Assembly: GCA_016432445.1 (NCBI GenBank)
Contig: CP066689.1
Location: 210,001-242,000, forward strand
DNA from: Candidatus Saccharimonadota bacterium
GTDB taxonomy: Bacteria; Patescibacteriota; Microgenomatia; UBA1406; GWC2-37-13
Direction of reading: 5' to 3'
Length of the DNA: 32,000 nt
Shown: positions 1 to 32,000 of the stretch, piece after piece
Position numbering within the stretch: the stretch's first letter is position 1
Layout of the letters: the number at the start of each line of letters is the position of its first letter
Translations under genes and position numbers: made by a program
Notes under the pieces: generated by a model
Told to the model about the DNA's origin: nothing
Database searches by the model: none
The model's input: the letters and a program-made list of their open reading frames with translations, nothing else

Positions 1-407
1 TATATAAGTATGCTGTTGCTGATAGCGGTTATTCATCAAAATCCAGTTATTTGAAAGATAATGATCTAAGCGGTCTTGAGCTTAATTCTTCAATAGCCAT
101 TGATTCCTCAGTTTATATAAACTTAAAAGACAGTATTGTCAAATTCACCGGAGGAATAAGAGATGAGTTTACAACGGAGTTTCCGGAAAACAATATTAAC
201 ATAACGAAAGTGATAACCGGTAAAGATGAAGAAAAAGTTTACGCTTGGGATAAAACCAAAGGAGTTATGTACATCTTGGGAAAAAATGGAACTTATGAAA
301 GACAAGTCAACTCTAATGCTTTATCCAAAGCAATGGATGTGATTGTCAGTGAAGCAACAGCCTATCTTCTTATTAATAATAAAATTTATTCTTTAAAGCT
401 TAATTAA
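1..407 (+). CDS. C-terminal fragment of a hypothetical protein (5' end outside the window)
   Basis: The frame of ORF 51..407 stays open back to nt 3 (YKYAVADSGYSSKSSY precedes the TTG at 51). The ORF therefore probably enters from upstream. No motif recognised. Confidence 0.45.
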   Translation, partial: YKYAVADSGYSSKSSYLKDNDLSGLELNSSIAIDSSVYINLKDSIVKFTGGIRDEFTTEFPENNINITKVITGKDEEKVYAWDKTKGVMYILGKNGTYERQVNSNALSKAMDVIVSEATAYLLINNKIYSLKLN

Positions 408-781
408 GGATTAAGGGAAGGCAAATTAATAATCCATCCGTTATCAGTTTTTGTTACTATTCCTAAGATATCTCCACTTACCACGCCAAAAATAGTTAAA
501 GATATAACTACAAGAAGCATACCGATAACAGCGTTTTGTATTTTATTTCTGGCTTTTTCAACTTTTTCTTTATCGCCTTCAGAAACAATCCAGTCTAAAG
601 CACCCCACAAAAGGTATATAAGCATAAAAATTCCGCCGCCTATTAACGCCAAATTAATAAATTTACCTATAGTTGATCCCAATAGCGACATGGCATTGGC
701 ATCACTTGGATTTTGCTTTAAGGCACTACACAATGGTCCAAAACAAATTGTTTCTGAACTCTTGGCAAGTAAATTATTCAT
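404..781 (-). CDS. VirB2/TrbC-like (T4SS-pilin-like) small two-TM protein, paralog 3
   Basis: 125 aa. Two hydrophobic helices flank the loop SEGDKEKVEKAR, the same architecture and loop motif as four other ORFs in the window. Confidence 0.6.
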   Translation of the reverse strand: MNNLLAKSSETICFGPLCSALKQNPSDANAMSLLGSTIGKFINLALIGGGIFMLIYLLWGALDWIVSEGDKEKVEKARNKIQNAVIGMLLVVISLTIFGVVSGDILGIVTKTDNGWIINLPSLNP

Positions 782-784
782 AAA

Positions 785-1147
785 TTATGGTGTAACTGGT
801 TGAAAATCAGGATTTAAGACTGCATCCCAGCGTCCAAAAAATACTATACCGATAACGGCCGCGGCTAAAGGTGCAATAACGATGATAACAAGTCCGACAA
901 TAGTATAGGTAATTCTTAAGTTGGCTTCAGCTACCTGTTTAGCATCGCCTCCGGAAAATATATATTTATATCCAGCTATAATTAGATTAAGGAGTGTAAA
1001 TAAGCCGGCCACAACAAGAGCAATAGATAAACCTGTATTGGCTATTCTTACTAAGCCTTCTTGAGGATCGGCTACATTTGGAGTTCCGACAGGCGGAGTT
1101 ATTTTTCCAAAAATGTCAGTGGCAGTAGTGGCCAAAAAATTCATCAT
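785..1147 (-). CDS. VirB2/TrbC-like small two-TM protein, paralog 2
   Basis: 120 aa. TM, loop SGGDAKQVAEAN, TM. Lies 3 nt from the neighbouring paralog on the same strand. Confidence 0.6.
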   Translation of the reverse strand: MMNFLATTATDIFGKITPPVGTPNVADPQEGLVRIANTGLSIALVVAGLFTLLNLIIAGYKYIFSGGDAKQVAEANLRITYTIVGLVIIVIAPLAAAVIGIVFFGRWDAVLNPDFQPVTP

Positions 1148-1148
1148 A

Positions 1149-1445
1149 TTAAAATGGCAATGGACCTAAATTAAATATTACGCCTAGTAATCTTATAACT
1201 AAAAAACTTGAAAGTATCACTACAAATCCTATTATAGCGTAAATAAAAAGCTGTTGAATTTTTTTAAGGTTTTCTGTCTTGCCTTGACTGTTTATGTATA
1301 GGAAACCAGCATAAACAATCATTCCAAAAAAAATAATTCCGCCTCCAATCATTAATACTGGTGTAATGAGATTTAATAATGAAGCAATAGTCCCAAATTT
1401 TGCCGGCTGAAAGGAAGTAGGGTTTATGAATGGCGTTGGACTCAT
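1149..1445 (-). CDS. VirB2/TrbC-like small two-TM protein, paralog 1
   Basis: 98 aa. TM, loop SQGKTENLKKIQ, TM. First gene of a three-gene tandem array. Confidence 0.6.
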   Translation of the reverse strand: MSPTPFINPTSFQPAKFGTIASLLNLITPVLMIGGGIIFFGMIVYAGFLYINSQGKTENLKKIQQLFIYAIIGFVVILSSFLVIRLLGVIFNLGPLPF

Positions 1446-1544
1446 TTTATGAGTGTATTACAATTGCAGTTTGAAGTCAATAATAATACTTCACCCAGAA
1501 CCCAAAACCCAGAACAGTCTTTTTGTTATATAATATTGATTGTT

Positions 1545-2588
1545 ATGTTTAGTCCTTCATTTAGAATTACTAATAAAATTTTAACAAACATATCAAAAAT
1601 TGAGGCGGCGGCTGAGGTAATAAGACATTCTCCTCTTCTTCCTCTTTGGGAGAAACAGTTTAAAGAAGATGCTATTGTCAGATCAGTTTATCATGGAACT
1701 CATATTGAAGGGAATATGCTTGCGAAAGACGAAGCTAAAGATATTCTTTTAGGAAAAGAAGTGATGGGTAGATCCAGAGATATTCAGGAAATTATTAATT
1801 ACAGAAAAGTTATTGAGTTTATTGATGAGGAGGCTAAAAAGAAAATAGAAAAATTTACTGAACCTTTAATAAAAAAAATACATCGTCTTATCGCCAATAA
1901 TGTTTTATCTCAAGAACTAGTAGGGGAGTATAGATTAAAACAGGTAGTTATCCGTAACTCCCAAACTGGAGAAGTGACTTTTCGTCCTCCTCCTCCGGTT
2001 GAGGTACCATTTTTAATGAGAGAGTTTATTTATTGGCTCAATCGCAATGATAAAGATGAACTGCATCCAATTCTTAAAGCAGGTATTGCTCATCATGAAC
2101 TGGTGCGTATTCATCCATTTATTGACGGTAATGGAAGAGTAGCCAGGGCATTGGCCACATTAATTCTTTTTCTCGGAGGTTATGATATCCGCCGTTTTTT
2201 TTCGTTAGAGGAGTATTATGATAGGGATGCGGTGACTTATTATGAAAATCTTGGTAAAGCAACAGCCGGAGATATTACTTCTTGGCTCGAGTATTTTGTT
2301 TATGGAGCAGCTGTTGAGTTTGAAAAAATCAAGGAAAAAATTTTAAAGCTCTCAAAAGATGTAAAATTAAAAGAAAAATTTGGGGGCCAGCAGATTTTTC
2401 TTGGAGAAAGACAGATGCAGATAATTGAGTACTTACAAGAAATTGGTTATCTTCAAAATCAATCGTTTAAAACTTTATTTTCAGATATTTCTGAAGACAC
2501 TGTTTTACGTGATCTTCAGGATTTAATAAAAAAAGGATTAATAAAAAAAGTTGGCAGTACCAAGTCAGCCCGTTATGTAATGGTGTAG
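1545..2588 (+). CDS. Fic-domain protein (AMPylase family) with a C-terminal winged-helix/HTH-like tail
   Basis: Canonical Fic motif HPFIDGNGRVAR, and an upstream IEGN element (GTHIEGN). The C-terminus TVLRDLQDLIKKGLIKKVGSTKSARY looks like a wHTH. The ATG at 1545 is preferred over the ORF start at 1449, which abuts the divergent gene start at 1445. TATAAT at 1529-1534. Confidence 0.8.
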   Translation: MFSPSFRITNKILTNISKIEAAAEVIRHSPLLPLWEKQFKEDAIVRSVYHGTHIEGNMLAKDEAKDILLGKEVMGRSRDIQEIINYRKVIEFIDEEAKKKIEKFTEPLIKKIHRLIANNVLSQELVGEYRLKQVVIRNSQTGEVTFRPPPPVEVPFLMREFIYWLNRNDKDELHPILKAGIAHHELVRIHPFIDGNGRVARALATLILFLGGYDIRRFFSLEEYYDRDAVTYYENLGKATAGDITSWLEYFVYGAAVEFEKIKEKILKLSKDVKLKEKFGGQQIFLGERQMQIIEYLQEIGYLQNQSFKTLFSDISEDTVLRDLQDLIKKGLIKKVGSTKSARYVMV

Positions 2589-2609
2589 TTAAATATTTTT
2601 TATCAAACA

Positions 2610-4403
2610 ATGAAATTTAGCAAGCTGGCTCAAGTTTTTGAAAAGATTGAGAAAACAAGTTCGCGTTTAGCCATAACTCATTTATTGTCTGATTTATTTA
2701 CTAAACTTAATAATGTTGAGATTGAAAAAACAGCTTATCTTCTTCAAGGCAGAGTGGCGCCTCTTTATGAAACAACTGAGTTTAGAATAGCTGAAAAAAT
2801 GGTAATAAAAAGTATTCTTTTTGCCCTTAATTTGGATCGATCGTTATTCATAAAAGAGTATGAAAAAAAAGGAGATCTGGGAATAGCAGTGGAACATTTT
2901 AAAAATCAGTATCCATCTCTTGAGGAAAAAGATTTGGATATTACTCATGTTTATGAAGATCTAAAACGTTTAGCCCTAGCTGAAGGAGCAAAATCTCAGG
3001 AAATAAAGGTGGGAATTTTAGCTCATCTCATACGTCAACTTGATCCTTTATCGTGTCGTTTTTTAGTTAGAATTCCTTTGAGTATGCTGAGACTGGGATT
3101 TTCGGATATGACTGTGCTTGACGCTTATTCGTGGATGATGACGGGAGACAAAAGTTTAAGAAAGAAAATAGAAGATGTTTATCATGTCCGTCCGGATTTG
3201 GGACAGATTGGCAGATTGCTGAAAGAGAAAGGGATTATTACCTTAAGACATGTTAGCCCGCGAATATTTACTCCTGTTATTATGATGAGAGCAGAACGTT
3301 TATCATCTGGTGAGGAAATTATTGAAAAAATAGGCAGATGCTCTATTGAACCAAAATACGATGGCTTCAGGCTTCAGGCTCATTACTTAAAAAATAAAAA
3401 TGAGCTGCGTTTATTTTCACGAAATCTTGATGATGTTTCTTATATGTATCCTGATATAGTTGAAGGGATTAAAAAAGAAGTTAAATGTGAAGAAATTATT
3501 TTTGAAGGAGAAGCCGTTGGTTTTGATCCCAATACAGGTAATTTTTTACCGTTTCAGGAGACAGTTCAGCGTAAACGAAAATATGATATTGAAGAAAAAA
3601 TAAAAGAGATTCCTTTAAAGTTTTTTTCTTTTGAGCTTTTGTATCTGGATGGGGAAAGTTATATTAATGTACCTTTTCATCAAAGAAGAGAAAAATTGGA
3701 GAAAGCAGTAGATGGGAAAAAGGACGTCTACAAAGATACAGTCTTAATTGCTTCCAATACTGTAACTGATGATGCTAAAAAGATAGAACTTTTATTTGAT
3801 GAGATGGTTACTAAAGGGCTAGAAGGCATTGTTGCAAAAAAGCTTGATGGTGTGTATCAGGCTGGAGCCCGAGGATGGAACTGGATTAAGTTTAAGCGAA
3901 GCTATTCATCAAAGATTGAGGATACAATTGATTGTTTAGTTATGGGTTATGATTATGGACGTGGGAAGCGGGCAAAGTTTGGTATTGGTGCGTTTTTGGC
4001 TGGAGTGTATGATGAAAAAGAAGATAAATATGTAACCGTGGCTAAGATCGGGACGGGTCTTACTGATGAAGAGTGGAAAGATCTTAAAAAAAAGTGTGAT
4101 CGTTTTATTTCCTCAAGCAAGCCGGCTTTATACGAAGTAGATAAGGCTATGGCGCCTGATATTTGGGTTAAGCCTTTTTTGGTAACCGAGATTAAAGCTG
4201 ATGAAATTACTAGATCACCAGTTCATACAGCAGGTCGGCTAATGAAGTCATCCAAAAATGGCAAAGGACAAGAGGTAGAAAAAGCCGGACTGGCTCTTCG
4301 TTTCCCTCGTTTAGTACGTTTTCGCGATGATAAACGACCTGAAGATACAACTACTCTTAAAGAATTGGAGGAGATGTATAAAGCCGCCACCCACCATAAA
4401 TAA
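2610..4403 (+). CDS. ATP-dependent DNA ligase, three-domain archaeal/eukaryotic Lig1-like type
   Basis: Adenylation motif I EPKYDGFRLQAH (KxDGxR). Also FEGEAV, EGIVAKK and WIKFKR motifs. About 240 aa of N-terminal DNA-binding-domain-sized region. 597 aa. Confidence 0.85.
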   Translation: MKFSKLAQVFEKIEKTSSRLAITHLLSDLFTKLNNVEIEKTAYLLQGRVAPLYETTEFRIAEKMVIKSILFALNLDRSLFIKEYEKKGDLGIAVEHFKNQYPSLEEKDLDITHVYEDLKRLALAEGAKSQEIKVGILAHLIRQLDPLSCRFLVRIPLSMLRLGFSDMTVLDAYSWMMTGDKSLRKKIEDVYHVRPDLGQIGRLLKEKGIITLRHVSPRIFTPVIMMRAERLSSGEEIIEKIGRCSIEPKYDGFRLQAHYLKNKNELRLFSRNLDDVSYMYPDIVEGIKKEVKCEEIIFEGEAVGFDPNTGNFLPFQETVQRKRKYDIEEKIKEIPLKFFSFELLYLDGESYINVPFHQRREKLEKAVDGKKDVYKDTVLIASNTVTDDAKKIELLFDEMVTKGLEGIVAKKLDGVYQAGARGWNWIKFKRSYSSKIEDTIDCLVMGYDYGRGKRAKFGIGAFLAGVYDEKEDKYVTVAKIGTGLTDEEWKDLKKKCDRFISSSKPALYEVDKAMAPDIWVKPFLVTEIKADEITRSPVHTAGRLMKSSKNGKGQEVEKAGLALRFPRLVRFRDDKRPEDTTTLKELEEMYKAATHHK

Positions 4404-4467
4404 ATCCAAAATCCAAATGACAAATATCAAATTTTTGTTTGACATTTAGATTTTGAAATTTGGATTT
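4402..4467. repeat. Heptamer-register inverted array (unit AAATCCA family) between convergent genes
   Basis: Left arm AAATCCA AAATCCA AATGACA AATATCA, 10-nt spacer, right arm TGACATT TAGATTT TGAAATT TGGATTT. The outermost units are perfectly complementary. Confidence 0.8.
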
Positions 4468-4472
4468 TGTGT

Positions 4473-5150
4473 TTATTTGCTTGGGTGGATTTTGATGGTA
4501 TTGGCTGCTCTTAACGGATATTCTATAAAAAAAGATTGAGGTCTTTTTTTAATTCTTCTGGCTGACGTAGGCATAATTAATGATTTATCAAACATAATTA
4601 CACCTCCAGCTTTACCTATATGAAGAGCTAAATCCATATCCTCATGGACTTTTTTATCTTCAAGGCAGGTATTTTTTTTTACTTTATCCCAAATTTTTTT
4701 AGTAATCGCCATATTTGGTCCGATTAGGGTTCCTTTTCCTTTTTGAGCGATTCTGACAATGTCAGCATAAATTATACTACCTAAGATAGTGGGTAAAAAA
4801 AAATCATACATCTTTAAAGGGCCGGTAACTGCATCTATTTTGTATCTGGAAAAATCATTGATTATTTTTTTTATCCAATCAGAAGGCGGTATTGAGTCAG
4901 CGTCACAACGGGCAAGGATGTCGCCTTTAGCTTCGTCAAAACCTTTATTTCTAGCATAAGTTATTCCTTGCTTAAATTCTTTAAAGATAGTTGCATTAAA
5001 ATTTTGAGCGACATTAATAGTGTTATCTGTAGAGTTATTATCAACGATAATGATTTCTTCAGGTTTCTCTTCCTGGAGGTTTAAGGCTTCAAGGCATTTT
5101 TCAATATATTTTTCTTCGTTGTAAGCAGGTATGACGACAGATACTTTCAT
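4473..5150 (-). CDS. Family 2 glycosyltransferase
   Basis: VVIPAYNEEKYIEKCLEAL..IIIVDNNSTDNT..CDADS: GT-A fold N-terminus with a DxD-like motif. 225 aa. Confidence 0.8.
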   Translation of the reverse strand: MKVSVVIPAYNEEKYIEKCLEALNLQEEKPEEIIIVDNNSTDNTINVAQNFNATIFKEFKQGITYARNKGFDEAKGDILARCDADSIPPSDWIKKIINDFSRYKIDAVTGPLKMYDFFLPTILGSIIYADIVRIAQKGKGTLIGPNMAITKKIWDKVKKNTCLEDKKVHEDMDLALHIGKAGGVIMFDKSLIMPTSARRIKKRPQSFFIEYPLRAANTIKIHPSK

Positions 5151-5156
5151 TGATTT

Positions 5157-5165
5157 ATTTTATCA
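5157..5165 (-). promoter_or_regulatory. Extended -10 (TGaTAAAAT) 6 nt upstream of the ATG at 5150
   Basis: The minus strand reads TGATAAAAT-aaatca-ATG. No SD-like sequence. Confidence 0.45.
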
Positions 5166-5190
5166 TAGTATAATATCTCTACCAATATTT

Positions 5191-6009
5191 ATGAAACCTT
5201 TTTTTTCAATTATTATTCCTACATTAAATGAAGAGCGTTATCTTCCAAAAATTCTTAGATCTTTATCAAATCAGACAGATAAAAGTTTTGAGGTAATTAT
5301 TGTTGATGCTCATTCAGAGGATAAAACTAAAGAGGTGGCTTTACAGTTTAGCAATAAGTTCATTTTTAATTTTTTTGAGGTTGATAAACGGAATGTTTCG
5401 TTTCAGCGCAACTTTGGAGTTTCAAAATCTGAAGGTGACTATTTGATATTTCTTGATGCCGATGCAGGTATATCTTTGTCATTTATAAAAGGTATTAAAA
5501 AAATTATCACTCACAAAAAAGGCCTTGTCTTTATTCCTCATATCATTCCTGATGAAAAGAATCAGTTTGATATAAAACTAGTTTTCAACGTTGTTAATTT
5601 TTTAATTGATGCCTCTCAGTATGTGGGCAAACCTTTATCCTCAGGAGGTTCAATGATATTTGAAAAAAACTTTTTTCTTCGAATTGGCGGATTTGATGAA
5701 AGTTTGCCGTATGCTGAAGATCATAATCTAGTTCAAAAAGCATATAAATGGGGAGTCAGGGCTAATTTTTTGCCTCAAATTAAAGTTAAGTTTTCTTTAA
5801 GGCGGCTAAAAAGAGAAGGCCGTTTGAAACTTCTTTACAAATACCTTTTATCTACGGCTTATGTGTTGGTTAAAGGAGACATTAAAAAGAAGATTTATAA
5901 TTATGAGATGGGTGGACAGTTTTATGCTAATAAAAATAAAGAAGCTTTATTTAAAGATTATATAACTCAGGTAAATAATTACTTTAAAGGTATTTTTAAG
6001 GAAGACTAA
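5191..6009 (+). CDS. Family 2 glycosyltransferase
   Basis: FSIIIPTLNEERYLPKILRSL..VIIVDAHSEDKT..LDADA. The ATG at 5191 is preferred because the ORF start at 5131 overlaps the divergent gene. TATAAT at 5169-5174. Confidence 0.75.
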   Translation: MKPFFSIIIPTLNEERYLPKILRSLSNQTDKSFEVIIVDAHSEDKTKEVALQFSNKFIFNFFEVDKRNVSFQRNFGVSKSEGDYLIFLDADAGISLSFIKGIKKIITHKKGLVFIPHIIPDEKNQFDIKLVFNVVNFLIDASQYVGKPLSSGGSMIFEKNFFLRIGGFDESLPYAEDHNLVQKAYKWGVRANFLPQIKVKFSLRRLKREGRLKLLYKYLLSTAYVLVKGDIKKKIYNYEMGGQFYANKNKEALFKDYITQVNNYFKGIFKED

Positions 6010-6011
6010 AA

Positions 6012-6728
6012 TTACTTAAACCGGGAAAGGATGGGAAAATGATCAGAAGCTTTTAGAGGTATTTTTTTAGTTTCAATAAGTTCAAGGTTTTTGTAAAGAA
6101 TGTAATCCAGTTTCCACTTCAACGGAAATATTTTAAGGAATTTTCCTTCAAAAGTACAATTAAGGTTATTGGTAGCTTCCTTTAATTTATATTTTTCAAT
6201 CAGTTCTTCAAACTGCTTTCTTTGATATGGATAATTGAAATCGCCGGCAATTAAAACATTTTCATCACGGCTTAAATGCATATCATCTAAAGTAGCTTTC
6301 ATTTGTTTTGTCCTTATTCCATTAGTCCCCAGATAACTAAGATGTAAGTTGTAGCTTGTAATTATTTTTTTTATTCCTTTCACCGAGAATTTTGTTTTTA
6401 ATACTGTTCTTGGATTGTTTCCTCCTCTTAATATGACTAAAAAAAATTCATGATAACTCCTAGGCAAATTAAAACTTGATGATTCCAAAAATTCTATAGT
6501 TTTAGGGTTATAAAAAGTCGCCAAGCCATAGATTTTGTCAAACTTTATAAAAGAATTGGAATAATCTGCTAACTTATACCCATGTTTTTCAACATCTTTA
6601 AGATTTTTTTCGTTAGTTTCAATCTCTTGAAGAGATAATATATCGGGGCGAGTTAAAGAGAAGACTTTTTCGAAGTTATTTAAGGCACTGTTAAAACAGA
6701 CGTTATAAGTAAGCAGGGAAACAGCCAT
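6012..6728 (-). CDS. Endonuclease/exonuclease/phosphatase (EEP) family protein
   Basis: LLTYNV..PDILSLQEIE..AGDFNYP..SDHFPI: the characteristic EEP catalytic motif series. TATAAT (6734-6739, minus strand) lies 5 nt upstream of the ATG. Confidence 0.75.
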   Translation of the reverse strand: MAVSLLTYNVCFNSALNNFEKVFSLTRPDILSLQEIETNEKNLKDVEKHGYKLADYSNSFIKFDKIYGLATFYNPKTIEFLESSSFNLPRSYHEFFLVILRGGNNPRTVLKTKFSVKGIKKIITSYNLHLSYLGTNGIRTKQMKATLDDMHLSRDENVLIAGDFNYPYQRKQFEELIEKYKLKEATNNLNCTFEGKFLKIFPLKWKLDYILYKNLELIETKKIPLKASDHFPILSRFK

Positions 6729-6842
6729 AACATATTATATAAAATTATTAAATTAATATAAGGCAATTTTATCCACAGAGAAAATTATAAATTAAAAAGA
6801 TTGGTAGGACAAGCTAGAGGACGCTTCAATATTTATAGGTCA

Positions 6843-6873
6843 TCTTATAGTAAACACGATATTTACTATAAGA
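6843..6873. promoter_or_regulatory. Perfect 12-bp inverted repeat (operator-like) abutting a -35 box
   Basis: TCTTATAGTAAA-cacgata-TTTACTATAAGA. It ends 1 nt before the TTGACA at 6875. Confidence 0.5.
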
Positions 6874-6874
6874 C

Positions 6875-6903
6875 TTGACAATGTTAAGAATTTTCTCTAT
6901 ATT
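6875..6903 (+). promoter_or_regulatory. Near-consensus sigma70-type promoter
   Basis: TTGACA (6875-6880), 17-nt spacer, TATATT (6898-6903). The ATG at 6910 lies 6 nt downstream. Confidence 0.6.
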
Positions 6904-6909
6904 TAAATT

Positions 6910-7059
6910 ATGGAAGCTAATAGTCTAAGAAATAGCGACAGGAAGCTTAATAAACAAAGTTTTCAAAAGAAAGAAGATTTATTGCATTTCGTAAAAAAAC
7001 AGTTTAAAGAGTTAGTCAAGAAAAATTTAGAAATTCCAATAACGCTTTATCAATTATAA
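6910..7059 (+). CDS. Small basic hypothetical protein (49 aa), possibly leaderless
   Basis: Read by hand: MEANSLRNSDRKLNKQSFQKKEDLLHFVKKQFKELVKKNLEIPITLYQL*. It sits between a strong promoter and a hairpin terminator. It could instead be a non-coding transcript. Confidence 0.35.
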   Translation: MEANSLRNSDRKLNKQSFQKKEDLLHFVKKQFKELVKKNLEIPITLYQL

Positions 7060-7072
7060 TTGAAGATTGAGG

Positions 7073-7133
7073 AAAAAAAGAGCATCACTACCGCTCGTAT
7101 AAAAGGGACGACGTGTAGTAATGCTCTTTTTTT
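7073..7133. terminator. Bidirectional intrinsic terminator-like hairpin
   Basis: A7 run, then AGAGCATCACTAC (7079-7091), loop, GTAGTAATGCTCT (7115-7127), then T7 run. 13-bp stem with one mismatch. Confidence 0.6.
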
Positions 7134-7210
7134 GTTCTTTAACCGAAATTTCCCTTTAAGAACAAACTACAGTAGACAATAGCAAAATAAAAAAAAATTG
7201 TCAAGAACAA

Positions 7211-9409
7211 TTATTGATCTATTTGATAGATGGCTCCTTGTTTATTACTGCTCACGAAAATTTTATCAGCAATTAAGTTAAATTTACTTTCATTTAGTTT
7301 GGGATACTTATTTCTTTCAAGAGTGGAAACAACAACATACTTGATTTGATATTTATTTATTAAATTCATAGTTGTTGCGATATCACTAGATTCATAAATA
7401 TTAACAATGTCAGGGATTCTCTTACCGACAACATCAGACGAACCTCTCCACAGCCACTCATGAACCCACCAGCCGGCAACTGTAGGCAAACCTGTATAGG
7501 CTGAGATCCTGGCATAATCTGTGTAGGAATCACCTTGAGCTTCAAGAATAATTGGTTGATTAGTAATATTAGTATTTAAATAATCAATGATTTCTTTGTC
7601 TTCAGGATAGCTGTTTTTAATCCATGTGGAGCCGTCAAGCTGCGGTTTCTTTTTTAATGAGCCGTAATAGGAAGAGAAAGCAAAAAATGGGTAAATAATT
7701 ATAAAAAAAAATAAGAAAAAATAAATGCTTTTTATAATAAAATTAAAAAAGTATTTCATAAAAGTAAGCCGGTATAAAGCATAAACGGAGGCAATGCTCA
7801 TAATCGTAAAAGCTTGATAGCCTAGTTTAAACATTGTATTTGCTCTAAAGTGAGCCGGATAAATATCTTTAATATAAAAAAACTCGGCAATCGTAATCAA
7901 AAAAGTTCCAAAAGCAAAAAATAAAAGCATTAATAAATCAATTTTATTTAGATTAAGAAGAGAGTGGATTTTTAAGCCTTTTCTTTCAAAATATTTTATG
8001 CTTCTTACGGCAATAATAAATGTCAAAATAGCCAGTGAAATCCAAAAAAATCCCCAGAGTACAAAAAGCATCCATGGGGCAGATACTTGGCAGTTACCTT
8101 TTTCAAAAAGAAAAGGACCCAATTTTTTAAGATTAACAAGGAAATCAGGACTGCAATTGACACCGATGCCGTTTACAAATGGAGAAAAGTTAAGAGAAAA
8201 AGGAAAAGAAAAAATAAGGAAAGAACTAAATAATATTATGCCATAAAACAATGACTGAAAAGATAACCTAAACATAATAAAAATAATAAAAACAGTAAGC
8301 AAAAGATAAATTGGGCCATCAAAAGCATTAGTCATATAATGAATGGCCGACATGAAGCCGATTGCAATAATATAAAAAAGGTTATGGGTTATGGGTGATG
8401 GGTTGTGAGTATTTTTAACTTTAAGAAAAAAACTAAAAAGCAAAGCTAAGGTTAATAAAACAAAAGGGATATCAAAAACATGGCCGTGGAGATCAGCTAC
8501 GACATAAGAATAGGCTGGAAATTCATGAATAGTAAATGGAATAAATCTGGTGGCGTTAGGATACCAGTACTTTGTTGGGTTATAGTTACTGATAATTTTC
8601 CAGAAAGGAATAGGATTTTCATTGGGATAACCGGTAGTGAAAAGATATATGGTATGTAAATTGCCGCTTAAGTTAACAACAAAACTTCCTAAAAAACCAA
8701 AAGCAATTAAAGGCAACTTTTTAATTTTATTAAATCCTAAAACATGTTGTTGAACAAAGGCTATACAGTTGCCAGCCAGTGAAAAAGCAAGAGTCATCCC
8801 TTGAGCAAATATAGTGGCTAGGATTAAATTGTAGGCTACAGTAGGCAATGTATTGGTTAATTTTATTAAAAAGGCTCCAGTTAAATGACCAAAGTAATAA
8901 TAGTTAATAAAATATCCTTGAGGTTTTTGAGGATCAGCCGATAACCACATATCCAAAGGAGGGAAATACTGAGATTTCACAATAGAGTTAATAAACCCAA
9001 AATCCATAAATTTCTCCAAACCCCGCACTGAAGGTTCTTGGCCGCGCACGTAAGTCAAAAACAGCAATGAAGCTATAAAAATAAGTTCTTCTAATATAAA
9101 AATGCCGATTTTTTCTTTATTAAACACATAAGATTTTTTAATCCATAAATAAACATTTACTACTGCAAATAATAGTAAAACCGTAATTAAAGTAAGCTGG
9201 GTAAAAGGAGCAATTTTGGTAAGGCCAAGGATAAATGCTGTGTAGCTTAAAAAAATAATTCCTAAAGTTTTGCTAAAGGCATAGCCCTCATCAAAAAAAT
9301 TAGGAAGGATGCTTCTTATCAGCGGAAAAAAAACTATTCCAATAACAAAAAGATATAAATACCATGTAAGTGTGGTTAAGATCCAGTCCATTTGTTTATT
9401 ATAATGCAT
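7211..9409 (-). CDS. Large polytopic membrane protein with YYY motif (DUF2298 / Chlor_Arch_YYY-like, putative GT-C-type glycosyltransferase)
   Basis: Many TM segments, the FINYYYFGH motif and a C-terminal soluble domain. The true start may be the second Met at 9391, because TATAAT (9398-9403, minus strand) lies 6 nt upstream of it. Confidence 0.65.
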   Translation of the reverse strand: MHYNKQMDWILTTLTWYLYLFVIGIVFFPLIRSILPNFFDEGYAFSKTLGIIFLSYTAFILGLTKIAPFTQLTLITVLLLFAVVNVYLWIKKSYVFNKEKIGIFILEELIFIASLLFLTYVRGQEPSVRGLEKFMDFGFINSIVKSQYFPPLDMWLSADPQKPQGYFINYYYFGHLTGAFLIKLTNTLPTVAYNLILATIFAQGMTLAFSLAGNCIAFVQQHVLGFNKIKKLPLIAFGFLGSFVVNLSGNLHTIYLFTTGYPNENPIPFWKIISNYNPTKYWYPNATRFIPFTIHEFPAYSYVVADLHGHVFDIPFVLLTLALLFSFFLKVKNTHNPSPITHNLFYIIAIGFMSAIHYMTNAFDGPIYLLLTVFIIFIMFRLSFQSLFYGIILFSSFLIFSFPFSLNFSPFVNGIGVNCSPDFLVNLKKLGPFLFEKGNCQVSAPWMLFVLWGFFWISLAILTFIIAVRSIKYFERKGLKIHSLLNLNKIDLLMLLFFAFGTFLITIAEFFYIKDIYPAHFRANTMFKLGYQAFTIMSIASVYALYRLTFMKYFFNFIIKSIYFFLFFFIIIYPFFAFSSYYGSLKKKPQLDGSTWIKNSYPEDKEIIDYLNTNITNQPIILEAQGDSYTDYARISAYTGLPTVAGWWVHEWLWRGSSDVVGKRIPDIVNIYESSDIATTMNLINKYQIKYVVVSTLERNKYPKLNESKFNLIADKIFVSSNKQGAIYQIDQ
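8381..8408. repeat. Tandem heptamers embedded in coding sequence
   Basis: GTTATGG GTTATGG GTGATGG GTTGTGA on the plus strand. Encodes THNPSPITHN in the minus-strand membrane protein. Confidence 0.7.
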
Positions 9410-9413
9410 TCGA

Positions 9414-9485
9414 TTTTAGATCTTTGATCTTGGATCTTAGATAATAAAATTCTAAGATCTAACATCTAAGACCTAAGATCTAAAG
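9414..9485. repeat. Heptamer-register inverted array (unit TCTAAGA family) between divergent gene starts
   Basis: TTTTAGA TCTTTGA TCTTGGA TCTTAGA, 9-nt spacer, TCTAAGA TCTAACA TCTAAGA CCTAAGA TCTAAAG. Confidence 0.8.
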
Positions 9486-9490
9486 GTGGG

Positions 9491-9519
9491 TTGCTTTTTT
9501 GAGCTGTTTCTGATATAAA
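9491..9519 (+). promoter_or_regulatory. valS promoter candidate (leaderless geometry)
   Basis: TTGCTT, 17-nt spacer containing the TG extension (9511-9512), then TATAAA (9514-9519). The ATG at 9527 is 7 nt downstream. Confidence 0.5.
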
Positions 9520-9526
9520 AAAGGTC

Positions 9527-11713
9527 ATGGAACCGAAGTTTATTCCGTCTCAAGTAGAAGAAAAAATATATAAGTTTTGGGAAGAAAAAGGCTATTTTAA
9601 AGCAAAAGTTGATAAAAACAAAAAGCCGTTCTCAATAATTCTTCCTCCTCCTAATGCTAATGCCGATCTTCATTTAGGACAGACAATGTATGTTTATGAA
9701 GATATTATGGTTCGTTATCACAAACTTTTGGGAGATGAGGTGTTATGGCTTCCTGGAGCAGATCATGCTGGTTTTGAAACGCAGTACGTTTTTGAAAAAC
9801 ATCTTCAAAAGCAAGGGAAAAGCCGTTTTGATTATGACAGGGACACTCTTTATAAAATGATCTGGGATTTTGTCATAAACAATAAAAGCAACATGGAAAA
9901 CCAACTTAAACGTTTAGGTTTTGCTCTTGATTGGTCAAAAGAAAAATTTACTCTGGACCCGGATATCGTCAAAATTGTTTATAAAACATTTAAAAAACTT
10001 TATGATGATGGGTTAGTTTATCGCTCAGAAAGGTTAGTTAACTACTGTACTAAATGTGGAACTGGATTTTCTGATCTGGAAGTAGTTCATGTTGAACGTA
10101 CCGATCCACTTTACTATATGAAGTATGGGTCATTTATTTTAGCTACAGTTCGGCCTGAAACCAAGTTTGGGGATACGGCTGTTGCTGTAAATCCAAAAGA
10201 TAAACGATATAAAAAATGGGTGGGTCAAGAGATTGAGGTAGAAGGGCTTATCGGAAAATTCCGCGTGAAAGTCATTGCTGATGAGGCTATTGATCCAAAG
10301 TTTGGGACAGGAGTTGCCAAGGTGACTCCGGCTCACGACATGACGGATTTTGAAATAGGTAAACGTCACGATTTGGAAATGAAACAGGTTATTGGATTTG
10401 ATGGAAAGCTTACTGCCATAGCCGGTCCATATGCTGGACTTAGAGTAAAAGCTGCCCGAGAGAAGGTAGTTGAAGATATGAAAAAAAAAGGCCTGATTGA
10501 TCATATTGATGAAAATTATACTCATACCGTTAGTACTTGCTATAAATGTAATACTACATTAGAACCATTGCCTATTCCTCAATGGTATGTGCGAATTCGT
10601 CCTTTAGCCGATAGAGCCATTAAAGAGATAAAAGCTAAAAAAATTTATTTTTTGCCAAAACGCTTTAAAAAAATGGCTATTCAATGGTTGACTAATTTCC
10701 ATGATTGGAATATTTCCCGTCAGGTTGTTTGGGGAATAAGAATTCCGGCGTGGCACTGCATAGATTGTGATCATGGCGGCATTCAAGAGTGGGTGATCAC
10801 CGATGGAGATAAACCAGAAAAATGCACTAAATGCCAAAGTACTCACTTGGAACAGGATATTGATACTTTTGATACTTGGTTTTCATCAGCCCAGTGGCCA
10901 TATGCCACTTTGCTTTCGCAAAGTGGAATTTCAAATTTCAAATTTCAAATTTCAAAAGAAAATTCAGAAAATGATTTTTTTAATTATTTTTATCCTACAT
11001 CTGTAATGGAGACAGGCTATGATATTTTACCTTGGTGGGTAGCCAGAATGATCATGATGGGTTATTACGTTATAGATAAGCCTCCTTTTAGGTTAGTTTT
11101 CCTTCATGGACTGGTACGGGATAAAAAAGGGCAAAAAATGAGCAAATCCAAAGGAAATGTAATCAATCCTATTGACATGGTTGACAAATATGGCGCCGAT
11201 GCCTTAAGAATGTCTCTTCTTTTTGGAGCAAAAGAGGGTAATGATATTTCAATGTCCGAGGAGAAAATTGTAGGTATGAGAAATTTTACCAACAAGATTT
11301 GGAATATCGGAAGGTTTATCCACTTGAATCAAATCCCAAATCCAAATGTCAAATTTCAAATGTCAAATACAATTTTGAAGGAATTGAAAAAAGAGTTTGA
11401 GGAGGAAAAGAAAGCTTATCTTAAAAATATGAAAAATTACCAATTTACTAAAGCTCTTGATTTAGTGTATGATTTTTTGTGGCACAGATTTGCTGATTAT
11501 TATATAGAACAATTGAAAGATGATCTAAGAACTGGTAAAATAGATGTTTTGGAAGTATTAAGATCTGTTTATAAAGAGAATTTAATAATGCTTCATCCTT
11601 TTGCTCCGTTTGTAACCGAAGCAGTTTGGAAGGTATTTGAAGGGGAAGAGAAATCAATATTAGATTCAAGATTCATGATTCAGGATTCAAGAGGTTTTAT
11701 TCATGAATCGTAA
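9527..11713 (+). CDS. valS: Valyl-tRNA synthetase (short form, no C-terminal coiled coil)
   Basis: Class I signature PPPNANADLHLGQ (HIGH-like), KMSKSKGN, the DTWFSS..YPTS..WWVARM core and a CP1/editing-sized insert. The N-terminus FIPSQVEEKIYKFWEEKGYF is typical of ValRS. Confidence 0.85.
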   Translation: MEPKFIPSQVEEKIYKFWEEKGYFKAKVDKNKKPFSIILPPPNANADLHLGQTMYVYEDIMVRYHKLLGDEVLWLPGADHAGFETQYVFEKHLQKQGKSRFDYDRDTLYKMIWDFVINNKSNMENQLKRLGFALDWSKEKFTLDPDIVKIVYKTFKKLYDDGLVYRSERLVNYCTKCGTGFSDLEVVHVERTDPLYYMKYGSFILATVRPETKFGDTAVAVNPKDKRYKKWVGQEIEVEGLIGKFRVKVIADEAIDPKFGTGVAKVTPAHDMTDFEIGKRHDLEMKQVIGFDGKLTAIAGPYAGLRVKAAREKVVEDMKKKGLIDHIDENYTHTVSTCYKCNTTLEPLPIPQWYVRIRPLADRAIKEIKAKKIYFLPKRFKKMAIQWLTNFHDWNISRQVVWGIRIPAWHCIDCDHGGIQEWVITDGDKPEKCTKCQSTHLEQDIDTFDTWFSSAQWPYATLLSQSGISNFKFQISKENSENDFFNYFYPTSVMETGYDILPWWVARMIMMGYYVIDKPPFRLVFLHGLVRDKKGQKMSKSKGNVINPIDMVDKYGADALRMSLLFGAKEGNDISMSEEKIVGMRNFTNKIWNIGRFIHLNQIPNPNVKFQMSNTILKELKKEFEEEKKAYLKNMKNYQFTKALDLVYDFLWHRFADYYIEQLKDDLRTGKIDVLEVLRSVYKENLIMLHPFAPFVTEAVWKVFEGEEKSILDSRFMIQDSRGFIHES
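10927..10954. repeat. (AATTTCA)x4 perfect tandem heptamer array inside valS
   Basis: Four exact copies read from the sequence. Translated as ISNFKFQISK in a loop longer than I recall for E. coli ValRS. Confidence 0.85.
11331..11365. repeat. Heptamer array inside valS matching the left arm of the AAATCCA-family hairpins
   Basis: AAATCCC AAATCCA AATGTCA AATTTCA AATGTCA. Encodes IPNPNVKFQMSN. Confidence 0.8.
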
Positions 11714-11726
11714 ATCATGAATCAAA
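11663..11726. repeat. Heptamer-register inverted array (unit GATTCAN) overlapping the valS stop
   Basis: GATTCAA GATTCAT GATTCAG GATTCAA, spacer, then TTCATGAATCGTAAATCATGAATC. An 11-bp perfect stem forms between GATTCATGATT and AATCATGAATC. Confidence 0.8.
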
Positions 11727-11749
11727 TTAATTAATTTCATAATTTATCT

Positions 11750-11884
11750 ATGAAACGTACTTATCAGCCAAAAAAGGGAAAAAGAATGAAAAAACATGGG
11801 TTTTTGAAAAGAATGAAAACTCATGATGGAAGAAATGTTATAAAAAGAAGAAGAAATAAAGGGAGAAAAAAATTAACAGTATAA
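11750..11884 (+). CDS. rpmH: 50S ribosomal protein L34
   Basis: Hand translation: [44 protein letters not shown], which matches the L34 family pattern. It is absent from the ORF track because it is under 60 aa. CATAAT (11738-11743) lies 6 nt upstream of the ATG. Confidence 0.9.
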
Positions 11885-11896
11885 AATAAACTTATT

Positions 11897-12685
11897 ATGA
11901 ATCCACTTGAACTAATTGGACGTTATATTTATGACCCATTTTTTTTCCATCCATTCATAAATCTTTTAGTAGCTTTTACTAAACTATTTTTAATAGTTAA
12001 AATACCATGGGCTTTTGGTTTTGCTATTGTTGCTTTAACTGCTTTAATCCGTCTTATTCTTCATCCTTTTTTTGATAAGCAGATACAAACAAGTAAAAAA
12101 ATGCATGATTTAAAACCCCATCTTGATGTTTTGTCCCAAAAACACAAAAAAGATCCTAAAAAGCTTCAGGCTGAACAGATGCGACTCTATAAAGAAGCAG
12201 GCATTAATCCAGCATCAGGATGTCTATTTGTTATTATCCAAATGCCTATTTTTATAGCTTTGTATCAAACATTGTCCCTTTTCTTGACGACAGGGAATAT
12301 TGAAAAAATAAATAAAGTTTTATATTTCCCTTTCTTAAAAATTCAGGCGCTTGATCCATCATTTTTTGTATTTAACTTAGGTGTAACACCAGCTCAATCA
12401 GGTCCTTGGTATTACTACCTTGTTCCTTTAATAACGGCTGTTCTTCAATATTATCAAACTGTAGTGACTATGCCTGCGCCCGCCAAGGTTGAAAACAAAG
12501 AAGGTGAAAAGAAAGTAGAAAATAAAGGTGGAGATTTCCAGCAGGCAATGCAAACTCAGATGAAGTATATTTTCCCGCTTATGATCGGATGGTTTTCTTA
12601 TACTTTGCCAGTGGGATTATCCTTATATTGGAACATCTTCTCCATCTTTAGTATAATTCAGTATAAGAGGGTTTATAAGAAATAA
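11897..12685 (+). CDS. yidC: Membrane protein insertase YidC/Oxa1 (short type)
   Basis: LTALIRLILHPF..QMRLYKEAGINPASGCL..IQMPIFIALY..LSLYW. Conserved position after rpmH. Confidence 0.85.
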   Translation: MNPLELIGRYIYDPFFFHPFINLLVAFTKLFLIVKIPWAFGFAIVALTALIRLILHPFFDKQIQTSKKMHDLKPHLDVLSQKHKKDPKKLQAEQMRLYKEAGINPASGCLFVIIQMPIFIALYQTLSLFLTTGNIEKINKVLYFPFLKIQALDPSFFVFNLGVTPAQSGPWYYYLVPLITAVLQYYQTVVTMPAPAKVENKEGEKKVENKGGDFQQAMQTQMKYIFPLMIGWFSYTLPVGLSLYWNIFSIFSIIQYKRVYKK

Positions 12686-12753
12686 ATCCAAAATCCAAAT
12701 TTCAAATTTCAAAACATTCATCATTTGACATTTGAGCTTTGATATTTGGATTT
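12684..12753. repeat. Heptamer-register inverted array (AAATCCA family), exactly ten 7-mers in one register
   Basis: AAATCCA AAATCCA AATTTCA AATTTCA AAACATT CATCATT TGACATT TGAGCTT TGATATT TGGATTT. Confidence 0.85.
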
Positions 12754-12773
12754 ATTAGTTAATAAATAATTTT

Positions 12774-13265
12774 ATGGATAAAGCACAAACAATTAAAAAA
12801 GAAGCTGAGGAGCTTTTGGGAAAAATGATTGATAATTTTGAGGTTGAGATTGAGGAAGACAATGGAGTTTATCAGGTGATTATCAAAACTGAAGAAAACG
12901 CTCCAACTGTGATTGGCAGACATGGAGAGACTATAAGAGCAATTCAAAAGATACTTGAGGTTGTTTTATACAAAACACTGGGTGAATCAGTACCTCTTCT
13001 TGTGAATGTTAACGATTATCGTGAAAAGCAAAATCAAAGATTAGAGAGTCTGGCTGCTCAGATGGCTGAAAAAACGCAAAGTGCAAAAAGAGCGACACAA
13101 ATGCGCGGTCTTTCCTCTTATGAACGGAAAGTTATTCATGAGTATATAACCACAAATTACCCGAATTTGACTACTTACTCAGTCGGCGAGGGAAGGGATA
13201 GATATTTAGTTGTCGATATGAAAGGTAATGAACCTAAACAAAATGAAAACGGTATGGAAGAATAA
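12774..13265 (+). CDS. khpB: Jag/KhpB-like RNA-binding protein (KH + R3H domains)
   Basis: GRHGETIRAIQ (KH GxxG) and LSSYERKVIHEYI (R3H). Conserved position after yidC. Confidence 0.75.
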   Translation: MDKAQTIKKEAEELLGKMIDNFEVEIEEDNGVYQVIIKTEENAPTVIGRHGETIRAIQKILEVVLYKTLGESVPLLVNVNDYREKQNQRLESLAAQMAEKTQSAKRATQMRGLSSYERKVIHEYITTNYPNLTTYSVGEGRDRYLVVDMKGNEPKQNENGMEE

Positions 13266-13437
13266 GCTAATTTTTTTAATTCTTCTTTATCCGGCAGTGA
13301 TTTTGTTTGATCTATTTTATTATTTCCTTTACCGTTCTTCCTGTTTGCAATGCACTAATATCGGTGAATTTTTAAAAAACTCTTCTCTCTCGGTATTTCT
13401 CATCTCTCAAGCCATAAGAACATTTAAAAGATCTTAG
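13228..13437 (+). CDS. Doubtful small hydrophobic ORF
   Basis: 69-aa ORF that overlaps the jag 3' end by 38 nt. One hydrophobic stretch. Its stop lies inside the heptamer repeat. No other support. Confidence 0.15.
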   Translation: MNLNKMKTVWKNKLIFLILLYPAVILFDLFYYFLYRSSCLQCTNIGEFLKNSSLSVFLISQAIRTFKRS

Positions 13438-13511
13438 ATCTGAGATCTTAGATTTTCGATATTAATCTGTTTTGTTTCTAAGATCCAAGATCTAACATCT
13501 AAGATCTAAAT
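13428..13511. repeat. Heptamer-register inverted array (TCTAAGA family), twelve 7-mers in one register
   Basis: AAGATCT TAGATCT GAGATCT TAGATTT TCGATAT TAATCTG TTTTGTT TCTAAGA TCCAAGA TCTAACA TCTAAGA TCTAAAT. Shares the exact 18-mer AAGATCTAACATCTAAGA with 9414-9485. Confidence 0.85.
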
Positions 13512-13532
13512 CTGGCATTTACTTCCTAAAAA

Positions 13533-13541
13533 TGGTAGAAT
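13533..13541 (+). promoter_or_regulatory. Extended -10 (TGgTAGAAT) 6 nt upstream of the ATG at 13548
   Basis: TGGTAGAAT-aaattc-ATG. No SD. Confidence 0.5.
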
Positions 13542-13547
13542 AAATTC

Positions 13548-16500
13548 ATGGTAAATACGCCTGTGGCCGAAAGATCAACAGCTGGGATAAGAGAAGGCGT
13601 GGTGGATATAAAAATCCCCCTGGCAGAAGTTTTGGGGCCAAAAAATGAAGCAGAATTGCTAAAGCTTTTGAAAAGTCTAGAAATAGAAGCAAAAAACGCT
13701 AAAGTTGCCGCCAAACAAGAACAAAATAAAAAAAATAATGTTATTTCAATTAATAAAGGAGAAGAAAATAAGGGAGATGAAAAAAGTCTTAAGTTAGTAG
13801 AAAGTTCAGTTAAGCAAATTATTATTGCCTGCAATAATAATCCCAATCTTATTCCATCAAATTTGTCCGAAGCTAATCGTCATATGCTTGGTAATTTGAT
13901 GTTTCGGTTAAGAAACGTAGATCAGATTAATCCATCAACTTCTCCTTACATTTATGAGATTATCCAAAAGGCCATGAATAATCAGGCCAATCCATTGGAG
14001 ATATTATCAAAAGATGATTTGAAGTTTTTAGCGGCAGCTGATGAATATCTTCATCGACAAATACAAGATGTCATGACTGCTGCGGCCAGCAGAGCCGGTA
14101 TTGATCAAAAGACAATAGACCATTTTAAAACTGAGACAGTGCCTCCTAAAGTAACTGTTGATTCAGTAATTAATAGTCGTTTCGAACAAGAAGAGGGTAG
14201 TGCCGAATGGCTTCAGCGTCAGGAAAGAGGGATAAGTGATTATTATGATCTAAAAGAACCAAAGGAGGTACGTCTGTTAACAGCATTGTATTCAAATGAA
14301 GGTTTTGGCAAGTATATAGCTGAGACTATTAGGCAAACCATCAGTGAAGTTGGTGAAGCAGATAGAGCTTTATTGGGTAGAACTGTTAGTAAAAAAATCG
14401 AAGAGGACATGGTGCTTCTTTTCAGTAAAGTTTTCCGTAAAGCTGATGAATCAATGCCTCACGAGTTTTGGGATGAGATCGTTAAAGAAGGTTTTTATTC
14501 TTCAATTGAGATGACTTTTCACAATATGAAAAATGAGATCATCAAAAGAGGCGAGTACATGGAAAAATTGATGGCAAATCTTAAATATAATAATCAGCCT
14601 TTACCGACAGAGTTAGATGATTTAACAAAAATAGATTTTTATAGACGTTTCTCAGTTGAAGAATATCAGCCTCAAGATATAAAACGGAAAGATGGTACGA
14701 TTAAAACAGATTATGTAAAAAGAGTAGTTCCTTCGCCTGGATTTCAAAAAAGCAAAGTAAACGAGTTCACAAGAGCGCTTCAGGTTCTTATAGATCAGGA
14801 AGCAGATTTTAGAAAATATGGTCATAATGTAAGAGCTTTATTTTATAAACCAGGAGGTGAGGGAGGCTTCTGGAACTCTTTAGCACAATATGCTAATGAA
14901 TTTCCAGCTGTAGATCTTGACTCAATGACTTTTTTGCCAGATAGTGATATTTTTATGAGTGCGGCTCGTCTTTATACAAAATATTTAGAGGAGGATTTCG
15001 CGGTAAAAGACTGGGTTCATGATGCCAATATGTTTGCTAATGGCTTTCAAAGTACTAGAACTACCATTGAAGAAAATATTTTAGCAACCTTAAAAAGACA
15101 GTATGGAAAAGATATTAAAACAGAAGAATGGAGATTAAGAAGAGCCATGAATATGGGTGTGGCTATAGCCCGGGGAATCTTGATGACTGAGCCTGAGATT
15201 GCCGCCTGGGCTCTTCCTAGCATGAAGCGGGCTAAAGGTATGGCTCCAACTTTCGTTAGCTATTATCTTAATGACAATACGGCTTTAAGCACTCTTAATC
15301 CTCTTCATCATTTTTTAAGATGGCAGGCAGACGTAATCTTACAGCATAATGTGGCTTTTTTCCCGGTTGACGGGCCGACACCCAAGTTTACTGAAAAAGC
15401 TGATCACACTAAGTTGTGGGACTTAGCAGAAAAATATAGAGAGACTTTTTATGACGGTGGAAATGTTCTTAGTAAGGAAACTTTAGGCCGTAGGATTTTT
15501 TTGGAGGTTCTGCCAAATTTTGGAAAGGTAGGCAGTATTTTTACCCGTGCCGGCTGGAGAAATGAGAATGCCATTGATGGTTGGCTTGTTCACGATGGTA
15601 ATAAAACGAAGTTAGATTATCTTAAGTCATGGAAATCTTTAGAAAACATTGGTTTTGAACCTTTGTACTCTTTTGCCACTGCTATTGATGATAATCTTAA
15701 GAGCGCTTTAACTAATCCGGAATCAATGCTGGATATGGAAGCTATTGAAAAAGGAGTGGAGGAGGAAATTACCAAAGGTAAATATCAAAGACGGGAAAAA
15801 GATCAAAAAATTGAGGAGGCAGTTGAAGCTAAAAAAAAGGAGATAACTGAAAAAATAGCGGAAAGAGAAAAAATTTTTAAATACATATTTAATAAATATA
15901 TCCTTGATCCTTCTCAAAGACATCTTGATACCTTAAATTTGGATGTTCCTGATCCAGCTTATGAAGCTGAGGTTGCCAAACAAAGGGTAATCGCCGAGCA
16001 AACAGTAGATGGAAAGATTAAACAAGGAGATCAGTTTGTTAAGGACGACCGTGAAAATGAGATTATTAAAGAAACATATAGTCGTATCCTTTATAAAGGA
16101 TTAGCTGGAGTATTACGTGACCGTATGCCTGCAAAATTTCTCAGGATAGACCGTGATCGTAACTCGGTTGATGGGGAAAGCCGTTGGAAAAAAGTAAGAA
16201 ATGCTTTAATAGGTAAGACTGGATGGCCGGCAAAAGGTGTTAACGCAATGCAAGAGATGGCTATTCCATATGATCAGGCTATGAAAGATTTAGCTTTGGT
16301 TGAAACTCAACTTAGAGTGCATACTTCAGAAAAAATGAAAAAACATCTAGAGCAATATACTAATAATCCTTTAAGTTATGAGTTACATAGCGCTAAAATT
16401 TATGATTACATTCTTGATGATCGAACGATTGAGGAAGTTTTAAATGAGAATCTAGGAGATGAAACTGAGATTACTGCTGCAGAGAAGACTGCCCGTATAA

Positions 16501-17399
16501 AACGTGCCAAAGATGTTTTAAGATTAACCAATGAATTATATTTACATAATGAAAATTTTAAAGAAGTTGAAGGAATAAAATTAAATGGTCAACCAGTTCA
16601 TAAAAGTTTTCTTGATACGTTTGCTGACCAGATGATGGATAAATCGAAACATTTTCCTTTTGCCTTAGCTACTGACGAAGTGGATACTTACTTTTTAGCT
16701 TATAGGGCAGCCGGTCCCAGCATTATAAGAAGAGCTTTGGGTGATACTTCGCAAGTTGAGCAAGTAGTGTTGAAAGAAACTATTAATTATCTTGGTCTTT
16801 TTTCAAACTTAGCAATTACACCAAGCGATGAAAATTTTCATAAATTAGGAGCTCCGCTTAAAAAAATTTGGGACACAATGAATAGTATTCATGGTACAGA
16901 AATAGCCAATGAGCTAGTACACCATTTAGCCGCTTTAGCTCCGGCTTACTTTAAAACAGATACAGACGCCCGTTTGCTTTGGATGAAACTGGCGAGAGTT
17001 GGGACATATAAGTCAGTAGCGGCCAAGATAGCCGGTAGAAAATTAGGGATTTGGGAATGGGATGTTGAAAAAGGCGATAAATGGGCAATGACTTTATCAG
17101 ATTTAGGGATTCAGCCAAAAGAACCTTATCAGAGTGGTAAAGCTCCTTATAAAAAAGAAGATGTTAAAATACGTATTCCTTTTACTAACAGGAAAATTAA
17201 GATAGGCGAAAAAAAAACTCTTCGAAAACCGGATTTTAAATACTCAATTAAGAAGTTTAGAGAAGATTTTGGTGCAACAGGAAAACATATTGCTGCAGAA
17301 CTATTTATGAAGTGGGGTCCGATATTAATTTTTTTCCTGTTGTATCAGTTTATTACTAAGGCGTTTAAAGAGGCAACCGGTGAGGGTCAAAAAGGATAA
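13548..17399 (+). CDS. 1283-aa hypothetical protein with a single C-terminal TM helix (orphan)
   Basis: Long uninterrupted ORF with a charged coiled-coil-like stretch (EAIEKGVEEEITKGKYQRREKDQKIEEAVEAKKKEITEKIAEREK) and a C-terminal WGPILIFFLLYQFIT helix. I found no Walker A and no catalytic motif. Confidence 0.7.
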   Translation: MVNTPVAERSTAGIREGVVDIKIPLAEVLGPKNEAELLKLLKSLEIEAKNAKVAAKQEQNKKNNVISINKGEENKGDEKSLKLVESSVKQIIIACNNNPNLIPSNLSEANRHMLGNLMFRLRNVDQINPSTSPYIYEIIQKAMNNQANPLEILSKDDLKFLAAADEYLHRQIQDVMTAAASRAGIDQKTIDHFKTETVPPKVTVDSVINSRFEQEEGSAEWLQRQERGISDYYDLKEPKEVRLLTALYSNEGFGKYIAETIRQTISEVGEADRALLGRTVSKKIEEDMVLLFSKVFRKADESMPHEFWDEIVKEGFYSSIEMTFHNMKNEIIKRGEYMEKLMANLKYNNQPLPTELDDLTKIDFYRRFSVEEYQPQDIKRKDGTIKTDYVKRVVPSPGFQKSKVNEFTRALQVLIDQEADFRKYGHNVRALFYKPGGEGGFWNSLAQYANEFPAVDLDSMTFLPDSDIFMSAARLYTKYLEEDFAVKDWVHDANMFANGFQSTRTTIEENILATLKRQYGKDIKTEEWRLRRAMNMGVAIARGILMTEPEIAAWALPSMKRAKGMAPTFVSYYLNDNTALSTLNPLHHFLRWQADVILQHNVAFFPVDGPTPKFTEKADHTKLWDLAEKYRETFYDGGNVLSKETLGRRIFLEVLPNFGKVGSIFTRAGWRNENAIDGWLVHDGNKTKLDYLKSWKSLENIGFEPLYSFATAIDDNLKSALTNPESMLDMEAIEKGVEEEITKGKYQRREKDQKIEEAVEAKKKEITEKIAEREKIFKYIFNKYILDPSQRHLDTLNLDVPDPAYEAEVAKQRVIAEQTVDGKIKQGDQFVKDDRENEIIKETYSRILYKGLAGVLRDRMPAKFLRIDRDRNSVDGESRWKKVRNALIGKTGWPAKGVNAMQEMAIPYDQAMKDLALVETQLRVHTSEKMKKHLEQYTNNPLSYELHSAKIYDYILDDRTIEEVLNENLGDETEITAAEKTARIKRAKDVLRLTNELYLHNENFKEVEGIKLNGQPVHKSFLDTFADQMMDKSKHFPFALATDEVDTYFLAYRAAGPSIIRRALGDTSQVEQVVLKETINYLGLFSNLAITPSDENFHKLGAPLKKIWDTMNSIHGTEIANELVHHLAALAPAYFKTDTDARLLWMKLARVGTYKSVAAKIAGRKLGIWEWDVEKGDKWAMTLSDLGIQPKEPYQSGKAPYKKEDVKIRIPFTNRKIKIGEKKTLRKPDFKYSIKKFREDFGATGKHIAAELFMKWGPILIFFLLYQFITKAFKEATGEGQKG

Positions 17400-17439
17400 G
17401 ATTGAATTTGAGTAAAGATTAGGTTATTCTAAAGATAGA

Positions 17440-18216
17440 ATGAAAAAAATTATTTTCCTTTGCCTCTTCTTATTATTAACAGCTTCTTTTTTAATTTTCT
17501 CTCCAAGCAAAATATATGCCTTGGGTTTGTCTAATAATGCAGCAGAGAATATGTCAGGAATAAGCTGCGGTATTCCTGATTCATCTATTAACAGATGTTG
17601 TGCTCCTTTGTCATTTAAAGTTGATCTTAGTTTTGATAATAAATTTTTAGATGTTCCTTTAACTATATTTCGAGCCCCTCTTGAGTTTTTAGGCAATGGA
17701 ATTGTTATGGGGTTAATTGATATTTACGGTAAGGTTGAGAGATCAATAACAAAGACTAATGGATGCATTAAAGGTATCCCAAGTACAGAGAATCCGGCTG
17801 ATCCAAACTGTATTTGTAGCGATGCTAATTCCTCATCTTTAAAATCCATTTCTTATTTATGTGAGAAAATAGTTTCTCCAGATGAGAAAAAGCAGTGTAA
17901 AGCCTGTATTATTGGCGGTACTGCCAATACAAAAGCAGGTATCTGGACAGCAATAGGTTGTGTTCGGGGTGACTTAAGTTCATTTATTCAAGACACTGTG
18001 CTTAGCTGGGGTTTAAGATTGGCCGGTTTAATTGCTCTGCTTTGTATTATTTATTCGGCTTTTAGACTACAGGTTTCAAGGGGTAACCCTGAGGCTATTA
18101 AAAAAGCTCAGGAAATGCTTACTTCCTGCATAATGGGATTACTGCTTATTATCTTTTCAGTTTTTATATTAAGAATAATCGGAGTTGATATCTTAAGAAT
18201 CCCGGGTTTCGGTTAA
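17440..18216 (+). CDS. Secreted Cys-rich domain fused to a VirB2/TrbC-like two-TM pilin module
   Basis: Signal peptide MKKIIFLCLFLLLTASFLIFSPSKIYA. About 10 Cys in residues 40-175. The C-terminus is TM, SRGNPEAIKKAQ, TM, matching the pilin-like paralogs. Confidence 0.65.
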   Translation: MKKIIFLCLFLLLTASFLIFSPSKIYALGLSNNAAENMSGISCGIPDSSINRCCAPLSFKVDLSFDNKFLDVPLTIFRAPLEFLGNGIVMGLIDIYGKVERSITKTNGCIKGIPSTENPADPNCICSDANSSSLKSISYLCEKIVSPDEKKQCKACIIGGTANTKAGIWTAIGCVRGDLSSFIQDTVLSWGLRLAGLIALLCIIYSAFRLQVSRGNPEAIKKAQEMLTSCIMGLLLIIFSVFILRIIGVDILRIPGFG

Positions 18217-18239
18217 TAGGAATTGACTTACTCAGATTT

Positions 18240-18283
18240 AGGATTAGGATGTATTCTTTTGAGGATGAGGATGTATTCCTTTG
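18240..18283. repeat. 22-nt tandem duplication straddling the stop codon of the VirB6-like gene
   Basis: AGGATTAGGATGTATTCTTTTG / AGGATGAGGATGTATTCCTTTG (2 mismatches). Confidence 0.7.
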
Positions 18284-19959
18284 ACACTTTCATCAAACCC
18301 TGGTAAGAACTTTAAGAATTTGCCTAATCCGGCTGTATTAGCACCGTAAACTATGGATGAGTATTGATGAAGTATGCCCATAGCTCCGCCTGTCCCAGTA
18401 CCGGCTCCGCCAAAGAAGACTCCAAGGTTAAGACCCAAAGGCAAGCCTTTGACACCCATAAACTCTTTTATTAGCTTAACAAGTTCAGGTACCATAAAAA
18501 TAATAGCCATCCCGAGAACTATGGCAAAATTTTTAGGATTAAGGCCATATAAAAATGGAGGTTGCCAAACATTGTAGTTGGAATTAATCGTAACATTTAT
18601 TAATACCCGCGCCGTAACCATAATAAGAATGACAGCGGGAAAAACAATAATCTCGGCCAGCAAATTTTTAAACCAATAAGAAAAACCGCCTTTTCCGGGA
18701 ACCGCTTCAAAAAGCATAAAAATGGGCGCAAATATAATCATAAGAATGATTTTAAGATAAGTCATAAGCAACAAAAAGAAAATCCTAAATAATAGCAAAA
18801 GCATAGTAAAAAATATAAGTAATCCTAGTATCCAGCCGGCGCCGTAAACAAGACTCACGATTAAAGCTAAACCAACACCTATTGCTAAAAGAGGTATGCC
18901 AAATATAATACCTCTAGGTAAAGAACCAAGAGAGTTACCTAAAACATCTAAATTATTTAATATTGATGGTAAACCAACAAAGTCATTGAGCTTCATATAG
19001 TCCTTTAGTAAAGGAAAGCCTAAGAAAAGCAAACCTAAAAGTCTAACGCCATCATTTATCCATGATGGCAAAATCTCAGCCAGCCCCTGTCCTAACTGAA
19101 ATAAATGAATAAATCCTCCAAATATAGGAATTCCTGTCTCCCAGCTTTTAATGGGAAACATACTGTCCCAGATAGTGCCAAACTGAGCCGCTGTGTATTG
19201 GTTTTGCAGTTGAGACTCAATTAAAGTAGGGTCGGCTTTGGCTAAAACAGAGATGCCCAAAACAATAATTACATACATAAAATCAATTAAAAATCCAGCT
19301 ATGGCAAAGGAAAAAGTAATGTAAATAAGGGATAAAACAATTTTGGGAAGAGCGCTTTCAACCGAGATTACAGTTTGAGGGTTAAGTTTCATCCTAAACA
19401 TAACCATAAAACCGATAAGTATAATTACCACGACTAATATTAAATAAGCCACATCACGCATAACTTTCCAGATGTTCATAAGCGGTCTTATAGCCGAGAA
19501 ACCAACGCCTTCAGCCGCAAAAGCTTGAGGCACTATCCCGGCATTCTGCAATCCCGAGTATGTCCAGTAAACGCCTGAGGCGGGAGGATTGGTAAAGGGA
19601 AAAGTAATTAACCCGCTGGCTTTTCCCAACAAACTATTTTTAAAATTTTTATCAGCATTACCTTGATTATCATTGCAATTTTCTCCTAGGAGCTTACACA
19701 AAAGCGCTTGATGGATTTGAGATAAAGCTTTAGTTTCTTTTTTTTCGGCAAGTTTAGGGTCATTAAATGATTCATAAAGTTTTTGCCGCTCAGTTTTTAA
19801 AGGGTTAACAGAAGCTGTTTTTTTATCACTTGTTAGGTATAAAAAAAGATTGATAACAGCAAACAAAACAATAACAACAATGGTTATCTTTTGAAGTGTA
19901 ATTAAGCCTTTTTTTATCCCGCCGAGCATAACATTCATTGTATACTTCTTCGCTTTCAA
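18244..19959 (-). CDS. Polytopic membrane protein, VirB6/TrbL-like (tentative)
   Basis: About 570 aa: an N-terminal TM, a roughly 100-aa loop, many further hydrophobic segments and a Gly-rich tail (FFGGAGTGTGGAMG). The ORF start at 19959 is TTG. ATG alternatives are 19938 and 19929; the latter lies 7 nt downstream of TACAAT (19937-19942, minus strand). The call rests on topology and context, not on a motif. Confidence 0.45.
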   Translation of the reverse strand: MKAKKYTMNVMLGGIKKGLITLQKITIVVIVLFAVINLFLYLTSDKKTASVNPLKTERQKLYESFNDPKLAEKKETKALSQIHQALLCKLLGENCNDNQGNADKNFKNSLLGKASGLITFPFTNPPASGVYWTYSGLQNAGIVPQAFAAEGVGFSAIRPLMNIWKVMRDVAYLILVVVIILIGFMVMFRMKLNPQTVISVESALPKIVLSLIYITFSFAIAGFLIDFMYVIIVLGISVLAKADPTLIESQLQNQYTAAQFGTIWDSMFPIKSWETGIPIFGGFIHLFQLGQGLAEILPSWINDGVRLLGLLFLGFPLLKDYMKLNDFVGLPSILNNLDVLGNSLGSLPRGIIFGIPLLAIGVGLALIVSLVYGAGWILGLLIFFTMLLLLFRIFFLLLMTYLKIILMIIFAPIFMLFEAVPGKGGFSYWFKNLLAEIIVFPAVILIMVTARVLINVTINSNYNVWQPPFLYGLNPKNFAIVLGMAIIFMVPELVKLIKEFMGVKGLPLGLNLGVFFGGAGTGTGGAMGILHQYSSIVYGANTAGLGKFLKFLPGFDESVKGIHPHPQKNTS

Positions 19960-20003
19960 AATGCAAGGGAAGAAAATGCTGTAAATGGTACAATTATTTT
20001 AGA

Positions 20004-20783
20004 ATGAATATCTTAAAAAGATTTTTAATCTTATCTTTTTTTATTATTTTTCTTTTTTGGGGTTTTCTATCGTCAACTTATGCCGAAAATGATAATTCTT
20101 CATCAGGTTCAACAATAAAAGAGTTTCTTAAAATCTTTTTTCCTTCTTCCTCAGGTTTTCAAAATAACATCTCTCAGTTATCAGCTGATTCTCCAAATAA
20201 CAATCAATTACAACCTCAAGAGGCAATCTCTGTTAAGAGTTTAAGGGAACTTTTCTCAGAAATTGAAAAAAAAGTTCAGATACCGGCAAGAATCATTGAA
20301 GGAGTCATGCTAGTTGAGTCGCCAGGTTTACTTAATCCAGAGTCACCTAATTTTTTAACTGATGAGCAAGTGCAGGAATATTCCCGACCTGGTGCAGTAA
20401 TTCCTGGGTGCCGCGCTAATGCCTGCTCAGCCATGGGGCCAATGCAGATGACAACAGGGATTGACAACAGCGGTTCAAGCAGCTGTTCAGACTGCGGTCT
20501 AAACGTATGTCCTAATGCTTGGGCAGGTTTTGGAGACAGTGTTAATACTTTTGGTGGCTACTCTCATTTATCTAATCCTTGCAATCTTCGCGATAACATC
20601 TATGCAGCCGCGGCTAAACTGAAAGATAATAGCGGTGCCGGCTCAGGAGTGTGGACAAAAGAACAGGTTTACCGTGCCGCTGAAAGATATTATGGTTCAT
20701 GCAGTGATAAATACCGTTATGAACGGTTGGATAACAAAACATATTGCGAGTTTTTGTGGTGGTATTATACCGGCCAGGATTAA
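20004..20783 (+). CDS. Secreted lytic transglycosylase-like (SLT/VirB1-like) Cys-rich protein
   Basis: Signal peptide MNILKRFLILSFFIIFLFWGFLSSTYA. SLT-like motifs VMLVES (Glu-Ser) and AMGPMQMT (GxMQ), then IYAAAAKL and AAERYYG. The ATG at 20004 is preferred over 19938. Extended -10 TGgTACAAT at 19986-19994. Confidence 0.55.
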   Translation: MNILKRFLILSFFIIFLFWGFLSSTYAENDNSSSGSTIKEFLKIFFPSSSGFQNNISQLSADSPNNNQLQPQEAISVKSLRELFSEIEKKVQIPARIIEGVMLVESPGLLNPESPNFLTDEQVQEYSRPGAVIPGCRANACSAMGPMQMTTGIDNSGSSSCSDCGLNVCPNAWAGFGDSVNTFGGYSHLSNPCNLRDNIYAAAAKLKDNSGAGSGVWTKEQVYRAAERYYGSCSDKYRYERLDNKTYCEFLWWYYTGQD

Positions 20784-20786
20784 TTT

Positions 20787-21260
20787 ATGGAAAAAAACCG
20801 TATTTATATAATTATTTTTGTCCTTCTTTTTATCCTGGTGATTTTATTGGGTACGGTTAATCTGTTTTCTTCAACTAAGAAAAATGAACAGTCTTTAATT
20901 TCAATTTCAAGTCCGGTTACTCCAACCACCAACTTAGTTTTTCCATCAAATTTTCCCTATGTTTCACCGGCTGTTACATCTGAATTAGCGCCATCAACAA
21001 CAATTTCTTCCACAAAAGTGATAACGGCATTAGAGCTCGCATATCCTTTAAAATATGAAAACTTAATTATTGATTATATTCAGATTAGAAAGCAGATAAT
21101 TATTTTTTATCCAAAAGAAAAACAGCAAGCTGAAACAGTATTTAAGCAATTTTTAAACCAGTATCAAACAAATGAGCAAGAATTTGCAGGTATGAAAATT
21201 GATTACATTGGTTTAACCCGTGATCCTAACGAACCGGTTCCCGGATCTTTACTTCAATAA
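20787..21260 (+). CDS. N-terminally anchored small protein with a shared C-terminal ~60-aa domain
   Basis: N-terminal TM IYIIIFVLLFILVILLGTV and an S/T/P linker. The C-terminal LAYPLKYENLIIDY..IIIFYPKEK..FKQFL..KIDY aligns with the C-termini of 22530..22997 and 21254..22537. Confidence 0.6.
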   Translation: MEKNRIYIIIFVLLFILVILLGTVNLFSSTKKNEQSLISISSPVTPTTNLVFPSNFPYVSPAVTSELAPSTTISSTKVITALELAYPLKYENLIIDYIQIRKQIIIFYPKEKQQAETVFKQFLNQYQTNEQEFAGMKIDYIGLTRDPNEPVPGSLLQ

Positions 21261-22537
21261 TAGATTATTTGCAAGTGTCTTATCCAGGATGGATCTTCAA
21301 CTCCGTAGGACAATAAAAAATTTTGAAACTCTAGGTTTCCTTCATTTGATTGAGCACTTGATATTTCAACAATAACTTTATTGATACTAATATCATTCCT
21401 TATACTAAAATACTGGCCACTATAGGGTGTTTGTTGAGCTATCATTTGTCCAACTAATTGTTCTTTGCGGATAAACTCTTCTTCTTCTTTATTGGTAATT
21501 AAACCGCTATGTTCTGAAGGATAAATATTGTTAGAGCGTTCATTTTTTAAAACACTGATAATATAGCTTATTTGTTCAAGAACTTGAGGGTGAACCAGAA
21601 CTGCTCCGTGTCCATCAAAGCCGCCTTTAATCATGGTTCTTTGTTCTTTTAGTTTGGCTGATTCATCTGACTCTTTGGCATCAAGCATGCTATTTATCCG
21701 CTGATATTCTTCAAGCTTTTCATCAACATATTTTGATATGGGAAACTCTACCCATTGTTCCATGGAAAATAGAGTTTGCATCCTTTTACCGCCTATGACC
21801 TGAGTTGAGGCGAGCGCATAAGCATATTTTGGCGCAACAACTAAATCATCAAATGAAGCAAATGATATGTATCTCACTCCTTGGCTGACTAGATCATTTA
21901 CTTCATTTTCTACTCTAGAATCAATATCTTCTTCCTGAGCTCTTTCTAAATAAAATTGACCTGCTTCGCCGCCTATTATGGGGGCAAGCCAAGTGTCGGT
22001 GGGAGTAGGAATAATATCAGCTCCTTTTAAAGCTCCATCTAAGGATATGACGGCAGCCGTTTTGCCGGCATGTTTTTTAGCCAACTCATGAGCTAAATAT
22101 CCTCCCTGGCTGTGGCCGATAATGACAAACTTATCTTCAGGAAAGTTTTCTTCGTACCAATTCATTAATTTATCCATGTTCTCAACGCTTGTATATGGAT
22201 GTTGAGTTGAGTCTTGATGATCATAATGTTCACCAAGCCGAGGGTTATTGTCATTTACGCGGTAAGAGATATCTAAAACATCATATTCGTCAAATCCGGC
22301 CGAGTAAATTGCTTGTTCTTTTAAATATTTAAAACTTTCCTGATCATCAGCCGTTGCCCCAAGACCGGGGATAATTATAAATTTTAAACAAGGTTCACTA
22401 TTTCTTCTTTTCCATGTCCCGTCCCAATGCTCAACCCATAATTCACGTGTCCATTCTTTAGGTAAAAAAGCTGCGGCAGCTGTTAATCCTGCGGCTTGTA
22501 AAAATTGTCGGCGGGATAACCGCCATTGTTCACTCAT
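21254..22537 (-). CDS. Tat-exported alpha/beta hydrolase (lipase/esterase-like) with the shared C-terminal domain
   Basis: Twin-arginine signal LSRRQFLQAAGLTAAAAFL. Nucleophile elbow IIGHSQGG. C-terminal PYSGQYFSI..EGNLEFQNFL..WIRHLQIIYY. Confidence 0.7.
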   Translation of the reverse strand: MSEQWRLSRRQFLQAAGLTAAAAFLPKEWTRELWVEHWDGTWKRRNSEPCLKFIIIPGLGATADDQESFKYLKEQAIYSAGFDEYDVLDISYRVNDNNPRLGEHYDHQDSTQHPYTSVENMDKLMNWYEENFPEDKFVIIGHSQGGYLAHELAKKHAGKTAAVISLDGALKGADIIPTPTDTWLAPIIGGEAGQFYLERAQEEDIDSRVENEVNDLVSQGVRYISFASFDDLVVAPKYAYALASTQVIGGKRMQTLFSMEQWVEFPISKYVDEKLEEYQRINSMLDAKESDESAKLKEQRTMIKGGFDGHGAVLVHPQVLEQISYIISVLKNERSNNIYPSEHSGLITNKEEEEFIRKEQLVGQMIAQQTPYSGQYFSIRNDISINKVIVEISSAQSNEGNLEFQNFLLSYGVEDPSWIRHLQIIYY

Positions 22538-22997
22538 AGTTGATTACGAGCAAGTTTTTTCTTATCCATAATCTGTCTTGAATGCCATTTTTTTTCAAAA
22601 AAGCGTCAAACTCTTCATTGCCTTCTTTTTCTTTTGACTTAGGGATAGTGACTACATACTGAGCTTTATTGTAATCATTAATCATCTTGAAGTTTTTTCC
22701 TGAGTAAGGCAGAAGATTAAGCAACCGGCCAACCGCAGCTTCTTTTTCAACAATTGGAGACTCAGCTTTGTTTATTTCTTGAGCGCTTTTTTTATAATCC
22801 TGGTTTACAAAAGGAGCGTCAAAAGATAAGGGAGTTGGGGATAGTTTTGATGGAATAAAATCGGTAGGTATAACTGATTTACTATCATAAGAGTTTGATT
22901 TTTTAACATTTTGTTTTTGCAGTAAAGTAGTTACAATTATCAAGAAAATTGTCACGATTAAAAAAACAACAACTATGATTTTAATTTTATAATTCAT
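22530..22997 (-). CDS. N-terminally anchored small protein with the shared C-terminal domain
   Basis: N-terminal TM, then LPYSGKNFKMINDY..VVTIPKSKEKEGNEEFDAFL..WIRKNLLVINY. The start overlaps the upstream stop (ATGA), and there is an 8-nt overlap with the downstream gene. Confidence 0.6.
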   Translation of the reverse strand: MNYKIKIIVVVFLIVTIFLIIVTTLLQKQNVKKSNSYDSKSVIPTDFIPSKLSPTPLSFDAPFVNQDYKKSAQEINKAESPIVEKEAAVGRLLNLLPYSGKNFKMINDYNKAQYVVTIPKSKEKEGNEEFDAFLKKNGIQDRLWIRKNLLVINYE

Positions 22998-23788
22998 ATT
23001 TTTTTAATTGGGAAGGCATAAAACCAGGTAAAAGCTGAGACGCTTTTGATAATATTTTCCGGTTTTTCATCATTGCCGTCAGCATAACTGCAGTTATTTG
23101 GGTCTCTAATGCTAACACTTGAAGAATCAATATCGACATTATCAACCGTGAATGCGTGATCGATTCTTCGTGGCGTACTGCAGCTGGCGCAGGGGAAATC
23201 TTTAGAAGAGGCAATAATAAGATAACCCTGATCAAGATAATTTTTAGCTTGTTTAAGATCTAAAATTCCATTGAAAGCAAGGTTTTGTCCCACATGCATT
23301 CCTAATCCTTCAAACCAAGAACTGGAAAGAGCGTTTAGCAAATAGCTGGCATTATCTCCGCAGGTTCTCCATCCATTTTGCTGAAAAATTAAATCTACTT
23401 GAGGTGGAGAGAGTCCTATGCCAAAAGTAGATAAGATCATTGATAGTGAGGTTGGAGCACATCCGGCCGCGCCTAAATTACATATACTTTTCCACATAGT
23501 ATTACCTTGACAATAAAAAACAAAGCCGTTGCGTTTTTCTTTATTGTAAATAGAGGGATTAGGAGGATTAGAAGGATTAGGCAGTTGATCTTCGGGAATG
23601 TTTGAGGTTGATATTTCTCCTTTCGGAAAAAAAATTTTTAAAAATTCTTTAATAGTTTCTGCTCCATTACTCTTGCTTGATTCGCTGTCTGGTTGAGCAC
23701 GAACTGTAGTAGAGAAAGAAACTAATACTATTAATAAAATTAATATTATTTTACTCATATCGTTGACAAGAGATTTTTTTTTAGACAT
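22994..23788 (-). CDS. Secreted papain-like cysteine peptidase (Peptidase_C39-like / cell-wall hydrolase candidate)
   Basis: Signal peptide ending in TVRA. YCQGNTMW..GAAGCAPTSLSMIL (nucleophile Cys context). Later IDHAFTV (His) and IRDPN. Confidence 0.5.
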   Translation of the reverse strand: MSKKKSLVNDMSKIILILLIVLVSFSTTVRAQPDSESSKSNGAETIKEFLKIFFPKGEISTSNIPEDQLPNPSNPPNPSIYNKEKRNGFVFYCQGNTMWKSICNLGAAGCAPTSLSMILSTFGIGLSPPQVDLIFQQNGWRTCGDNASYLLNALSSSWFEGLGMHVGQNLAFNGILDLKQAKNYLDQGYLIIASSKDFPCASCSTPRRIDHAFTVDNVDIDSSSVSIRDPNNCSYADGNDEKPENIIKSVSAFTWFYAFPIKKI

Positions 23789-23791
23789 AAT
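23763..23791 (+). promoter_or_regulatory. Near-consensus sigma70-type promoter, leaderless geometry
   Basis: TTGACA (23763-23768), 17-nt spacer, CATAAT (23786-23791). The ATG at 23798 is 6 nt downstream. Confidence 0.6.
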
Positions 23792-23797
23792 GTTTTT

Positions 23798-26743
23798 ATG
23801 GCCGGCTTTTTTGATTTTATAAAAAAACCTAACTCACCTGCAACTCCAAATCAGCAGCCTGCCACTATGAGTCAGCCTCCTCAAGTTCCTTCACCGGTAA
23901 CTAATTCTCCTGCCTTGCCTCAAACTCCAACGCAGGAAGCTAACATGATGCTTCATTTTGACACTCATCAAAGCCTTCGGCAAGCTCCACCCTCCGTCAA
24001 GACTTCCGCGTCCGTTAAAACTCCGGCGGACAAGTCGGATGACAAGCCTGATGACAAACTTTCAAAGCCATCAATTAATCCTTTATCTCAAAATTTAAGC
24101 GGAGAAAAAAGAGTCAATATTGATGTTATGACCCATTTAACTCAACGTTCAAACCGCGCTTTTTTATCGGCTAACAGTAAAGCCAAAGAATTAAAAAATA
24201 GTTTTATTGACAGTGAACATATTCTTCACGGGTTATTGTCTGATGGAGAGATTTATAAATTGTTTATTGATCTTAAAATCCAGCCTCAGTTTATTGAGGA
24301 TGAACTTAACAAACTTTATCGTCGGGAGAATAACAATGCTTCTCCTCAAATGTCTCCAAGAGTTAAAAAAATTATTGACGATTCATTAGTAATTGCAAGA
24401 AAACTAGGTTTTGAGTTCATTTCACCTGAACACATTTTACTGGGTTTATATGAGGAAGGTGAAGGGGTAGGCGCTAGAGTATTAGTTAAATTAGGATTAA
24501 AAAAAGAAGATATTAATAAAAAGATATTGGGGAAGAAAGAAGGGTTGGAAGCTGATCAAAAAGAAGCTCAAAATAAGAAAAATGTTTTGGATCAATATAC
24601 TATAGATTTAACTGCAAAAGCCTCACAAGGGCTTCTGGATCCGGTTGTCGAACGGTCGGAGGTAATTGAGAGAGTGATCCATATTTTATCCAGAAGAACT
24701 AAAAACAATCCGGCCTTGGTTGGCGAGGCAGGCGTTGGTAAAACTGCTATTGTTGAAGGATTAGCGCAGAAAATAGTGTCTAAACAAGTACCTGATCCAT
24801 TGCTTAATAAGAAAATTTTACAGCTTGATCTTATGAGTATTTTGGCAGGCGCCTCTCATAGAGGTGAGTTTGAAGAAAGGATGAAAGATTTGATAGAACA
24901 AATTAAAGCCAGTCAGGGTCAGCTTCTCCTTTTTATTGATGAGATTCATAATATTGTAGGTGCCGGTTCATCTGGCGAAGGGTCACTTGATGCTTCAAAT
25001 TTTTTAAAACCAGCTCTGGCTCGTGGTGAAATACAGCTTATTGGAGCAACGACTTTAACAGAGTATCGGAAATATATTGAAAAAGATCCGGCTCTTGAGC
25101 GCCGTTTTCAACCAGTACTTGTGCCCGAACCCACCGAAGAGCAAGCTGTGAAGATGCTTAAAAGCATTAAAGATAAATATGAAGCCTTTCATAAAGTAAA
25201 AATTCCAGATGATGCTGTTAACGCGGCGGTTCGTTACTCTAAACGTTATATTGGTGACAGGTTTTTACCTGATAAAGCAGTGGATTTGATTGATGAGGCG
25301 GCCTCTGCTGTTAGGCTTCCATTAATTTCTTTGCCTGAAGAAATTAAGTCGATTGAAACCCGAGTAGCAGAATTGACTCAAGAGGCGGCGGAAGCTGAAA
25401 AAGCCTCTGATAAAGTTAAAGCAAGGATAATCCGTTCAAAAATTGATGATATCCAAGCTGATCTTAAAGAAAAGAAAGATCAATATAATGTAAAAAAAGC
25501 CCAAACAACAACCGAAATAACTGAAAATATTATTAAAGATATTGTTTCCCGCTGGACTGGAATTCCGGTTTCCAAGATTACAGGCAATGAAAAAGAAAAA
25601 TTAGCTTCGCTTGAAAGCATTATGCATAAAAGACTTATCGATCAGGAGACAGCTGTATCAGCTGTGGCCGCGGCAGTAAGACGCGGAAGAGCCGGCTTGA
25701 AATCAAATCAAAGACCAATTGGAAGTTTTGTTTTCTTAGGACCAACTGGTGTTGGTAAAACAGAACTGGCTAAAACTTTGGCTGATATTTTATTTGGTCA
25801 GGAAGAGGCCATGGTTAGATTTGATATGACTGAGTATATGGAAAAGCATGAAGTAGCTAAACTTTTGGGAGCTCCTCCAGGATATGTGGGTTATGAGGAG
25901 GGCGGGAAGCTAACTGAAGCTGTACGTCGCAGACCTTACTCGGTTGTCCTTTTTGATGAGGTAGAAAAAGCCCATCCGGATATTTTTAATATTCTTTTGC
26001 AGATTCTTGATGATGGACGATTAACTGATAATAAAGGTCATACAATTTCTTTTAAAAATACTGTTGTTATTTGCACTTCAAACATTGGGACGCAGGTAAT
26101 TCAGGATGAGCTTTTGAAGGAAAAGGATCTGGAGATTAAAGAAGAGACAGAAGAGGAAATTAAAAGAGATAAAGAAAAATATGAAGGAATTAAAGGAAAA
26201 GTAATGGCTGAATTAAAGAAATTTTTCAAACCAGAACTTATTAACCGTTTTGATGAGATAATTGTATTTGAACCTTTAAAATTTGTGCACATGATGGAAA
26301 TTGTAAAACTGCAGTTAAAAAGTGTAGGTAAGCTTCTGGAAGATCAAGATATTGGTTTTTCCTATACAGAGGCTGCGGTTAAAGAAATAGTTAGATCAGG
26401 ATTTGATCCTATTTATGGAGCGCGTCCATTAAAAAGAGCGATCCAAAAATTATTGGAAAATCCAGTTTCTACTTTGATAATTGAAGGCAAAATTAAAGCA
26501 GGTAATGTTTTGCATACTGATTTTGATGGAGATAACTTCATTTTTAATGTAGAACAAACAGAAATGCTGCCAGCAGATCAAGTCAAAAAAAATGAAATCA
26601 AAGAATTTGTGTGTAATGTTTGTCATCAAGAGTTTAAAACAGAGGTAAACCAGTCATCAACCGTAATTTGTCCTTATTGTACAGCCAAAAATATTAATGA
26701 AAAGAAAGCAGAGGAAAAAAAAGAAATAAATGTATTAAAATAA
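23798..26743 (+). CDS. Two-ring Clp/Hsp100 AAA+ ATPase (ClpC/ClpB-like) with N-terminal P/Q/S/T-rich extension and C-terminal zinc ribbon
   Basis: Clp_N repeats ([17 protein letters not shown]). Walker A GEAGVGKT and GPTGVGKT. Walker B LFIDEIH and [20 protein letters not shown]. Short middle domain of about 65 aa. C-terminal [16 protein letters not shown]. Confidence 0.85.
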
Positions 26744-26747
26744 AAAT

Positions 26748-27155
26748 ATGAATAACTATACGCCTATTAATGTAAAAAAAATTGAAGAAAAATTTGTTAA
26801 AGAGCAAAAAAAAGGCATAAACTTAGATACGATATTGCTTCTTATTGGAACCTTGCTGGCAGTTGCTTTAATCTTCATGCTTTTCATTCTTATTCAAAAG
26901 AAAATGCAGTCGAGTCAAGAAGCTTCTGTTATACCAACTATTGGTTCCCGTCCTAAACCAACATTAGTTAAGGAAAATGTTGTCTCCACTCCTTCAGCAG
27001 TGCCATCGATAGAAGTCACTAAAGTTCTAAGTATTACGCCATCATCAACAGTCTCAGCAACACCTCAAGCAACAGCTTCAGCTACGCCTACCTCTACACC
27101 TTCAGCTTTATTAACTAGTCCTACCGCTTCGCCGTCAGCGACTAAAACACCTTAA
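26748..27155 (+). CDS. N-terminally anchored S/T/P/A-rich surface protein
   Basis: TM ILLLIGTLLAVALIFMLFILI followed by the low-complexity tail SATPQATASATPTSTPSALLTSPTASPSATKTP. Confidence 0.55.
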   Translation: MNNYTPINVKKIEEKFVKEQKKGINLDTILLLIGTLLAVALIFMLFILIQKKMQSSQEASVIPTIGSRPKPTLVKENVVSTPSAVPSIEVTKVLSITPSSTVSATPQATASATPTSTPSALLTSPTASPSATKTP

Positions 27156-27161
27156 AATAAT

Positions 27162-27836
27162 ATGACGGATTTTCCCATACAGTCTTCAATATTTATTTTA
27201 CAGATAGCGGTACTTTATTTTGTTTCAAGAATAACAATTCAGGAAATTTTTCGTTTCTTTTACTTTTTTACTTCAAATCGAAAAATTATTTTTAGCTTGA
27301 TGTCTTTAGTGCTTCTTCCCGGAACAGCTCTTCACGAAATAGCTCATTTTATCATGGCGACTATTCTTATGATGAGAGTGAAAGAAGTAAAAATAATTCC
27401 TGAATGGGAAGGAAATTCTATTAAATTAGGTAGAGTACTTTATGAAAAAAAAGATGCGGTTAGAGGAATTATTGTAGGTATTGCTCCTATATTGGCTGGT
27501 ATTTTCTTTTTTTGGTTTGCAGCTCAGATAGGCCGCGATATTAACAATAATCTTGGATTAAATATCTTATTAGTTTATCTAATATTTATTATATCTAGCA
27601 CTATGTTTTCCTCAAAACAAGATCTTATAGATATTATTTTTACGATTCCTTTCTTCTTGGTTATTATAGGAGGCGCTTATATATTGAATATTCCTATTAT
27701 TAAGATAATACAGAATTTTTTACCAAAGTTGGATTCAGGTTTAGTTATTATCAACCGTTTTCTATTTTATTCTCTTGCTATTCATATAGTGATAATAGTA
27801 TCATTTAAAAGTTTCAAAAGAGTGTTAAAGAAATGA
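27162..27836 (+). CDS. Polytopic membrane protein with HExxH motif (putative zincin-like membrane metallopeptidase, DUF3267-like)
   Basis: LLPGTALHEIAHFIMA plus at least four further hydrophobic segments. Its stop overlaps the start of the next gene (ATGA). Confidence 0.5.
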   Translation: MTDFPIQSSIFILQIAVLYFVSRITIQEIFRFFYFFTSNRKIIFSLMSLVLLPGTALHEIAHFIMATILMMRVKEVKIIPEWEGNSIKLGRVLYEKKDAVRGIIVGIAPILAGIFFFWFAAQIGRDINNNLGLNILLVYLIFIISSTMFSSKQDLIDIIFTIPFFLVIIGGAYILNIPIIKIIQNFLPKLDSGLVIINRFLFYSLAIHIVIIVSFKSFKRVLKK

Positions 27837-28180
27837 ATAATATAGTAGCTCAAGGTTTAAAAATAGTTCCTTCAGTGGGTGCCGGAACACCTCAGCCTGC
27901 TTCATTGACATTAACTGGGCCGTTAAAGGGTATCAATACTATTGGTGATGTAGTCAACAGAATAAGCCAGTTTTTAATACCGCTGGCCGCAGTTATTTTA
28001 TTTATTGTTTTAGTTTATGGAGGTTATCAGTTTTTATTATCTCAAGGCAATCCTGAGAAAGTTAAATCTGCAAGGGCTATACTTACTGCCGGAGTAATAG
28101 GATTTATTCTGCTTATAATCTCATTTACTTTAGTAAAGCTTATATCTTTTATTTTAGGGCTGGATACAGGCATAATATAG
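27833..28180 (+). CDS. VirB2/TrbC-like small two-TM protein, paralog 4
   Basis: TM, SQGNPEKVKSAR, TM. 115 aa. Confidence 0.6.
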   Translation: MNNIVAQGLKIVPSVGAGTPQPASLTLTGPLKGINTIGDVVNRISQFLIPLAAVILFIVLVYGGYQFLLSQGNPEKVKSARAILTAGVIGFILLIISFTLVKLISFILGLDTGII

Positions 28181-28215
28181 TTTAGCGTTTGGCGCTAAAC
28201 GTATTTTATTGTTGT
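28180..28215 (+). terminator. Intrinsic terminator
   Basis: GTTTAGCG-tttgg-CGCTAAAC followed by a T-rich tract (GTATTTTATTGTTGTTTTTT). Confidence 0.6.
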
Positions 28216-28250
28216 TTTTTATTAAAAAAGAGTTATAATATATAACTAAT

Positions 28251-28319
28251 ATGGATATGGATGAGTGTCAATCAAGCGATGATACTGGCTTTTTTAAATC
28301 TGTTAAACATATCCACTGA
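28251..28319 (+). other. 22-codon mini-ORF inside a short promoter-to-terminator unit (possible sRNA or leader)
   Basis: MDMDECQSSDDTGFFKSVKHIH*. TATAAT at 28234-28239 upstream and a strong terminator downstream. Confidence 0.25.
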
Positions 28320-28332
28320 TATTTATAATAAT

Positions 28333-28358
28333 ATCCCGCAGTAAGCGGGATTTTTTTT
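28333..28358 (+). terminator. Strong intrinsic terminator 13 nt upstream of the pyrH-fusion start
   Basis: ATCCCGC-agtaa-GCGGGAT followed by T8. Confidence 0.75.
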
Positions 28359-28371
28359 AGCGCATAAAAAT

Positions 28372-29697
28372 ATGTTTTGGAGAAAAGAACCACCAATAGT
28401 TCTCTCGATCGGAGGCAGTTTAATAGTCCCCAATGGAGGCATAGATACGGAATTTTTAAGGAAACTTAATGCTTTTGTTAGAGAACAAGTAAAAAAAGGT
28501 AAACGTTTCTTTTTAGTTGCTGGAGGAGGAAAGATTGCTCGTCATTATCGTGATGCTGGAAAAGATGTGATTGGAGAAATGACTAATGAGGATTTGGATT
28601 GGTTGGCGATACATGTTACTCGCGTAAATGCCCATCTTTTAAGAACAATTTTTCAAGATATTGCTCATCCCCGTATCATTGAAAATTATGATAAAAGATT
28701 AATTAACTGGAAAGAACCGGTAGTAATCGGCGCTGGCTGGAAACCTGGATGGTCAACTGATTATGACGCAGTCCTTTTAGCTAAAGATTATGGTGCTAAT
28801 CTAATTGTAAATTTATCCAATATCGATTGGATTTACGATAAAGATCCAAATAAATATAAAGACGCTAAAATTATAAAAAAGCTTACATGGGAAGAAATGG
28901 AAGATTTAGTAGGTAATAAATGGATTCCAGGTTTAAATGCTCCTTTTGATCCTATAGCTACTCAGCTTGCAAAAAAATTAAATTTAACAGTGATTGTTAC
29001 CAATGGTAAAGATTTTGATAATTTAGAAAAAATCATAGAAGGAGATGTCTTTAAAGGTACTGTCATTTTACCTTATCATATTGATGCCAGTTTTTATGAT
29101 AGAGAGTATTACACAGGTCAAAAAGGCGCTTATCGTATAGCCAGAATGGGGTCAATGACTGGAAGAATTATTCATGCTATCTCTAATTTTTATCGGGCTC
29201 TCTTAATTAAAATATTTTTAAACCCAAAAAACTGTCTTGATATCGGTTGTGGTACAGGTAGATTAGTTAAATACTTAAGAAAATTGGGAATAGATGCTTA
29301 TGGAGTAGAGTTGTCAAAGGAAGTTTTAGAATTAGCGGATAAACAAGTTAAGCCTTTTTTAAAACTAGGTCACATTACTGATTTGCCATATCAGGATAAT
29401 CAGTTTGATTTAGTAACGACTTTTGATGTTTTGGAACATATTGAGCGGGGTAAAATAAAGGAGGCAATTGAGGAAAGCGTTAGAGTTTCCAGAAAATATA
29501 TTCTTCACAAAATTTATACTAAAGAAAATTTATGGATAAGTTTGATGCATGCTAAAGATTTTTCCCATATATCAGTTTTTACTAAAGATTATTGGAAAAA
29601 ACTATTTAGTGAAATTAGCCATGTATCGGTATTAAAAAATTCTTTTTTCCGACTGCCTTCATTTATTGAAACAATATTTCTTCTTAAGAAAGATTAA
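28372..29697 (+). CDS. pyrH: Fusion protein: archaeal-type UMP kinase (N) + class I SAM-dependent methyltransferase (C)
   Basis: Residues 1-233: VLSIGGSLIVP..FLVAGGGKIAR..GWKPGWSTDYDA..KDPNKYKDAK, as I recall for archaeal PyrH. Residues about 280-441: motif I CLDIGCGTGRLV and DLVTTFDVLEHI. Confidence 0.75.
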   Translation: MFWRKEPPIVLSIGGSLIVPNGGIDTEFLRKLNAFVREQVKKGKRFFLVAGGGKIARHYRDAGKDVIGEMTNEDLDWLAIHVTRVNAHLLRTIFQDIAHPRIIENYDKRLINWKEPVVIGAGWKPGWSTDYDAVLLAKDYGANLIVNLSNIDWIYDKDPNKYKDAKIIKKLTWEEMEDLVGNKWIPGLNAPFDPIATQLAKKLNLTVIVTNGKDFDNLEKIIEGDVFKGTVILPYHIDASFYDREYYTGQKGAYRIARMGSMTGRIIHAISNFYRALLIKIFLNPKNCLDIGCGTGRLVKYLRKLGIDAYGVELSKEVLELADKQVKPFLKLGHITDLPYQDNQFDLVTTFDVLEHIERGKIKEAIEESVRVSRKYILHKIYTKENLWISLMHAKDFSHISVFTKDYWKKLFSEISHVSVLKNSFFRLPSFIETIFLLKKD

Positions 29698-29707
29698 AAT
29701 ATAATCC

Positions 29708-30742
29708 ATGATCTTTAAGCAAATAACTGTCACTGATTTTAGAAACTTCGACAGCAAGATCTTTGATTTTCATCCGTCTTTAACTATCATTATTGGTGAA
29801 AATGCGAGGGGGAAAACTAATCTTTTGGAGGCTATATTTTTATCAATAAATGGCGCAGGTTTTAGAGAATCAAAAGAAGAAGAACTTATAACGCTGGGTA
29901 AAGGTCAGGCTGTTGTAGAAGCTGAGTGGGAAGATAAAAAAGAAGAACAAAAATTTCAGATTGTTATTACGAAAAGAGGTGAGACTATTGAAAAGAAATT
30001 TTTTGTCAATAAGACCAAGAAAGGCTATTATTCTTATTCCCAGTATCAGATTAAATCAGTTTTATTTGCTCCTGAACATATAGACATAATCAATGGTTCA
30101 CCAGATAAAAGGCGGGAATATTTTAATAGGTTTATTGCTATTTTTGATCCTGAATACAAAAAAAAGGTTCATAATTACGAGCATGCTTTATATAAAAGAA
30201 ACAAAATTTTGGAACATCATACTAATGATCAAACATTAAAAGAAGAGTTGCTTTTTTGGAATGATTATCTGGAAAAACAGGCAGTTTATATCAGCGCTAA
30301 AAGGCAGGAATACAGTGATTATTTAAATGATAACCAATCAATTGACGGTAGATTATTTAGAATTAATTACTTAAAGAATGAGTTAACCCAAGAATTATTA
30401 AATAAAGTTTATGATGAAGAAAAAAGATTAAGAAGAACTTTGATTGGTCCGCAAAAAGATGATTTTCAGATACATCTTAATGATAAAAACGTCCACCATT
30501 TCGGTTCCCGCAGTGAACAGCGGCTAGCTGTTTTCTGGCTCAAGCTTAATGAAATAAATTATCTTACTCATTTTTTTAAAAAGAAACCTATCTTACTCTT
30601 GGATGATATTTTCTCAGAGCTTGATACTAAAAATAAAAAGGTCATTCTTGATCTTATCGGCAATTATCAAACTGTGCTTACAACTACGGAAAAAGAGCTT
30701 CTTGATCTAGTCAACATGCCCAAAACAGTCATCCAGCTTTGA
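29708..30742 (+). CDS. recF: DNA replication and repair protein RecF
   Basis: ITVTDFRNF..IIGENARGKTNLLEAI (Walker A), a GSRSEQRL signature-like motif and LLLDDIFSELD (Walker B). Confidence 0.85.
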   Translation: MIFKQITVTDFRNFDSKIFDFHPSLTIIIGENARGKTNLLEAIFLSINGAGFRESKEEELITLGKGQAVVEAEWEDKKEEQKFQIVITKRGETIEKKFFVNKTKKGYYSYSQYQIKSVLFAPEHIDIINGSPDKRREYFNRFIAIFDPEYKKKVHNYEHALYKRNKILEHHTNDQTLKEELLFWNDYLEKQAVYISAKRQEYSDYLNDNQSIDGRLFRINYLKNELTQELLNKVYDEEKRLRRTLIGPQKDDFQIHLNDKNVHHFGSRSEQRLAVFWLKLNEINYLTHFFKKKPILLLDDIFSELDTKNKKVILDLIGNYQTVLTTTEKELLDLVNMPKTVIQL

Positions 30743-30747
30743 TAATT

Positions 30748-30761
30748 TGGTAGAATATAAT
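30748..30761 (+). promoter_or_regulatory. tRNA promoter candidate (overlapping -10 boxes)
   Basis: TGgTAGAAT overlapping TATAAT (30756-30761), 17-22 nt upstream of the tRNA 5' end. Confidence 0.45.
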
Positions 30762-30778
30762 AGGCTATAGTCTAATTT

Positions 30779-30862
30779 GGAGGGTTGGCCGAGTGGTTTA
30801 AGGCGCAAGTCCCGAAAACTTGTGGGCGAAAGCCCTCACAGGTTCGAATCCTGTACCCTCCG
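30779..30862 (+). tRNA. tRNA-Ser(CGA), type II with long variable arm, no encoded CCA
   Basis: Folded by hand. Acceptor GGAGGGT/ACCCTCC. 3-bp D stem GCC/GGC. Anticodon stem CAAGT/ACTTG with loop CCCGAAA. Variable arm TGGGCGAAAGCCCTC. T arm ACAGG-TTCGAAT-CCTGT. Discriminator G. Confidence 0.85.
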
Positions 30863-30885
30863 CTTAGATTTAGTAGAATATAGTT

Positions 30886-31317
30886 ATGAGTGGCGAACAA
30901 TTACTATCTCCAGTAAAAACTTTTCAATATGAAGGAAAATCATTACCTGTTTCTCATACTTCAACTTTGAATGTCACTACTGGAGTAGAATGTGATGTTT
31001 ATCAATTTGTAGGAGATCAAAGTAAAGATCTAGGAGTTATTCGGATACAACCAGGTTGTAAAACTCCTCTTCAAAAAGTTCTTAAAGGAGACAAGACGGT
31101 TGAGGGATATATTTCAGGAAAAGGAAAATTGATTATTACGAAACCAAACGGTGAAAAATATATATACGAGGTGAGTGATAAACTTGAAAAACCATTAGCA
31201 GTATTGGTAGAAATTGGGGAATTAATGCAATGGGAAGCTGATAAAGAATCTGATTTAAAAGCTTATGAAGTTTGTTATCCACCTTATGAAGATGGACGTT
31301 ATGAAAATATTGAATAA
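30886..31317 (+). CDS. Hypothetical protein, possibly a cupin-like beta-barrel
   Basis: 143 aa. The beta-rich pattern LGVIRIQPGCKTPLQKVLKGDKTVEGYISGKGKLII is only weakly cupin-like. TAGAAT (30874-30879) lies 6 nt upstream of the ATG. Confidence 0.5.
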   Translation: MSGEQLLSPVKTFQYEGKSLPVSHTSTLNVTTGVECDVYQFVGDQSKDLGVIRIQPGCKTPLQKVLKGDKTVEGYISGKGKLIITKPNGEKYIYEVSDKLEKPLAVLVEIGELMQWEADKESDLKAYEVCYPPYEDGRYENIE

Positions 31318-31326
31318 TTATTATTT

Positions 31327-31677
31327 ATGACGACCAAATTCAAAATCTTTAATATCTCCCAGGTTCCGTTTGAAGAGATTCATGACATGCCTCAATCAAG
31401 ACAAACATTAGCGACTAAAGAAGATTTAGTTTCCGATAATATTGATGCGTTAACCAAAGGTACATTACGACCGGGAAGCATTTGGGATTGGCATAAACAT
31501 GAACAATATGACGAGTTAGGAATAGTTTTAAAAGGAACGGGTAAATTTTATTGGGAAAAAGAGGTTGTGGAATATAAACCTGAAGATGTGATAATTATTC
31601 CAGCTAACTCTAACCATAAATTTGAAGCTTTGGGTCAAGAGGCGAGTGAGTTTTATTTTGTTAGAATAAAGGTATAG
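31327..31677 (+). CDS. Cupin domain protein
   Basis: Cupin motif 1 HKHEQYDELGIVLKG (HxH..E..G) and motif 2-like PANSNHKFEA. Confidence 0.7.
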   Translation: MTTKFKIFNISQVPFEEIHDMPQSRQTLATKEDLVSDNIDALTKGTLRPGSIWDWHKHEQYDELGIVLKGTGKFYWEKEVVEYKPEDVIIIPANSNHKFEALGQEASEFYFVRIKV

Positions 31678-31720
31678 AGCCTTACAGAAATGTTTTCAAC
31701 TCCAGAGGTTGATTTGTTTA

Positions 31721-32000
31721 TTAAATTTCATTTAGAGAGAGGATGGGGAGGGACAATTCTTTAATTGTAGGGGACGCAGATCTGCGTCCCCTACCAGAAT
31801 TATCAAACAATGTGGTGCCGAAATCAACTTTTTTAGACTCTAAAAGGGGGTAGATTTTTTTCATTTTCTCCTGTTTTAGATTGTCGGAAAATAGTGATGG
31901 TTGAGTTGATGTTAGTTCTTCCAGATCAAAGATATGACAACCTGTTGCCCTGTATAAAACATTTTTTTTATGAATTTTGTTAAATAATTTTCTTAATTCC
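31721..32000 (-). CDS. 3' end of a Y-family DNA polymerase-like gene (5' end outside the window)
   Basis: Hand translation of the minus strand: ..YRATGCHIFDLEELTSTQPSLFSDNL..KIYPLLESKKVDFGTTLF.. This resembles the little-finger/C-terminal pattern (R-L-x-G-V..L....Q.SLF ... kfG) of DinB/UmuC-type polymerases. It is not in the ORF track, presumably because no start codon lies in the window. Confidence 0.4.
   Translation of the reverse strand, partial: ELRKLFNKIHKKNVLYRATGCHIFDLEELTSTQPSLFSDNLKQEKMKKIYPLLESKKVDFGTTLFDNSGRGRRSASPTIKELSLPILSLNEI
31767..31794. repeat. Perfect 28-nt GC-rich palindrome
   Basis: GTAGGGGACGCAGA|TCTGCGTCCCCTAC, centred on AGATCT. It stands out against the AT-rich background. 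Confidence 0.85.

Follow-up and report, generated by a model that had tools for sequence, protein, structure and literature searches.

Heptanucleotide repeats recur among bacterial long SSRs. The accounts given in PMC4692102 and PMC4679880 include the Mrazek 2007 survey, the cyanobacterial STRR of Calothrix/Nostoc, Xanthomonas GGGAATC, and Nostoc GGGGAYT, and the proposed cause is polymerase slippage over about 7 nt. TAACTGA direct repeats are found in marine Beggiatoaceae, cyanobacteria, and Bacteroidetes, with one inverted case only (PMC4679880). The hairpins of the REP/BIME/REPIN group can, once transcribed, stabilize upstream mRNA (PMC3116915), and TIGR-Tas systems, of which a stem-loop array variant exists, are common in CPR bacteria and phages (PMC12045711). 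In the searchable literature, we found no description of facing AT-rich heptamer arrays in the candidate phyla radiation (CPR).

Rickettsia palindromic elements (RPEs) reportedly are selfish and lie both between genes and in frame within protein-coding genes. In genes, they are said to equip essential proteins with extra peptide segments where the surface permits it; their palindromes are said to span 100 to 150 nt there too.

The window analyzed here is a 32,000-nt stretch of DNA from a Candidatus Roizmanbacteria genome. A sequence-only reading had described five intergenic elements in it, each made of tandem 7-nt units facing roughly complementary units, and all five were confirmed in position and unit sequence. 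The list was nevertheless incomplete, for three further period-7 arrays lie in coding sequence (two in ValRS, at 10920-10962 and 11341-11370, and one in a DUF2298 gene, at 8376-8410), and element 1, first placed at 4402-4467, keeps that core but belongs to a palindrome extending to about 4388-4492. The features are as follows.

4388..4492, no strand assigned: element 1, AAATCCA/TTTGGAT family, with a core of inverted heptamer arrays at 4402-4467.
8376..8410, - strand: direct array in the gene for the DUF2298 membrane protein, with units that are GGTTATG-type when read on the + strand.
9412..9485, no strand assigned: element 2, AGATCT family, (GATCTTn)x4, a 9-nt loop, and (TCTAAGA)x5.
10920..10962, + strand: perfect direct array of AATTTCA x4.3, in frame in ValRS, encoding ..GISNFKFQISK..
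11332..11370, + strand: direct array of AAATCCC, AAATCCA, AATGTCA, AATTTCA, and AATGTCA, in frame in ValRS, encoding ..IPNPNVKFQMSN..
11657..11733, no strand assigned: element 3, GATTCAn/nTGAATC family, left arm at 11663-11692.
12683..12756, no strand assigned: element 4, AAATCCA/TTTGGAT family, between the yidC stop and the jag start (12774).
13428..13511, no strand assigned: element 5, AGATCT family, between a 69-aa small ORF and the promoter of a 1283-aa gene.

The shared period-7 inverted grammar is real, as are the several unit families. A period scan of the window against Markov-2 shuffles found 9 period-7 arrays versus 0.04 expected, while periods 4, 5, 6, and 8 yielded 0 arrays each, period 9 yielded 2, and periods 10 and 12 yielded 1 each. 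TRF, run independently, returned period 7 for both arms of elements 2 to 5. Across 80 ValRS loci, there were 88 arrays of period 7 and 0 to 20 of any other period. Similar elements occur in dozens of independent MAGs. Per 100 kb, Microgenomates-like loci contain 12.5 period-7 arrays and other taxa 0.83, a 15-fold difference, and 97 arrays comprise 57 different canonical units. Given this diversity and density, a lineage-specific slippage product is the best fit among the three explanations that the sequence-only reading had offered. Two of its other remarks did not hold up. The "unbroken register" of some elements carries no information, because each arm is periodic and any 7-nt grid therefore looks regular, and the phase relation of the arms differs between elements 1 and 4. 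The supposed contrast between a housekeeping part and an island at 13.5-31 kb is an artifact of where spacers exist; that stretch has few spacers, and it is not an island, as it contains the syntenic 1283-aa gene, ClpB, and RecF.

Each of the five elements folds as a single long imperfect hairpin (minimum free energy, -17 to -29 kcal/mol; z, -2.9 to -6.6), with, as had been noted, periodic mismatches at about one per 7-nt unit. Comparison with orthologous intergenic regions, one of the checks originally proposed, found the elements absent from the short junctions of syntenic relatives; judged by this synteny, they are demonstrably insertions, the syntenic Roizmanbacteria having overlapping or roughly 1- to 50-nt junctions at the same places. 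The fully syntenic relative L084 has no arrays, with junctions of 2, 5, 38, and 77 nt and a structured divergent spacer of 55 to 145 nt that also lacks them. The junctions of 20 syntenic loci fall into two classes: short ones without structure, and ones of 60 to 430 nt, which usually contain a strongly folding insert. ORF tails are borrowed from element sequence at elements 1, 3, and 5.

Element 1 separates the convergent genes for an ATP-dependent DNA ligase (+) and a GT2 glycosyltransferase (-), which in L003, L009, L021, and L037 overlap by 7 nt (TCAaTGA) without a spacer. Outer arms (CCACCCA..AAATAAA / TTTATTT..TGGGTGG) flank its core. The element folds at -17.0 kcal/mol on the + strand (z, -2.9) and -22.4 on the - strand (z, -5.2), and it encodes new C-terminal tails for both genes (THHK* and HPSK*) together with both stop codons. 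DUF2298 (- strand), whose true start is probably the ATG at 9391, and ValRS (start at 9527) diverge from a spacer that contains element 2 (-29.2 kcal/mol; z, -5.5). A promoter-like site, TTGCTT-17-TATAAA, follows the element; in seven relatives (L003, L012, L015, L016, L017, L018, and L085), this spacer measures 11 to 50 nt. Translation of the left arm and loop of element 3 (-23.8 kcal/mol; z, -6.6) inserts 13 codons into the ValRS C terminus, SIL-[DSRFMIQDSRGFI]-HES*, while the right arm contains the ValRS stop (11711-11713) and ends 17 nt before rpmH; ValRS in relatives ends ...SILNES(L)* and abuts or overlaps rpmH. The yidC stop (TAA, 12683-12685) is part of the stem of element 4 (-21.8 kcal/mol; z, -6.3), whose junction of TAA with ATCCAAA is also present in L003 and L009; of 17 syntenic relatives, 7 have a yidC-jag spacer of 1 to 20 nt, and the remainder carry other hairpin inserts there. 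Finally, the stop of the conserved 69-aa small ORF (13435-13437) falls within the left arm of element 5 (-27.5 kcal/mol; z, -4.6), and the conserved promoter of the 1283-aa gene, CTGGCA-18-TAGAAT (13512-13541), follows on its 3' side; L084 has the same promoter in a 38-nt spacer without the element.

The peptides that arrays encode in ValRS are insertions as well. The ValRS loop holding the array at 10920..10962 is variable and gapped in most homologues, and although the proteins of the window and L004 are 63% identical, their AATTTCA arrays in this loop share 27 identical nt. The array at 11332..11370 matches the left arms of elements 1 and 4 in unit vocabulary and order. Altogether, array-encoded ValRS peptides are inserted at four variable sites, each in different subsets of genomes. 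Coding arrays are A-rich on the sense strand (0.48 versus a background of 0.32), and their consensus units contain stop triplets in 42 of 54 antisense orientations versus 19 of 54 sense orientations, a bias that points to a selection filter in genes.

Several units recur. Based on the shared stretches, the heptamer families are demonstrably multicopy in the source genome, so the earlier statement that the elements are not copies of one mobile element holds across families but fails within them. The right arm of element 5 equals the start of contig L114 over 30/30 nt, including the variant unit TCTAACA; L114 begins 7.1 kb left of the window, and this further copy lies upstream of a gene. Logan contigs that end inside arrays fit multicopy families as well. 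Elements 1 and 4 have 21 nt in common, the rpsG-fusA spacer holds another AAATCCA-family copy, and copies of this family with the same termini sit at unrelated junctions in the source genome, L003, L009, and L019. In a target-site duplication check, 2 of 4 such copies had TA flanking both ends. The vocabulary AAATCCA, AAATGAC, AAAGCTC / TTTGACA, TTTGAGC, TTTGGAT recurs in other Roizmanbacteria, in genomes with only ~60 to 66% ValRS identity, and, as AT-rich hairpins, in two phage contigs of 52 to 57% GC. Pure slippage does not account for this recurrence, which hints at sequence-specific recognition or horizontal spread. Local duplications (AAATCCA x2, AATTTCA x2, perfect AATTTCA x4.3, a period of 14 nt within element 1, and 32 nt duplicated in L003) indicate that duplication has also been recent and local. 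No copy-number polymorphism was seen among the independent contigs, as all are identical.

Like RPEs, these repeats are both intergenic and in frame in essential genes; unlike RPEs, they occur in genes solely as direct arrays, in a stop-free A-rich orientation and with heptamer substructure. With the heptanucleotide SSRs (PMC4692102; PMC4679880), they share a preference for period 7 over neighboring periods, intergenic enrichment, a patchy, lineage-specific distribution, and variation in length and sequence among related genomes at a given junction; for Xanthomonas and Nostoc, inverted intergenic pairs have been noted. Those accounts present one dominant unit, whereas here many units coexist in one genome, the units are AT-rich and form no G-quadruplexes, two arrays nearly always face each other between genes to make one hairpin, direct arrays lie in frame in essential proteins, and the host is a CPR bacterium with a roughly 1.1-Mb genome. 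Proteobacterial REP/BIME/REPIN sequences are likewise short imperfect palindromes in multicopy families, dispersed intergenically and often at gene 3' ends and within operons (PMC3116915), but here the arms consist of tandem 7-nt units, several unrelated families coexist, no conserved REP-type head motif such as GTAG is apparent, and neither a transposase nor a REP-associated tyrosine transposase (RAYT) gene was found in the ~49 kb of genome examined. TAACTGA repeats also form heptamer tandems at gene boundaries, have a cross-phylum distribution that suggests horizontal spread, and pass through all three frames when translated, but they are direct repeats of a single unit in the 5' UTR just upstream of start codons (PMC4679880). 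TIGR arrays share short periodic repeats, occurrence in CPR and phage DNA, and poor sequence conservation, but each of their units spans about 36 nt and comprises two alternating 8- to 12-nt repeats and 9-nt spacers, and the units cluster beside a Nop-domain tas gene (PMC12045711). The identity was rejected, since the elements are dispersed single hairpins of 7-nt units and the window has no Nop-domain gene.

Our preferred reading, to which we assign a probability of roughly 0.55, is that the five hairpins are lineage-specific DNA-level repeats of Microgenomates/Roizmanbacteria, palindromes of facing 7-nt arrays that grew by slippage and were kept where tolerated. Arrays would lengthen in 7-nt steps through replication slippage, in line with the heptanucleotide bias that Mrazek proposed for bacterial long SSRs, and intrastrand template switching would keep the two arms roughly matched, which would account for the inverted layout. 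Copies may reach new sites through MITE/REP-like mobilization in trans or microhomology-templated copying, with purifying selection retaining only tolerated insertions. Tolerated sites would be of two types: gene ends, where the stop codon and a short C-terminal tail are newly provided by the element, and surface loops, which would accept stop-free A-rich arrays of 3n length. Weighing against this reading are the lack of a transposase or RAYT gene in the ~49 kb examined, the identity of all independent contigs in copy number, the vocabulary shared with distant genomes and phage contigs, and the 27 nt shared with L004. Transcribed elements would have to form hairpins of roughly 25 to 35 paired bases with mismatches and could be RNase III substrates or block exonucleases, in our view as a by-product rather than the reason for their existence.

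Alternatively, the hairpins could be selected RNA elements of polycistronic transcripts, such as terminators lacking a U-tract, RNase III sites, or 3'-end stabilizers like E. coli REP/BIME, which we consider unlikely. Four of the five lie exactly at gene 3' ends with stop codons within stems, folding z-scores are strong, and element 1, between convergent genes, has U-rich tails both ways; where an element sits, relatives often have a different hairpin (GTCATTCC-type palindromes or octamer arrays), so a hairpin could be wanted there. Yet the yidC-jag junction is minimal in 7 of the 17 relatives, and several have no spacer after ValRS. Canonical intrinsic terminators were rejected, in agreement with the sequence-only reading: the resemblance lies in hairpins placed directly 3' of stop codons and in the convergent genes around element 1, but the stems of the elements are long (25 to 35 paired positions), AU-rich, and mismatched, without a GC-rich stem and adjacent U-tract, and element 2 lies between divergent starts. 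Textbook GC-stem and U-tract terminators are in use elsewhere in the window (7068-7133, about 28181-28203, and about 28333-28359), two of them in the 191-nt spacer at 28180-28372. Of 9 co-directional hairpins, 7 fold more stably as the antisense strand, so there is no sense-strand folding advantage and no sign of selection on RNA, and no Rfam family matches the elements; the idea of a structured RNA, also raised earlier, is therefore unsupported. The further copy upstream of a gene also counts against selection on RNA, which would leave the direct arrays within coding sequence unexplained.

A further possibility, which we regard as improbable, is that each element arose in situ, native gene-end sequence having been duplicated in tandem and inverted by slippage and fold-back synthesis without copying between loci. 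The right arm of element 3 has CATGAATCG-TAA where the relative L001 has native AATGAATCGTTA-TAA (NESL*), and the left arm of this element repeats nTGAATC four times in inverted orientation. In L084, the small ORF has a native tail (..AAGAGATAG) that resembles the AGATCTn unit of element 5, and unit diversity is high. Such tails, however, may simply be read-through into an element, as in L019, and in situ origin fits poorly with the 30-nt identity between element 5 and L114, variant unit included, with the identical termini of AAATCCA-family copies at unrelated junctions, and with the ~30 nt of nonrepeat sequence, including a -35-like box, that element 2 brings.

No more probable, in our judgment, is that the arrays are platforms for a protein whose monomers each read one 7-nt unit, whether the target is duplex or single-stranded RNA/DNA, with a conserved core (TCAAA/TTTGA or AGATCT) recognized and variable positions unread. 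Cold-shock OB-fold proteins (CspB) are reported to bind heptamer repeats, according to the summary in PMC4679880, and the TTTGA/TCAAA core is constant across distant genomes and the two phage contigs of much higher GC. Variation is concentrated at certain unit phases, but modestly (over 97 arrays, the top two phases hold 0.69 of mismatches versus a null of 0.635 +/- 0.014), and 14-nt higher-order duplication would yield the same. At least three unrelated cores occur in one genome, there are 57 canonical units overall, no candidate protein emerged, and tolerated insertion is the better account of arrays in essential genes.

Other runs of the same SRR121133xx-121134xx series gave Logan contigs that match the window at 100% identity across -2208..10953 and 11687..13504. 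Independent assemblies thus reproduce elements 1, 2, and 4 exactly and completely, element 5 exactly up to position 13504, and of element 3 one half, the right arm; L113 matches at elements 1 and 2, L081 matches at element 4, and one independent contig was found in 10 samples. Although AT-rich low-complexity repeats can be misassembled and Logan contigs end inside arrays (L113 within the ValRS array at 10920..10962), this identity, the in-frame arrays in essential genes, and the similar elements across independent MAGs make an assembly or sequencing artifact next to inconceivable.

The heptamer arrays are a genuine lineage-specific repeat class. In this groundwater bacterium with a tiny genome, 7-nt tandem units occupy most of the longer gene junctions and loops of essential proteins, and the class behaves like selfish or slippage-generated DNA rather than like a terminator or a known RNA.

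The five intergenic elements that the sequence-only reading had claimed were confirmed in the sequence, in both their coordinates and their units. These heptamer hairpins (elements 1 to 5, at 4388-4492, 9412-9485, 11657-11733, 12683-12756, and 13428-13511, respectively) owe their regularity to a period of 7 nt, as that reading held. A scan that required at least 17 of 21 positions to match the base p nt downstream returned nine arrays in the window at p = 7, compared with a Markov-2 shuffle expectation of about 0.04 arrays per period, and none at p = 4, 5, 6, or 8; p = 9 gave two arrays, while p = 10 and p = 12 gave a single array each. Tandem Repeats Finder likewise assigned period 7 to both arms of elements 2 to 5. 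With at least three head-to-tail 7-nt copies, in excess of neighboring periods, the arrays are heptanucleotide tandem repeats.

All five elements fold as single long imperfect hairpins, in keeping with the proposed layout, with minimum free energies (MFE) of -17 to -29 kcal/mol and z-scores of -2.9 to -6.6 against dinucleotide shuffles. The further claim of one unbroken register is uninformative: because both arms are periodic, any 7-nt grid appears regular, and the inter-arm phase relation differs between elements 1 and 4. Mismatches are modestly concentrated in the top two unit phases (0.69 versus a null of 0.635 +/- 0.014), which fits either higher-order duplication or a recognized core. 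Recent local tandem duplications are evident as adjacent identical units, a perfect x4.3 array, and 14-nt and 32-nt higher-order repeats.

Three further period-7 arrays had been missed, and all of them are intragenic, direct, and without an inverted partner:
10920-10962, in the ValRS gene (+ strand), perfect array of AATTTCA x4.3
11332-11370, in the ValRS gene (+ strand), array of AAATCCC/AAATCCA/AATGTCA/AATTTCA
8376-8410, in the DUF2298 gene (- strand), GGTTATG-type array

Hairpins also contribute to genes. ValRS includes the translated left arm of element 3. The two convergent genes take their final residues and their stop codons from the palindrome of element 1, which extends to approximately 4388-4492. 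In an alignment of ValRS proteins, the array-encoded peptides are insertions that fall at four variable sites; the sets of genomes that have them differ, and the remaining genomes show gaps there. Coding arrays are A-rich on the sense strand (0.48 A versus 0.32 background), and stop triplets occur in their consensus units in 42 of 54 cases on the antisense strand and in 19 of 54 on the sense strand; in at least one coding array, a variant unit breaks a stop that would otherwise fall in frame. The two classes separate cleanly, in that intergenic arrays are mostly inverted pairs and coding arrays are direct (inverted-partner score of at most 8 for coding copies versus at least 13 for most intergenic copies). 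The perfect AATTTCA array of ValRS also contains, at 10933-10939, an in-frame A_AAT_TTC that fits the -1 ribosomal frameshift pattern X_XXY_YYZ; the 7-nt unit probably produces this match by chance. The ValRS of this clade (9527-11713 in the window) has only about 700 to 740 aa, ends at ...SIL..., and, in the same alignment, is without the C-terminal extension seen in homologs from Clostridia, Melainabacteria, and Caldisericota.

ValRS, YidC, and other proteins place the window, which has a GC content of about 34%, in Candidatus Roizmanbacteria (Microgenomates, CPR). Its gene order is as follows:
First part: ATP-dependent DNA ligase (+), GT2 (-), GT2 (+), EEP-family protein (-), DUF2298 (-)
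Middle: ValRS, rpmH, yidC, and jag (+), 69-aa ORF (+), 1283-aa ORF (+)
Last part: T4SS-pilin-like genes, ClpB, RecF, tRNA-Ser

The ligase (2610-4403) is of a replicative, Lig1-like, three-domain type, and its position is conserved across Roizmanbacteria. The usual order is rpmH-rnpA-yidC; at 11750-11897, yidC follows rpmH directly, and rnpA (RNase P protein) is missing from this position, as it also is in the syntenic relatives. The stretch from 13.5 to 31 kb, which the sequence-only reading had taken for an island free of elements, is not an island: its 1283-aa gene is syntenic in relatives, and spacers are simply few. A 191-nt spacer at 28180-28372 holds two canonical terminators. Five small PF18895 T4SS-pilin-like paralogs (404-1445, 17440-18216, and 27833-28180) are scattered around the conserved 1283-aa protein, for which no Pfam match was found, and together they may form a CPR-type secretion or pilus cluster.

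Gene-by-gene alignment of 20 syntenic Roizmanbacteria loci shows elements 1 to 5 to be insertions relative to those loci. Throughout the 20, junctions are either short (from overlap to about 50 nt, with folding energy near 0) or 60 to 430 nt long, and the long ones usually hold a strongly folding insert. One relative, L084 (69% YidC identity), keeps the same gene order through a 1219-aa gene and has zero heptamer arrays. There, ValRS overlaps rpmH; the 77-nt yidC-jag spacer carries a GC-rich hairpin unlike the window's, a GTCATTCC-type palindrome; and the small ORF is separated from the large gene by a 38-nt spacer that ends in a CTGGCA...TGGTAnAnT promoter, the same one that follows element 5 in the window. 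The yidC-jag spacer is 1 to 20 nt in 7 of 17 relatives, and the others have heptamer hairpins with different units (L055, L002, L019, and L027) or other hairpin inserts. The ligase and GT2 genes overlap by 7 nt (TCAaTGA) in L003, L009, L021, and L037. Element 1 lies between these two genes in the window and provides their new tails, THHK-stop and HPSK-stop. ValRS of relatives terminates in ...SILNES(L)-stop; in the window, SIL is followed by 13 residues from the left arm and loop of element 3 and then by HES-stop. The conserved 69-aa small ORF reads one codon into element 5. This ORF (13228-13437) is hydrophobic and overlaps the terminal part of jag. L084, L085, L014, L015, L019, and L022 conserve it, and it probably encodes a genuine small membrane protein, one that annotations often omit.

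A different palindromic insert occupies the same junctions in L001, L002, L009, L015, L021, and L084 (e.g., L084:10840-10870 and L002 upstream of 10001); it is built on GTCATTCC(C/G)...GGAATGAC and has GC-rich stems, such as TTCCCGCctgcGCGGGAA. Small palindromic elements of several classes thus have hot spots at these junctions. The ValRS-rpmH spacers at L003:12075-12150 and L009:12170-12235 contain TTAACnnn arrays with an 8-nt period (cgtgttaacgggttt...aactcgttaac...); period 7 thus dominates without being the only one. At L009:20640-21110, two inverted AGAATTC-type heptamer arrays about 400 nt apart surround a 127-aa ORF on the - strand, an arrangement that looks like either a hairpin element with a gene as its loop or a cassette bracketed by arrays.

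The elements belong to multicopy families. Logan contigs, which are independent per-run assemblies, extend the readable genome to about 49 kb, within which there are three copies of the AGATCT family (including elements 2 and 5) and three of the AAATCCA family (including elements 1 and 4), with identities of 30/30 and 21/21 nt. One such contig, L114, begins 7.1 kb to the left of the window with TAAGATCCAAGATCTAACATCTAAGATCTA, which matches the right arm of element 5 at 30/30 nt, the variant unit TCTAACA among them. An asymmetric hairpin of the AAATCCA family lies in the rpsG-fusA spacer, elements 1 and 4 have AAATAAATCCAAAATCCAAAT in common, and the ValRS array at 11332 repeats their unit order. 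Hairpins of this family also occur in L003 (yidC-jag), L009 (rpmH-yidC), and L019, and L003 and L009 exhibit the same junction, in which the stop codon TAA is followed directly by ATCCAAA. A MITE would have terminal inverted repeats and a target-site duplication of fixed length; here, element termini recur as TAAATCCAAA...TTTGGATTTA, and a TA dinucleotide stands at both ends in only two of four AAATCCA-family copies. The sequences flanking element 2 may be a duplication of a native TATAAT box.

The same vocabulary appears in two phage contigs of 52 to 57% GC, L128 and L154, which hold long AT-rich hairpins in which AAATCCA, AAATGAC, AAATTTC, and AAAGTTC face TTTGACA, TTTGAGC, and TTTGGAT:
L128:4700-5000 (IMG/VR), phage hairpin, 150-200 nt
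L154:380-640 (IMG/VR), phage hairpin, 150-200 nt

L154 encodes portal and capsid genes, and the portal homologs found in a search for the hosts of both contigs have 22 to 26% identity at most. L154 alone shows slight enrichment of the cyanobacterial HIP1 octamer (GCGATCGC), with two copies in 4.3 kb. A BLAST search of one phage-contig array against plasmids gave no match, for which low-complexity masking is the probable cause. The units are thus conserved in distant genomes and in phages, for which slippage alone does not account.

On a lineage-wide scale, 80 ValRS loci contain 88 arrays at period 7 versus 0 to 20 at any other period, and Microgenomates-like loci have 12.5 arrays per 100 kb, compared with 0.83 in other taxa. 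Of 97 arrays, 62 fall within crude ORF calls and 35 fall outside or at an edge, which, given a noncoding fraction of about 11.5%, is an approximately 4-fold enrichment outside genes. Noncoding enrichment and a lineage-specific distribution are thus both present, as in long simple sequence repeats (SSR/STRR-like). The 97 arrays comprise 57 canonical heptamers, so that period, not sequence, is the constant feature.

Most likely, such arrays lengthen in 7-nt steps by replication slippage, following the polymerase-footprint idea that Mrazek put forward for bacterial heptanucleotide repeats, as outlined in PMC4679880 and PMC4692102. Intrastrand template switching would keep the two arms alike, and copies would spread between sites; gene ends and permissive loops are the only places where the elements persist. 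There are hints of local seeding or microhomology, since the right arm of element 3 keeps a native-like ...GAATCG-TAA tail and the small ORF has a native tail similar to the AGATCTn unit. Copy-number polymorphism between strains would be a signature of slippage; every independent contig is identical to the window, and the signs of such polymorphism are indirect, namely, adjacent identical units and contigs that end within arrays. Logan contigs end within arrays at window positions 10953, 11687, 12714, 13504, and -7139, which would be the expected result of repeated or variable k-mers. Searches of genome, metagenome, and protein collections found no relatives above about 69 to 72% YidC or 78% ValRS identity, and presence or absence can therefore be compared only at genus-level or deeper distance.

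It is improbable that the heptamer vocabulary, with its TTTGA/TCAAA and AGATCT cores, is a recognition code instead of a by-product of slippage, a code in which a conserved factor common to CPR bacteria and some phages would read or write 7-nt steps and install both junction hairpins and peptide loops. Such a putative factor could be a nucleic acid-binding protein or an enzyme that synthesizes or copies heptamer arrays.

A test for selection at the RNA level through G.U asymmetry gave no evidence of it on the transcribed strand: the sense strand has no advantage, and the antisense strand folds better in seven of nine codirectional hairpins. At gathering score, the sole Rfam match in the window was tRNA-Ser (30779-30862), with none for the elements. 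Simple intrinsic terminators had already been doubted in the sequence-only reading, and that doubt was borne out: the stems are AU-rich and mismatched with no adjacent U-run, and element 2 lies between divergent starts. The elements accordingly do not have the form of rho-independent terminators (a GC-rich stem of about 5 to 12 bp with a direct U-tract, downstream of a transcription unit). A terminator consensus scan of positions 1-20000 gave no match coinciding with elements 1 to 5 and a total below shuffle expectation. Textbook intrinsic terminators with GC-rich stems and T-runs do occur in the window:
7068-7133, bidirectional
~28181-28203
~28333-28359

These three flank small unannotated ORFs or possible sRNAs (~6901-7059 and ~28243-28330). 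Rickettsia-type palindromic elements would place the same palindrome in frame in coding genes, which was not found. No RAYT (IS200/IS605-like TnpA), the gene that accompanies REP/REPIN elements, was detected among the window ORFs or the flanking Logan contigs, and no transposase, such as an autonomous IS related to a MITE would encode, was found in the approximately 49 kb of genome examined. TIGR arrays are tandem series of approximately 36-nt units that combine two alternating repeats with 9-nt spacers, and they stand beside a Nop-domain tas gene (PMC12045711); here, single hairpins built of 7-nt units are dispersed, and the window has no Nop-domain gene. An assembly artifact is ruled out by Logan contigs that are 100% identical to the window across -2208..10953 and 11687..13504, which cover elements 1, 2, and 4 in full, element 5 as far as 13504, and, of element 3, the right arm; one of these contigs is present in 10 samples. 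DNA uptake sequences (several unrelated units coexist, with no single motif), DnaA boxes or an origin (a GC-skew switch is absent), and integron attC sites (the flanking genes are syntenic housekeeping genes, not cassettes) were considered and set aside.

The elements have their closest known parallels in heptanucleotide long SSRs/STRR (Calothrix/Nostoc and Xanthomonas GGGAATC, including inverted pairs) and in REP/REPIN elements. Rickettsia palindromic elements resemble the coding arrays in being in-frame coding insertions that add loop peptides. Unlike those systems, many units are found per genome here, arrays are systematically paired into one hairpin, direct in-frame arrays occur in essential enzymes, and the host is a CPR bacterium. 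The literature searched contained no description of heptamer arrays for Microgenomates or Patescibacteria.

CPR/Patescibacteria genomes are regarded as extremely streamlined. Repeat insertions are nevertheless present in five of the seven window spacers of at least 60 nt and in loops of an essential aminoacyl-tRNA synthetase; therefore, streamlining coexists with an active repeat-generating process. Because contigs end within arrays, the arrays break up de Bruijn assemblies, which bears on the quality of CPR genomes recovered from metagenomes. For protein evolution, arrays make new protein segments, C-terminal tails, and stop codons. Horizontal spread is possible, given the vocabulary that the arrays have in common with phage contigs. 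The system is also a clean test case for the long-standing, unexplained excess of 7-nt repeats in bacteria, in which one period common to many unit sequences points to machinery, not motif.

Follow-up and report, generated by a model that had tools for sequence, protein, structure and literature searches.

Do transcription units in this DNA have promoters that lie near enough to the start codon for the mRNA to begin at or beside the AUG, with no room for a Shine-Dalgarno (SD) site? The window, that is, the whole stretch of 32,000 nucleotides that was analysed (GC 34%), comes from Candidatus Roizmanbacteria (Microgenomates, CPR/Patescibacteria), a lineage with a GC range of 26–45%. Its open reading frames close normally with TGA as a stop codon (table 11). 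The initial annotation listed twelve -10 hexamers before start codons, eight at tight and four at looser spacing, and all twelve were found in the sequence where it had placed them. The eight tight cases are as follows.

5148..5185, minus strand: promoter and start of a GT2 glycosyltransferase gene; TTGGTA 5185-5180, 17 nt, TGaTAAAAT 5165-5157, 6 nt, ATG 5150; 8.9 bits
6875..6912, plus strand: promoter and start of a conserved 49-aa ORF; TTGACA 6875-6880, 17 nt, TATATT 6898-6903, 6 nt, ATG 6910
9389..9403, minus strand: start of a DUF2298 membrane protein gene; TATAAT 9403-9398, 6 nt, ATG 9391
9491..9529, plus strand: valS promoter (identity confirmed by NCBIfam); TTGCTT 9491-9496, 17 nt including TG 9511-9512, TATAAA 9514-9519, 7 nt, ATG 9527
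11738..11752, plus strand: rpmH (L34), a weak case; CATAAT 11738-11743, 6 nt, ATG 11750; 4.4 bits
13512..13550, plus strand: 1283-aa protein of unknown family; CTGGCA 13512-13517, 18 nt, TGgTAGAAT 13533-13541, 6 nt, ATG 13548; 9.0 bits, in the top 0.1% of all ATGs
23763..23800, plus strand: promoter of a ClpB-like chaperone gene; TTGACA 23763-23768, 17 nt, CATAAT 23786-23791, 6 nt, ATG 23798
30874..30888, plus strand: 143-aa ORF with a weak box, directly 3' of tRNA-Ser 30779-30863; TAGAAT 30874-30879, 6 nt, ATG 30886; 6.0 bits

The four looser cases are these.

6726..6739, minus strand: endonuclease/exonuclease/phosphatase (EEP) family gene; TATAAT 6739-6734, 5 nt, ATG 6728; 8.9 bits
19927..19942, minus strand: start of a 561-aa protein; TACAAT 19942-19937, 7 nt, ATG 19929
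19986..20006, plus strand: gene starting at 20004; TGgTACAAT 19986-19994, 9 nt, ATG 20004; 10.5 bits; a late start or a leader near 3 nt would be expected
1529..1547, plus strand: start of a Fic/DOC protein; TATAAT 1529-1534, 10 nt, ATG 1545

Among the 18 unit-first genes of the window, 11 fit the pattern at a spacer of 5–7 nt and 13 within 10 nt, and four (12774, 23788/23758, 28372 and 5191) have no close -10 box. When up to one mismatch is allowed, a hexamer stands 6–7 nt before 36 of the 1046 ATGs on both strands (3.4%), and before 6.8% of those with an AT-rich upstream region. When starts were assigned blindly by a first-ATG rule, not by promoter geometry, the 17 unit-first genes included 6 with a TATAAT-like hexamer at 6–7 nt (binomial P = 1.5e-5 to 6e-4). 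A sigma-70 scan revealed no overall promoter-like excess in the window (102 sites vs approximately 118 in shuffles). Its two best matches (11/12) were the promoters of 6910 and 23798, each the top match in its half of the window (left and right, respectively). Furthermore, the distance from the end of the site to a gene start is exactly 6 nt for five of the 102 sites, compared to an expectation of 0.05–0.5. One of the five was absent from the initial annotation:

1443..1480, minus strand: first of three T4SS-pilin-like genes; TTGACT 1480-1475, 17 nt, TACACT 1457-1452, 6 nt, ATG 1445; 5.0 bits

Since promoter matches across the window do not outnumber those in shuffles, the case rests on their position and conservation.

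Position was assessed in two independent sets of related Microgenomates loci, one of 0.7 Mb and a replicate of 80 metagenome loci (1.09 Mb), and in SD-using non-CPR control loci of similarly low GC that were processed with an identical pipeline. Start codons in the related loci were set by a crude first-ATG rule, and a strict -10 hexamer was defined as A at position 2, T at position 6 and at least 5/6 matches. In the first set, this hexamer occurred at spacer 6 in 38/355 genes, compared to 20, 23 and 18 at spacers 7–9, about 6 at each of spacers 0–5 and a baseline of about 5 farther upstream; in the replicate set, it occurred at spacer 6 in 96/421 with flanks of about 7, these gene counts being non-independent because syntenic genes recur among the related loci. 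Family-level counts were added for this reason; boxes scoring 5 bits or more at 5–9 nt were present in 35 of 137 families in one set and in 32 of 127 in the other, compared to 6 and 5 at control offsets. The control loci had no spacer peak. The distribution of distances that the initial annotation had proposed to compute, obtained here on related loci and controls, peaks at 6 nt in this clade and not in the controls. An expectation-maximisation (EM) motif model recovered TGnTATAAT on 54% of unit-first genes of the first set (weights 0.28, 0.11, 0.13 and 0.10 at spacers 6, 7, 8 and 9) and on 58% in the replicate with one gene per family (0.42 at spacer 6); in controls, the motif was placed at 11–29 nt. 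We estimate that approximately 25–40% of unit-first genes across the clade fit the pattern. The proposal that leaderless mRNAs are the default for operon-first genes agrees with the window (11–13 of 18) and is overstated for the clade. Boxes at 8–13 nt were also common; these would give leaders of 1–7 nt and not strictly leaderless mRNAs.

The elements around the hexamers resemble those of a promoter. Hexamers at 6–7 nt carry TGn in 33% of cases vs 5% in background (P = 1e-16) and a -35 match of at least 4/6 in 37% vs 14.5% (P = 8e-8), the TTGACA element lying 16–18 nt from the hexamer far more often than in background. The fraction of purines at -1 of the start is 0.17 vs 0.52 in background, and pyrimidines predominate in the spacer immediately ahead of the ATG, which leaves the A of ATG as the first good start nucleotide. 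Divergent gene pairs have a median start-to-start gap of 67–69 bp vs 228 bp in controls (P = 3e-6), and such gaps have no room for leaders. These features support the assignment of the hexamers as sigma-70 promoter -10 boxes, not AT-rich noise. A box ending 6–7 nt before the ATG would place the transcript start at the A or within about 2 nt of it.

The geometry is kept while the spacer sequence drifts in orthologues of the ClpB, 561-aa, EEP, Fic, DUF2298, GT2, 49-aa ORF and pilin-like genes. Of 55 metagenome loci with a ClpB orthologue, about 45 retain the arrangement TTGACA-17-(C/G/T/A)ATAAT-6-ATGGC. Most of the 9 loci orthologous to the 49-aa ORF keep TTGACA-17-TATAnT-6/7-ATG, and residues 15–49 of the peptide are conserved. 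EEP orthologues have TATAAT at 5–7 nt in 11/13, many with an extended -10 TG, and Fic orthologues at 6–9 nt in 8/8. The 561-aa protein has TACAAT, TATAAT or TAAAAT at 5–6 nt in 8/8 orthologues. Of its 32 unique upstream regions in the second set, 18 carry the box 6 nt ahead of the start, in most instances together with TTGAC at -35. A -10 box was found at 6–9 nt in most loci for GT2 (5150), and several Microgenomates valS orthologues have TACAAT exactly 6 nt from the start. DUF2298 orthologues mostly show an 8-nt spacer (TATAAT in 13/18; 6 nt in L014). The 1283-aa protein probably has its orthologue in a 1252-aa family, and 76% of the 17 loci of this family have a -10 box near the start. A -10 box at 6-nt spacing was only inconsistently present in rpmH orthologues, and the 143-aa ORF had no orthologues among the fetched related loci. 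A hexamer 6 nt before 26748, which the initial annotation had not claimed, showed no conservation in orthologues.

The same geometry had been used to choose between start codons, and orthologue N-termini bear these choices out: the first residue of 18 DUF2298 orthologues aligns with 9391, not 9409, and those of the 561-aa protein match 19929, not 19959. Similarly, Fic/DOC orthologues match the Met at 1545, not 1449. The 347-aa Fic protein that this start gives also appears in an independent gene call from another assembly of the same organism (the other assemblies found were Logan (SRA-run) contigs only).

As for ribosome binding, SD-like 4-mers (GGAG, GAGG or AGGA at -20 to -4) precede 1 of 28 genes in the window vs 49% of control genes, which upholds the earlier remark that SD sites are nearly absent, internal genes included. 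The corresponding values in the two Microgenomates sets were 10% and 6% (about 5–10%). Starts lie in an A-rich context throughout, and 56–65% of them have U at -1. The motif, its position, the promoter features, their conservation and the scarcity of SD sites are direct observations on these loci.

Several readings of this arrangement have to be weighed. AT-rich intergenic DNA yields TATAAT-like hexamers everywhere, and those near starts could have been picked by chance, a view with which the shuffle totals, the 6.8% frequency before AT-rich ATGs and the poorly conserved hexamers at 26748 and 11750 agree. However, a sharp spacer-6 peak in two independent sets and in none of the low-GC control taxa, the blind-start probability in the window, the co-occurrence of TG and -35 elements and the geometry conserved across orthologues largely refute chance, which is now highly improbable. 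Alternatively, the A/T-rich motif could be a non-SD translation signal in leadered mRNA, as in Bacteroidetes (group B), and not a promoter. SD sites are missing everywhere, the A-rich, U(-1) context is common to all genes, and genes with an upstream gap below 25 nt also have the hexamer at 6 nt in 14/153 and 29/264 cases (9–11%). Yet the hexamers of such short-gap, internal genes at 6–7 nt are far less well supported by TG and -35 elements, and part of their signal probably reflects AT-rich context. A ribosome-binding motif needs no -35 hexamer at fixed spacing, whereas the full sigma-70 architecture (TTGACA, 16–18 nt, TGn, TATAAT) is present, and divergent starts 30–70 bp apart leave no upstream space for other promoters. 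We consider a translation signal improbable.

The promoters could also be real while most transcripts have leaders of 1–8 nt or arise from additional promoters farther upstream, strictly leaderless mRNAs being a minority. Spacers of 7–13 nt account for about half of the close boxes, the DUF2298 spacing is of this kind, and the 9-nt class is purine-rich at position 7, which would fit transcription beginning 3 nt ahead of the ATG. Spacer 6 is nevertheless the single dominant class (0.28–0.42 of motif positions), and the pyrimidines in the last spacer positions favor the A of ATG. This reading appears rather unlikely. In functional studies, SD-less leaders of at most 5 nt are usually classed with leaderless mRNAs.

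The preferred reading is that many units likely produce leaderless or near-leaderless mRNAs, lacking SD sites, from start-adjacent sigma-70-type promoters. From the promoter geometry we infer the actual transcription start sites and the mode of ribosome initiation. An ordinary promoter (TTGACA, 17 nt, an optional extended -10 TG, TATAAT) would drive many units, with its -10 box ending 6 nt, or less often 5–9 nt, ahead of the start codon. RNA polymerase, whose start point lies about 7 nt beyond this box and which favors a purine after a pyrimidine, would begin the transcript at the A of ATG or within 1–3 nt of it, and the ribosome would engage the 5' AUG directly, without SD contact. Internal and leadered genes would probably rely on translational coupling or on re-initiation over the very short distances between genes, aided by surroundings that are rich in A, poor in G and have U at -1.

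The leaderless mechanism is known in other bacteria, and among the papers of the library that was searched, none connected CPR, Patescibacteria or Saccharibacteria with leaderless mRNAs. With the present loci, the GeneMarkS-2 "group C" architecture would extend to a CPR lineage of low GC. In group C (Actinobacteria, Deinococcus-Thermus), a Pribnow box TANNNT lies 6–8 nt before operon-first starts and 25–50% of operons are affected (Lomsadze et al. 2018, PMC6028130). The start-adjacent box on operon-first genes is similar, as is its share here, about 25–40% in the clade. However, the members of group C that use genetic code 11 have been described as nearly all high-GC (MetaGeneMark-2 preprint, 10.1101/2022.07.25.500264), compared to 26–45% GC in this lineage, and the remaining genes of group C carry SD sites, from which this lineage departs with SD-like sites before only about 5–10% of genes. 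The group C Mycoplasma/Mollicutes (code 4) are low-GC, with 30–60% of transcripts predicted leaderless and unimodal promoter spacers (10.1101/2022.07.25.500264). They share low GC and reduced genomes with this lineage but belong to a different phylum, use a different genetic code (TGA being a stop in the window) and keep recognisable SD models. Bacteroidetes (GeneMarkS-2 group B) are alike in the near absence of SD sites before all genes and in the A-rich upstream context. Unlike in that group, canonical TTGACA/TATAAT promoters are placed here at the start codon, the positional motif appears to be a promoter and not a ribosome-binding motif, and U is strongly preferred at -1.

Two further sites in the window have wider spacers.

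5169..5193, plus strand: second GT2 gene (MKPFFSIIIP), a short-leader exception; TATAAT 5169-5174, 16 nt, ATG 5191
17425..17442, plus strand: pilin-like gene; TATTCT 17425-17430, 9 nt, ATG 17440; 3.5 bits

The start of the second GT2 gene lies 40 bp from the divergent GT2 start at 5150, and the independent gene call (272 aa) supports 5191, not 5131. The pilin-like gene begins 41 nt after the preceding gene and probably has its own promoter; its orthologues have TGgTATCAT exactly 6 nt away in 10/13.

The window (32 kb, 34% GC) is densely coding. By Pfam and NCBIfam assignments, it encodes five T4SS-pilin-like proteins, a Fic/DOC protein, an ATP-dependent DNA ligase, two GT2 glycosyltransferases, an EEP-family nuclease/phosphatase, a DUF2298 protein, valS (797 bits; cut-off, 704), rpmH, yidC, jag, a ClpB-like chaperone, recF and one tRNA-Ser. 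The nearest relatives of valS, with 65–71% amino-acid identity, are in Candidatus Roizmanbacteria and other Microgenomates MAGs, and the gene order of the window is common to approximately 19 of the valS-relative loci. An exact-protein look-up showed that several Logan (SRA-run) assemblies contain the same organism with the same genes. In the window, rpmH (11750–11884) is followed after 12 nt by yidC (11897) with no rnpA in between, the usual order in most bacteria being rpmH-rnpA-yidC. Ahead of its Clp_N domain, the ClpB-like protein (23798–26743) has about 100 further N-terminal residues that are conserved (MAGFFDF...), and it scores below the NCBIfam ClpB equivalog cut-off (950 versus 1232 bits).

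The initial annotation had proposed −10 hexamers a few nucleotides before the ATG of many genes, and all eight of its core sites and all four looser ones were found with the hexamers, spacers and −35 spacings it reported. As background, a hexamer with at most one mismatch lies 6–7 nt before 3.4% of the 1046 ATGs in the window and before 6.8% of those with an AT-rich upstream region. Start codons for the chance test were set by a first-ATG rule, which avoids the circular choice of starts in the initial annotation; with these starts, 6 of 17 unit-first genes carry a hexamer at 6–7 nt (binomial P, 1.5e-5 to 6e-4). Overall, the box is at 5–7 nt in 11 of the 18 unit-first genes of the window and within 10 nt in 13. 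A generic sigma-70 scan of the window gave no excess of promoter-like sites over shuffles, a raw count that is uninformative in DNA as AT-rich as this. The two top hits of the scan (11/12 matches) are the promoters of 6910 and 23798, and among its 102 hits, 5 are separated from a downstream gene start by exactly 6 nt, compared to an expected 0.05–0.5. A hexamer 6 nt before 26748 was rejected as a promoter, as it is not conserved in orthologues. One further case and the exceptions in the window are as follows.

1445, minus strand, pilin-like gene: TTGACT-17-TACACT-6-ATG, found by the sigma-70 scan and absent from the initial annotation
5191, GT2 gene: exception, −10 box at 16 nt
12774: exception, no box
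23788/23758, alternative starts of a divergent C39-like gene: exception, neither with a close −10 box
28372, amino-acid-kinase/methyltransferase fusion gene: exception, start directly after a canonical terminator hairpin (28333–28351)

The distribution of the −10-to-ATG distance, which the initial annotation had suggested computing genome-wide, was obtained from two sets of related loci. Genes were called by a crude rule (first ATG of ORFs of at least 80 aa, greedy, non-overlapping), which was run on the window, on 80 valS loci and then on 80 independent metagenome loci around ClpB homologues. Both sets show a peak at a spacer of 6 nt.

Strict −10 hexamers before unit-first genes, by spacer (nt between hexamer and ATG)
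Microgenomates valS loci, 355 genes: spacer 6, 38; spacers 7/8/9, 20/23/18; flanks, ~6 at spacers 0–5; baseline, ~5
Replicate ClpB loci, 421 genes: spacer 6, 96; spacers 7/8/9, 26/16/11; flanks, ~7
Non-CPR controls (28–58% GC), 232 genes: spacer 6, 8; spacers 7/8/9, 3/2/1; no peak

With an EM motif model, TGnTATAAT was recovered from 54% of the regions upstream of unit-first genes in the first set; the weights were 0.28, 0.11, 0.13 and 0.10 for spacers 6, 7, 8 and 9, respectively. In the replicate, with one gene per family, the motif was present in 58% and the weight of spacer 6 was 0.42. Across the two sets, the motif lies at 6–9 nt in 31–40% of unit-first genes; in the controls it lies at 11–29 nt. 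Synteny among the loci makes counts of genes non-independent, and families were therefore counted. A box of at least 5 bits was found at 5–9 nt in 35 of 137 families (26%) in one set and 32 of 127 (25%) in the other, compared to 6/137 and 5/127 (~4%) at control offsets and 10/173 in non-CPR taxa.

Box at 5–9 nt and at control offsets, by taxon
Roizmanbacteria: 39%; control offsets, 3%
Other Microgenomates: 22%; control offsets, 6%
Saccharibacteria-labelled loci: 22%; control offsets, 3%
Peregrinibacteria, Gracilibacteria and Parcubacteria loci: 7%; control offsets, 9%
Clostridia, Gastranaerophilales, Caldisericia and Deltaproteobacteria: signal absent at both

Judged by their sequence features, the hexamers near gene starts are −10 boxes of sigma-70 promoters. 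An extended −10 TG accompanies 33% of the hexamers at 6–7 nt from starts versus 5% of those elsewhere (P = 1e-16), and a −35 match of at least 4/6 at 16–18 nt accompanies 37% versus 14.5% (P = 8e-8). These sites show the elements that define a sigma-70 promoter, namely a −10 TATAAT (with A2 and T6), an optional extended −10 TG and TTGACA at 17 ± 1 nt. The strongest evidence for the predicted promoter identity comes from comparisons of orthologues.

Conservation of the promoter elements in orthologues
23798, ClpB-like: TTGACA-17 nt-(C/G/T/A)ATAAT-6 nt-ATGGC kept in ~45 of 55 loci, spacer sequence variable
6910, 49-aa ORF: TTGACA-17-TATAnT-6/7-ATG kept in most of 9 loci
19929, 561-aa gene, first set: TACAAT or TATAAT at 5–6 nt in 8/8 loci
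19929, 561-aa gene, second set: box at 6 nt in 18/32 unique upstream regions, with TTGAC at −35
6728, EEP: TATAAT at 5–7 nt in 11/13
1545, Fic: TATAAT at 6–9 nt in 8/8
9391, DUF2298: TATAAT at 8 nt in 13/18
17440, pilin-like: TGgTATCAT at 6 nt in 10/13
11750, rpmH: box sporadic only

Among the fetched loci, no conserved box was found before jag, the ligase gene, yidC, recF or the 26748 gene. Some genes keep the box and others do not, and the comparison therefore tells real cases from chance ones.

The promoter region of the ClpB-like gene (23756–23800; loci L086–L165 of the replicate) is unusually conserved, with TTGACA followed by an AT-rich stretch, a TTTTCTT/CTC tract and the −10 box. In several ClpB orthologues, the −35 is overlapped by a TGACA-n5-TGTCA palindrome, a possible operator for a (heat-shock) repressor. 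At the fusion gene, both in the window (28333–28371) and in the orthologous loci L088, L089, L138, L140 and L147, the start lies 12–20 nt past a GC-rich terminator hairpin with a T-run and thus leaves no space for a normal promoter. In some of its orthologues the T-run runs into TAGACT, 6 nt and ATG; others have TGaTATAAT at 11–13 nt.

Pyrimidines predominate at the end of the spacer: in the 6-nt class, purines make up a fraction of 0.17 at −1 versus 0.52 in the background, which fits selection of the A of ATG as the transcription start site. The start codons of divergent gene pairs lie close together: the median distance between them is 67 bp (replicate, 69 bp) compared to 228 bp in the controls (P = 3e-6). 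The two GT2 genes of the window start 40 bp from each other (5150 and 5191), their −10 boxes being back-to-back, and the ClpB promoter adjoins the start codon of the divergent gene. Orthologue N-termini align at 9391, 19929 and 1545, in agreement with the starts proposed in the initial annotation. The second GT2 gene starts at 5191, and 5131 was rejected. For the divergent C39-like gene, orthologue promoter alignments disfavor 23788; its start is probably ATG 23758, just upstream of the ClpB −35.

In Microgenomates, the base before the start codon is T in 56% of cases (replicate, 65%; family average, 54%) and G in 5%, as counted over the window and loci L001–L055 and L086–L165. T and G each precede 26% of internal Met codons, and T precedes 32% of non-CPR control start codons. 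Internal genes and genes lacking a close −10 box show the T(−1) bias just as strongly. The bias therefore probably reflects translation context, e.g., the pairing of UAUG with A37 of the initiator tRNA, and not a start-site rule alone.

Canonical initiation led by Shine-Dalgarno (SD) pairing would place a GGAGG-like purine-rich motif 5–10 nt before most starts, and most starts in these loci have no such motif. The near absence of SD sequences proposed for the window held when GGAG, GAGG or AGGA was sought at −20 to −4.

Genes preceded by SD-like 4-mers
Window: 1/28
Microgenomates valS loci: 10%
Microgenomates ClpB loci: 6%
Other CPR: 16%
Non-CPR controls: 49%

SD 5-mers in Microgenomates (4.7%) are barely above the control window (2.9%). 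A few perfect AAGGAGGTGA sites occur in other Microgenomates, e.g., before GroES/GroEL-sized genes, and such rare sites point to an anti-SD that is probably intact, though seldom used. No conserved 16S 3′ region was found among the fetched related loci. Internal genes begin 0–25 nt behind the preceding gene and, as had been proposed, largely lack SD sequences; their upstream regions are A-rich and G-poor with T at −1.

The best explanation of these sequence patterns is that leaderless-type transcription units form the majority in the window and a large minority in the clade. Canonical sigma-70 promoters would be set so that the mRNA begins at the AUG or within about 3 nt of it, and the resulting transcripts would be leaderless; boxes at 8–13 nt would give a class with leaders of 1–7 nt. 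The proposal that leaderless mRNAs are the default thus holds for the window, where 11 of 18 unit-first genes have a box at 5–7 nt, but overstates the case for the clade. The position, architecture and conservation of the predicted promoters and the lack of SD sequences are read directly from the DNA; from these we infer the transcription start site and the route of ribosome initiation.

The predicted architecture is of the GeneMarkS-2 group C type, in which a Pribnow box lies 6–8 nt from starts in 25–50% of operons and which is typical of Actinobacteria and Deinococcus-Thermus (PMC6028130). As in group C, a −10 (TANNNT) box is found about 6–8 nt before operon-first starts, and at least about 25% of operons are affected (26% and 25% of families). 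However, code-11 group C genomes were described as almost all high-GC (preprint 10.1101/2022.07.25.500264), whereas this lineage is low-GC with genetic code 11. Also unlike group C, the remaining genes, leadered and internal, do not carry SD sites, and in this they resemble group B. The Bacteroidetes-type non-SD ribosome-binding site of group B would be one short AT-rich motif, not a promoter, at a fixed distance before every gene, internal ones included. Internal genes here show only an A-rich tract and T(−1), and the positional TATAAT has promoter features, which are weaker in the internal-gene subset. Tentatively, and with slightly less than an even chance of being correct as a whole, the data may be read jointly as follows. 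In Microgenomates, and probably Saccharibacteria, SD-led initiation would be almost abandoned with the anti-SD kept; unit-first genes would be leaderless from start-codon-adjacent sigma-70 promoters; and other genes would initiate independently of SD, by re-initiation across tiny gaps or through a U(−1)/A-rich context. Together, these features would make up an initiation regime of its own, low-GC and code-11, that is tied to reduced ribosomes.

A large part of bacterial diversity falls within the CPR/Patescibacteria, whose ribosomes are reduced and of which almost none are in culture. Their translation initiation is therefore, to our knowledge, essentially unstudied, and our literature search found no paper tying leaderless mRNAs or SD usage to CPR. 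If leaderless units account for at least a third of all units in CPR and SD is hardly used, a trait usually associated with high-GC Actinobacteria and Deinococcus would extend to a low-GC lineage. Such a result would bear on whether leaderless initiation is ancestral or accompanies genome reduction, and would predict promoters and 5′ ends for use in engineering Saccharibacteria and the few other relatives that can be cultivated. If the joint reading is correct, CPR MAGs would contain systematic errors in their called gene starts. Promoter geometry can serve to correct these, as at 9391, 19929, 1545 and 5191, for which callers that rely on the longest ORF or on SD pick upstream starts.

Several intergenic regions of the window are filled with period-7 tandem repeats, often as inverted pairs that form long hairpins. 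Their 7-nt units include GATCTTA/TCTAAGA, AGATTCA/TCATGAA and AAATCCA/CATTTGA, and the hairpins are imperfect, 25–35 bp long, with −18 to −29 kcal/mol and z of −4.4 to −6.6, and lack a T-run.

Period-7 arrays in the window, and numbers of arrays (at least three copies) by locus set
Window: 9412–9483, 13429–13513, 11662–11724, 12684–12748, 4402–4469, 1493–1515
Window, inside genes: 10927–10956, 8380–8404, 11343–11368
Roizmanbacteria loci: 85 in 300 kb
Other Microgenomates: 45 in 418 kb
Replicate set: 161 in 1.09 Mb
Non-CPR controls: 8 in 419 kb

The arrays are strongly enriched in Roizmanbacteria and Microgenomates. Other periods within 6–10 nt were not raised to a similar extent in the first data set (at most 13 arrays each); in the replicate, periods 6, 8 and 9 were also raised (46–61 arrays). 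The arrays may act as insulators or terminators between units, and the clade-specific heptad-repeat hairpins could in that role be part of the same organisation as the promoters. The repeat unit varies from genome to genome, and about half of the arrays lie within ORFs, though 7 is not a multiple of 3.

What the first reader, a model, noticed from the sequence alone, without database searches (positions are those of the whole stretch)
10927..11365. Single arms of the heptamer repeats are embedded in frame inside valS
Two arrays lie inside the ValRS ORF: (AATTTCA)x4 at 10927-10954, and AAATCCC AAATCCA AATGTCA AATTTCA AATGTCA at 11331-11365. They are translated as ISNFKFQISK and IPNPNVKFQMSN.

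The second array is nearly the same string as the left arm of the intergenic hairpins at 4402 and 12684. Both insertions fall in segments that are variable loops in my recollection of E. coli ValRS: after DTWFSS and before YPTS, and after the NKIWN helix.

The last 15 or so codons of valS (LDSRFMIQDSRGFIHES) are themselves the translation of the GATTCAN array at 11663-11726. So the repeat-generating process also acts inside an essential gene and is tolerated there as peptide insertions. Arrays in coding sequence lack the complementary arm.
Basis: seen in the sequence. Interest (0 to 1): 0.6.

Follow-up and report, generated by a model that had tools for sequence, protein, structure and literature searches.

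The report
Heptamer DNA repeats translated inside valS
An essential gene (valyl-tRNA synthetase) of a Candidatus Roizmanbacteria genome carries short runs of a 7-base DNA repeat, the same repeat that builds hairpins between its genes. They are read through as loop and tail peptides, and the same thing recurs across this bacterial group in many housekeeping genes.

Summary
valS (9527-11713) contains (AATTTCA)x4.3 at 10927-10956 and a degenerate heptamer array at 11331-11368. Its last 16 codons are the left arm of a hairpin at 11663-11724.

Period-7 arrays are specific to this period: 9 in the window against 0.03 expected, and none at periods 4-6 or 8. They are also specific to this clade: 82 in 734 kb of Microgenomates-like loci against 5 in 606 kb of outgroups.

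The site-3 array matches two intergenic hairpin arms at 23/24 bases. Orthologs carry period-7 DNA with different units at the same three hot spots and at the C-terminus. Most orthologs have none there.

The coding arrays do not fold. They are stop-free in all three sense frames, while their reverse complement is closed in all three. That explains why only single arms survive in genes.

Site 3 is a normal-length linker whose sequence has been overwritten.

The same 24-base arm lies in frame, in all three frames, in MetRS, ArgRS, TrmD, LepA, LigA and UvrC in metagenomes.

Best reading: a DNA-level repeat family filtered by selection. How it spreads is unresolved. Novelty: new variant of a known kind.

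The parts
9527..11713 (+). valS, valyl-tRNA synthetase, 728 aa. This is a short form that ends near Thermus ValRS residue 703 of 862.
   Evidence: ORF list; translation; Pfam tRNA-synt_1 and Anticodon_1; 100% identical to an NCBI Roizmanbacteria ValRS; aligned to 1GAX.
10927..10956 (+). Site-2 array, (AATTTCA)x4.3, perfect copies. It is translated as (G)ISNFKFQISK, residues 467-477.
   Evidence: No hairpin (z=-0.75). Open in 3/3 sense frames and 0/3 on the reverse complement. pLDDT below 50 at residues 469-479, coil. Absent from Thermus ValRS.
10913..10972 (+). Site-2 loop between ATL and FYPTS. It is 25 aa here against a modal 10-11 aa, a net gain of about 15 aa. The junction CAAAGTG and the decayed units after the array probably belong to the insert.
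   Evidence: Length distribution in 120 orthologs. The same 5' junction TCGCAAAG(T/C)GGAA occurs in L004, L049 and L083.
11331..11368 (+). Site-3 array AAATCCC AAATCCA AATGTCA AATTTCA AATGTCA AAT, translated as QIPNPNVKFQMSN, residues 602-614. It occupies the linker between the helix after KMSKS and the anticodon-binding bundle, with no net length gain.
   Evidence: Matches the hairpin arms at 4402 and 12684 at 23/24 bases. No hairpin (z=+0.60). Open in 3/3 sense frames and 0/3 on the reverse complement. Coil at residues 601-614, pLDDT below 50 at 609-612. Length 18 aa against a modal 19-22 aa.
11663..11692 (+). Left arm (GATTCAN)x4 of the hairpin at the valS 3' end. It is translated as DSRFMIQDSR. 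The first codons, DSRF, align with the native C-terminus of orthologs.
   Evidence: Orthologs end in DSRL, DSKL or NLKF.
11701..11724 (+). Right arm of the valS 3' hairpin. It contains the valS stop codon TAA at 11711-11713.
   Evidence: Inverted repeat I13, 87% complementary. Hairpin 11670-11723, -23.8 kcal/mol, z=-5.7. The right arm is closed in all three frames.
4398..4478 (.). Intergenic hairpin between the convergent DNA ligase and glycosyltransferase genes. The arms are CAAATNN/CAAAATC-type heptamers. Its first unit, AAATAA, supplies the ligase stop codon.
   Evidence: Fold -25.3 kcal/mol, z=-4.6. Pattern match. Neighbouring genes.
12676..12761 (.). Intergenic hairpin after yidC, with left arm AAATCCA AAATCCA AATTTCA AATTTCA. 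AAATAA supplies the yidC stop codon.
   Evidence: Fold -22.8 kcal/mol, z=-5.6..
9409..9484 (.). Hairpin of AGATCT-core heptamers between the divergent DUF2298 gene and valS.
   Evidence: Fold -29.2 kcal/mol, z=-5.6.
13429..13507 (.). Hairpin of AGATCT-core heptamers upstream of the 1283-aa ORF. It belongs to the same family as the hairpin at 9409.
   Evidence: Fold z=-4.5. A 26-base string is shared with 9409/9450.
8376..8410 (-). A further in-frame heptamer array, sense CCCATAA/CCCATCA, translated as THNPSPITHN. It lies in the DUF2298 membrane-protein gene, at the same loop where orthologs in L003 and L037 carry other arrays.

Best explanation
The valS arrays are copies of a clade-wide, DNA-level repeat class. 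This class consists of runs of 4-6 degenerate 7-base units.

Between genes, the runs occur as two inverted arrays that form long imperfect hairpins. Inside genes they persist only as unpaired arrays. I propose that arrays arise and change through two DNA-level processes:
- slipped-strand gain and loss of units, which would explain the four perfect AATTTCA copies;
- copying of array sequence between sites of the same genome, which would explain why site 3 carries the same ordered string as the hairpin arms at 4402 and 12684.

Selection then acts as a filter. Within a coding sequence an array survives only if four conditions hold:
- its units have no stop codon in any frame;
- it lies in that stop-free orientation on the sense strand;
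- the net length change is a multiple of three;
- it falls in a surface loop, a linker or the C-terminus.

A complementary arm cannot survive in a gene because it is closed in all three frames. At a gene's 3' end the left arm is simply read through until a stop in the loop or right arm, which produces the valS tail.

The encoded peptides (ISNFKFQISK, IPNPNVKFQMSN, MIQDSRGFIHES) are by-products with no required function.

Shown: the arrays, their family relationship, the filter, and the recurrence across species and genes. Inferred: slippage, copying between sites, and the neutrality of the peptides.
For: Specificity to period 7 and to this clade:
- 9 arrays in the window against 0.03 expected.
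- 82 arrays in 734 kb of Microgenomates-like loci against 5 in 606 kb of outgroups. Other periods give 9 or fewer.

Family link between coding arrays and hairpin arms:
- The 24-base string is found at 4402, 11331 and 12684, with 0 expected.
- Composite strings of 26-40 bases are shared between loci and between genomes.
- Units are more alike within a genome than between genomes: 21% against 11% of pairs differ by one base or less, permutation p about 0.008.

The filter:
- The site-2 and site-3 arrays are open in 3/3 sense frames and 0/3 on the reverse complement.
- Of 52 coding arrays, the reverse complement has 0 open frames in 24 and 1 open frame in 20.
- Intergenic arms mostly have 0-1 open frames.
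- Array density is 0.79 per 10 kb in coding sequence against 3.81 per 10 kb in non-coding sequence (p=6e-10).
- A partner arm is present for 9/52 coding arrays against 15/30 non-coding arrays (p=0.0025).
- In an independent metagenome sample, a partner arm is present for 0/15 in-ORF arms against 20/51 outside ORFs (p=0.003).

Loops:
- pLDDT is below 50 at residues 469-479, 609-612 and 721-728, all coil.
- Site 2 is absent from Thermus ValRS.

Turnover:
- Orthologs carry different units at the same hot spots.
- At least 19, 21 and 10 state changes are needed on the ortholog tree.
- In the one cluster of at least 90% identity examined that has internal indels, two of the three indel blocks lie at sites 1 and 3 and the third just before the C-terminus.

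The nucleotide string, not the peptide, is the conserved unit:
- The same arm is read as KSKIQ, NPKSK or IQNPN in MetRS, ArgRS, ValRS, TrmD, LepA, LigA and UvrC.

Slippage:
- A known excess of heptanucleotide repeats in bacteria has been attributed to polymerase slippage (Mrazek 2007, as summarised in PMC4679880; see also PMC4692102).
Against: - No copy-number polymorphism was observed. The metagenome search for this locus found nothing, and a 10-member cluster with arrays at all three sites showed no array length variation.
- Slippage by one unit would frameshift an essential gene, so expansion inside valS must be rare or occur in steps of 3 units.
- The mechanism of copying between sites is not identified.
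- Conservation of 30-40-base composite strings between species whose ValRS is only 50-65% identical is more than neutral decay predicts. It hints at either mobility or function.
- Nearly all Roizmanbacteria orthologs have heptad-like peptides at site 3, so that array is long-lived as a class.
Confidence: 0.6

Rival explanations
1. The arrays are remnants of mobile hairpin elements, comparable to MITE/REP elements or to Rickettsia palindromic elements. A complete heptamer-arm hairpin is inserted by a dedicated enzyme into intergenic DNA and sometimes into genes. In genes, only copies that lose the stop-containing arm survive.
For: - The same ordered 24-base string occurs at three sites in the window and in at least 120 metagenome contigs.
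- Strings of 30-40 bases are shared between different genomes and genes.
- In L004, L049 and L084 the site-2 insert has the full arm order, AAATCC units followed by AAATTTC units, as in the intergenic arm at 12684.
- In L081 against L082, a long hairpin is nested within an outer stem that both share.
- In-frame insertion of palindromic elements into housekeeping genes is known for RPEs (PMC10969869).
Against: - No transposase, RAYT or reverse transcriptase is present in the 32-kb window.
- No terminal inverted repeats or target-site duplications were seen. The elements have no fixed length or consensus, and arm units differ from copy to copy and between the two arms of one hairpin.
- Three different unit families coexist.
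- The tail arrays are continuous with native codons: DSRF = GATTCAAGATTC here, and NSEL = AATTCAGAATTA in L014.
- Four perfect tandem units point to local expansion.
- No remnant of a second arm lies next to either coding array.
Confidence: 0.2
2. Each array is born independently in place. Chance 7-base self-similarity in local sequence is expanded by slippage, and inverted arms are made by template switching. The shared vocabulary is convergence, imposed by AT-rich composition plus stop avoidance.
For: - The tail units match local native codons in the window and in L014.
- Units differ between sites and between species.
- In an AT-rich genome, stop-free units must end each T run with C, which gives TCAAA-like cores (reasoning).
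- There is a known bacterial excess of heptamer repeats.
Against: - Convergence does not readily explain identical ordered composites of different units at three sites in one genome.
- It does not readily explain the near-identical 31-32-base strings at sites 1 and 3 of one gene in L011.
- It does not readily explain the greater similarity of units within a genome than between genomes.
Confidence: 0.12
3. The arrays are kept because they are useful. One possibility is that the K/N/S/Q-rich loops aid ValRS, which here lacks the C-terminal coiled-coil that contacts tRNA. Another is that the RNA or DNA heptamers are binding sites for a clade-specific factor, even inside genes.
For: - The arrays recur at the same three sites and in the same loops of DNA ligase and DUF2298 across species.
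- Site 3 is heptad-like in most Roizmanbacteria orthologs.
- Composite strings are conserved between species.
- Three of the five hairpins overlap a stop codon.
Against: - 91/120 orthologs have no site-2 insert and 59/120 have the minimal tail.
- Units and peptides change completely between relatives.
- The same arm is read in all three frames in different proteins.
- The segments are predicted to be low-confidence coil.
- Arrays are about five times rarer per base in coding sequence.
Confidence: 0.1
4. The arrays are a chance pattern or an assembly error.
For: The sequence is a metagenome-assembled genome and its reads were not available.
Against: - The excess at period 7 is large and specific to that period.
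- The ORF is intact.
- The arrays are shorter than a read.
- Independent assemblies of many species show the same features at the same sites.
Confidence: 0.02

Closest known systems
Heptanucleotide simple sequence repeats in bacteria (Mrazek 2007 survey; cyanobacterial STRR in Calothrix/Nostoc; GGGAATC in Xanthomonas; TAACTGA in Beggiatoaceae)
   Same: Both are tandem 7-base units in short runs of 2 to about 6 copies. Both are dispersed over the genome, enriched in intergenic DNA next to gene ends, and specific to particular genomes or clades. Polymerase slippage is the proposed generator (PMC4692102; PMC4679880).
   Different: The known cases are described as direct repeats of essentially one unit, under-represented in ORFs. 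Here the units are degenerate and A/T-rich, and they are commonly paired as inverted arrays forming 60-90-base hairpins. About 60% of arrays (52 of 82) lie in frame inside conserved genes, including aminoacyl-tRNA synthetases. The host is a Candidate Phyla Radiation lineage with a genome of about 1 Mb, not a large genome.
Rickettsia palindromic elements (RPE)
   Same: Both are palindromic repeat DNA inserted in frame into unrelated housekeeping genes, at positions compatible with the protein fold, and also present between genes (PMC10969869).
   Different: RPEs are defined elements of about 100-150 bp with a family consensus, and the whole element is translated in one conserved frame. Here the inserts are 30-45 bases with no fixed consensus. 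Only one arm is ever found in genes, and the same string is read in all three frames.
Tandem repeats of Borg elements that create disordered regions in proteins
   Same: Both are A-rich tandem repeats that arise rapidly, occur in both intergenic DNA and ORFs, and add low-complexity, probably disordered segments. Homologous proteins tend to carry repeats at the same place (PMC9879509).
   Different: In Borgs, all repeat units within ORFs have lengths divisible by three, giving perfect amino-acid repeats. Here the unit is 7 bases, so frame is kept only by the total length, and the peptide period is 7 aa per 3 units.
REP/BIME elements mobilised by RAYT transposases
   Same: Both are imperfect palindromes that are abundant just downstream of genes.
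   Different: No conserved REP-type head sequence was seen here. No RAYT gene was found in the window. REP elements are extragenic by definition.
Coding palindromes in Nematomorpha mitochondrial genes
   Same: Both involve inverted-repeat DNA overlapping protein-coding sequence (PMC6649704, listed).
   Different: In Nematomorpha, both arms are translated. Here the second arm is excluded from coding sequence by stop codons.

Membership tests
Heptanucleotide simple sequence repeat (long-unit microsatellite) | Head-to-tail copies of a 7-base unit, at least 3 copies | tested here: met
   Tandem Repeats Finder gives 4.3, 3.7 and 4.4 copies at 10927, 11343 and 11662.
Heptanucleotide simple sequence repeat (long-unit microsatellite) | Excess over chance that is specific to the unit length | tested here: met
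   9 arrays against 0.03 expected at period 7 and none at neighbouring periods. 82 arrays against 9 or fewer for other periods across 734 kb.
Heptanucleotide simple sequence repeat (long-unit microsatellite) | Copy-number polymorphism between strains or reads | tested here: inconclusive
   No metagenome contig matched this locus. In one cluster of at least 90% identity, two of three indel blocks map to sites 1 and 3 and the third lies just before the C-terminus. Another cluster with arrays at all three sites shows no array length variation. Reads were not available.
Rickettsia-palindromic-element-like / MITE | In-frame presence in conserved genes at structurally permissive sites | tested here: met
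   ValRS loops. Also DNA ligase, DUF2298, RuvC, TsaD, UppS, MetRS, ArgRS, TrmD, LepA, LigA and UvrC.
Rickettsia-palindromic-element-like / MITE | A defined element with a family consensus over its whole length, terminal inverted repeats and target-site duplication | tested here: not met
   Copies share only 24-40 bases. The two arms of one hairpin differ in their variable positions. No flanking duplications were evident in the aligned copies. This was not examined exhaustively.
Rickettsia-palindromic-element-like / MITE | The element encodes one conserved peptide, read in one frame | tested here: not met
   The same 24-base arm is read as KSKIQ, NPKSK or IQNPN in different genes.
REP/BIME with RAYT | An associated Y1 (RAYT) transposase gene and a conserved REP head motif | not testable with these tools
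   None of the ORFs of the 32-kb window that were scanned hits a transposase family. The rest of the 1.1-Mb genome could not be read.
Borg-type amino-acid tandem repeats | Repeat units inside ORFs have lengths divisible by three | tested here: not met
   The unit is 7 bases. The Borg rule is quoted from PMC9879509.
Intrinsic (Rho-independent) terminator | A G+C-rich stem followed by a T run | tested here: not met
   None of the five heptamer hairpins appears in the terminator scan. Their stems are A/T-rich and have no T tail.
Phase-variable contingency locus | A repeat tract that switches a dispensable, usually surface, gene on and off by frameshifting | tested here: not met
   The host genes are housekeeping genes, and the arrays sit in mid-gene loops or at the C-terminus. 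Essentiality of valS rests on general knowledge. A second valS copy in this genome was not excluded.
Known RNA families (Rfam) | A match to a curated covariance model | tested here: not met
   Only one tRNA in the whole window reaches a gathering score.

The most novel reading that the evidence does not exclude
Roizmanbacteria and related Microgenomates possess an active, sequence-templated copy-and-paste process, with an enzyme still unknown. This process writes ordered heptamer arms throughout the genome, including into essential genes. It thereby acts as a clade-wide generator and rewriter of surface loops and C-terminal tails in housekeeping proteins, and the same arms double as intergenic hairpins with a role at gene ends.
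Probability: 0.25. Interest if true: 0.8.

Novelty: new variant of a known kind. Interest (0 to 1): 0.6.

Why it matters
Repeat units that are not a multiple of three are expected to be purged from essential genes. Here they are tolerated and recur at the same loops of ValRS, other aminoacyl-tRNA synthetases, DNA ligases, RuvC, TsaD and LepA across a whole Candidate Phyla Radiation lineage.

This has four consequences.
- It gives a simple rule for which repeat DNA can enter genes: units that are stop-free in all frames, one orientation only, and never the complementary arm.
- It offers a natural map of insertion-tolerant sites in core enzymes.
- It explains part of the odd low-complexity K/N/S/Q-rich segments and variable lengths of proteins in these genomes, which affect annotation, alignment and phylogeny.
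- If the arrays are spread by a dedicated mechanism, that mechanism is undescribed.

Tried and rejected
- An exact look-up of the window's ValRS in the contig index found nothing. The genome beyond the window therefore could not be read, and a whole-genome census and transposase search were impossible.
- A metagenome scan for the site-2 array with both flanks and a variable gap gave 0 hits, so copy-number heterogeneity remains untested.
- A viral-contig scan for the 17-base arm core gave 45 hits. By my own rough estimate this is near background for an A-rich 17-mer. It was not followed up.
- Rfam found no family for the hairpins. The terminator and promoter scan did not pick them up.
- I hoped that L081 against L082 would show array replacement in an otherwise identical background. 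The genes are mosaics, and the site-3 region lies in a segment of 80-85% identity. The comparison shows faster change than the flanks but is not a clean replacement event.
- I looked for a decayed second arm next to the two coding arrays. The downstream sequence is native conserved coding sequence, and folding is no better than for shuffles.
- Literature searches for heptamer repeats in Candidate Phyla Radiation, Patescibacteria or Roizmanbacteria found nothing relevant.
Full report
**What is there**

The window comes from a Candidatus Roizmanbacteria genome (Candidate Phyla Radiation, Microgenomates). The ORF 9527-11713 is 100% identical to an NCBI valine-tRNA ligase on a 1.10-Mb contig, and it carries the class-I synthetase and anticodon-binding domains.

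- (AATTTCA)x4.3 with 100% matches at 10927-10956.
- AAATCCC AAATCCA AATGTCA AATTTCA AATGTCA AAT at 11331-11368.
- (GATTCAN)x4 at 11663-11692, followed by its inverted copy at 11701-11724.

They are translated as ISNFKFQISK, IPNPNVKFQMSN and DSRFMIQDSRGFIHES*.

**More than chance**

Segments with at least 17/21 self-matches at lag 7 number 9 after merging, against 0.03 in shuffles. There are none at periods 4-6, 8, 10 and 11.

Five hairpins in the window have arms made of heptamers. They lie at 4398-4478, 9409-9484, 11670-11723, 12676-12761 and 13429-13507, and they fold with z-scores of -4.5 to -5.7. The two arrays inside valS do not fold better than shuffles, with z = -0.75 and +0.60.

The string AAATCCAAAATCCAAATNNCAAAT occurs at 4402 and 12684, both hairpin left arms, and with one mismatch at 11331 in valS site 3. 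None is expected. The link between the site-3 array and the hairpin arms is therefore a shared ordered series of different units, not just a shared unit.

**Are they insertions?**

I aligned 120 orthologs of 62-71% identity.

| Segment | Window | Modal length in orthologs |
|---|---|---|
| Site 2 (between ATL and FYPTS) | 25 aa | 10-11 aa (9-11 aa in 91/120) |
| C-terminus after SIL | 16 aa | 4 aa (59/120) |
| Site 3 (linker after NIGRFI.LN) | 18 aa | 19-22 aa |

Thermus ValRS (1GAX) has a gap opposite the site-2 array and a linker of similar length at site 3. So site 2 (+15 aa) and the tail (+12 aa) are length gains. Site 3 is a native linker whose sequence has been overwritten by an array.

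In an AlphaFold model (mean pLDDT 73), the three segments are coil with pLDDT below 50 at residues 469-479, 609-612 and 721-728. Site 3 lies between helices 578-600 and 615-636.

**Orthologs**

That test is not met.

I examined 44 Microgenomates-like valS loci from species-representative genomes and four further loci. The inserts there are also period-7 DNA, at the same places, but with other units:
- Site 1 (after IPAW.C): (AAAGTCA)x4 in L009, (AAAATCA)x4 in L010, and (GAAATCC)2(GAAATTC)2 in L084.
- Site 2: L004, L049 and L084 have AAATCC-type units followed by AAATTTC-type units, which is the order of the intergenic arm at 12684. L083 has a decayed AATTTCN array. L004, L049 and L083 share the window's 5' junction TCGCAAAG(T/C)GGAA.
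- Site 3: L003, L009, L011, L015 and L019.
- C-terminus: L014 and L019.

On a neighbour-joining tree of the 120 orthologs, presence or absence needs at least 19 changes at site 2, 21 at site 1 and 10 for the tail.

In the one cluster of at least 90% identity that has internal indels, two of the three indel blocks lie at sites 1 and 3 and the third just before the C-terminus.

The peptide MSNVKCQMSN, encoded by (AATGTCA)n, appears at site 1 in several orthologs and at site 2 in another. These are recurrent, fast-changing hot spots, not one lineage-specific event.

**Why only single arms in genes**

Because 7 is not a multiple of 3, three or more tandem units present every cyclic trinucleotide in every frame. 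An array in a gene must therefore be stop-free in all frames.
- The site-2 and site-3 arrays are open in 3/3 sense frames. Their reverse complements are closed in 3/3.
- The intergenic arms (AGATCTN, TCTAAGA, TTTGACA and similar) mostly have 0-1 open frames.
- Among 52 coding arrays in the Microgenomates-like loci, the reverse complement has 0 open frames in 24 and one in 20. The sense strand is A-rich in 42.
- Arrays are 4.8 times denser outside coding sequence (p=6e-10). A complementary partner is present for 15/30 non-coding arrays against 9/52 coding arrays (p=0.0025).
- An independent sample gave the same result. The 24-base arm was found in at least 120 metagenome contigs. Of 71 distinct instances, 15 lie inside ORFs of at least 150 aa and none has a downstream complementary arm. 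Outside long ORFs, 20 of 51 do (p=0.003).

At the valS 3' end the left arm is read through, and the stop codon TAA at 11711-11713 lies in the right arm. The hairpins at 4398 and 12676 begin with AAATAA, which provides the stop codons of the DNA ligase and yidC genes.

**Generality**

Period-7 arrays number 82 in 734 kb of Microgenomates-like loci and 5 in 606 kb of outgroup loci fetched with the same query. Other periods give 9 or fewer.

Coding hosts include:
- ATP-dependent DNA ligase, at the same loop in L003, L012, L015 and L037. The window's own ligase has an ordinary sequence there.
- The DUF2298 membrane protein, at the same loop in the window (8376-8410), L003 and L037.
- RuvC, TsaD, UppS, the YidC tail and a Wzy-like protein.

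In metagenomes, the very same 24-base arm lies in frame in MetRS, ArgRS, another ValRS, TrmD, LepA, LigA and UvrC. It is read in all three frames, as KSKIQ, NPKSK or IQNPN. The conserved entity is therefore the nucleotide string, and the peptide is a by-product.

**Mechanism**

I consider the following shown:
- A clade-specific class of heptamer arrays exists.
- The class is shared between hairpin arms and coding inserts.
- Stop codons, orientation and protein structure filter which arrays persist in genes.

How arrays arise and spread is inferred.

Points in favour of slippage:
- The four perfect AATTTCA units.
- The known bacterial excess of heptanucleotide repeats, attributed to polymerase slippage.
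- Tail arrays that continue native codons: DSRF = GATTCAAGATTC here, and NSEL = AATTCAGAATTA in L014.

Points in favour of copying between sites, or mobility:
- Identical ordered composites at unlinked sites of one genome.
- Near-identical 31-32-base strings at sites 1 and 3 of one gene in L011.
- Strings of 30-40 bases shared between genomes.
- Greater similarity of units within a genome than between genomes.
- In the near-identical pair L081/L082, a 90-base heptamer hairpin nested inside an outer stem that both share.

No transposase was found in the window, but the rest of the genome could not be examined. I therefore commit to a DNA-level repeat family, spread by slippage plus copying and filtered by selection, at about 0.6. 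A dedicated mobile element is about 0.2. Purely local birth is about 0.12. A selected function is about 0.1.

**Comparison with what is known**

- Heptanucleotide repeats of cyanobacteria, Xanthomonas and Beggiatoaceae share the unit length, dispersal and position near gene ends. They are direct repeats of essentially one unit and are depleted in ORFs.
- Rickettsia palindromic elements share in-frame residence in housekeeping genes. They are defined elements of about 100-150 bp read in one frame.
- Borg repeats share the creation of low-complexity protein segments, but their units in ORFs are always divisible by three.
- I found no paper describing heptamer arrays or heptamer-arm hairpins in Candidate Phyla Radiation genomes. 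That library is not exhaustive.

I rate this a new variant of a known kind, with interest 0.6.

Noticed in passing
window 8376-8410 (- strand gene 7211-9409): Another in-frame heptamer array (sense CCCATAA/CCCATCA, peptide THNPSPITHN) lies in the DUF2298 membrane-protein gene. Orthologs in L003 (8950) and L037 (8982) carry different arrays at the same loop.
   Followed up: partly
window 4398-4403 and 12680-12685: Both CAAAT-type hairpins start with the identical AAATAAATCCAAAATCCAAAT. The TAA in it is the stop codon of the upstream gene (DNA ligase, yidC). Three of the five hairpins in the window overlap a stop codon.
   Followed up: partly
window 9409-9484 and 13429-13507: These two hairpins use units with a palindromic 6-base core plus one base (AGATCT+N), so a single tandem array is self-complementary. 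GAATTC-core units play the same role in L009, L014, L018, L020 and L027. The hairpin at 9409 lies between divergent genes, so it is not at a gene 3' end.
   Followed up: no
L081 2459-2567 versus L082 3437-3483 (valS-rpmH spacer): Two valS genes of 93.5% nucleotide identity differ in the spacer. L081 has a 90-base ACGAATN-type hairpin (-37 kcal/mol, z=-6.9), nested within the same 9-bp outer stem that in L082 encloses only 19 bases.
   Followed up: partly
L178 about 8900-9200: A metagenome contig holds a run of more than 250 bases of AAATTCC/AAAATCC units, far longer than any array seen elsewhere.
   Followed up: no
window 9527-11713: This ValRS and its Roizmanbacteria relatives (687-773 aa) end near Thermus ValRS residue 703 of 862. 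They therefore lack the C-terminal coiled-coil domain of canonical bacterial ValRS.
   Followed up: no
L012-L022, L026-L033 (valS site 1); L040, L055: At hot spot 1, other Microgenomates carry a conserved, non-repetitive insert of about 60-70 aa (...IWLSFIDKKG...GLQQ...). L040 and L055 carry an even larger one, so this site also accepts whole domains.
   Followed up: no
window 407-781, 788-1147, 17440-18213, 27833-28177: Four small proteins match the type IV secretion system pilin family (PF18895). A 1283-aa ORF at 13548-17399 has no Pfam match.
   Followed up: no
L015 valS C-terminus; P0007, P0092 site 3: Some orthologs carry other recurring peptides at the hot spots (SFPRKRESRS; DSGQARMTL). 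These look like translations of a different repeat family, not heptamers.
   Followed up: no
window 14000-32000: All heptamer hairpins and arrays in the window lie between 4.4 and 13.5 kb. None was detected in the remaining 18 kb.
   Followed up: no

Follow-up and report, generated by a model that had tools for sequence, protein, structure and literature searches.

The gene island at positions 13548-28180 of the window (the whole 32,000-nucleotide stretch analysed here, from a Candidatus Roizmanbacteria MAG with HYW86_ locus tags) most likely belongs, as a dispersed portion particular to this lineage, to the patescibacterial type IV secretion system (T4SS) already known, rather than being a new machine without a motor. 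We consider it somewhat more probable than the alternatives taken together that the island encodes envelope parts of this T4SS-like pilus machine, with the VirB4/TrsD ATPase module placed at a separate locus. An initial sequence-only reading took the block for the envelope subset of Gram-positive-type T4SS, and this is supported: the VirB2-like pilins and the paired glycosidase-like and peptidase wall hydrolases stand, while the polytopic protein resembles VirB6 weakly. What we observed directly are the domain identities, topologies and conservation of the island genes and that VirB4 is missing locally; shared family types are what connects the island to VirB4.

Genomic context of the island

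An ORF check of the window recovered all genes listed in the sequence-only reading (here A to L in map order) at the same coordinates, except that gene callers choose starts giving 564 aa for the polytopic protein C and 259 aa for the SLT-like D. Hydropathy analysis agreed with the topologies proposed for A, B and C.

The conserved left anchor of the island is a housekeeping operon on the forward strand, rpmH (11750-11884; L34 sequence read directly), yidC (11897-12685; Pfam 60KD_IMP) and jag/KhpB (12774-13265; Pfam KH/R3H). It lies directly upstream of genes A and B and on the same strand, and recF forms the right flank. The island is located in the chromosome, in an origin-type neighbourhood, and is specific to Roizmanbacteria-like Microgenomatia. 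Whether its gene order is conserved in relatives had been left for checking; we found that it is kept across about 80 species, where the entire region from DUF2298 to recF, housekeeping genes included, is collinear. Genes A, B and C form an invariant trio co-occurring in essentially all of these species-level genomes, and island proteins at this same chromosomal site are 36-57% identical. D, E and F were found in only a few of the genomes compared. The jag gene lies no more than 9 kb from gene C in 55 of 56 related loci, and the recF adjacency is kept in 28 of 37. Since these housekeeping flanks are equally conserved, synteny is uninformative here.

Gene A (HYW86_01175; 13548-17399, forward strand), which surpasses all other island genes in size and conservation, encodes a protein of 1283 aa described initially as an orphan with a single C-terminal TM segment, and a true orphan it proved to be. 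Neither A nor any of 38 homologs matched Pfam or NCBIfam, a profile search of PDB gave no sequence match, a Walker A motif was not found, and the family and PDB profile searches revealed no equivalent among the T4SS described so far. In all 59 loci with enough flanking sequence, a homolog is found at the corresponding place. Because A lacks a signal peptide and has one Cys and one TM segment at the C-terminus, it is probably a cytoplasmic tail-anchored protein; its AF2 model was unusable (pLDDT 43). Protein J (26748-27155, forward strand) is S/T/P-rich and N-anchored by one TM segment (residues 29-47). It had no family match and is weakly conserved (seven loci by BLAST).

Envelope components

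Five ORFs in the window had been noted to share a TM-loop-TM design. All five modules can indeed be aligned, both among themselves and to TrwL/VirB2 of R388, and four of them, at 29.0-34.8 bits, exceed the gathering score of the Pfam T4SS_pilin family PF18895 (26.6 bits). These are L (27833-28180, forward strand; 34.8 bits), with a homolog in 70 of 84 related loci by BLAST, and three genes on the reverse strand at 404-781, 785-1147 and 1149-1445 (33.3, 30.5 and 29.0 bits). The latter array lies outside the block, belongs to the same family as the island pilins and is kept in the closest relative. The fifth, B (17440-18216, forward strand), remained slightly below the threshold (24.1 bits, residues 186-246) and weakly matched the NCBIfam Mbov_0395 pilin-like conjugal transfer protein. 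According to its hydropathy profile and alignment, B starts with a signal peptide, followed by a Cys-rich head outside the cell (13 Cys) and, at the C-terminus, by a VirB2-like module with two TM segments. It adjoins C in 64 of 72 loci and could be a minor or tip pilin, or an adhesin.

Pilin gene L overlaps with K (27162-27836, forward strand) in an ATGA, read directly. K is a 6-TM membrane protein, weakly M50B-like (Peptidase_M50B 19.9 bits, cut-off 26), whose HExxH motif sits within a TM segment and is present in all 23 homologs. Both the motif and the coupling had been recognised earlier, and the coupling is conserved: a same-strand pilin gene follows the K homolog in 24 of 26 cases and overlaps it in 19. 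K is considered a candidate pilin-processing metalloprotease.

The wall hydrolases are encoded between C and the Clp gene. D (19938-20783, forward strand) is an N-anchored, Cys-rich protein related to SLT lytic transglycosylases, i.e., a VirB1-like glycosidase. The initial SLT assignment holds at the family level: the window protein itself has no Pfam match, while three of nine family members match Pfam SLT (best E 2.4e-4) and E, GPMQ and N..D..Y..A are invariant in the family alignment. In one relative the SLT-like domain is fused to Peptidase_C39_2, which mirrors bifunctional hydrolases of the VirB1/PrgK type. H (22994-23788, reverse strand) is a secreted or anchored papain-like cysteine peptidase, a VirB1-like peptidase partner; as predicted, it belongs to Peptidase_C39_2 (PF13529, 31.9 bits, cut-off 24). 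Its homologs (250-430 aa) adjoin a small protein with a shared module of about 70 aa in most loci. This module is found in E (20787-21260, forward strand; HMM of the ~150-aa family, E 1.9e-10), which has no Pfam domain, in G (22530-22997, reverse strand; E 1.5e-13), and at the C-terminus of F (21254-22537, reverse strand; residues 336-408). E and G are small N-anchored proteins, and the G family, with 81 members in 56 loci, is the one most conserved beside C. F is the Tat-exported GHSQG hydrolase recognised initially: we detected TAT_signal (23.5 bits, cut-off 22.7), Abhydrolase_1 (35.5 bits) and the motif itself.

The polytopic protein C (HYW86_01185; 18244-19959, reverse strand; 564 or 571 aa depending on the start) has seven predicted TM segments and belongs to a family of 3,891 representatives. 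Its proposed VirB6/TrbL-like nature found no support in HMM searches, as neither C nor any of 40 homologs matched the Pfam TrbL/VirB6 models, but did find weak support in structure and profile comparisons. The AF2 model (pLDDT 76) was compared by Foldseek with 350,542 PDB chains, and the four best matches were the T4SS proteins DotA and TrwI/VirB6 (E 0.17-0.7). Furthermore, the invariant P412..W429 of C aligns on the invariant P181..W199 of VirB6 (hhalign with a 9-sequence VirB6 profile, E 0.023); PrgH aligns at the same motif, and EAIP..SWW of pCF10 PrgH/VirB6 resembles the invariant EA(I/V)PGK..FSYW of C. TrwI/VirB6 of R388 (PDB 7o3v, 8rtd) is likewise a polytopic helical membrane protein and provides the best structural matches to the model of C, at E 0.4-0.7 and with TM-scores of 0.19 (query-normalised) and 0.34 (target-normalised); its invariant Pro and Trp motifs align with those of C as stated above. 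In contrast to it, C is 1.6 times longer and carries an N-terminal TM segment as well as a helical ectodomain in which two Cys are invariant. Each of the structural and profile signals is non-significant alone; C is a candidate for a very divergent VirB6-like channel or platform protein.

It is conceivable, at perhaps half the weight of our preferred explanation, that the block is no single system but a run of syntenic origin-proximal envelope housekeeping genes (YidC clients in the form of small two-TM membrane proteins, hydrolases remodelling the wall for growth or division, a chaperone), in which the "pilin-like" proteins would have a membrane role other than in a pilus. The collinearity of the whole DUF2298-recF region, the position of A and B directly 3' of rpmH-yidC-jag on the same strand, the rarity of D, E and F and the failure of C in all VirB6 HMM tests would fit this possibility. 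Against it stand the five paralogs from a family that was defined on T4SS pilins, four of them over the curated threshold, and the joint presence of pilins, an SLT-like enzyme, a cysteine peptidase and a polytopic protein whose structural top matches are of the VirB6 type, which corresponds to the T4SS envelope set. In addition, a homologous pilin array with hydrolases belongs to the essential T4SS cluster of a cultivated relative in the phylum.

ATPases inside and outside the island

The two genuine P-loops in the block both belong to I (23798-26743, forward strand), an Hsp100/Clp ATPase with the Pfam domains Clp_N, two AAA rings and ClpB_D2-small. An N-terminal extension rich in P, Q and S is followed in it by two Clp_N repeats, the D1 ring, a short middle domain and the D2 ring; the protein ends in a CxxC..CxxC zinc ribbon, which is present in 32 of 46 orthologs. 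A ClpP-docking [ILVM]GF loop was not seen in I. Its early description as an atypical two-ring Clp/Hsp100 is borne out, since it scores under all equivalog cut-offs (ClpB 949.8 versus 1232, ClpV 720.9 versus 885). ClpV/TssH of T6SS, ClpB, ClpC, ClpG and ClpK share with I the two AAA+ rings, Clp_N and D2-small, ClpB and ClpV also being devoid of the ClpP loop and ClpV being embedded among secretion-type genes; I differs from all of them in its short middle domain, C-terminal zinc ribbon and low-complexity N-extension, and it reaches none of the curated family cut-offs. No T6SS genes were found beside I.

VirB4, VirD4 and relaxase genes are absent from the block, as had been reported, and likewise from about 18-20 kb upstream, from 10 kb downstream and from 84 related loci. 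In relatives, VirB4 and TrsD are encoded elsewhere. A survey of 3,035 Patescibacteria genomes revealed VirB4 in 2,417, including 41 of 56 listed Roizmanbacteria (PMC12102498); at least some of the 15 negative Roizmanbacteria drafts reflect assembly or threshold effects. Among nine Roizmanbacteria genomes bearing the island, eight are VirB4-positive in Table S1 of that survey, one of them with TrsD adjacent to VirB4, and in the ninth TrsD lies beside an ATPase scored as T4CP. In Microgenomatia T4SS parts are dispersed, often away from virB4, and VirB6 is "scarce", "suggesting extreme sequence divergence"; the survey also found pilin arrays to be abundant and rpmH to be a common neighbour (PMC12102498). 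The survey covered only 20 CDS on either side of virB4, therefore the island was outside its coverage.

These data do not bear out the view that the island is an apparatus without VirB4 organised around the Clp protein. We regard as unlikely a self-contained pilin-based surface or secretion apparatus in which the Clp/Hsp100 protein would be the motor that extracts or recycles pilins or unfolds substrates, much as ClpV serves the T6SS. The absence of VirB4 from the 84 loci, the atypical structure of I and its position, with the C39-like peptidase gene on one side and K with the pilin on the other, speak in favor of this idea, as does its persistence beside the pilin in four rearranged genomes. 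A canonical 713-aa ClpB paralog, 47-50% identical to I, also exists in the lineage, therefore the island Clp need not be a housekeeping chaperone; however, no genome was seen to carry both Hsp100 paralogs, and the L016 contig may be chimeric. Moreover, genomes with the same island carry VirB4 and TrsD elsewhere. The Clp adjacency (36 of 42 loci) does not exceed that of jag or recF in conservation and hence is no proof of functional coupling, and it is lost in five loci (L016, L042, L056, L057 and L093) where A, B and C are still together. We know of no Clp-driven pilus. Probably, I serves as a chaperone or unfoldase particular to this lineage and owes its position to synteny; it may also assist the system, e.g., in handling pilins or A.

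That the block is the remnant of an integrated conjugative element (ICE) which lost its ATPases and relaxase is highly improbable: its gene content is like the mating-pair-formation part of a Gram-positive ICE, but it occupies the same site between the same housekeeping neighbours in about 80 species at the protein identities given above, every gene is intact, neither an integrase or relaxase gene nor a repeat boundary or G+C step was seen, and the one tRNA gene of the window, tRNA-Ser (30779-30863), is situated on the far side of recF, some 2.6 kb from the right end of the island, and therefore does not mark an integration site.

Relation to known T4SS

Patescibacterial T4SS with arrays of VirB2-like pilins have been described in Southlakia epibionticum (SEML1_0006-0019; Wang et al., 2023, PMC10633639) and surveyed by Quinonero-Coronel et al. 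(2025, PMC12102498). In S. epibionticum the virB4-adjacent peptidase and lysozyme are essential, as is the pilin array (PMC10633639, PMC12102498). The island shares with these systems PF18895-type pilin paralogs, a wall peptidase with a lysozyme-type hydrolase, a polytopic VirB6-type candidate, the lack of a relaxase and an origin-type chromosomal site (rpmH). It differs in being located away from VirB4, TrsD and VirB3, and in that C is undetectable by VirB6 HMMs. Its additional components are the orphan A (1,200-1,400 aa), the Cys-rich-head pilin B, the shared hydrolase module of about 70 aa, the HExxH protease-pilin pair and the embedded zinc-ribbon Hsp100.

The MPF-FATA conjugative T4SS of pCF10 (Prg/Pcf) has a monoderm-type component set as well, and its membrane-anchored bifunctional wall hydrolase PrgK is paralleled by the SLT-like/C39_2 fusion mentioned above. 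Unlike the island, pCF10 has no pilin, and a single operon encodes its VirB4 (PrgJ), VirD4 (PcfC) and relaxase; no ORF matching these three was found in the window.

Proposed model

If the island provides the envelope parts of the patescibacterial T4SS-like machine, its products could act as follows. The wall would first be opened locally, the role of VirB1, by the SLT-like glycosidase together with the C39-like peptidase and the alpha/beta-hydrolase, which N-terminal anchors and the shared module presumably keep at the membrane. C may serve as a divergent VirB6-type membrane platform. The two-TM pilins would be inserted into the membrane, possibly with the help of the adjacent YidC, and L would perhaps be trimmed by the coupled HExxH protease K. 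The distant VirB4 would then polymerise the pilins on the platform, and the Cys-rich-head pilin B may be the minor or tip subunit that contacts the host cell.

Genomic Setting of the Island

The window comes from a metagenome-assembled genome of Candidatus Roizmanbacteria (class Microgenomatia, Patescibacteria/CPR). The genes for the 1283-aa orphan protein A (HYW86_01175; 13548–17399, plus strand) and the polytopic protein C (HYW86_01185; 18244–19959, minus strand) are both on a contig of 1,103,789 bp. All the ORFs listed in the sequence-only reading were found in the window. The mechanical ORFs of C and of the SLT-like protein D (19938–20783, plus strand) overlap by 22 bp because upstream TTG starts are used in both. 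With the starts chosen by gene callers, which give 564 aa for C (571 aa in the ORF) and 259 aa for D, the overlap disappears and a 65-bp divergent intergenic gap takes its place.

The rpmH gene for ribosomal protein L34 (11750–11884, 44 aa) is immediately followed by yidC, without an intervening rnpA, and the island is thus set in an rpmH-yidC-jag ... recF neighbourhood. Neither dnaA nor dnaN was found within the window, and its cumulative GC skew has no turning point. The sole tRNA gene of the window is a tRNA-Ser (CGA) at 30779–30863.

Pilin Genes and an Associated Candidate Membrane Protease

Four of the five ORFs that had been read as pilin-like exceed the gathering score (26.6 bits) of the Pfam family T4SS_pilin (PF18895, VirB2-like), namely those at 27833–28180 (34.8 bits), 404–781 (33.3 bits), 785–1147 (30.5 bits) and 1149–1445 (29.0 bits). 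The fifth, the C-terminal module fused to the Cys-rich head of protein B (17440–18216), scores 24.1 bits, slightly under this threshold. By hydropathy, the pilin ORFs consist of a leader and two hydrophobic helices with a short charged loop between them, and all five leader-TM-loop-TM modules can be aligned to one another and to TrwL/VirB2 of plasmid R388.

Three divergent T4SS_pilin genes form a tandem array on the minus strand (404–1445), adjoining genes for a Fic/DeoR-HTH protein and an ATP-dependent DNA ligase (1449–2588 and 2610–4403). Upstream of the window are genes for a 573-aa TM protein (HYW86_01100), DUF5657 and DUF2130 proteins, a holin-like protein and a Cys-rich secreted protein of 541 aa. 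The array and these upstream neighbours are kept in the closest relative (locus L104). At the other end of the island, a single ORF (28372–29697) encodes an amino-acid-kinase (UMP-kinase-like) domain fused to a class I SAM methyltransferase; it adjoins the last pilin gene in most relatives.

The coupling of an HExxH membrane protein to a pilin gene was borne out. Protein K (27162–27836) has its HExxH motif within the membrane, and its gene overlaps the next pilin gene at an ATGA. As a Peptidase_M50B, K scores 19.9 bits, under the cut-off of 26; the HExxH motif is invariant in K homologs (23/23). A pilin gene comes after K in 24 of 26 cases, and the two genes overlap in 19. The constant motif, together with the pilin directly after it, suggests a role for K in pilin processing.

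Protein C as a Candidate VirB6

Protein C had been described as VirB6/TrbL-like. Its polytopic character stands: seven TM helices are predicted (at least five are expected of VirB6/TrbL proteins), and the AF2 model (pLDDT 76) is helical. The family is large, with 3,891 representatives at E ≤ 1e-3. Its assignment by profile did not hold, as TrbL/VirB6 HMMs (PF04610, TrbL_2, TrbL_3) matched none of 40 sampled family members, and ten isolated C-terminal segments gave no TrbL/VirB6 match at E up to 10. No virB4 was found near C in the window, its flanks or 84 related loci. A search of PDB sequences with the family profile gave nothing.

Foldseek returned no significant match for the AF2 model; the best four of 350,542 chains were T4SS channel proteins, DotA and TrwI/VirB6, at non-significant E of 0.17–0.7 and probability of 0.47–0.63. 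Alignment of the C family by hhalign with a VirB6 profile built from nine plasmid sequences produced one local match (E 0.023, 36 columns), in which the family-invariant Pro412...Trp429 coincides with Pro181...Trp199, themselves invariant in VirB6. PrgH from pCF10 can be aligned at this Pro...Trp motif of C as well. It is plausible, if unproven, that C is a very divergent VirB6.

Candidate Wall Hydrolases and a Shared Module

The protein read as a C39-like peptidase (22994–23788) is a Peptidase_C39_2 (PF13529; 31.9 bits against a cut-off of 24). The proposed Tat-exported hydrolase F (21254–22537) likewise has a predicted twin-arginine signal, here in a CPR genome, and an alpha/beta-hydrolase domain. 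For D, the SLT label has support at the level of the family: the window protein has no Pfam match of its own, and SLT (PF01464) is matched by three of its nine homologs, with a best E of 2.4e-4. In the alignment of the nine homologs, a catalytic-type Glu (E106), GPMQ and N..D..Y..A are all invariant. We found no PDB match for D, and direct HMM and hhalign comparison of D with PrgK revealed nothing significant.

A module of about 70 aa, with a consensus of roughly LP.xS.DF.i.Ys......v.lk.p...a...f..wL...g, is located behind the N-terminal anchor of the small proteins E (20787–21260) and G (22530–22997) and at the C-terminal end of F. It is also present N-terminally on C39-like and SLT-like proteins of relatives (L024, L031, L039, L079, L080). 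It matched no Pfam family and may be a common docking module. In one of these relatives (L039:2337–4199), a single 620-aa protein is composed of the shared N-terminal module, an SLT-like domain and a Peptidase_C39_2 domain; this arrangement parallels that of the bifunctional hydrolases (VirB1/PrgK) in Gram-positive T4SS. A VirB8-like identity of the small anchored proteins was rejected, since the weak match to a PrgL HMM spans the TM helix only and is spurious.

Orphan A and the Clp ATPase

No similarity to Pfam, NCBIfam or PDB entries was detected for A, whether searched singly or in an alignment of 39 members. It contains one Cys, no Walker motif and, by hydropathy, one C-terminal TM; an AF2 model made with three sequences was too poor for use (pLDDT 43). 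Direct HMM and hhalign tests of A, C, D and K against all proteins of pCF10 and R388 gave nothing significant.

The protein encoded at 23798–26743 is indeed a two-ring Clp/Hsp100, with Clp_N, two AAA+ modules (Walker A at residues 309 and 648) and a D2-small domain, and genuine P-loops in the block are confined to it, as had been proposed. It falls under all NCBIfam equivalog cut-offs, among them those for ClpB (949.8 vs 1232.1), ClpV (720.9 vs 884.95) and ClpA (728.4 vs 993.15). The middle domain is short, a ClpP-docking loop was not seen, and a C-terminal CxxC..CxxC ribbon is found in 32 of 46 orthologs.

Two related loci, L016 and L014, are 100% identical across 4.6 kb, a stretch that includes the C39-like gene, C and B, and diverge abruptly at ~8349, so that either the genome was truly rearranged or the contig is a chimera. 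Past the break, L016 carries SOD, trmD and yidD, as well as a canonical ClpB of 713 aa (47–50% identical) whose middle domain is long. In both cases a second type of Hsp100 is present in the lineage. Since this contig is otherwise identical to an island-bearing genome over the 4.6 kb, the lineage may possess two Hsp100 paralogs; the L016 contig could also be chimeric.

Conservation of Gene Order

The related loci share a typical gene order. It runs DUF2298, valS, rpmH, yidC, jag, A, B, C (on the opposite strand), a ~150-aa anchored protein, the C39-like peptidase, Clp, in some cases the S/T/P-rich anchored protein J, then K, a pilin, the amino-acid-kinase/methyltransferase fusion and recF. Among loci with enough flank, A was found within 3.5 kb of C in 59/59, B within 1.5 kb in 64/72, Clp within 8 kb in 36/42, jag within 9 kb in 55/56 and recF within 10 kb in 28/37. 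A, B and C form the invariant unit. Only a few genomes have D, E and F, and in several loci (L016, L042, L056, L057, L093) Clp is not at its usual place. Many GTDB representative records with a Roizmanbacteria-type locus (L018–L097), which are binchicken co-assembly MAGs, carry the title 'uncultured Gammaproteobacteria bacterium', which evidently misnames the organism.

The housekeeping flanks are conserved equally to the island genes, and collinearity is therefore no proof of functional coupling, especially for Clp. The block may be a syntenic group of envelope housekeeping genes that do not form one system, an explanation that we take seriously and hold to be rather less probable than a T4SS envelope module.

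VirB4 and the Nature of the Apparatus

No VirB4 or VirD4 was found in the window, in agreement with the sequence-only reading, nor in its flanks, read upstream over ~18 kb in the organism's own contigs and ~20 kb in the closest relative, and downstream over 10 kb. The same is true of 84 related loci (80 obtained by searching GTDB species representatives with the C family, which had matches in 231 species, plus four more), both by a P-loop and size screen and by phmmer with PrgJ, TrwK and PcfC. The published table for a relative places VirB4 and a pilin nine genes apart, and a VirB4 just past the upstream three-pilin array was therefore suspected. The organism's Logan contigs stop at the flank of this array; L104, which among the relatives with longer sequence is the closest, has GH18 and Peptidase_S11 genes there besides housekeeping genes, and the idea was rejected. 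Scanning metagenomes with the upstream DUF2130 gene as anchor yielded two short contigs only. Large unlabelled ORFs past recF in related loci proved to be EF-G, DnaG and similar proteins.

The proposal of an apparatus that lacks VirB4 is not supported at the level of the lineage. VirB4 was reported in 2,417 of 3,035 Patescibacteria genomes, and 41 of the 56 Roizmanbacteria listed in Table S1 of that survey are positive (PMC12102498). Eight of nine island genomes are among the positives (L015, L029, L044, L047, L053, L056, L078, L096); in the ninth, L066, TrsD adjoins an ATPase scored as T4CP. TrsD and VirB4 are neighbouring genes in the island-bearing genome of L053 (GCA_000990565.1), and the same pairing occurs in a further Roizmanbacteria genome (GCA_000990445.1). 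For the HYW86 genome itself, we infer the VirB4 status. In Microgenomatia, T4SS parts are often distant from virB4, pilin arrays are abundant, and VirB6 is 'scarce', with 'extreme sequence divergence' (PMC12102498). That survey covered 20 CDS on each side of virB4, and the island is therefore undescribed in it.

We lean towards a reading in which the island is a lineage-specific envelope module, part of a dispersed set, that serves the T4SS-like pilus machine already known from Patescibacteria together with VirB4 and TrsD from other loci. An alternative is a pilus or contact apparatus independent of VirB4, in which the zinc-ribbon Hsp100 would be a dedicated motor and the tail-anchored A a cytoplasmic platform coupling it to the VirB6-like C; a ClpB-type unfoldase would then have been co-opted, in the manner of ClpV, to extract or recycle pilins. 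Given the VirB4 genes of the lineage, we judge this scheme, co-option included, improbable. A decayed ICE is hardly credible.

As a dispersed envelope module, the island resembles the Southlakia T4SS in its pilin and hydrolase logic, whereas it differs in its separate locus and in a VirB6 candidate past HMM reach. It differs also in its further components: the giant orphan, the head-bearing pilin, the protease-pilin pair and the embedded zinc-ribbon Hsp100.

A T4SS-like machine and pilin array are essential to epibiotic growth in the sole genetically tractable patescibacterium, while in Microgenomatia, among the largest CPR classes, most T4SS parts besides VirB4 and TrsD have so far been missing. 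The island is a source of candidates for these parts, namely a VirB6 too divergent for HMMs, hydrolases of VirB1 type, a membrane protease coupled to a pilin, and a pilin with a head, which could serve as the subunit that contacts the host, and it adds two conserved unknowns, the 1,283-aa orphan A and the zinc-ribbon Hsp100. The T4SS content of these genomes would be under-counted by surveys confined to the virB4 neighbourhood.

Follow-up and report, generated by a model that had tools for sequence, protein, structure and literature searches.

Two secreted hydrolases encoded in the window, i.e. the whole stretch of 32,000 nucleotides analysed here, share the peptide TIKEFLKIFFP. Protein A (20004..20783, + strand) is an open reading frame of 259 aa from its ATG. 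It starts with a predicted Sec signal peptide (residues 1-27, 20004..20084, ...STYA|END), recognised from a hydrophobic segment and an A-x-A-type site, and continues with a polar stretch (28-36), the motif (37-47, 20112..20144), a low-complexity S/N/Q/P linker (20145..20231, to about residue 76) and a lysozyme/SLT-like domain (about 77-259). Protein B (22994..23788, - strand, 264 aa) has a predicted signal peptide (1-31), a polar stretch (32-44), the motif (45-55, 23624..23656), a linker to about residue 87 and a C39-like papain-fold cysteine peptidase domain (about 88-264). The cleavage site of A was judged by eye. This confirms the common layout given in a preliminary description of the locus.

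Each enzyme gene is directly followed by a small gene encoding an N-terminal transmembrane (TM) helix, a linker and a domain that we call domain X; the preliminary description missed both the domain and the small anchor genes. S157 (20787..21260, + strand) starts 3 nt past the stop codon of A, and its domain X covers residues 79-142 (21021-21212, HMM E 4e-16). S155 (22530..22997, - strand) starts inside B with a 4-nt overlap; its domain X covers residues 84-153 (22539-22748, E 3e-20). The end of S155 overlaps by 8 nt the start of a TAT-exported alpha/beta hydrolase of 427 aa (21254..22537, - strand; Pfam Abhydrolase_1 and TAT_signal), which itself ends in a domain X (residues 362-427, 21257-21454, E 3e-16).

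The locus is strictly syntenic, adjoins yidC-jag and contains five VirB2-like pilin genes. Two conserved neighbours are candidate partners only: a polytopic membrane protein of 571 aa with about 10 TM segments (18244..19959, - strand) and no family match in Pfam or NCBIfam, and a Cys-rich secreted protein of 258 aa (17440..18216, + strand) with a C-terminal T4SS_pilin-like (VirB2-like) membrane hairpin. The latter matches PF18895 below the cut-off (E 3.7e-5) and an NCBIfam pilin-like conjugal transfer protein (E 0.0016). A gene for an M50B-like membrane protein (27162-27836) is also conserved and syntenic. In Patescibacteria, T4SS genes are located near the replication origin (PMC12102498). 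Neither VirB4 nor other T4SS core genes are found in the window, so the envelope machine assumed below is one that we infer.

Protein B matches Peptidase_C39_2 (PF13529) with 31.9 bits against a Pfam cut-off of 24, Cys, His and Asp are invariant in its family, and its catalytic domain is modelled by AF2 with pLDDT >90. Foldseek matches include the C39-like peptidase 3erv (2e-4), staphopain and the pseudomurein endoisopeptidase PeiR. Protein A, for which 44 homologues were collected, has no match in Pfam or NCBIfam. Its family contains an invariant Glu within an E-S/T motif and a GPMQ motif, and the best Foldseek matches of an AF2 model of a homologue are GH23 chitinase, MltE and g-type lysozymes (E 0.1-1.6). 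From these motifs and the weak fold match, A is putatively SLT-like.

In BLASTP, only residues 21-58 of A and 25-66 of B align (E 1e-5), while the catalytic parts show no alignment. Together with the translations, this bears out the earlier observation of one 11-mer in two enzymes with unrelated catalytic domains. At the DNA level the copies differ at 7 nt in six codons (aca/act, ata/att, gag/gaa, ctt/tta, atc/att and cct/ccg), and all differences are synonymous, as had been noted. The copies share 5/11 codons, against 6.0/11 expected for independent coding given the codon usage of the window; thus, their synonymous sites are fully randomised. Chance alone would give about 3e-9 identical 11-mers between two proteins of about 260 aa with the composition of A and B. 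When all proteins of the window are scored with a PSSM derived solely from independent helices, copy 2 ranks first and copy 1 second of 9573 positions. The 8-mer [DE]FLKIFFP is also found in unrelated cytoplasmic and membrane proteins at the 596 Gb scale. This is the chance expectation for that amount of sequence and has no bearing on the helix family.

The amphipathic helix to which TIKEFLKIFFP belongs is conserved in Roizmanbacteria and related genomes, with the consensus L-x-L-L-x-[DE]-[LF]-[LF]-[KR]-x-[LF]-[LF]-[NS]-F and disordered linkers on both sides; the 11-mer is the form that it takes in this genome. Hydrophobic residues occupy positions 2, 5, 6, 9 and 10 in 92-100% of the sequences. 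Position 4 holds an acidic residue in 69% of the short forms and in 24 of the 26 independent long forms, and position 7 is never hydrophobic (K/R in 17/26). The hydrophobic moment (0.5-0.7) exceeds that of shuffles, with a mean hydrophobicity of 0.8-1.2. The net charge lies between -1 and +1 without basic flanks, and the hydrophobic face is, as read from the sequence, about 200 degrees wide. Orthologous helices have a mean identity of only 0.28-0.29; what is kept, across hundreds of diverged proteins with at least six cargo types, is the amphipathic pattern and the acidic position 4. The adjoining linkers cannot be aligned between proteins. The motif is thus conserved in orthologues of both enzymes and not restricted to the two genes; what orthologues have in common, at ~29% identity, is the pattern, and the 11-mer itself is particular to this genome.

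The search of related genomes for the motif and its cargoes, suggested in the preliminary description, shows that the helix is common to many wall-degrading domains. It stands before or after wall-hydrolase domains in Roizmanbacteria and relatives, and its cargoes are A-type lysozyme/SLT-like, C39-like, canonical SLT, VanY, Peptidase_M74 and M23 domains. It is a conserved, previously undescribed module of many wall-degrading enzymes of the group. In most relatives it is internal, 17-80 residues after a membrane-anchored domain. In genomes L001 and L003 it forms the extreme C-terminus of the TAT-exported alpha/beta hydrolase, and there the three best non-membrane PSSM matches in the locus are the helices of A, B and the hydrolase. 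Since it can be N-terminal, internal or C-terminal, the helix is a position-independent module and not a sorting signal linked to the signal peptide; the proposed tie to the signal peptidase site did not hold. It is under purifying selection.

The membrane-anchored domain is the usual companion of the helix. Domain X is a new domain of about 65 residues with the order alpha-beta-beta-alpha-beta; in sequence it resembles no Pfam or NCBIfam family. The full form in most relatives is TM helix, linker, domain X, long helix, linker, motif helix, linker and catalytic domain. In the window's clade, the TM helix and domain X are split off as a small gene, translationally coupled directly 3' of each enzyme, and each enzyme keeps only a predicted cleavable signal peptide and the helix. 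Such a gene lies directly downstream of 22/31 enzymes without domain X but of only 1/18 with it (p 7e-6). Proteins whose catalytic domains differ can be aligned with hhalign from domain X through the helix (probability 98%), and A and B have paralogous N-terminal modules by BLASTP and hhalign. L142 encodes a fusion in which the A-type and B-type domains lie behind a single TM-anchored domain X and a single helix.

AF2 predicts the motif as a low-confidence helix between disordered linkers that does not pack on the catalytic domain. In B it covers residues 42-53 with pLDDT 53-59, and linkers homologous to that of A have pLDDT <50. This is typical of motifs that fold on binding. In a natural cis form (TM helix, domain X, helix and enzyme), the helix (pLDDT ~55) is likewise left undocked on domain X. 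Domain X of the S155 type shows 60-70% identity between genomes with very different helices, so it is not obviously a co-evolving receptor.

The helices of A and B are matched within several genomes. The window, L180/L179, L152 and L151 have identical or almost identical pairs, in which 5/11, 2/10, 8/13 and 5/12 of the identical residues, respectively, use identical codons. L184 is a fifth matched pair, DPFSLILRMFSLNFGGI vs DPLQMILNLFTLFSGVI. In these five genomes, the A helix is far closer to its own B helix than to its orthologues. Over the 11-residue core, identities of same-genome pairs in nine genomes total 52, compared with 29.4 +/- 6.6 for shuffled pairings (p 0.001 by identity and 1.4e-4 by BLOSUM; the statistics cover 9-10 genomes, and the p values ignore phylogeny). 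Matched peptides with randomised codons argue for selection and against recent copying, as the preliminary description had concluded from the window, and indicate concerted evolution as well. Strict matching is not required, since the two helices of L001, L003, L004, L124, L166 and L183 resemble each other no more than randomly paired ones do. The flanks of the helix, too, are similar between A and B in L152 and L151, so gene conversion between the paralogous N-terminal modules, with purifying selection afterwards, could explain the matching without a shared receptor.

The most likely role of the motif is that of a docking helix at the cell surface. That specific polar residues are conserved in it speaks for a protein partner, and we infer that it binds a protein, with the domain X scaffold, another protein of the locus and another copy of the helix as candidates. 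We tentatively suggest, at somewhat less than even chances, that the helix is a docking peptide which folds on binding and recruits different hydrolases to one common surface partner. It would fold against this partner on the outer side of the membrane and so bring A (lysozyme/SLT-like) and B (C39-like) to the same place, joined in some genomes by the alpha/beta hydrolase. Wall-cutting activity could then be concentrated at an envelope machine encoded by the conserved pilin-rich locus. Of the tag proposed in the preliminary description, docking or tethering is thus the best reading, whereas an N-terminal sorting signal does not fit a helix that is also internal or C-terminal; its suggestion of a pilin-like or VirB6-like receptor is unsupported.

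The helix might instead lie in the outer leaflet of the cytoplasmic membrane as an in-plane anchor that retains the hydrolases after signal-peptide cleavage, which we consider unlikely. It is strongly amphipathic and very hydrophobic, it is left undocked by AF2, and the enzymes of the split clade would otherwise be free once the signal peptide is cleaved. C-terminal amphipathic helices act as membrane anchors in DD-carboxypeptidases of the E. coli PBP5/PBP6 type, and the hydrolase helices of L001 and L003 are similarly short, terminal and placed on an exported enzyme. However, the neutral to acidic charge, the near-invariant Asp/Glu and the lack of basic flanks fit an anionic membrane poorly, the helix is short (about 11-14 residues), and most carriers already possess a true N-terminal TM anchor. 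Unlike in PBP5/PBP6, the helix sequence is also matched between enzymes of one genome, which a lipid partner leaves unexplained. Another reading, which we consider improbable, is that helices of different enzymes bundle, as homo- or hetero-oligomers, into a multi-enzyme wall-degrading complex, identical helices keeping the packing compatible. The wide hydrophobic face and the five helix pairs that match despite randomised codons agree with this, as do the A-B fusion in L142, suggesting joint action, and the dimerisation of PrgK through its CHAP domain (PMC11323569). Yet a helix of 11-14 residues is rather short to form a stable bundle, several genomes have A and B helices that clearly differ, and the fused protein retains one helix.

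Two further explanations have a very small probability. The helix could be a relic without dedicated function, derived from a duplicated N-terminal module and maintained by occasional gene conversion and a generic need for linker structure. The paralogous modules, the similar flanks in L152 and L151 and the drift of the exact sequence between genomes are compatible with this. It would hardly account for a pattern that persists where linkers cannot be aligned, for amino-acid identity surviving synonymous saturation in four lineages, or for the independent placement of the helix at the C-terminus of a different enzyme. Least probable of all is a processing site, a leader-like helix recognised by a protease, either B itself or the M50B-like protein, with a cut in the adjoining Gly/Ser-rich stretch releasing or activating the enzymes. 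C39 domains recognise double-glycine leaders, which are amphipathic helices whose hydrophobic residues have a fixed spacing and which contain a conserved Glu. The motif shares the short amphipathic form, the fixed spacing and the conserved acidic position, a C39-like enzyme and a syntenic M50B-like gene are at hand, and P-x-G-G or a G/S-rich sequence often follows. However, no Gly-Gly is found at a fixed distance (PSSSG, PKGE, PVSDG, PGGSG, SFGSS), export is by Sec or TAT and not by a C39-ABC transporter, and the helix sits on the peptidase itself, where AF2 does not place it in the groove. Helix carriers also occur in loci without a detected B-type gene, and a C-terminal helix leaves nothing to release.

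Recruitment to a docking partner has an analogue in Gram-positive type IV secretion systems, where PrgK and TraG are brought to the machine by contact with PrgL and TraM, respectively (PMC11323569; PMC12102498). These VirB1-like hydrolases (PrgK of pCF10, TraG of pIP501) are membrane-anchored, extracytoplasmic, multi-domain proteins in which a lysozyme/SLT-type domain is joined to a papain-fold cysteine peptidase domain (CHAP). Similarly, SLT-like and C39-like enzymes occur together here, in a pilin-rich locus near yidC-jag, and the TM-anchored L142 fusion resembles the SLT + CHAP arrangement. The differences are that the catalytic domains of the window match neither SLT nor CHAP models, the tether consists of the undescribed domain X and helix, and the system is split into four genes. 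Further, VirB4, a VirB8-like protein and the coupling protein are absent from the window, and a third enzyme, the alpha/beta hydrolase, belongs to the set.

Domain X also recalls the ring-building motif domains of secretion and sporulation rings (PrgH, YscD and others), which have the same alpha-beta-beta-alpha-beta order and a similar size and likewise follow an N-terminal TM helix immediately outside the membrane. Ring formation is not in evidence, however, and the weak Foldseek matches, among them PrgH, YscD and the MxiG ring, are not significant (E 3-9). Finally, the C-terminus of the hydrolase carries domain X in four genomes and the helix in two (L001 and L003). As the hydrolase ends in one or the other depending on the genome, domain X and the helix look like alternative routes to the same place.

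The peptide TIKEFLKIFFP occurs twice in the window: at 20112-20144 on the plus strand, as residues 37-47 of protein A, a candidate lysozyme/SLT-like secreted enzyme of 259 aa (gene 20004-20783, plus strand), and at 23624-23656 on the minus strand, as residues 45-55 of protein B, a secreted C39-like peptidase of 264 aa (gene 22994-23788, minus strand). Translation, BLASTP and codon comparison agree with the preliminary description, which had reported the identical peptide at both sites and the same layout of signal peptide, motif, linker and enzyme domain in the two proteins. The BLASTP alignment is limited to residues 21-58 of A and 25-66 of B (E 1e-5), and judged by sequence the catalytic parts are unrelated. 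By chance, identical 11-mers between two such proteins are expected at about 3e-9. The two DNA copies differ by 7 nucleotide changes over 6 codons, all synonymous, and 5 of the 11 codons are shared, compared with 6.0 of 11 expected for independent encodings from the codon usage of 23 window genes; at synonymous sites the copies are thus no more alike than chance would make them. A and B are identical to the database entries HYW86_01190 and "C39 family peptidase" of a Candidatus Roizmanbacteria MAG, and PDB sequence searches with the two proteins returned nothing useful.

Protein B can be assigned to the C39-like peptidases from the family HMM together with a predicted papain-like fold and its conserved residues. 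Peptidase_C39_2 (Pfam PF13529) matches residues 106-231 with 31.9 bits (gathering cut-off 24, E 2.3e-7), and a precomputed match to it exists in 18 of 20 homologues. Q94, C110, H211 and D229, a papain-like set (Gln/Cys ... His ... Asp), are invariant across 19 sequences. The AlphaFold2 (AF2) domain is papain-like (pLDDT > 90), and Foldseek finds the C39-like peptidase 3erv from B. anthracis (2e-4), staphopains (3e-4) and the pseudomurein endoisopeptidase PeiR (9e-4). B and the helix differ from the bacteriocin-processing C39 system, in which a leader ends in Gly-Gly and the peptidase is a cytoplasmic ABC fusion: B carries a Sec signal peptide and lacks an ABC domain, there is no ABC exporter in the locus, and no Gly-Gly follows the helix at a fixed distance in A or B homologues, where the following residues vary.

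For protein A and 43 homologues there is no Pfam or NCBIfam match, and SLT_2 is touched by only 2 of the 44 family members (E 0.13). In hhalign comparisons a canonical SLT protein aligns with the A family only in the N-terminal module, and through the helix (probability 98%). The AF2 model of an A homologue has a confident catalytic domain, for which Foldseek ranks the GH23 chitinase 3w6c best (E 0.11, probability 0.89), then MltE and goose-type lysozymes, none of them significant. A Glu within an E-S/T motif (VESP) and G-P-M-Q are invariant in the family, and an NLRDNIY motif is also present. Given the lack of a family match and the non-significant fold matches on the one hand and the conserved Glu and GPMQ on the other, "SLT-like" is a plausible description of protein A, not an established one.

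The motif is kept beyond these two genes, as an aligned helix after the signal peptide in the short-form orthologues of both A and B. Hydrophobic residues occupy positions 2, 5, 6, 9 and 10 in 92-100% of these sequences, 69% have Asp or Glu at position 4, none has a hydrophobic residue at position 7, and position 11 is mostly Pro or Ser. Mean pairwise identity is only 0.28-0.29 in the helix; the flanks are at 0.14-0.24 and the catalytic domains at 0.56-0.66. The hydrophobic moment of 0.5-0.7 lies above that of shuffled sequences, and the net charge is -1 to +1. In a long-form homologue of A, AF2 predicts the segment as helical at pLDDT ~55, with adjoining linkers below 50. No Pfam or NCBIfam model matches the helix.

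A helix of the same type, for example SLSILVDLLKIMF, is also present in long A homologues of 400-445 aa. These consist of an N-terminal transmembrane (TM) helix, a linker, a conserved domain of about 65 residues that we call domain X, a long helix, a linker, the motif-type helix, another linker and the catalytic domain. Scanning with a position matrix places a matching helix 17-80 residues past domain X in most long members, of which 26 reach at least 7 bits, a threshold attained by at most 1% of shuffles; the cargo of these 26 proteins includes M74, VanY and M23. The consensus of the independent long-form helices is L-x-L-L-x-[DE]-[LF]-[LF]-[KR]-[IVA]-[LF]-[LF]-[NS]-F, with Asp or Glu in 24 of 26. 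With a matrix built from independent helices only, the two motifs of the window take ranks one and two of the 9573 positions in all window proteins. One further match, GKFLKFLPGF in the C-terminal tail of a 571-aa membrane protein (PSSM 7.4), was dropped as the orthologues lack it.

The hydrolase encoded between A and B (21254-22537, minus strand) is of the alpha/beta type and, although from a CPR bacterium's genome, carries a twin-arginine (TAT) signal; from genome to genome its C-terminal appendage alternates between domain X, helix and nothing. In the related loci L001 and L002/L003 it ends in a linker followed by the helix (…AGLLIELINSLLRIGR, …FSLLWDMFNTLLSR), and there the helices of A, the hydrolase and B are the three strongest non-membrane matrix matches across the entire locus. 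The C-terminus is domain X in the window, L180, L183 and L184, and neither element is found in L004 and L182. The helix can thus be internal, N-terminal or C-terminal and sits on varied enzymes, i.e., it is independent of position and cargo. An N-terminal sorting signal beside the signal peptidase site, as proposed initially, is not borne out, since long forms carry the helix internally and the L001 and L003 hydrolases have it at the C-terminus.

Domain X is modelled by AF2 as alpha-beta-beta-alpha-beta (pLDDT ~88-98 as means of 10-residue blocks). No Pfam or NCBIfam model matches it; ring-building motif domains of type III secretion systems give weak Foldseek matches, which are only a lead. 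With the domain X alignment as query, a word-indexed search returned nothing at E <= 0.01, and an exhaustive profile search returned 401 representative proteins at E <= 1e-3, so the family has at least 401 representative members. In these proteins domain X follows an N-terminal membrane helix, and any catalytic domain sits downstream and is of A-type, B-type, CHAP, VanY/M15, Peptidase_M74, M23, NlpC/P60 or SLT type. About one third are small proteins (~115-230 aa) that have domain X but lack a catalytic domain. A Rosetta-stone interpretation, in which the helix replaces domain X, was rejected because the long forms hold both.

In the window, domain X is found at the C-terminus of the hydrolase (21257-21454, minus strand) and in two small membrane-anchored proteins, S157 (20787-21260, plus strand) and S155 (22530-22997, minus strand). 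S157 starts 3 nt past the end of A and its 3' end overlaps that of the convergent hydrolase gene by 7 nt (21254-21260); S155 overlaps the hydrolase by 8 nt (22530-22537) and B by 4 nt (ATGA, 22994-22997). The overlapping gene ends suggest translational coupling. A small TM-domain X gene lies directly downstream of 22 of the 31 enzymes without a domain X of their own compared with 1 of 18 that have one (Fisher p 7e-6, phylogeny ignored), which indicates that the small genes stand in for the missing cis anchor.

The split arrangement is part of a strictly syntenic region in the window's clade. Its order begins with the genes for a LeuRS-type tRNA synthetase, YidC and Jag, followed by those for a ~1200-aa protein, a pilin-like protein rich in Cys and a ~550-aa polytopic membrane protein. 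Next are A with its small domain X gene, then the hydrolase, the second small domain X gene and B. Genes for a ClpB-like ATPase, a protein of 130 aa, an M50B-like protein and a VirB2-like pilin close the region. In another clade (L124, L151, L166) A and B are both long-form and lie side by side. In L142 a fused protein of 620 aa (7734-9596 of that locus, plus strand) combines domain X and the helix with both the A and the B domain, unlike the window, where the A and B domains are separate secreted proteins.

The window has VirB2-like T4SS_pilin (PF18895) genes in an array of three small genes (404-781, 785-1147 and 1149-1445, minus strand), a fourth small gene (27833-28180, plus strand) and, as the fifth VirB2-like gene, that of a Cys-rich 258-aa protein whose C-terminus is pilin-like (17440-18216, plus strand). 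The window also encodes the polytopic membrane protein and lies beside yidC-jag. A VirB1-like hydrolase of a monoderm type IV secretion system (T4SS) would be encoded in a cluster with virB4 and other T4SS genes; VirB4, VirD4 or VirB8-like genes were not detected within the 32 kb. The polytopic protein (571 aa, 18244-19959, minus strand) has ~10 TM segments, no family match and a syntenic position, and may be a highly diverged VirB6 analogue. The 1283-aa protein (13548-17399, plus strand) has no family match, no Walker A and a single C-terminal TM segment; its counterparts of 1155-1248 aa follow yidC-jag with strict synteny in every related locus. The ClpB-like double-AAA ATPase (23798-26743, plus strand), with a low-complexity N-terminal extension of ~110 residues and a CxxC...CxxC zinc-ribbon-like tail, always adjoins the hydrolase genes and is 1271-1330 aa long in the long-form clade. 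A 135-aa single-TM protein (26748-27155, plus strand) and a six-TM M50B-like protein (27162-27836, plus strand, weak Pfam match) are kept between ClpB and the pilin gene in all related loci. Patescibacterial T4SS genes are clustered near the origin, and in Microgenomatia pilin arrays are common, VirB6 is "scarce" or hard to detect and most VirB1 homologues go unrecognised (PMC12102498).

The helices of A and B resemble each other within genomes. Over the 11-residue core, same-genome pairs from nine genomes have 52 identities in total versus 29.4 +/- 6.6 for shuffled pairings (p 0.001; BLOSUM p 1.4e-4). Four genomes carry the signal: the window (TIKEFLKIFFP in both proteins), L180/L179, which come from one sample (SVTEFFKIFFP / TVTEFLKIFFP), L152 (VMVGFLKAFFP / VMVDFLKAFFP) and L151 (MIADLFSLLFN / MLADLFALLFN); L184 is a fifth matched pair. 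In L001, L003, L004, L124, L166 and L183 the A and B helices have only the pattern in common. Among identical residues, the four tested pairs use identical codons at 5/11, 2/10, 8/13 and 5/12. Codons are thus randomised in the window and three other genomes, so recent gene conversion or other recent DNA copying was rejected as the source of the identity, and the initial proposal of selection holding the peptide constant is borne out. A and B also have similar flanks in L152 and L151, which indicates that the N-terminal modules of the two proteins are paralogous. Besides co-evolution with a common partner, an old gene conversion with later purifying selection is a possible origin of the matching.

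We tentatively suggest that the helix is a docking helix, which would bring various wall hydrolases to one single partner at the membrane surface. An amphipathic helix in disordered linkers, its conserved polar residues, its independence of position and cargo, the matching within genomes and the alternation with domain X at the hydrolase C-terminus all fit this. Docking in cis, on domain X or the C39 groove, is unsupported by AF2 (helix pLDDT 53-59), and for an obvious co-evolving receptor the S155-type domain X is too conserved. The closest precedent is the recruitment of PrgK and TraG, TM-anchored SLT + CHAP hydrolases, to Gram-positive T4SSs via PrgL and TraM (PMC11323569). The L142 fusion echoes this SLT + CHAP architecture of the PrgK/TraG type, in which one TM-anchored protein unites a muramidase/SLT domain with a Cys peptidase domain. 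An in-plane membrane anchor would fit the amphipathicity; however, the near-neutral net charge and the conserved Asp/Glu do not fit it, and TM anchors coexist with the helix, so we regard it as unlikely. That the helix serves self-association is quite improbable in our judgement, and that it is a functionless relic very improbable. The least credible role is that of a protease recognition site, as Gly-Gly is lacking at a fixed place and the helix may itself be C-terminal.

From the docking helix it can be speculated, with little confidence, that the helices form an address code particular to each lineage. All wall-degrading enzymes of a Roizmanbacteria-type genome (muramidase-like, Cys peptidase, esterase, LAS and M23 metallopeptidases) would then be tagged with one helix that co-evolves with one receptor on a divergent T4SS/pilus-like envelope machine built on a domain X ring. 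If true, such a code would describe a programmable multi-enzyme wall-drilling station of an ultra-small episymbiont, for its own or the host wall.

A life attached to host cells is assumed for Candidate Phyla Radiation bacteria, and those of the Saccharibacteria depend on a divergent T4SS with adjacent peptidase and lysozyme genes (PMC12102498). The general idea of tethering or targeting wall hydrolases at a secretion machine is already known; the helix/domain X module, its split/fused series and the genome-specific helix matching are new, and the literature searched holds no description of domain X or the helix. Domain X and the helix of 12-14 residues form a compact, recognisable module that marks a whole wall-hydrolase toolkit in Microgenomatia, among them two catalytic families that escape standard models or are scarcely recognised by them. 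The natural split/fused series predicts proteins that act together, and the helix is small enough for direct testing, with the genome-specific matching as a built-in specificity control. A receptor, if found, would show how reduced cells aim lytic enzymes and would help to annotate the envelope machinery of Microgenomatia, which is poorly recognised.

A degenerate DNA pattern for [DE]FLKIFFP, run against genome contigs, was too loose and gave at least 119 chance matches in unrelated taxa, with no Roizmanbacteria among the matches listed. Carriers include an 809-aa Pelagibacter protein, Paenibacillus DinG-like helicases (DTMDFLKIFFPSL), NCS1-type transporters, ~520-aa Brevibacillus transporters and non-coding frames (the unrelated matches are loci L005-L123). 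Outside the family the 8-mer is chance or convergence in unrelated proteins and shows only that it is not unique.

Some B-family proteins (among P0058, P0060, P0063 and P0055) lack the helix and have another short motif before the enzyme, (T/C)(K/I)KVGNP or TKVGNP; P0055 has an extra N-terminal domain in place of the helix. In another lineage, P0021 of the A family and P0062 of the B family, as well as L126 and L148, have a common, different Cys-rich N-terminal domain (CSPCGDITxYCKN...GYRCGNDSCGHPDSTC) followed by the helix, and this lineage is a second instance of A and B families with one common N-terminal module.

Follow-up and report, generated by a model that had tools for sequence, protein, structure and literature searches.

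Described assemblies closest to the locus

Gram-positive T4SSs contain VirB8-like proteins (PrgL, PrgD, TraM, and TraH) that share an N-terminal anchor and a small extracytoplasmic domain with the proteins described here, and the genes of this "cell-wall complex" lie inside the T4SS operon beside wall hydrolases, as in the present case. The VirB1-like proteins PrgK and TraG combine SLT and CHAP domains, whereas in the Patescibacterial locus the predicted lytic activities are split into separate genes, one for a C39-like and one for a possibly lysozyme-like protein, each of which is paired with a separate anchored protein. The likeness is by analogy: VirB8-like domains are NTF2-like and span ~120-140 aa, whereas the present domain consists of a helix and a ~60-aa beta-beta-alpha-beta core, and neither sequence nor Foldseek comparison matched it to any VirB8-like structure.

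The same overall build, with an N-terminal transmembrane helix, a long helix, and a small alpha/beta domain, is found in PilN, PilO, and GspM of type IV pili and T2SS, but the PilN/PilO heads are larger ferredoxin-like repeats and belong to another secretion machine and gene context. Foldseek against BFVD ranks a "type 4 fimbrial biogenesis protein" first (E=0.04, probability 0.60; not significant). Ring-building motifs (alpha-beta-beta-alpha-beta) of T3SS EscJ/PrgK/MxiG, flagellar FliF, and SpoIIIAG/AH have the same order of elements if the preceding helix is counted, and their proteins are membrane anchored in trans-envelope machines, as proposed here; the long helix, however, is missing from the AF2 model of the 157-aa paralogue. 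Across both models, Foldseek matches to EscJ (E=0.6) and FliF RBM3 (E=0.6) are far from significance, as is one to the Shigella inner-membrane ring (E=0.44, rmsd 3.4 A over 56 columns).

In X-Tfe/X-Tfi pairs of Xanthomonadales, the gene for a wall-degrading enzyme is likewise followed by one for a small envelope-located protein, with a T4SS link, but the present domain differs in being fused in cis to unrelated enzymes, highly conserved, and encoded at a single-copy core-genome position. In Southlakia epibionticum, the small exported proteins SEML1_0004 and SEML1_0005 end an essential T4SS cluster, the same position as that of the domain gene; both genes directly follow the wall-hydrolase genes SEML1_0006 (lysozyme-like plus cysteine proteinase) and SEML1_0007, are convergent with recF/dnaN, and scored essential in Tn-seq (PMC10633639 supplements). 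SEML1_0005 is annotated with an Ig-like domain and a small "OmpATb N-terminal-like" domain (PMC10633639 supplements). Members P0082 and P0128 of the present family, which join Big_5 and our domain, may be compared with it. Nevertheless, the Southlakia proteins are larger (211-249 aa) and carry other annotated domains.

Gene layout and the domain family

The window, meaning the whole stretch of 32 kb analysed here, contains the five ORFs reported in an earlier note, whose coordinates were reproduced on recomputation (Table 1), together with overlaps of 4 nt between the C39-like and 155-aa protein genes, 8 nt between the latter and the hydrolase gene, and 7 nt where the hydrolase and 157-aa protein genes meet tail to tail. 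For the SLT-like gene, an upstream TTG at 19938 is likewise open as an alternative start. The two small proteins are remote paralogues, so the genes are less symmetrical than their description as mirror-image modules implies. Housekeeping genes (yidC, jag, clpB, and leuS) surround the locus. The 258-aa protein upstream matches Pfam T4SS_pilin with E=3.7e-5 and 24.1 bits, slightly below the gathering score of 26.6, as well as an NCBIfam ICE pilin-like model, and its gene is syntenic in L001, L003, and L010; the second pilin gene is kept in syntenic loci and was seen in L001, L002, and L013. The 571-aa membrane protein matched no family and could be a divergent VirB6-like subunit.

Table 1. Features of the locus, in window coordinates
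Feature	Position	Strand	Basis or remark
258-aa protein, Cys-rich N-terminal part and C-terminal T4SS-pilin-like domain (context)	17440..18216	+	
571-aa polytopic membrane protein (context)	18244..19959	-	ORF; always adjoins SLT-like/157-aa pair
SLT-like gene	20004..20783	+	ORF; 259 aa
Tag TIKEFLKIFFP of SLT-like protein	20112..20144	+	aa 37-47
157-aa N-terminally anchored protein gene	20787..21260	+	ORF; remote paralogue of domain family
Core of 157-aa protein (beta-beta-alpha-beta)	21039..21212	+	~aa 85-142
Motif YIGLTRDPNEP of 157-aa protein	21204..21236	+	
Alpha/beta-hydrolase gene	21254..22537	-	ORF, Pfam; 427 aa
Fused domain copy	21257..21493	-	Hydrolase aa 349-427: helix and beta-beta-alpha-beta
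155-aa protein gene, founding member of domain family	22530..22997	-	ORF, AF2
Domain of 155-aa protein	22533..22802	-	
C39_2-like gene	22994..23788	-	ORF, Pfam PF13529; 264 aa
Tag TIKEFLKIFFP of C39-like protein	23624..23656	-	aa 45-55
T4SS_pilin gene downstream of clpB (context)	27833..28180	+	Pfam PF18895, 34.8 bits

Searching exhaustively with profiles, we found that the 155-aa protein belongs to a wider family of 368 clusters at 50% identity (E<=1e-3; 192 with E<=1e-10), which is confined to ultrasmall Patescibacteria (CPR). Nearly all members are 120-165 aa long, with a membrane anchor at the N-terminus, then a disordered linker and a long helix, and finally a beta-beta-alpha-beta core. 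Among 146 members, 134 have the hydrophobic anchor, the domain lies at the very C-terminal end in 141, and 142 are 190 aa or shorter. The conserved unit is not the ~60 aa first noticed, which form its core, but ~78-80 aa including the preceding helix, with the core signature LPYxG...F...D(Y)...EGNxEF..FLK.NG..DRSWI. In the 155-aa protein, a transmembrane helix (aa 3-28) is followed by a P/S/T-rich disordered linker (aa 29-65), the long helix (aa 66-95), and the core (aa 97-154). AF2 models this protein with a pLDDT of 89.8 overall and ~98 in the domain, but for all the confidence of the model, Foldseek searches with the domain models gave no match below E=0.03, so that the fold by itself points to no function. 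The domain matches no Pfam, NCBIfam, PHROG, or PADLOC model and no PDB sequence, and LysM, SPOR, PG_binding, and SH3b are among the Pfam binding domains covered; the claim of novelty thus holds, and a previously undescribed family is supported.

The earlier note had aligned the C-termini of three proteins, and this homology differs in strength between them. Those of the 155-aa protein and the hydrolase are clearly homologous by sequence, with 39% identity over 80 aa (E=2e-13), and the fused hydrolase copy was recovered in the exhaustive search with E=8.7e-29. The 157-aa protein is a distant relative, and its similarity, though weak, is not due to chance: comparison with the 155-aa protein by BLASTP yields E=0.011, the 148-sequence family HMM scores it at 13.3 bits, a value reached by 0 of 1000 shuffles, and hhalign of six 157-family members against the domain family gives P=5.6e-5 (probability 66%). 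Consistent with this, a six-frame scan of all window ORFs ranks these three proteins at the top (1.7e-31, 1.4e-23, and 5.9e-4), the next match being at 0.36, and the AF2 models of both small proteins have the same beta-beta-alpha-beta order. The conserved PYSG, EGN, and WIR positions noted earlier are absent from the 157-aa protein, whose family has its own C-terminal motif, YIGLT(R/K)DPNEP.

Enzymes, fusions, and gene neighbourhood

The labels "C39-like" and "Tat hydrolase" are borne out by Pfam gathering scores. The former protein scores 31.9 bits against PF13529 (cut-off 24) and is predicted to be a secreted papain-fold cysteine peptidase with the motifs YCQG, GCAPTS, IDHAF, and RDPNN; the latter exceeds the cut-offs of both Abhydrolase_1 (35.5 bits) and TAT_signal (23.5 bits) and has the twin-arginine signal SRRQFLQ and the nucleophile elbow GHSQGG. 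The SLT-like protein consists of a signal peptide, an 11-aa tag, and a conserved C-terminal domain, in which an orthologue alignment reveals an invariant Glu (ESP), GPMQ, six conserved Cys, and CNLRDNIYAAA. This Cys-rich protein is possibly lysozyme-like; the label "SLT-like," kept here as a name, found no statistical support in Pfam or PDB sequences.

The dual occurrence of the domain, on an anchor or attached to an enzyme, proved to be general, since rare fusions involve not only the alpha/beta-hydrolase but also M23 peptidase and a Big_5 domain placed ahead of two tandem domain copies. Hydrolase orthologues occur both with and without the domain. Such cis fusion to three unrelated partners is Rosetta-stone evidence suggesting that the domain acts alongside envelope enzymes rather than against one catalytic fold.

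The pairing of enzyme and small protein recurs in every locus examined. A C39_2-like gene immediately precedes the domain gene in 10 of 10 loci (the window, L001/L002, L003, L006, L008, L009, L011, L012, and L013), a sample drawn from 368 clusters with mostly short contigs, in which the upstream protein of L009 is called C39-like solely by alignment to L008. Translational coupling of the two genes is common. At L008 and L009, they close an operon of two T4SS_pilin genes, PrgI, TraC-like, and VirB4 that converges with dnaN-dnaA, which is also the published layout of Patescibacterial T4SS loci (PMC12102498). The domain family thus belongs to a Patescibacterial T4SS-like gene neighbourhood; for the present genome, this link is drawn from pilin-like genes, synteny, and comparison with distant relatives. 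This decisive context was absent from the earlier note.

Possible roles of the anchored domain

With a small anchored protein encoded after a wall-peptidase gene and an esterase-like fusion, the domain most likely serves as a docking or scaffold piece for enzymes that cut the envelope, and we tentatively propose, from sequence evidence, that the small protein may be a membrane-tethered subunit of this kind for the envelope hydrolases of a T4SS-like machinery. The module is the predicted extracytoplasmic head of Patescibacteria-specific small bitopic membrane proteins, which, as part of the machine's "cell-wall complex," would hold or position envelope-degrading enzymes where it crosses the wall, as functional analogues, not homologues, of the bitopic VirB8-like proteins accompanying VirB1-like hydrolases in Gram-positive T4SSs. 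In distant relatives, the pair ends a T4SS operon (VirB2-like pilins, PrgI/VirB3, TraC/TrsD-like, VirB4, C39, and small protein). In Roizmanbacteria, it has shifted away from virB4, a second, convergent pair combines the Cys-rich, possibly lysozyme-like enzyme with the remote anchor paralogue, and the Tat-exported alpha/beta-hydrolase has gained the domain by fusion, through which it would join the same assembly via domain-domain or domain-partner contacts. Homology, architecture, and size of the family, its fusions, the pairing of genes, and their T4SS neighbourhood are shown by the analysis; physical binding to the enzymes or between domains, and the link to secretion, are what we infer here.

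Several observations count in favour of docking. The 157-family gene follows the SLT-like gene in 5 of 5 loci, repeating the pairing logic, and identity is higher among free domain copies (53-72%) than among the enzymes (38-58%) or the fused copies (26-40%). VirB8 homologues are nearly absent from Patescibacteria (PMC12102498; PMC12857230), and their job may fall to another protein, as has been suggested (PMC12102498). Against this reading, neither virB4 nor virB3 lies within the 32-kb window, no T4SS genes were seen in the M23-fusion locus L004, and an enzyme gene followed by an overlapping small envelope-protein gene fits an effector-immunity pair, too.

Such a pair, with the C39-like, SLT-like, and hydrolase proteins as effectors that degrade the wall or membrane of a host bacterium and the anchored proteins as cognate immunity shielding the envelope of the producer itself, is nonetheless improbable. 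In every locus the small gene is directly downstream with start and stop overlapping or abutting, its product is predicted to be extracytoplasmic and membrane tethered, and each enzyme class has its own small-protein type (155-family with C39, 157-family with SLT-like). Xanthomonadales, moreover, deliver antibacterial hydrolases by T4SS and encode immunity proteins next to them. However, cis fusions to an alpha/beta-hydrolase and M23, or tandem copies behind Big_5, would be surprising for a domain that inhibits a papain-fold peptidase. Immunity proteins evolve fast, whereas this domain shows stronger conservation than the enzyme with which it is paired. The locus itself is single copy and syntenic beside housekeeping genes without polymorphic toxin-like variability, and Pfam immunity families gave no match above noise. 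Fusions and recurrent pairing therefore favour adaptor or binding over immunity, a choice that we infer from sequence, and the earlier interpretation as a whole is partly supported.

A new module that binds a wall or surface polymer (peptidoglycan, one of teichoic-like type, or a glycan on the host surface), whose free form would connect the membrane with the wall or mark a site and whose fused form would target an enzyme to its substrate, is unlikely. Fusions to wall-active M23 and Big_5 surface domains are typical of such modules, the long P/S/T-rich linker would allow the head to reach into the wall, conserved polar residues of the helix and last loop (EGN, E, K.NG, and DRSW) suggest a defined ligand site, and SPOR and LysM likewise have two-layer alpha/beta folds of this general class. 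Yet the domain matches none of the Pfam binding domains, and a generic module would be expected on many enzymes and in many contexts, whereas >95% of members are stand-alone, anchored, and at one fixed gene position; the constant coupling of the free form to a C39-like gene would be left unexplained. It is very unlikely that the small proteins activate or restrain housekeeping wall hydrolases for the cell's own growth and division in the manner of EnvC/NlpD, with the T4SS neighbourhood an incidental origin-proximal clustering. The location among yidC, jag, clpB, and leuS, the lack of virB4 in the window, and the L012 and L006 pairs, flanked only by dnaN/dnaA on the sequenced side, would fit this, but at L008 and L009 virB4 and the pilin genes adjoin the pair without interruption and in the same orientation, Roizmanbacteria-type loci have pilin-like genes near the pair as well, and T4SS clusters close to the origin have been documented as a trait of Patescibacteria (PMC12102498).

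The SLT-like and C39-like proteins also share their 11-aa tag, which is identical in both (BLASTP E=1e-5), and no inverted repeat in the region is longer than the one formed by its DNA (33 nt, 82% complementary). The tag is more similar within the genome than between orthologues.

Five convergent genes and the domain family they carry

The coordinates of the five convergent genes are exactly those of the earlier note (see table), and the junctions claimed there are present: neighbours on the minus strand overlap by 4 nt and 8 nt, and the converging ends of the plus- and minus-strand sets overlap by 7 nt. Two of its enzyme labels also hold. The C39-like protein matches Peptidase_C39_2 (PF13529) at 31.9 bits against a Pfam gathering cut-off of 24, and its GCAPTS and IDHAF motifs are kept in orthologues; the Tat hydrolase matches Abhydrolase_1 at 35.5 bits (cut-off 25.8) and TAT_signal at 23.5 bits (cut-off 22.7), with its GHSQGG (GxSxG elbow) and RR motif found in the orthologues P0004-P0008. 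The SLT-like label, given to the secreted Cys-rich protein, found no support in four tests (Pfam, two PDB sequence searches and a Pfam scan of orthologues). Pfam, its SLT and SLT_2 models included, gives no match at E<=0.1; PDB sequences hold no relative by single sequence or five-orthologue profile, and only one of five orthologues matches SLT_2, at E=0.15. The ES and G.MQ motifs are its only known resemblance to SLT. An in-frame TTG at 19938, upstream of the ATG of this gene, is also open. The source is a Candidatus Roizmanbacteria MAG (locus tags HYW86_01195 and HYW86_01205), and thus belongs to the Microgenomates group of Patescibacteria.

Features of the locus and its surroundings (window coordinates)
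Feature	Position	Strand	Remarks
T4SS_pilin (VirB2-like) genes, three in tandem, divergent	404-781, 785-1147, 1149-1445	-	left window end
Fic/DOC protein	1449-2588	+	C-terminal DeoR-type HTH
ATP-dependent DNA ligase	2610-4403	+	after Fic/DOC gene
1283-aa ORF	13548-17399	+	no match in Pfam, NCBIfam, PHROGs
Pilin-like protein	17440-18216	+	long Cys-rich N-terminal part, T4SS_pilin-like C-terminus
571-aa polytopic membrane protein	18244-19959	-	no family match; travels with SLT-like/157 pair
SLT-like secreted Cys-rich protein	20004-20783	+	ATG 20004 opens typical signal peptide
TIKEFLKIFFP coding site	20112-20144	+	
157-aa protein	20787-21260	+	ORF
427-aa hydrolase	21254-22537	-	ORF + Pfam
155-aa protein	22530-22997	-	ORF
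264-aa C39-like protein	22994-23788	-	ORF + Pfam
TIKEFLKIFFP coding site	23624-23656	-	
ClpB	23798-26743	+	low-complexity N-terminal extension of ~130 aa; C-terminal zinc-ribbon-like tail CxxC...CxxC (CNVCHQEF...CPYC)
T4SS_pilin-type gene or gene part	27833-28180		
Amino-acid-kinase + class I SAM methyltransferase fusion	28372-29697	+	adjoins T4SS_pilin gene, kept in L001 and L002

The C-terminal domain that the earlier note saw in three proteins is shared by the 155-aa protein and the hydrolase C-terminus, which align over 80 residues with 39% identity (E=2e-13), whereas the 157-aa protein is only distantly related. Its proposed size of about 60 aa is that of the core, but the conserved unit comprises about 78 profile positions, including the latter half of a long helix. 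When the ORFs of all six frames of the window were scanned with the family HMM, these three proteins were the top matches (155-aa protein, 1.7e-31; hydrolase C-terminus, 1.4e-23; 157-aa protein, 5.9e-4), and the fourth-best is at 0.36. BLASTP aligns the 157-aa protein with the 155-aa protein at E=0.011. A family HMM of 148 sequences gives the 157-aa protein 13.3 bits, a score that 0 of 1,000 shuffles reach. Two of its three orthologues behave likewise and one (at locus L001) is at noise. Comparing six 157-family sequences with the family, hhalign reports P=5.6e-5 and a probability of 66%. The PYSG / EGN / WIR signature is absent from the 157-aa family, which has an invariant C-terminal motif of its own, YIGLT(R/K)DPNEP; thus, the 157-aa protein is best described as a remote paralogue rather than a strict member. 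A standard peptidoglycan-binding family, also considered in the earlier note, does not account for the domain: among 12 members, Pfam gave no match to LysM, SPOR, PG_binding_1-3 or SH3b at E<=1.

A profile built from six copies was run with HMMER, exhaustively, against 1.84 billion cluster representatives; 368 proteins reach E<=1e-3, of which 192 reach E<=1e-10, and the hydrolase scores E=8.7e-29. Among the best 146 members, 142 do not exceed 190 aa, a hydrophobic N-terminal anchor is present in 134, and 141 carry the domain at their extreme C-terminus; named members belong to Roizmanbacteria and Levybacteria. Fusions are found to alpha/beta-hydrolases in four Roizmanbacteria-type proteins (two more orthologues lack the domain) and to an M23 peptidase in one case (P0119), and two proteins (P0082, P0128) consist of an anchor, Big_5 and two tandem domain copies. 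P0119 lies at 1941-3002 of locus L004, in GC-richer surroundings with no recognisable T4SS genes and with an 816-aa protein with a faint Tricorn_N match downstream. An overly strict family pattern run over genome contigs returned a single locus, identical to L002. For the 157-family, a peptide-pattern scan of metagenomes found nothing, and a degenerate DNA pattern for YIGLT(R/K)DPNE found one further locus, L010. A phage or mobile origin was rejected on the basis that IMG/VR yielded no family member and that the block is syntenic with housekeeping genes, the latter suggesting a chromosomal core locus.

Gene neighbourhood and T4SS components

In other Roizmanbacteria (L001/L002, L003) the block is syntenic, beginning with leuS, yidC, jag and genes for a ~1200-aa, a pilin-like and a ~550-aa polytopic protein, continuing with the SLT-like and 157-type genes convergent with those for the hydrolase, 155-type protein and C39, and ending with clpB, two small genes and a T4SS_pilin gene. 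In a comparison of three Roizmanbacteria, identity is 38-58% for the five locus genes and 36-52% for the other envelope genes of the block, compared with 65-80% for yidC, jag and clpB. The free domain is the best-conserved part (53-72%), while the fused copies are 26-40% identical to one another and 30-49% to free copies. Concerted evolution of free and fused copies was considered and rejected, as their identity within a genome (40%) equals that between genomes. In locus L013 the convergent arrangement occurs without the hydrolase: C39 followed by a 153-aa protein faces the SLT-like protein followed by a 137-aa protein, which clearly belongs to the 157-family (E=1.3e-14 with that family's HMM). 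In L010 a 157-type gene again follows an SLT-like gene. The pairing of enzyme and small protein described in the earlier note recurs: a family gene stands directly after a C39_2-like gene in all 10 loci examined.

In the most distant loci, L008 and L009, the C39-like and small-protein genes close a T4SS operon (two T4SS_pilin genes, PrgI (VirB3-like), TraC-like, VirB4 ATPase, C39-like, small protein) that is convergent with dnaN-dnaA. This arrangement is the origin-proximal MPF-FATA-like T4SS published for Patescibacteria (PMC12102498), in which VirB8 homologues are almost absent, VirB1 is scarce, and VirB6 is scarce in Microgenomatia; that paper makes no mention of the new family or of C39-like peptidases. 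The T4SS of Southlakia is the first shown to be essential for its own carrier bacterium (PMC10633639, PMC12857230). The T4SS cluster is essential to Southlakia epibionticum, where SEML1_0004 and SEML1_0005, both scored essential, are small exported proteins in the equivalent position after a lysozyme/cysteine-protease gene, a likeness of position (PMC10633639). Of such T4SS genes the 32-kb window has only pilin-like ones, five T4SS_pilin-type genes or gene parts of which three lie within 404-1445, and it has no virB4; tandem pilin arrays of this kind are reported to be typical of Microgenomatia and Saccharimonadia (PMC12102498). The 571-aa polytopic protein may be a divergent VirB6-like subunit. 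Promoter and terminator scans gave counts no different from those of shuffles.

Predicted fold, N-terminal tag and possible role

The AF2 model of the 155-aa protein, built from 141 sequences, has a pLDDT of 89.8 overall and about 98 within the domain. It predicts a TM helix (3-28), a disordered linker (29-65) and a helix (66-95), followed by a core of two strands (104-108 and 113-118), a helix (120-136) and a last strand (150-154). The model of the 157-aa protein, from two sequences only, is of moderate confidence (core pLDDT 80-89), with three strands (88-90, 93-98 and 103-108), a helix (112-125) and a last strand (137-142); the order of strands and helix is alike in both models, and the long leading helix is absent from the 157-aa one. 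Pfam, NCBIfam, PHROGs and PADLOC have no match to the domain, a profile search of PDB sequences returned TM-helix noise only (FliL, E=0.26), and Foldseek found nothing under E=0.03 in PDB and BFVD. The matches that Foldseek did return, weak and not significant, are small alpha/beta domains with two layers; they include, at E=0.04, a 'type 4 fimbrial biogenesis protein' of a phage and, at E=0.4-0.8, ring-building motifs from the rings of T3SS and flagella. A VirB8-like identity was rejected: VirB8-like subunits have an NTF2-like fold of about 120-140 aa beyond the TM helix, unlike the 155-aa model with its long helix, three-to-four-stranded sheet and one helix, and neither Foldseek against PDB nor the PDB sequence search matched VirB8, TraM or PrgL.

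The peptide TIKEFLKIFFP occurs in both the SLT-like and the C39-like protein, just past the signal peptide (BLASTP E=1e-5). Its DNA forms the longest inverted repeat of the region (20111-20143 and 23625-23657, 33 nt, 82% complementary). The two copies are identical in all 11 residues despite 6 nucleotide differences, none of which changes the peptide; hence it is the peptide, and not merely the DNA, that is being maintained. In a small sample of four genomes with hand-chosen windows, the tags of the two enzymes of the same genome have a mean BLOSUM62 score of 32 (7/17 identities), against 8-9.5 (about 3/17) for orthologous tags between genomes. The hydrolase, with its fused domain, has no tag. 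Together with the likeness of tags within a genome, this suggests that the two tagged enzymes have a common, co-evolving binding partner.

The key addition of this analysis is an undescribed, Patescibacteria-wide accessory family of a T4SS-like locus. Its pairing with C39-like genes, its position in T4SS operons, its anchor-linker-head build and its cis fusions, to three unrelated partners, point to a partner of envelope hydrolases at the membrane. The reading we favour, with reservation, is that the small protein would be a docking or scaffold subunit of the T4SS 'cell-wall complex'; its counterparts in Gram-positive systems, by analogy and not by homology, would be the VirB8-like proteins paired with VirB1-like hydrolases (PMC12857230). 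Of the two suggestions in the earlier note, the adaptor is the better one, though unproven. Immunity factors would fit the gene order, but the fusions, the conservation and the place in the core genome speak against them. It is plausible that the domain is a new wall-polymer binding module, but this leaves its strict coupling to one enzyme gene unexplained, while a housekeeping autolysin regulator is possible in this genome, as no virB4 lies nearby.

A bolder extension of the docking proposal, which we consider unlikely, is that the domain is the missing 'VirB8-equivalent' of the Patescibacterial T4SS, an oligomerising tethered hub that recruits changing lytic enzymes and brings them to the epibiont-host contact site. 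Enzymes would be recruited either by the hub capturing a short N-terminal tag that serves as their address (here TIKEFLKIFFP) and would co-evolve per genome on otherwise unrelated enzymes, or by direct fusion, as with the Tat-exported esterase and the M23 peptidase. If true, epibionts would breach the host envelope with a modular system for docking enzymes.

The composition of the Patescibacterial T4SS is poorly resolved and VirB8 is essentially undetectable (PMC12102498). Being conserved, CPR-specific and locked to a wall-peptidase gene at the operon end, the family offers a concrete candidate for a subunit, structural or accessory, that has been missing so far, a new component inside a known kind of machine. 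It comes with defined putative partners (C39-like peptidase, Cys-rich enzyme and esterase), and the tag that co-evolves within a genome on two unrelated enzymes offers a second handle on enzyme addressing. Should the small proteins be immunity factors, the locus would mark host-directed lytic effectors of an epibiont; docking and immunity alike would inform how ultrasmall bacteria open the host envelope.

Further observations in the block and compared loci

The 1283-aa ORF is syntenic in L001, L003 and L010 (1167-1392 aa), always upstream of the pilin-like gene, and its L010 copy has a C-terminal hydrophobic segment. The L010 orthologue of the pilin-like protein has 330 aa and is likewise Cys-rich. 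Only loci of the Roizmanbacteria type (L010, L013) have homologues of the 571-aa polytopic protein, in every case next to the SLT-like/157 pair. The ClpB orthologue of L013 has 1454 aa; in the window, only 9 nt separate the ClpB start from that of the divergent C39-like gene, so either start, or both, may be miscalled.

At the distant locus L011 (691-3462), further pairs of an enzyme and a small anchored protein flank the C39/family pair, in the order 181-aa anchored protein, C39, family member, 222-aa secreted protein and 156-aa anchored protein. The tail of the last resembles another beta-beta-alpha-beta head and has no score with the family HMM. In L010, an antitoxin-like and PIN-like gene pair (1652-2342) lies between the 157-type and polytopic genes, indicating that the block can be interrupted.
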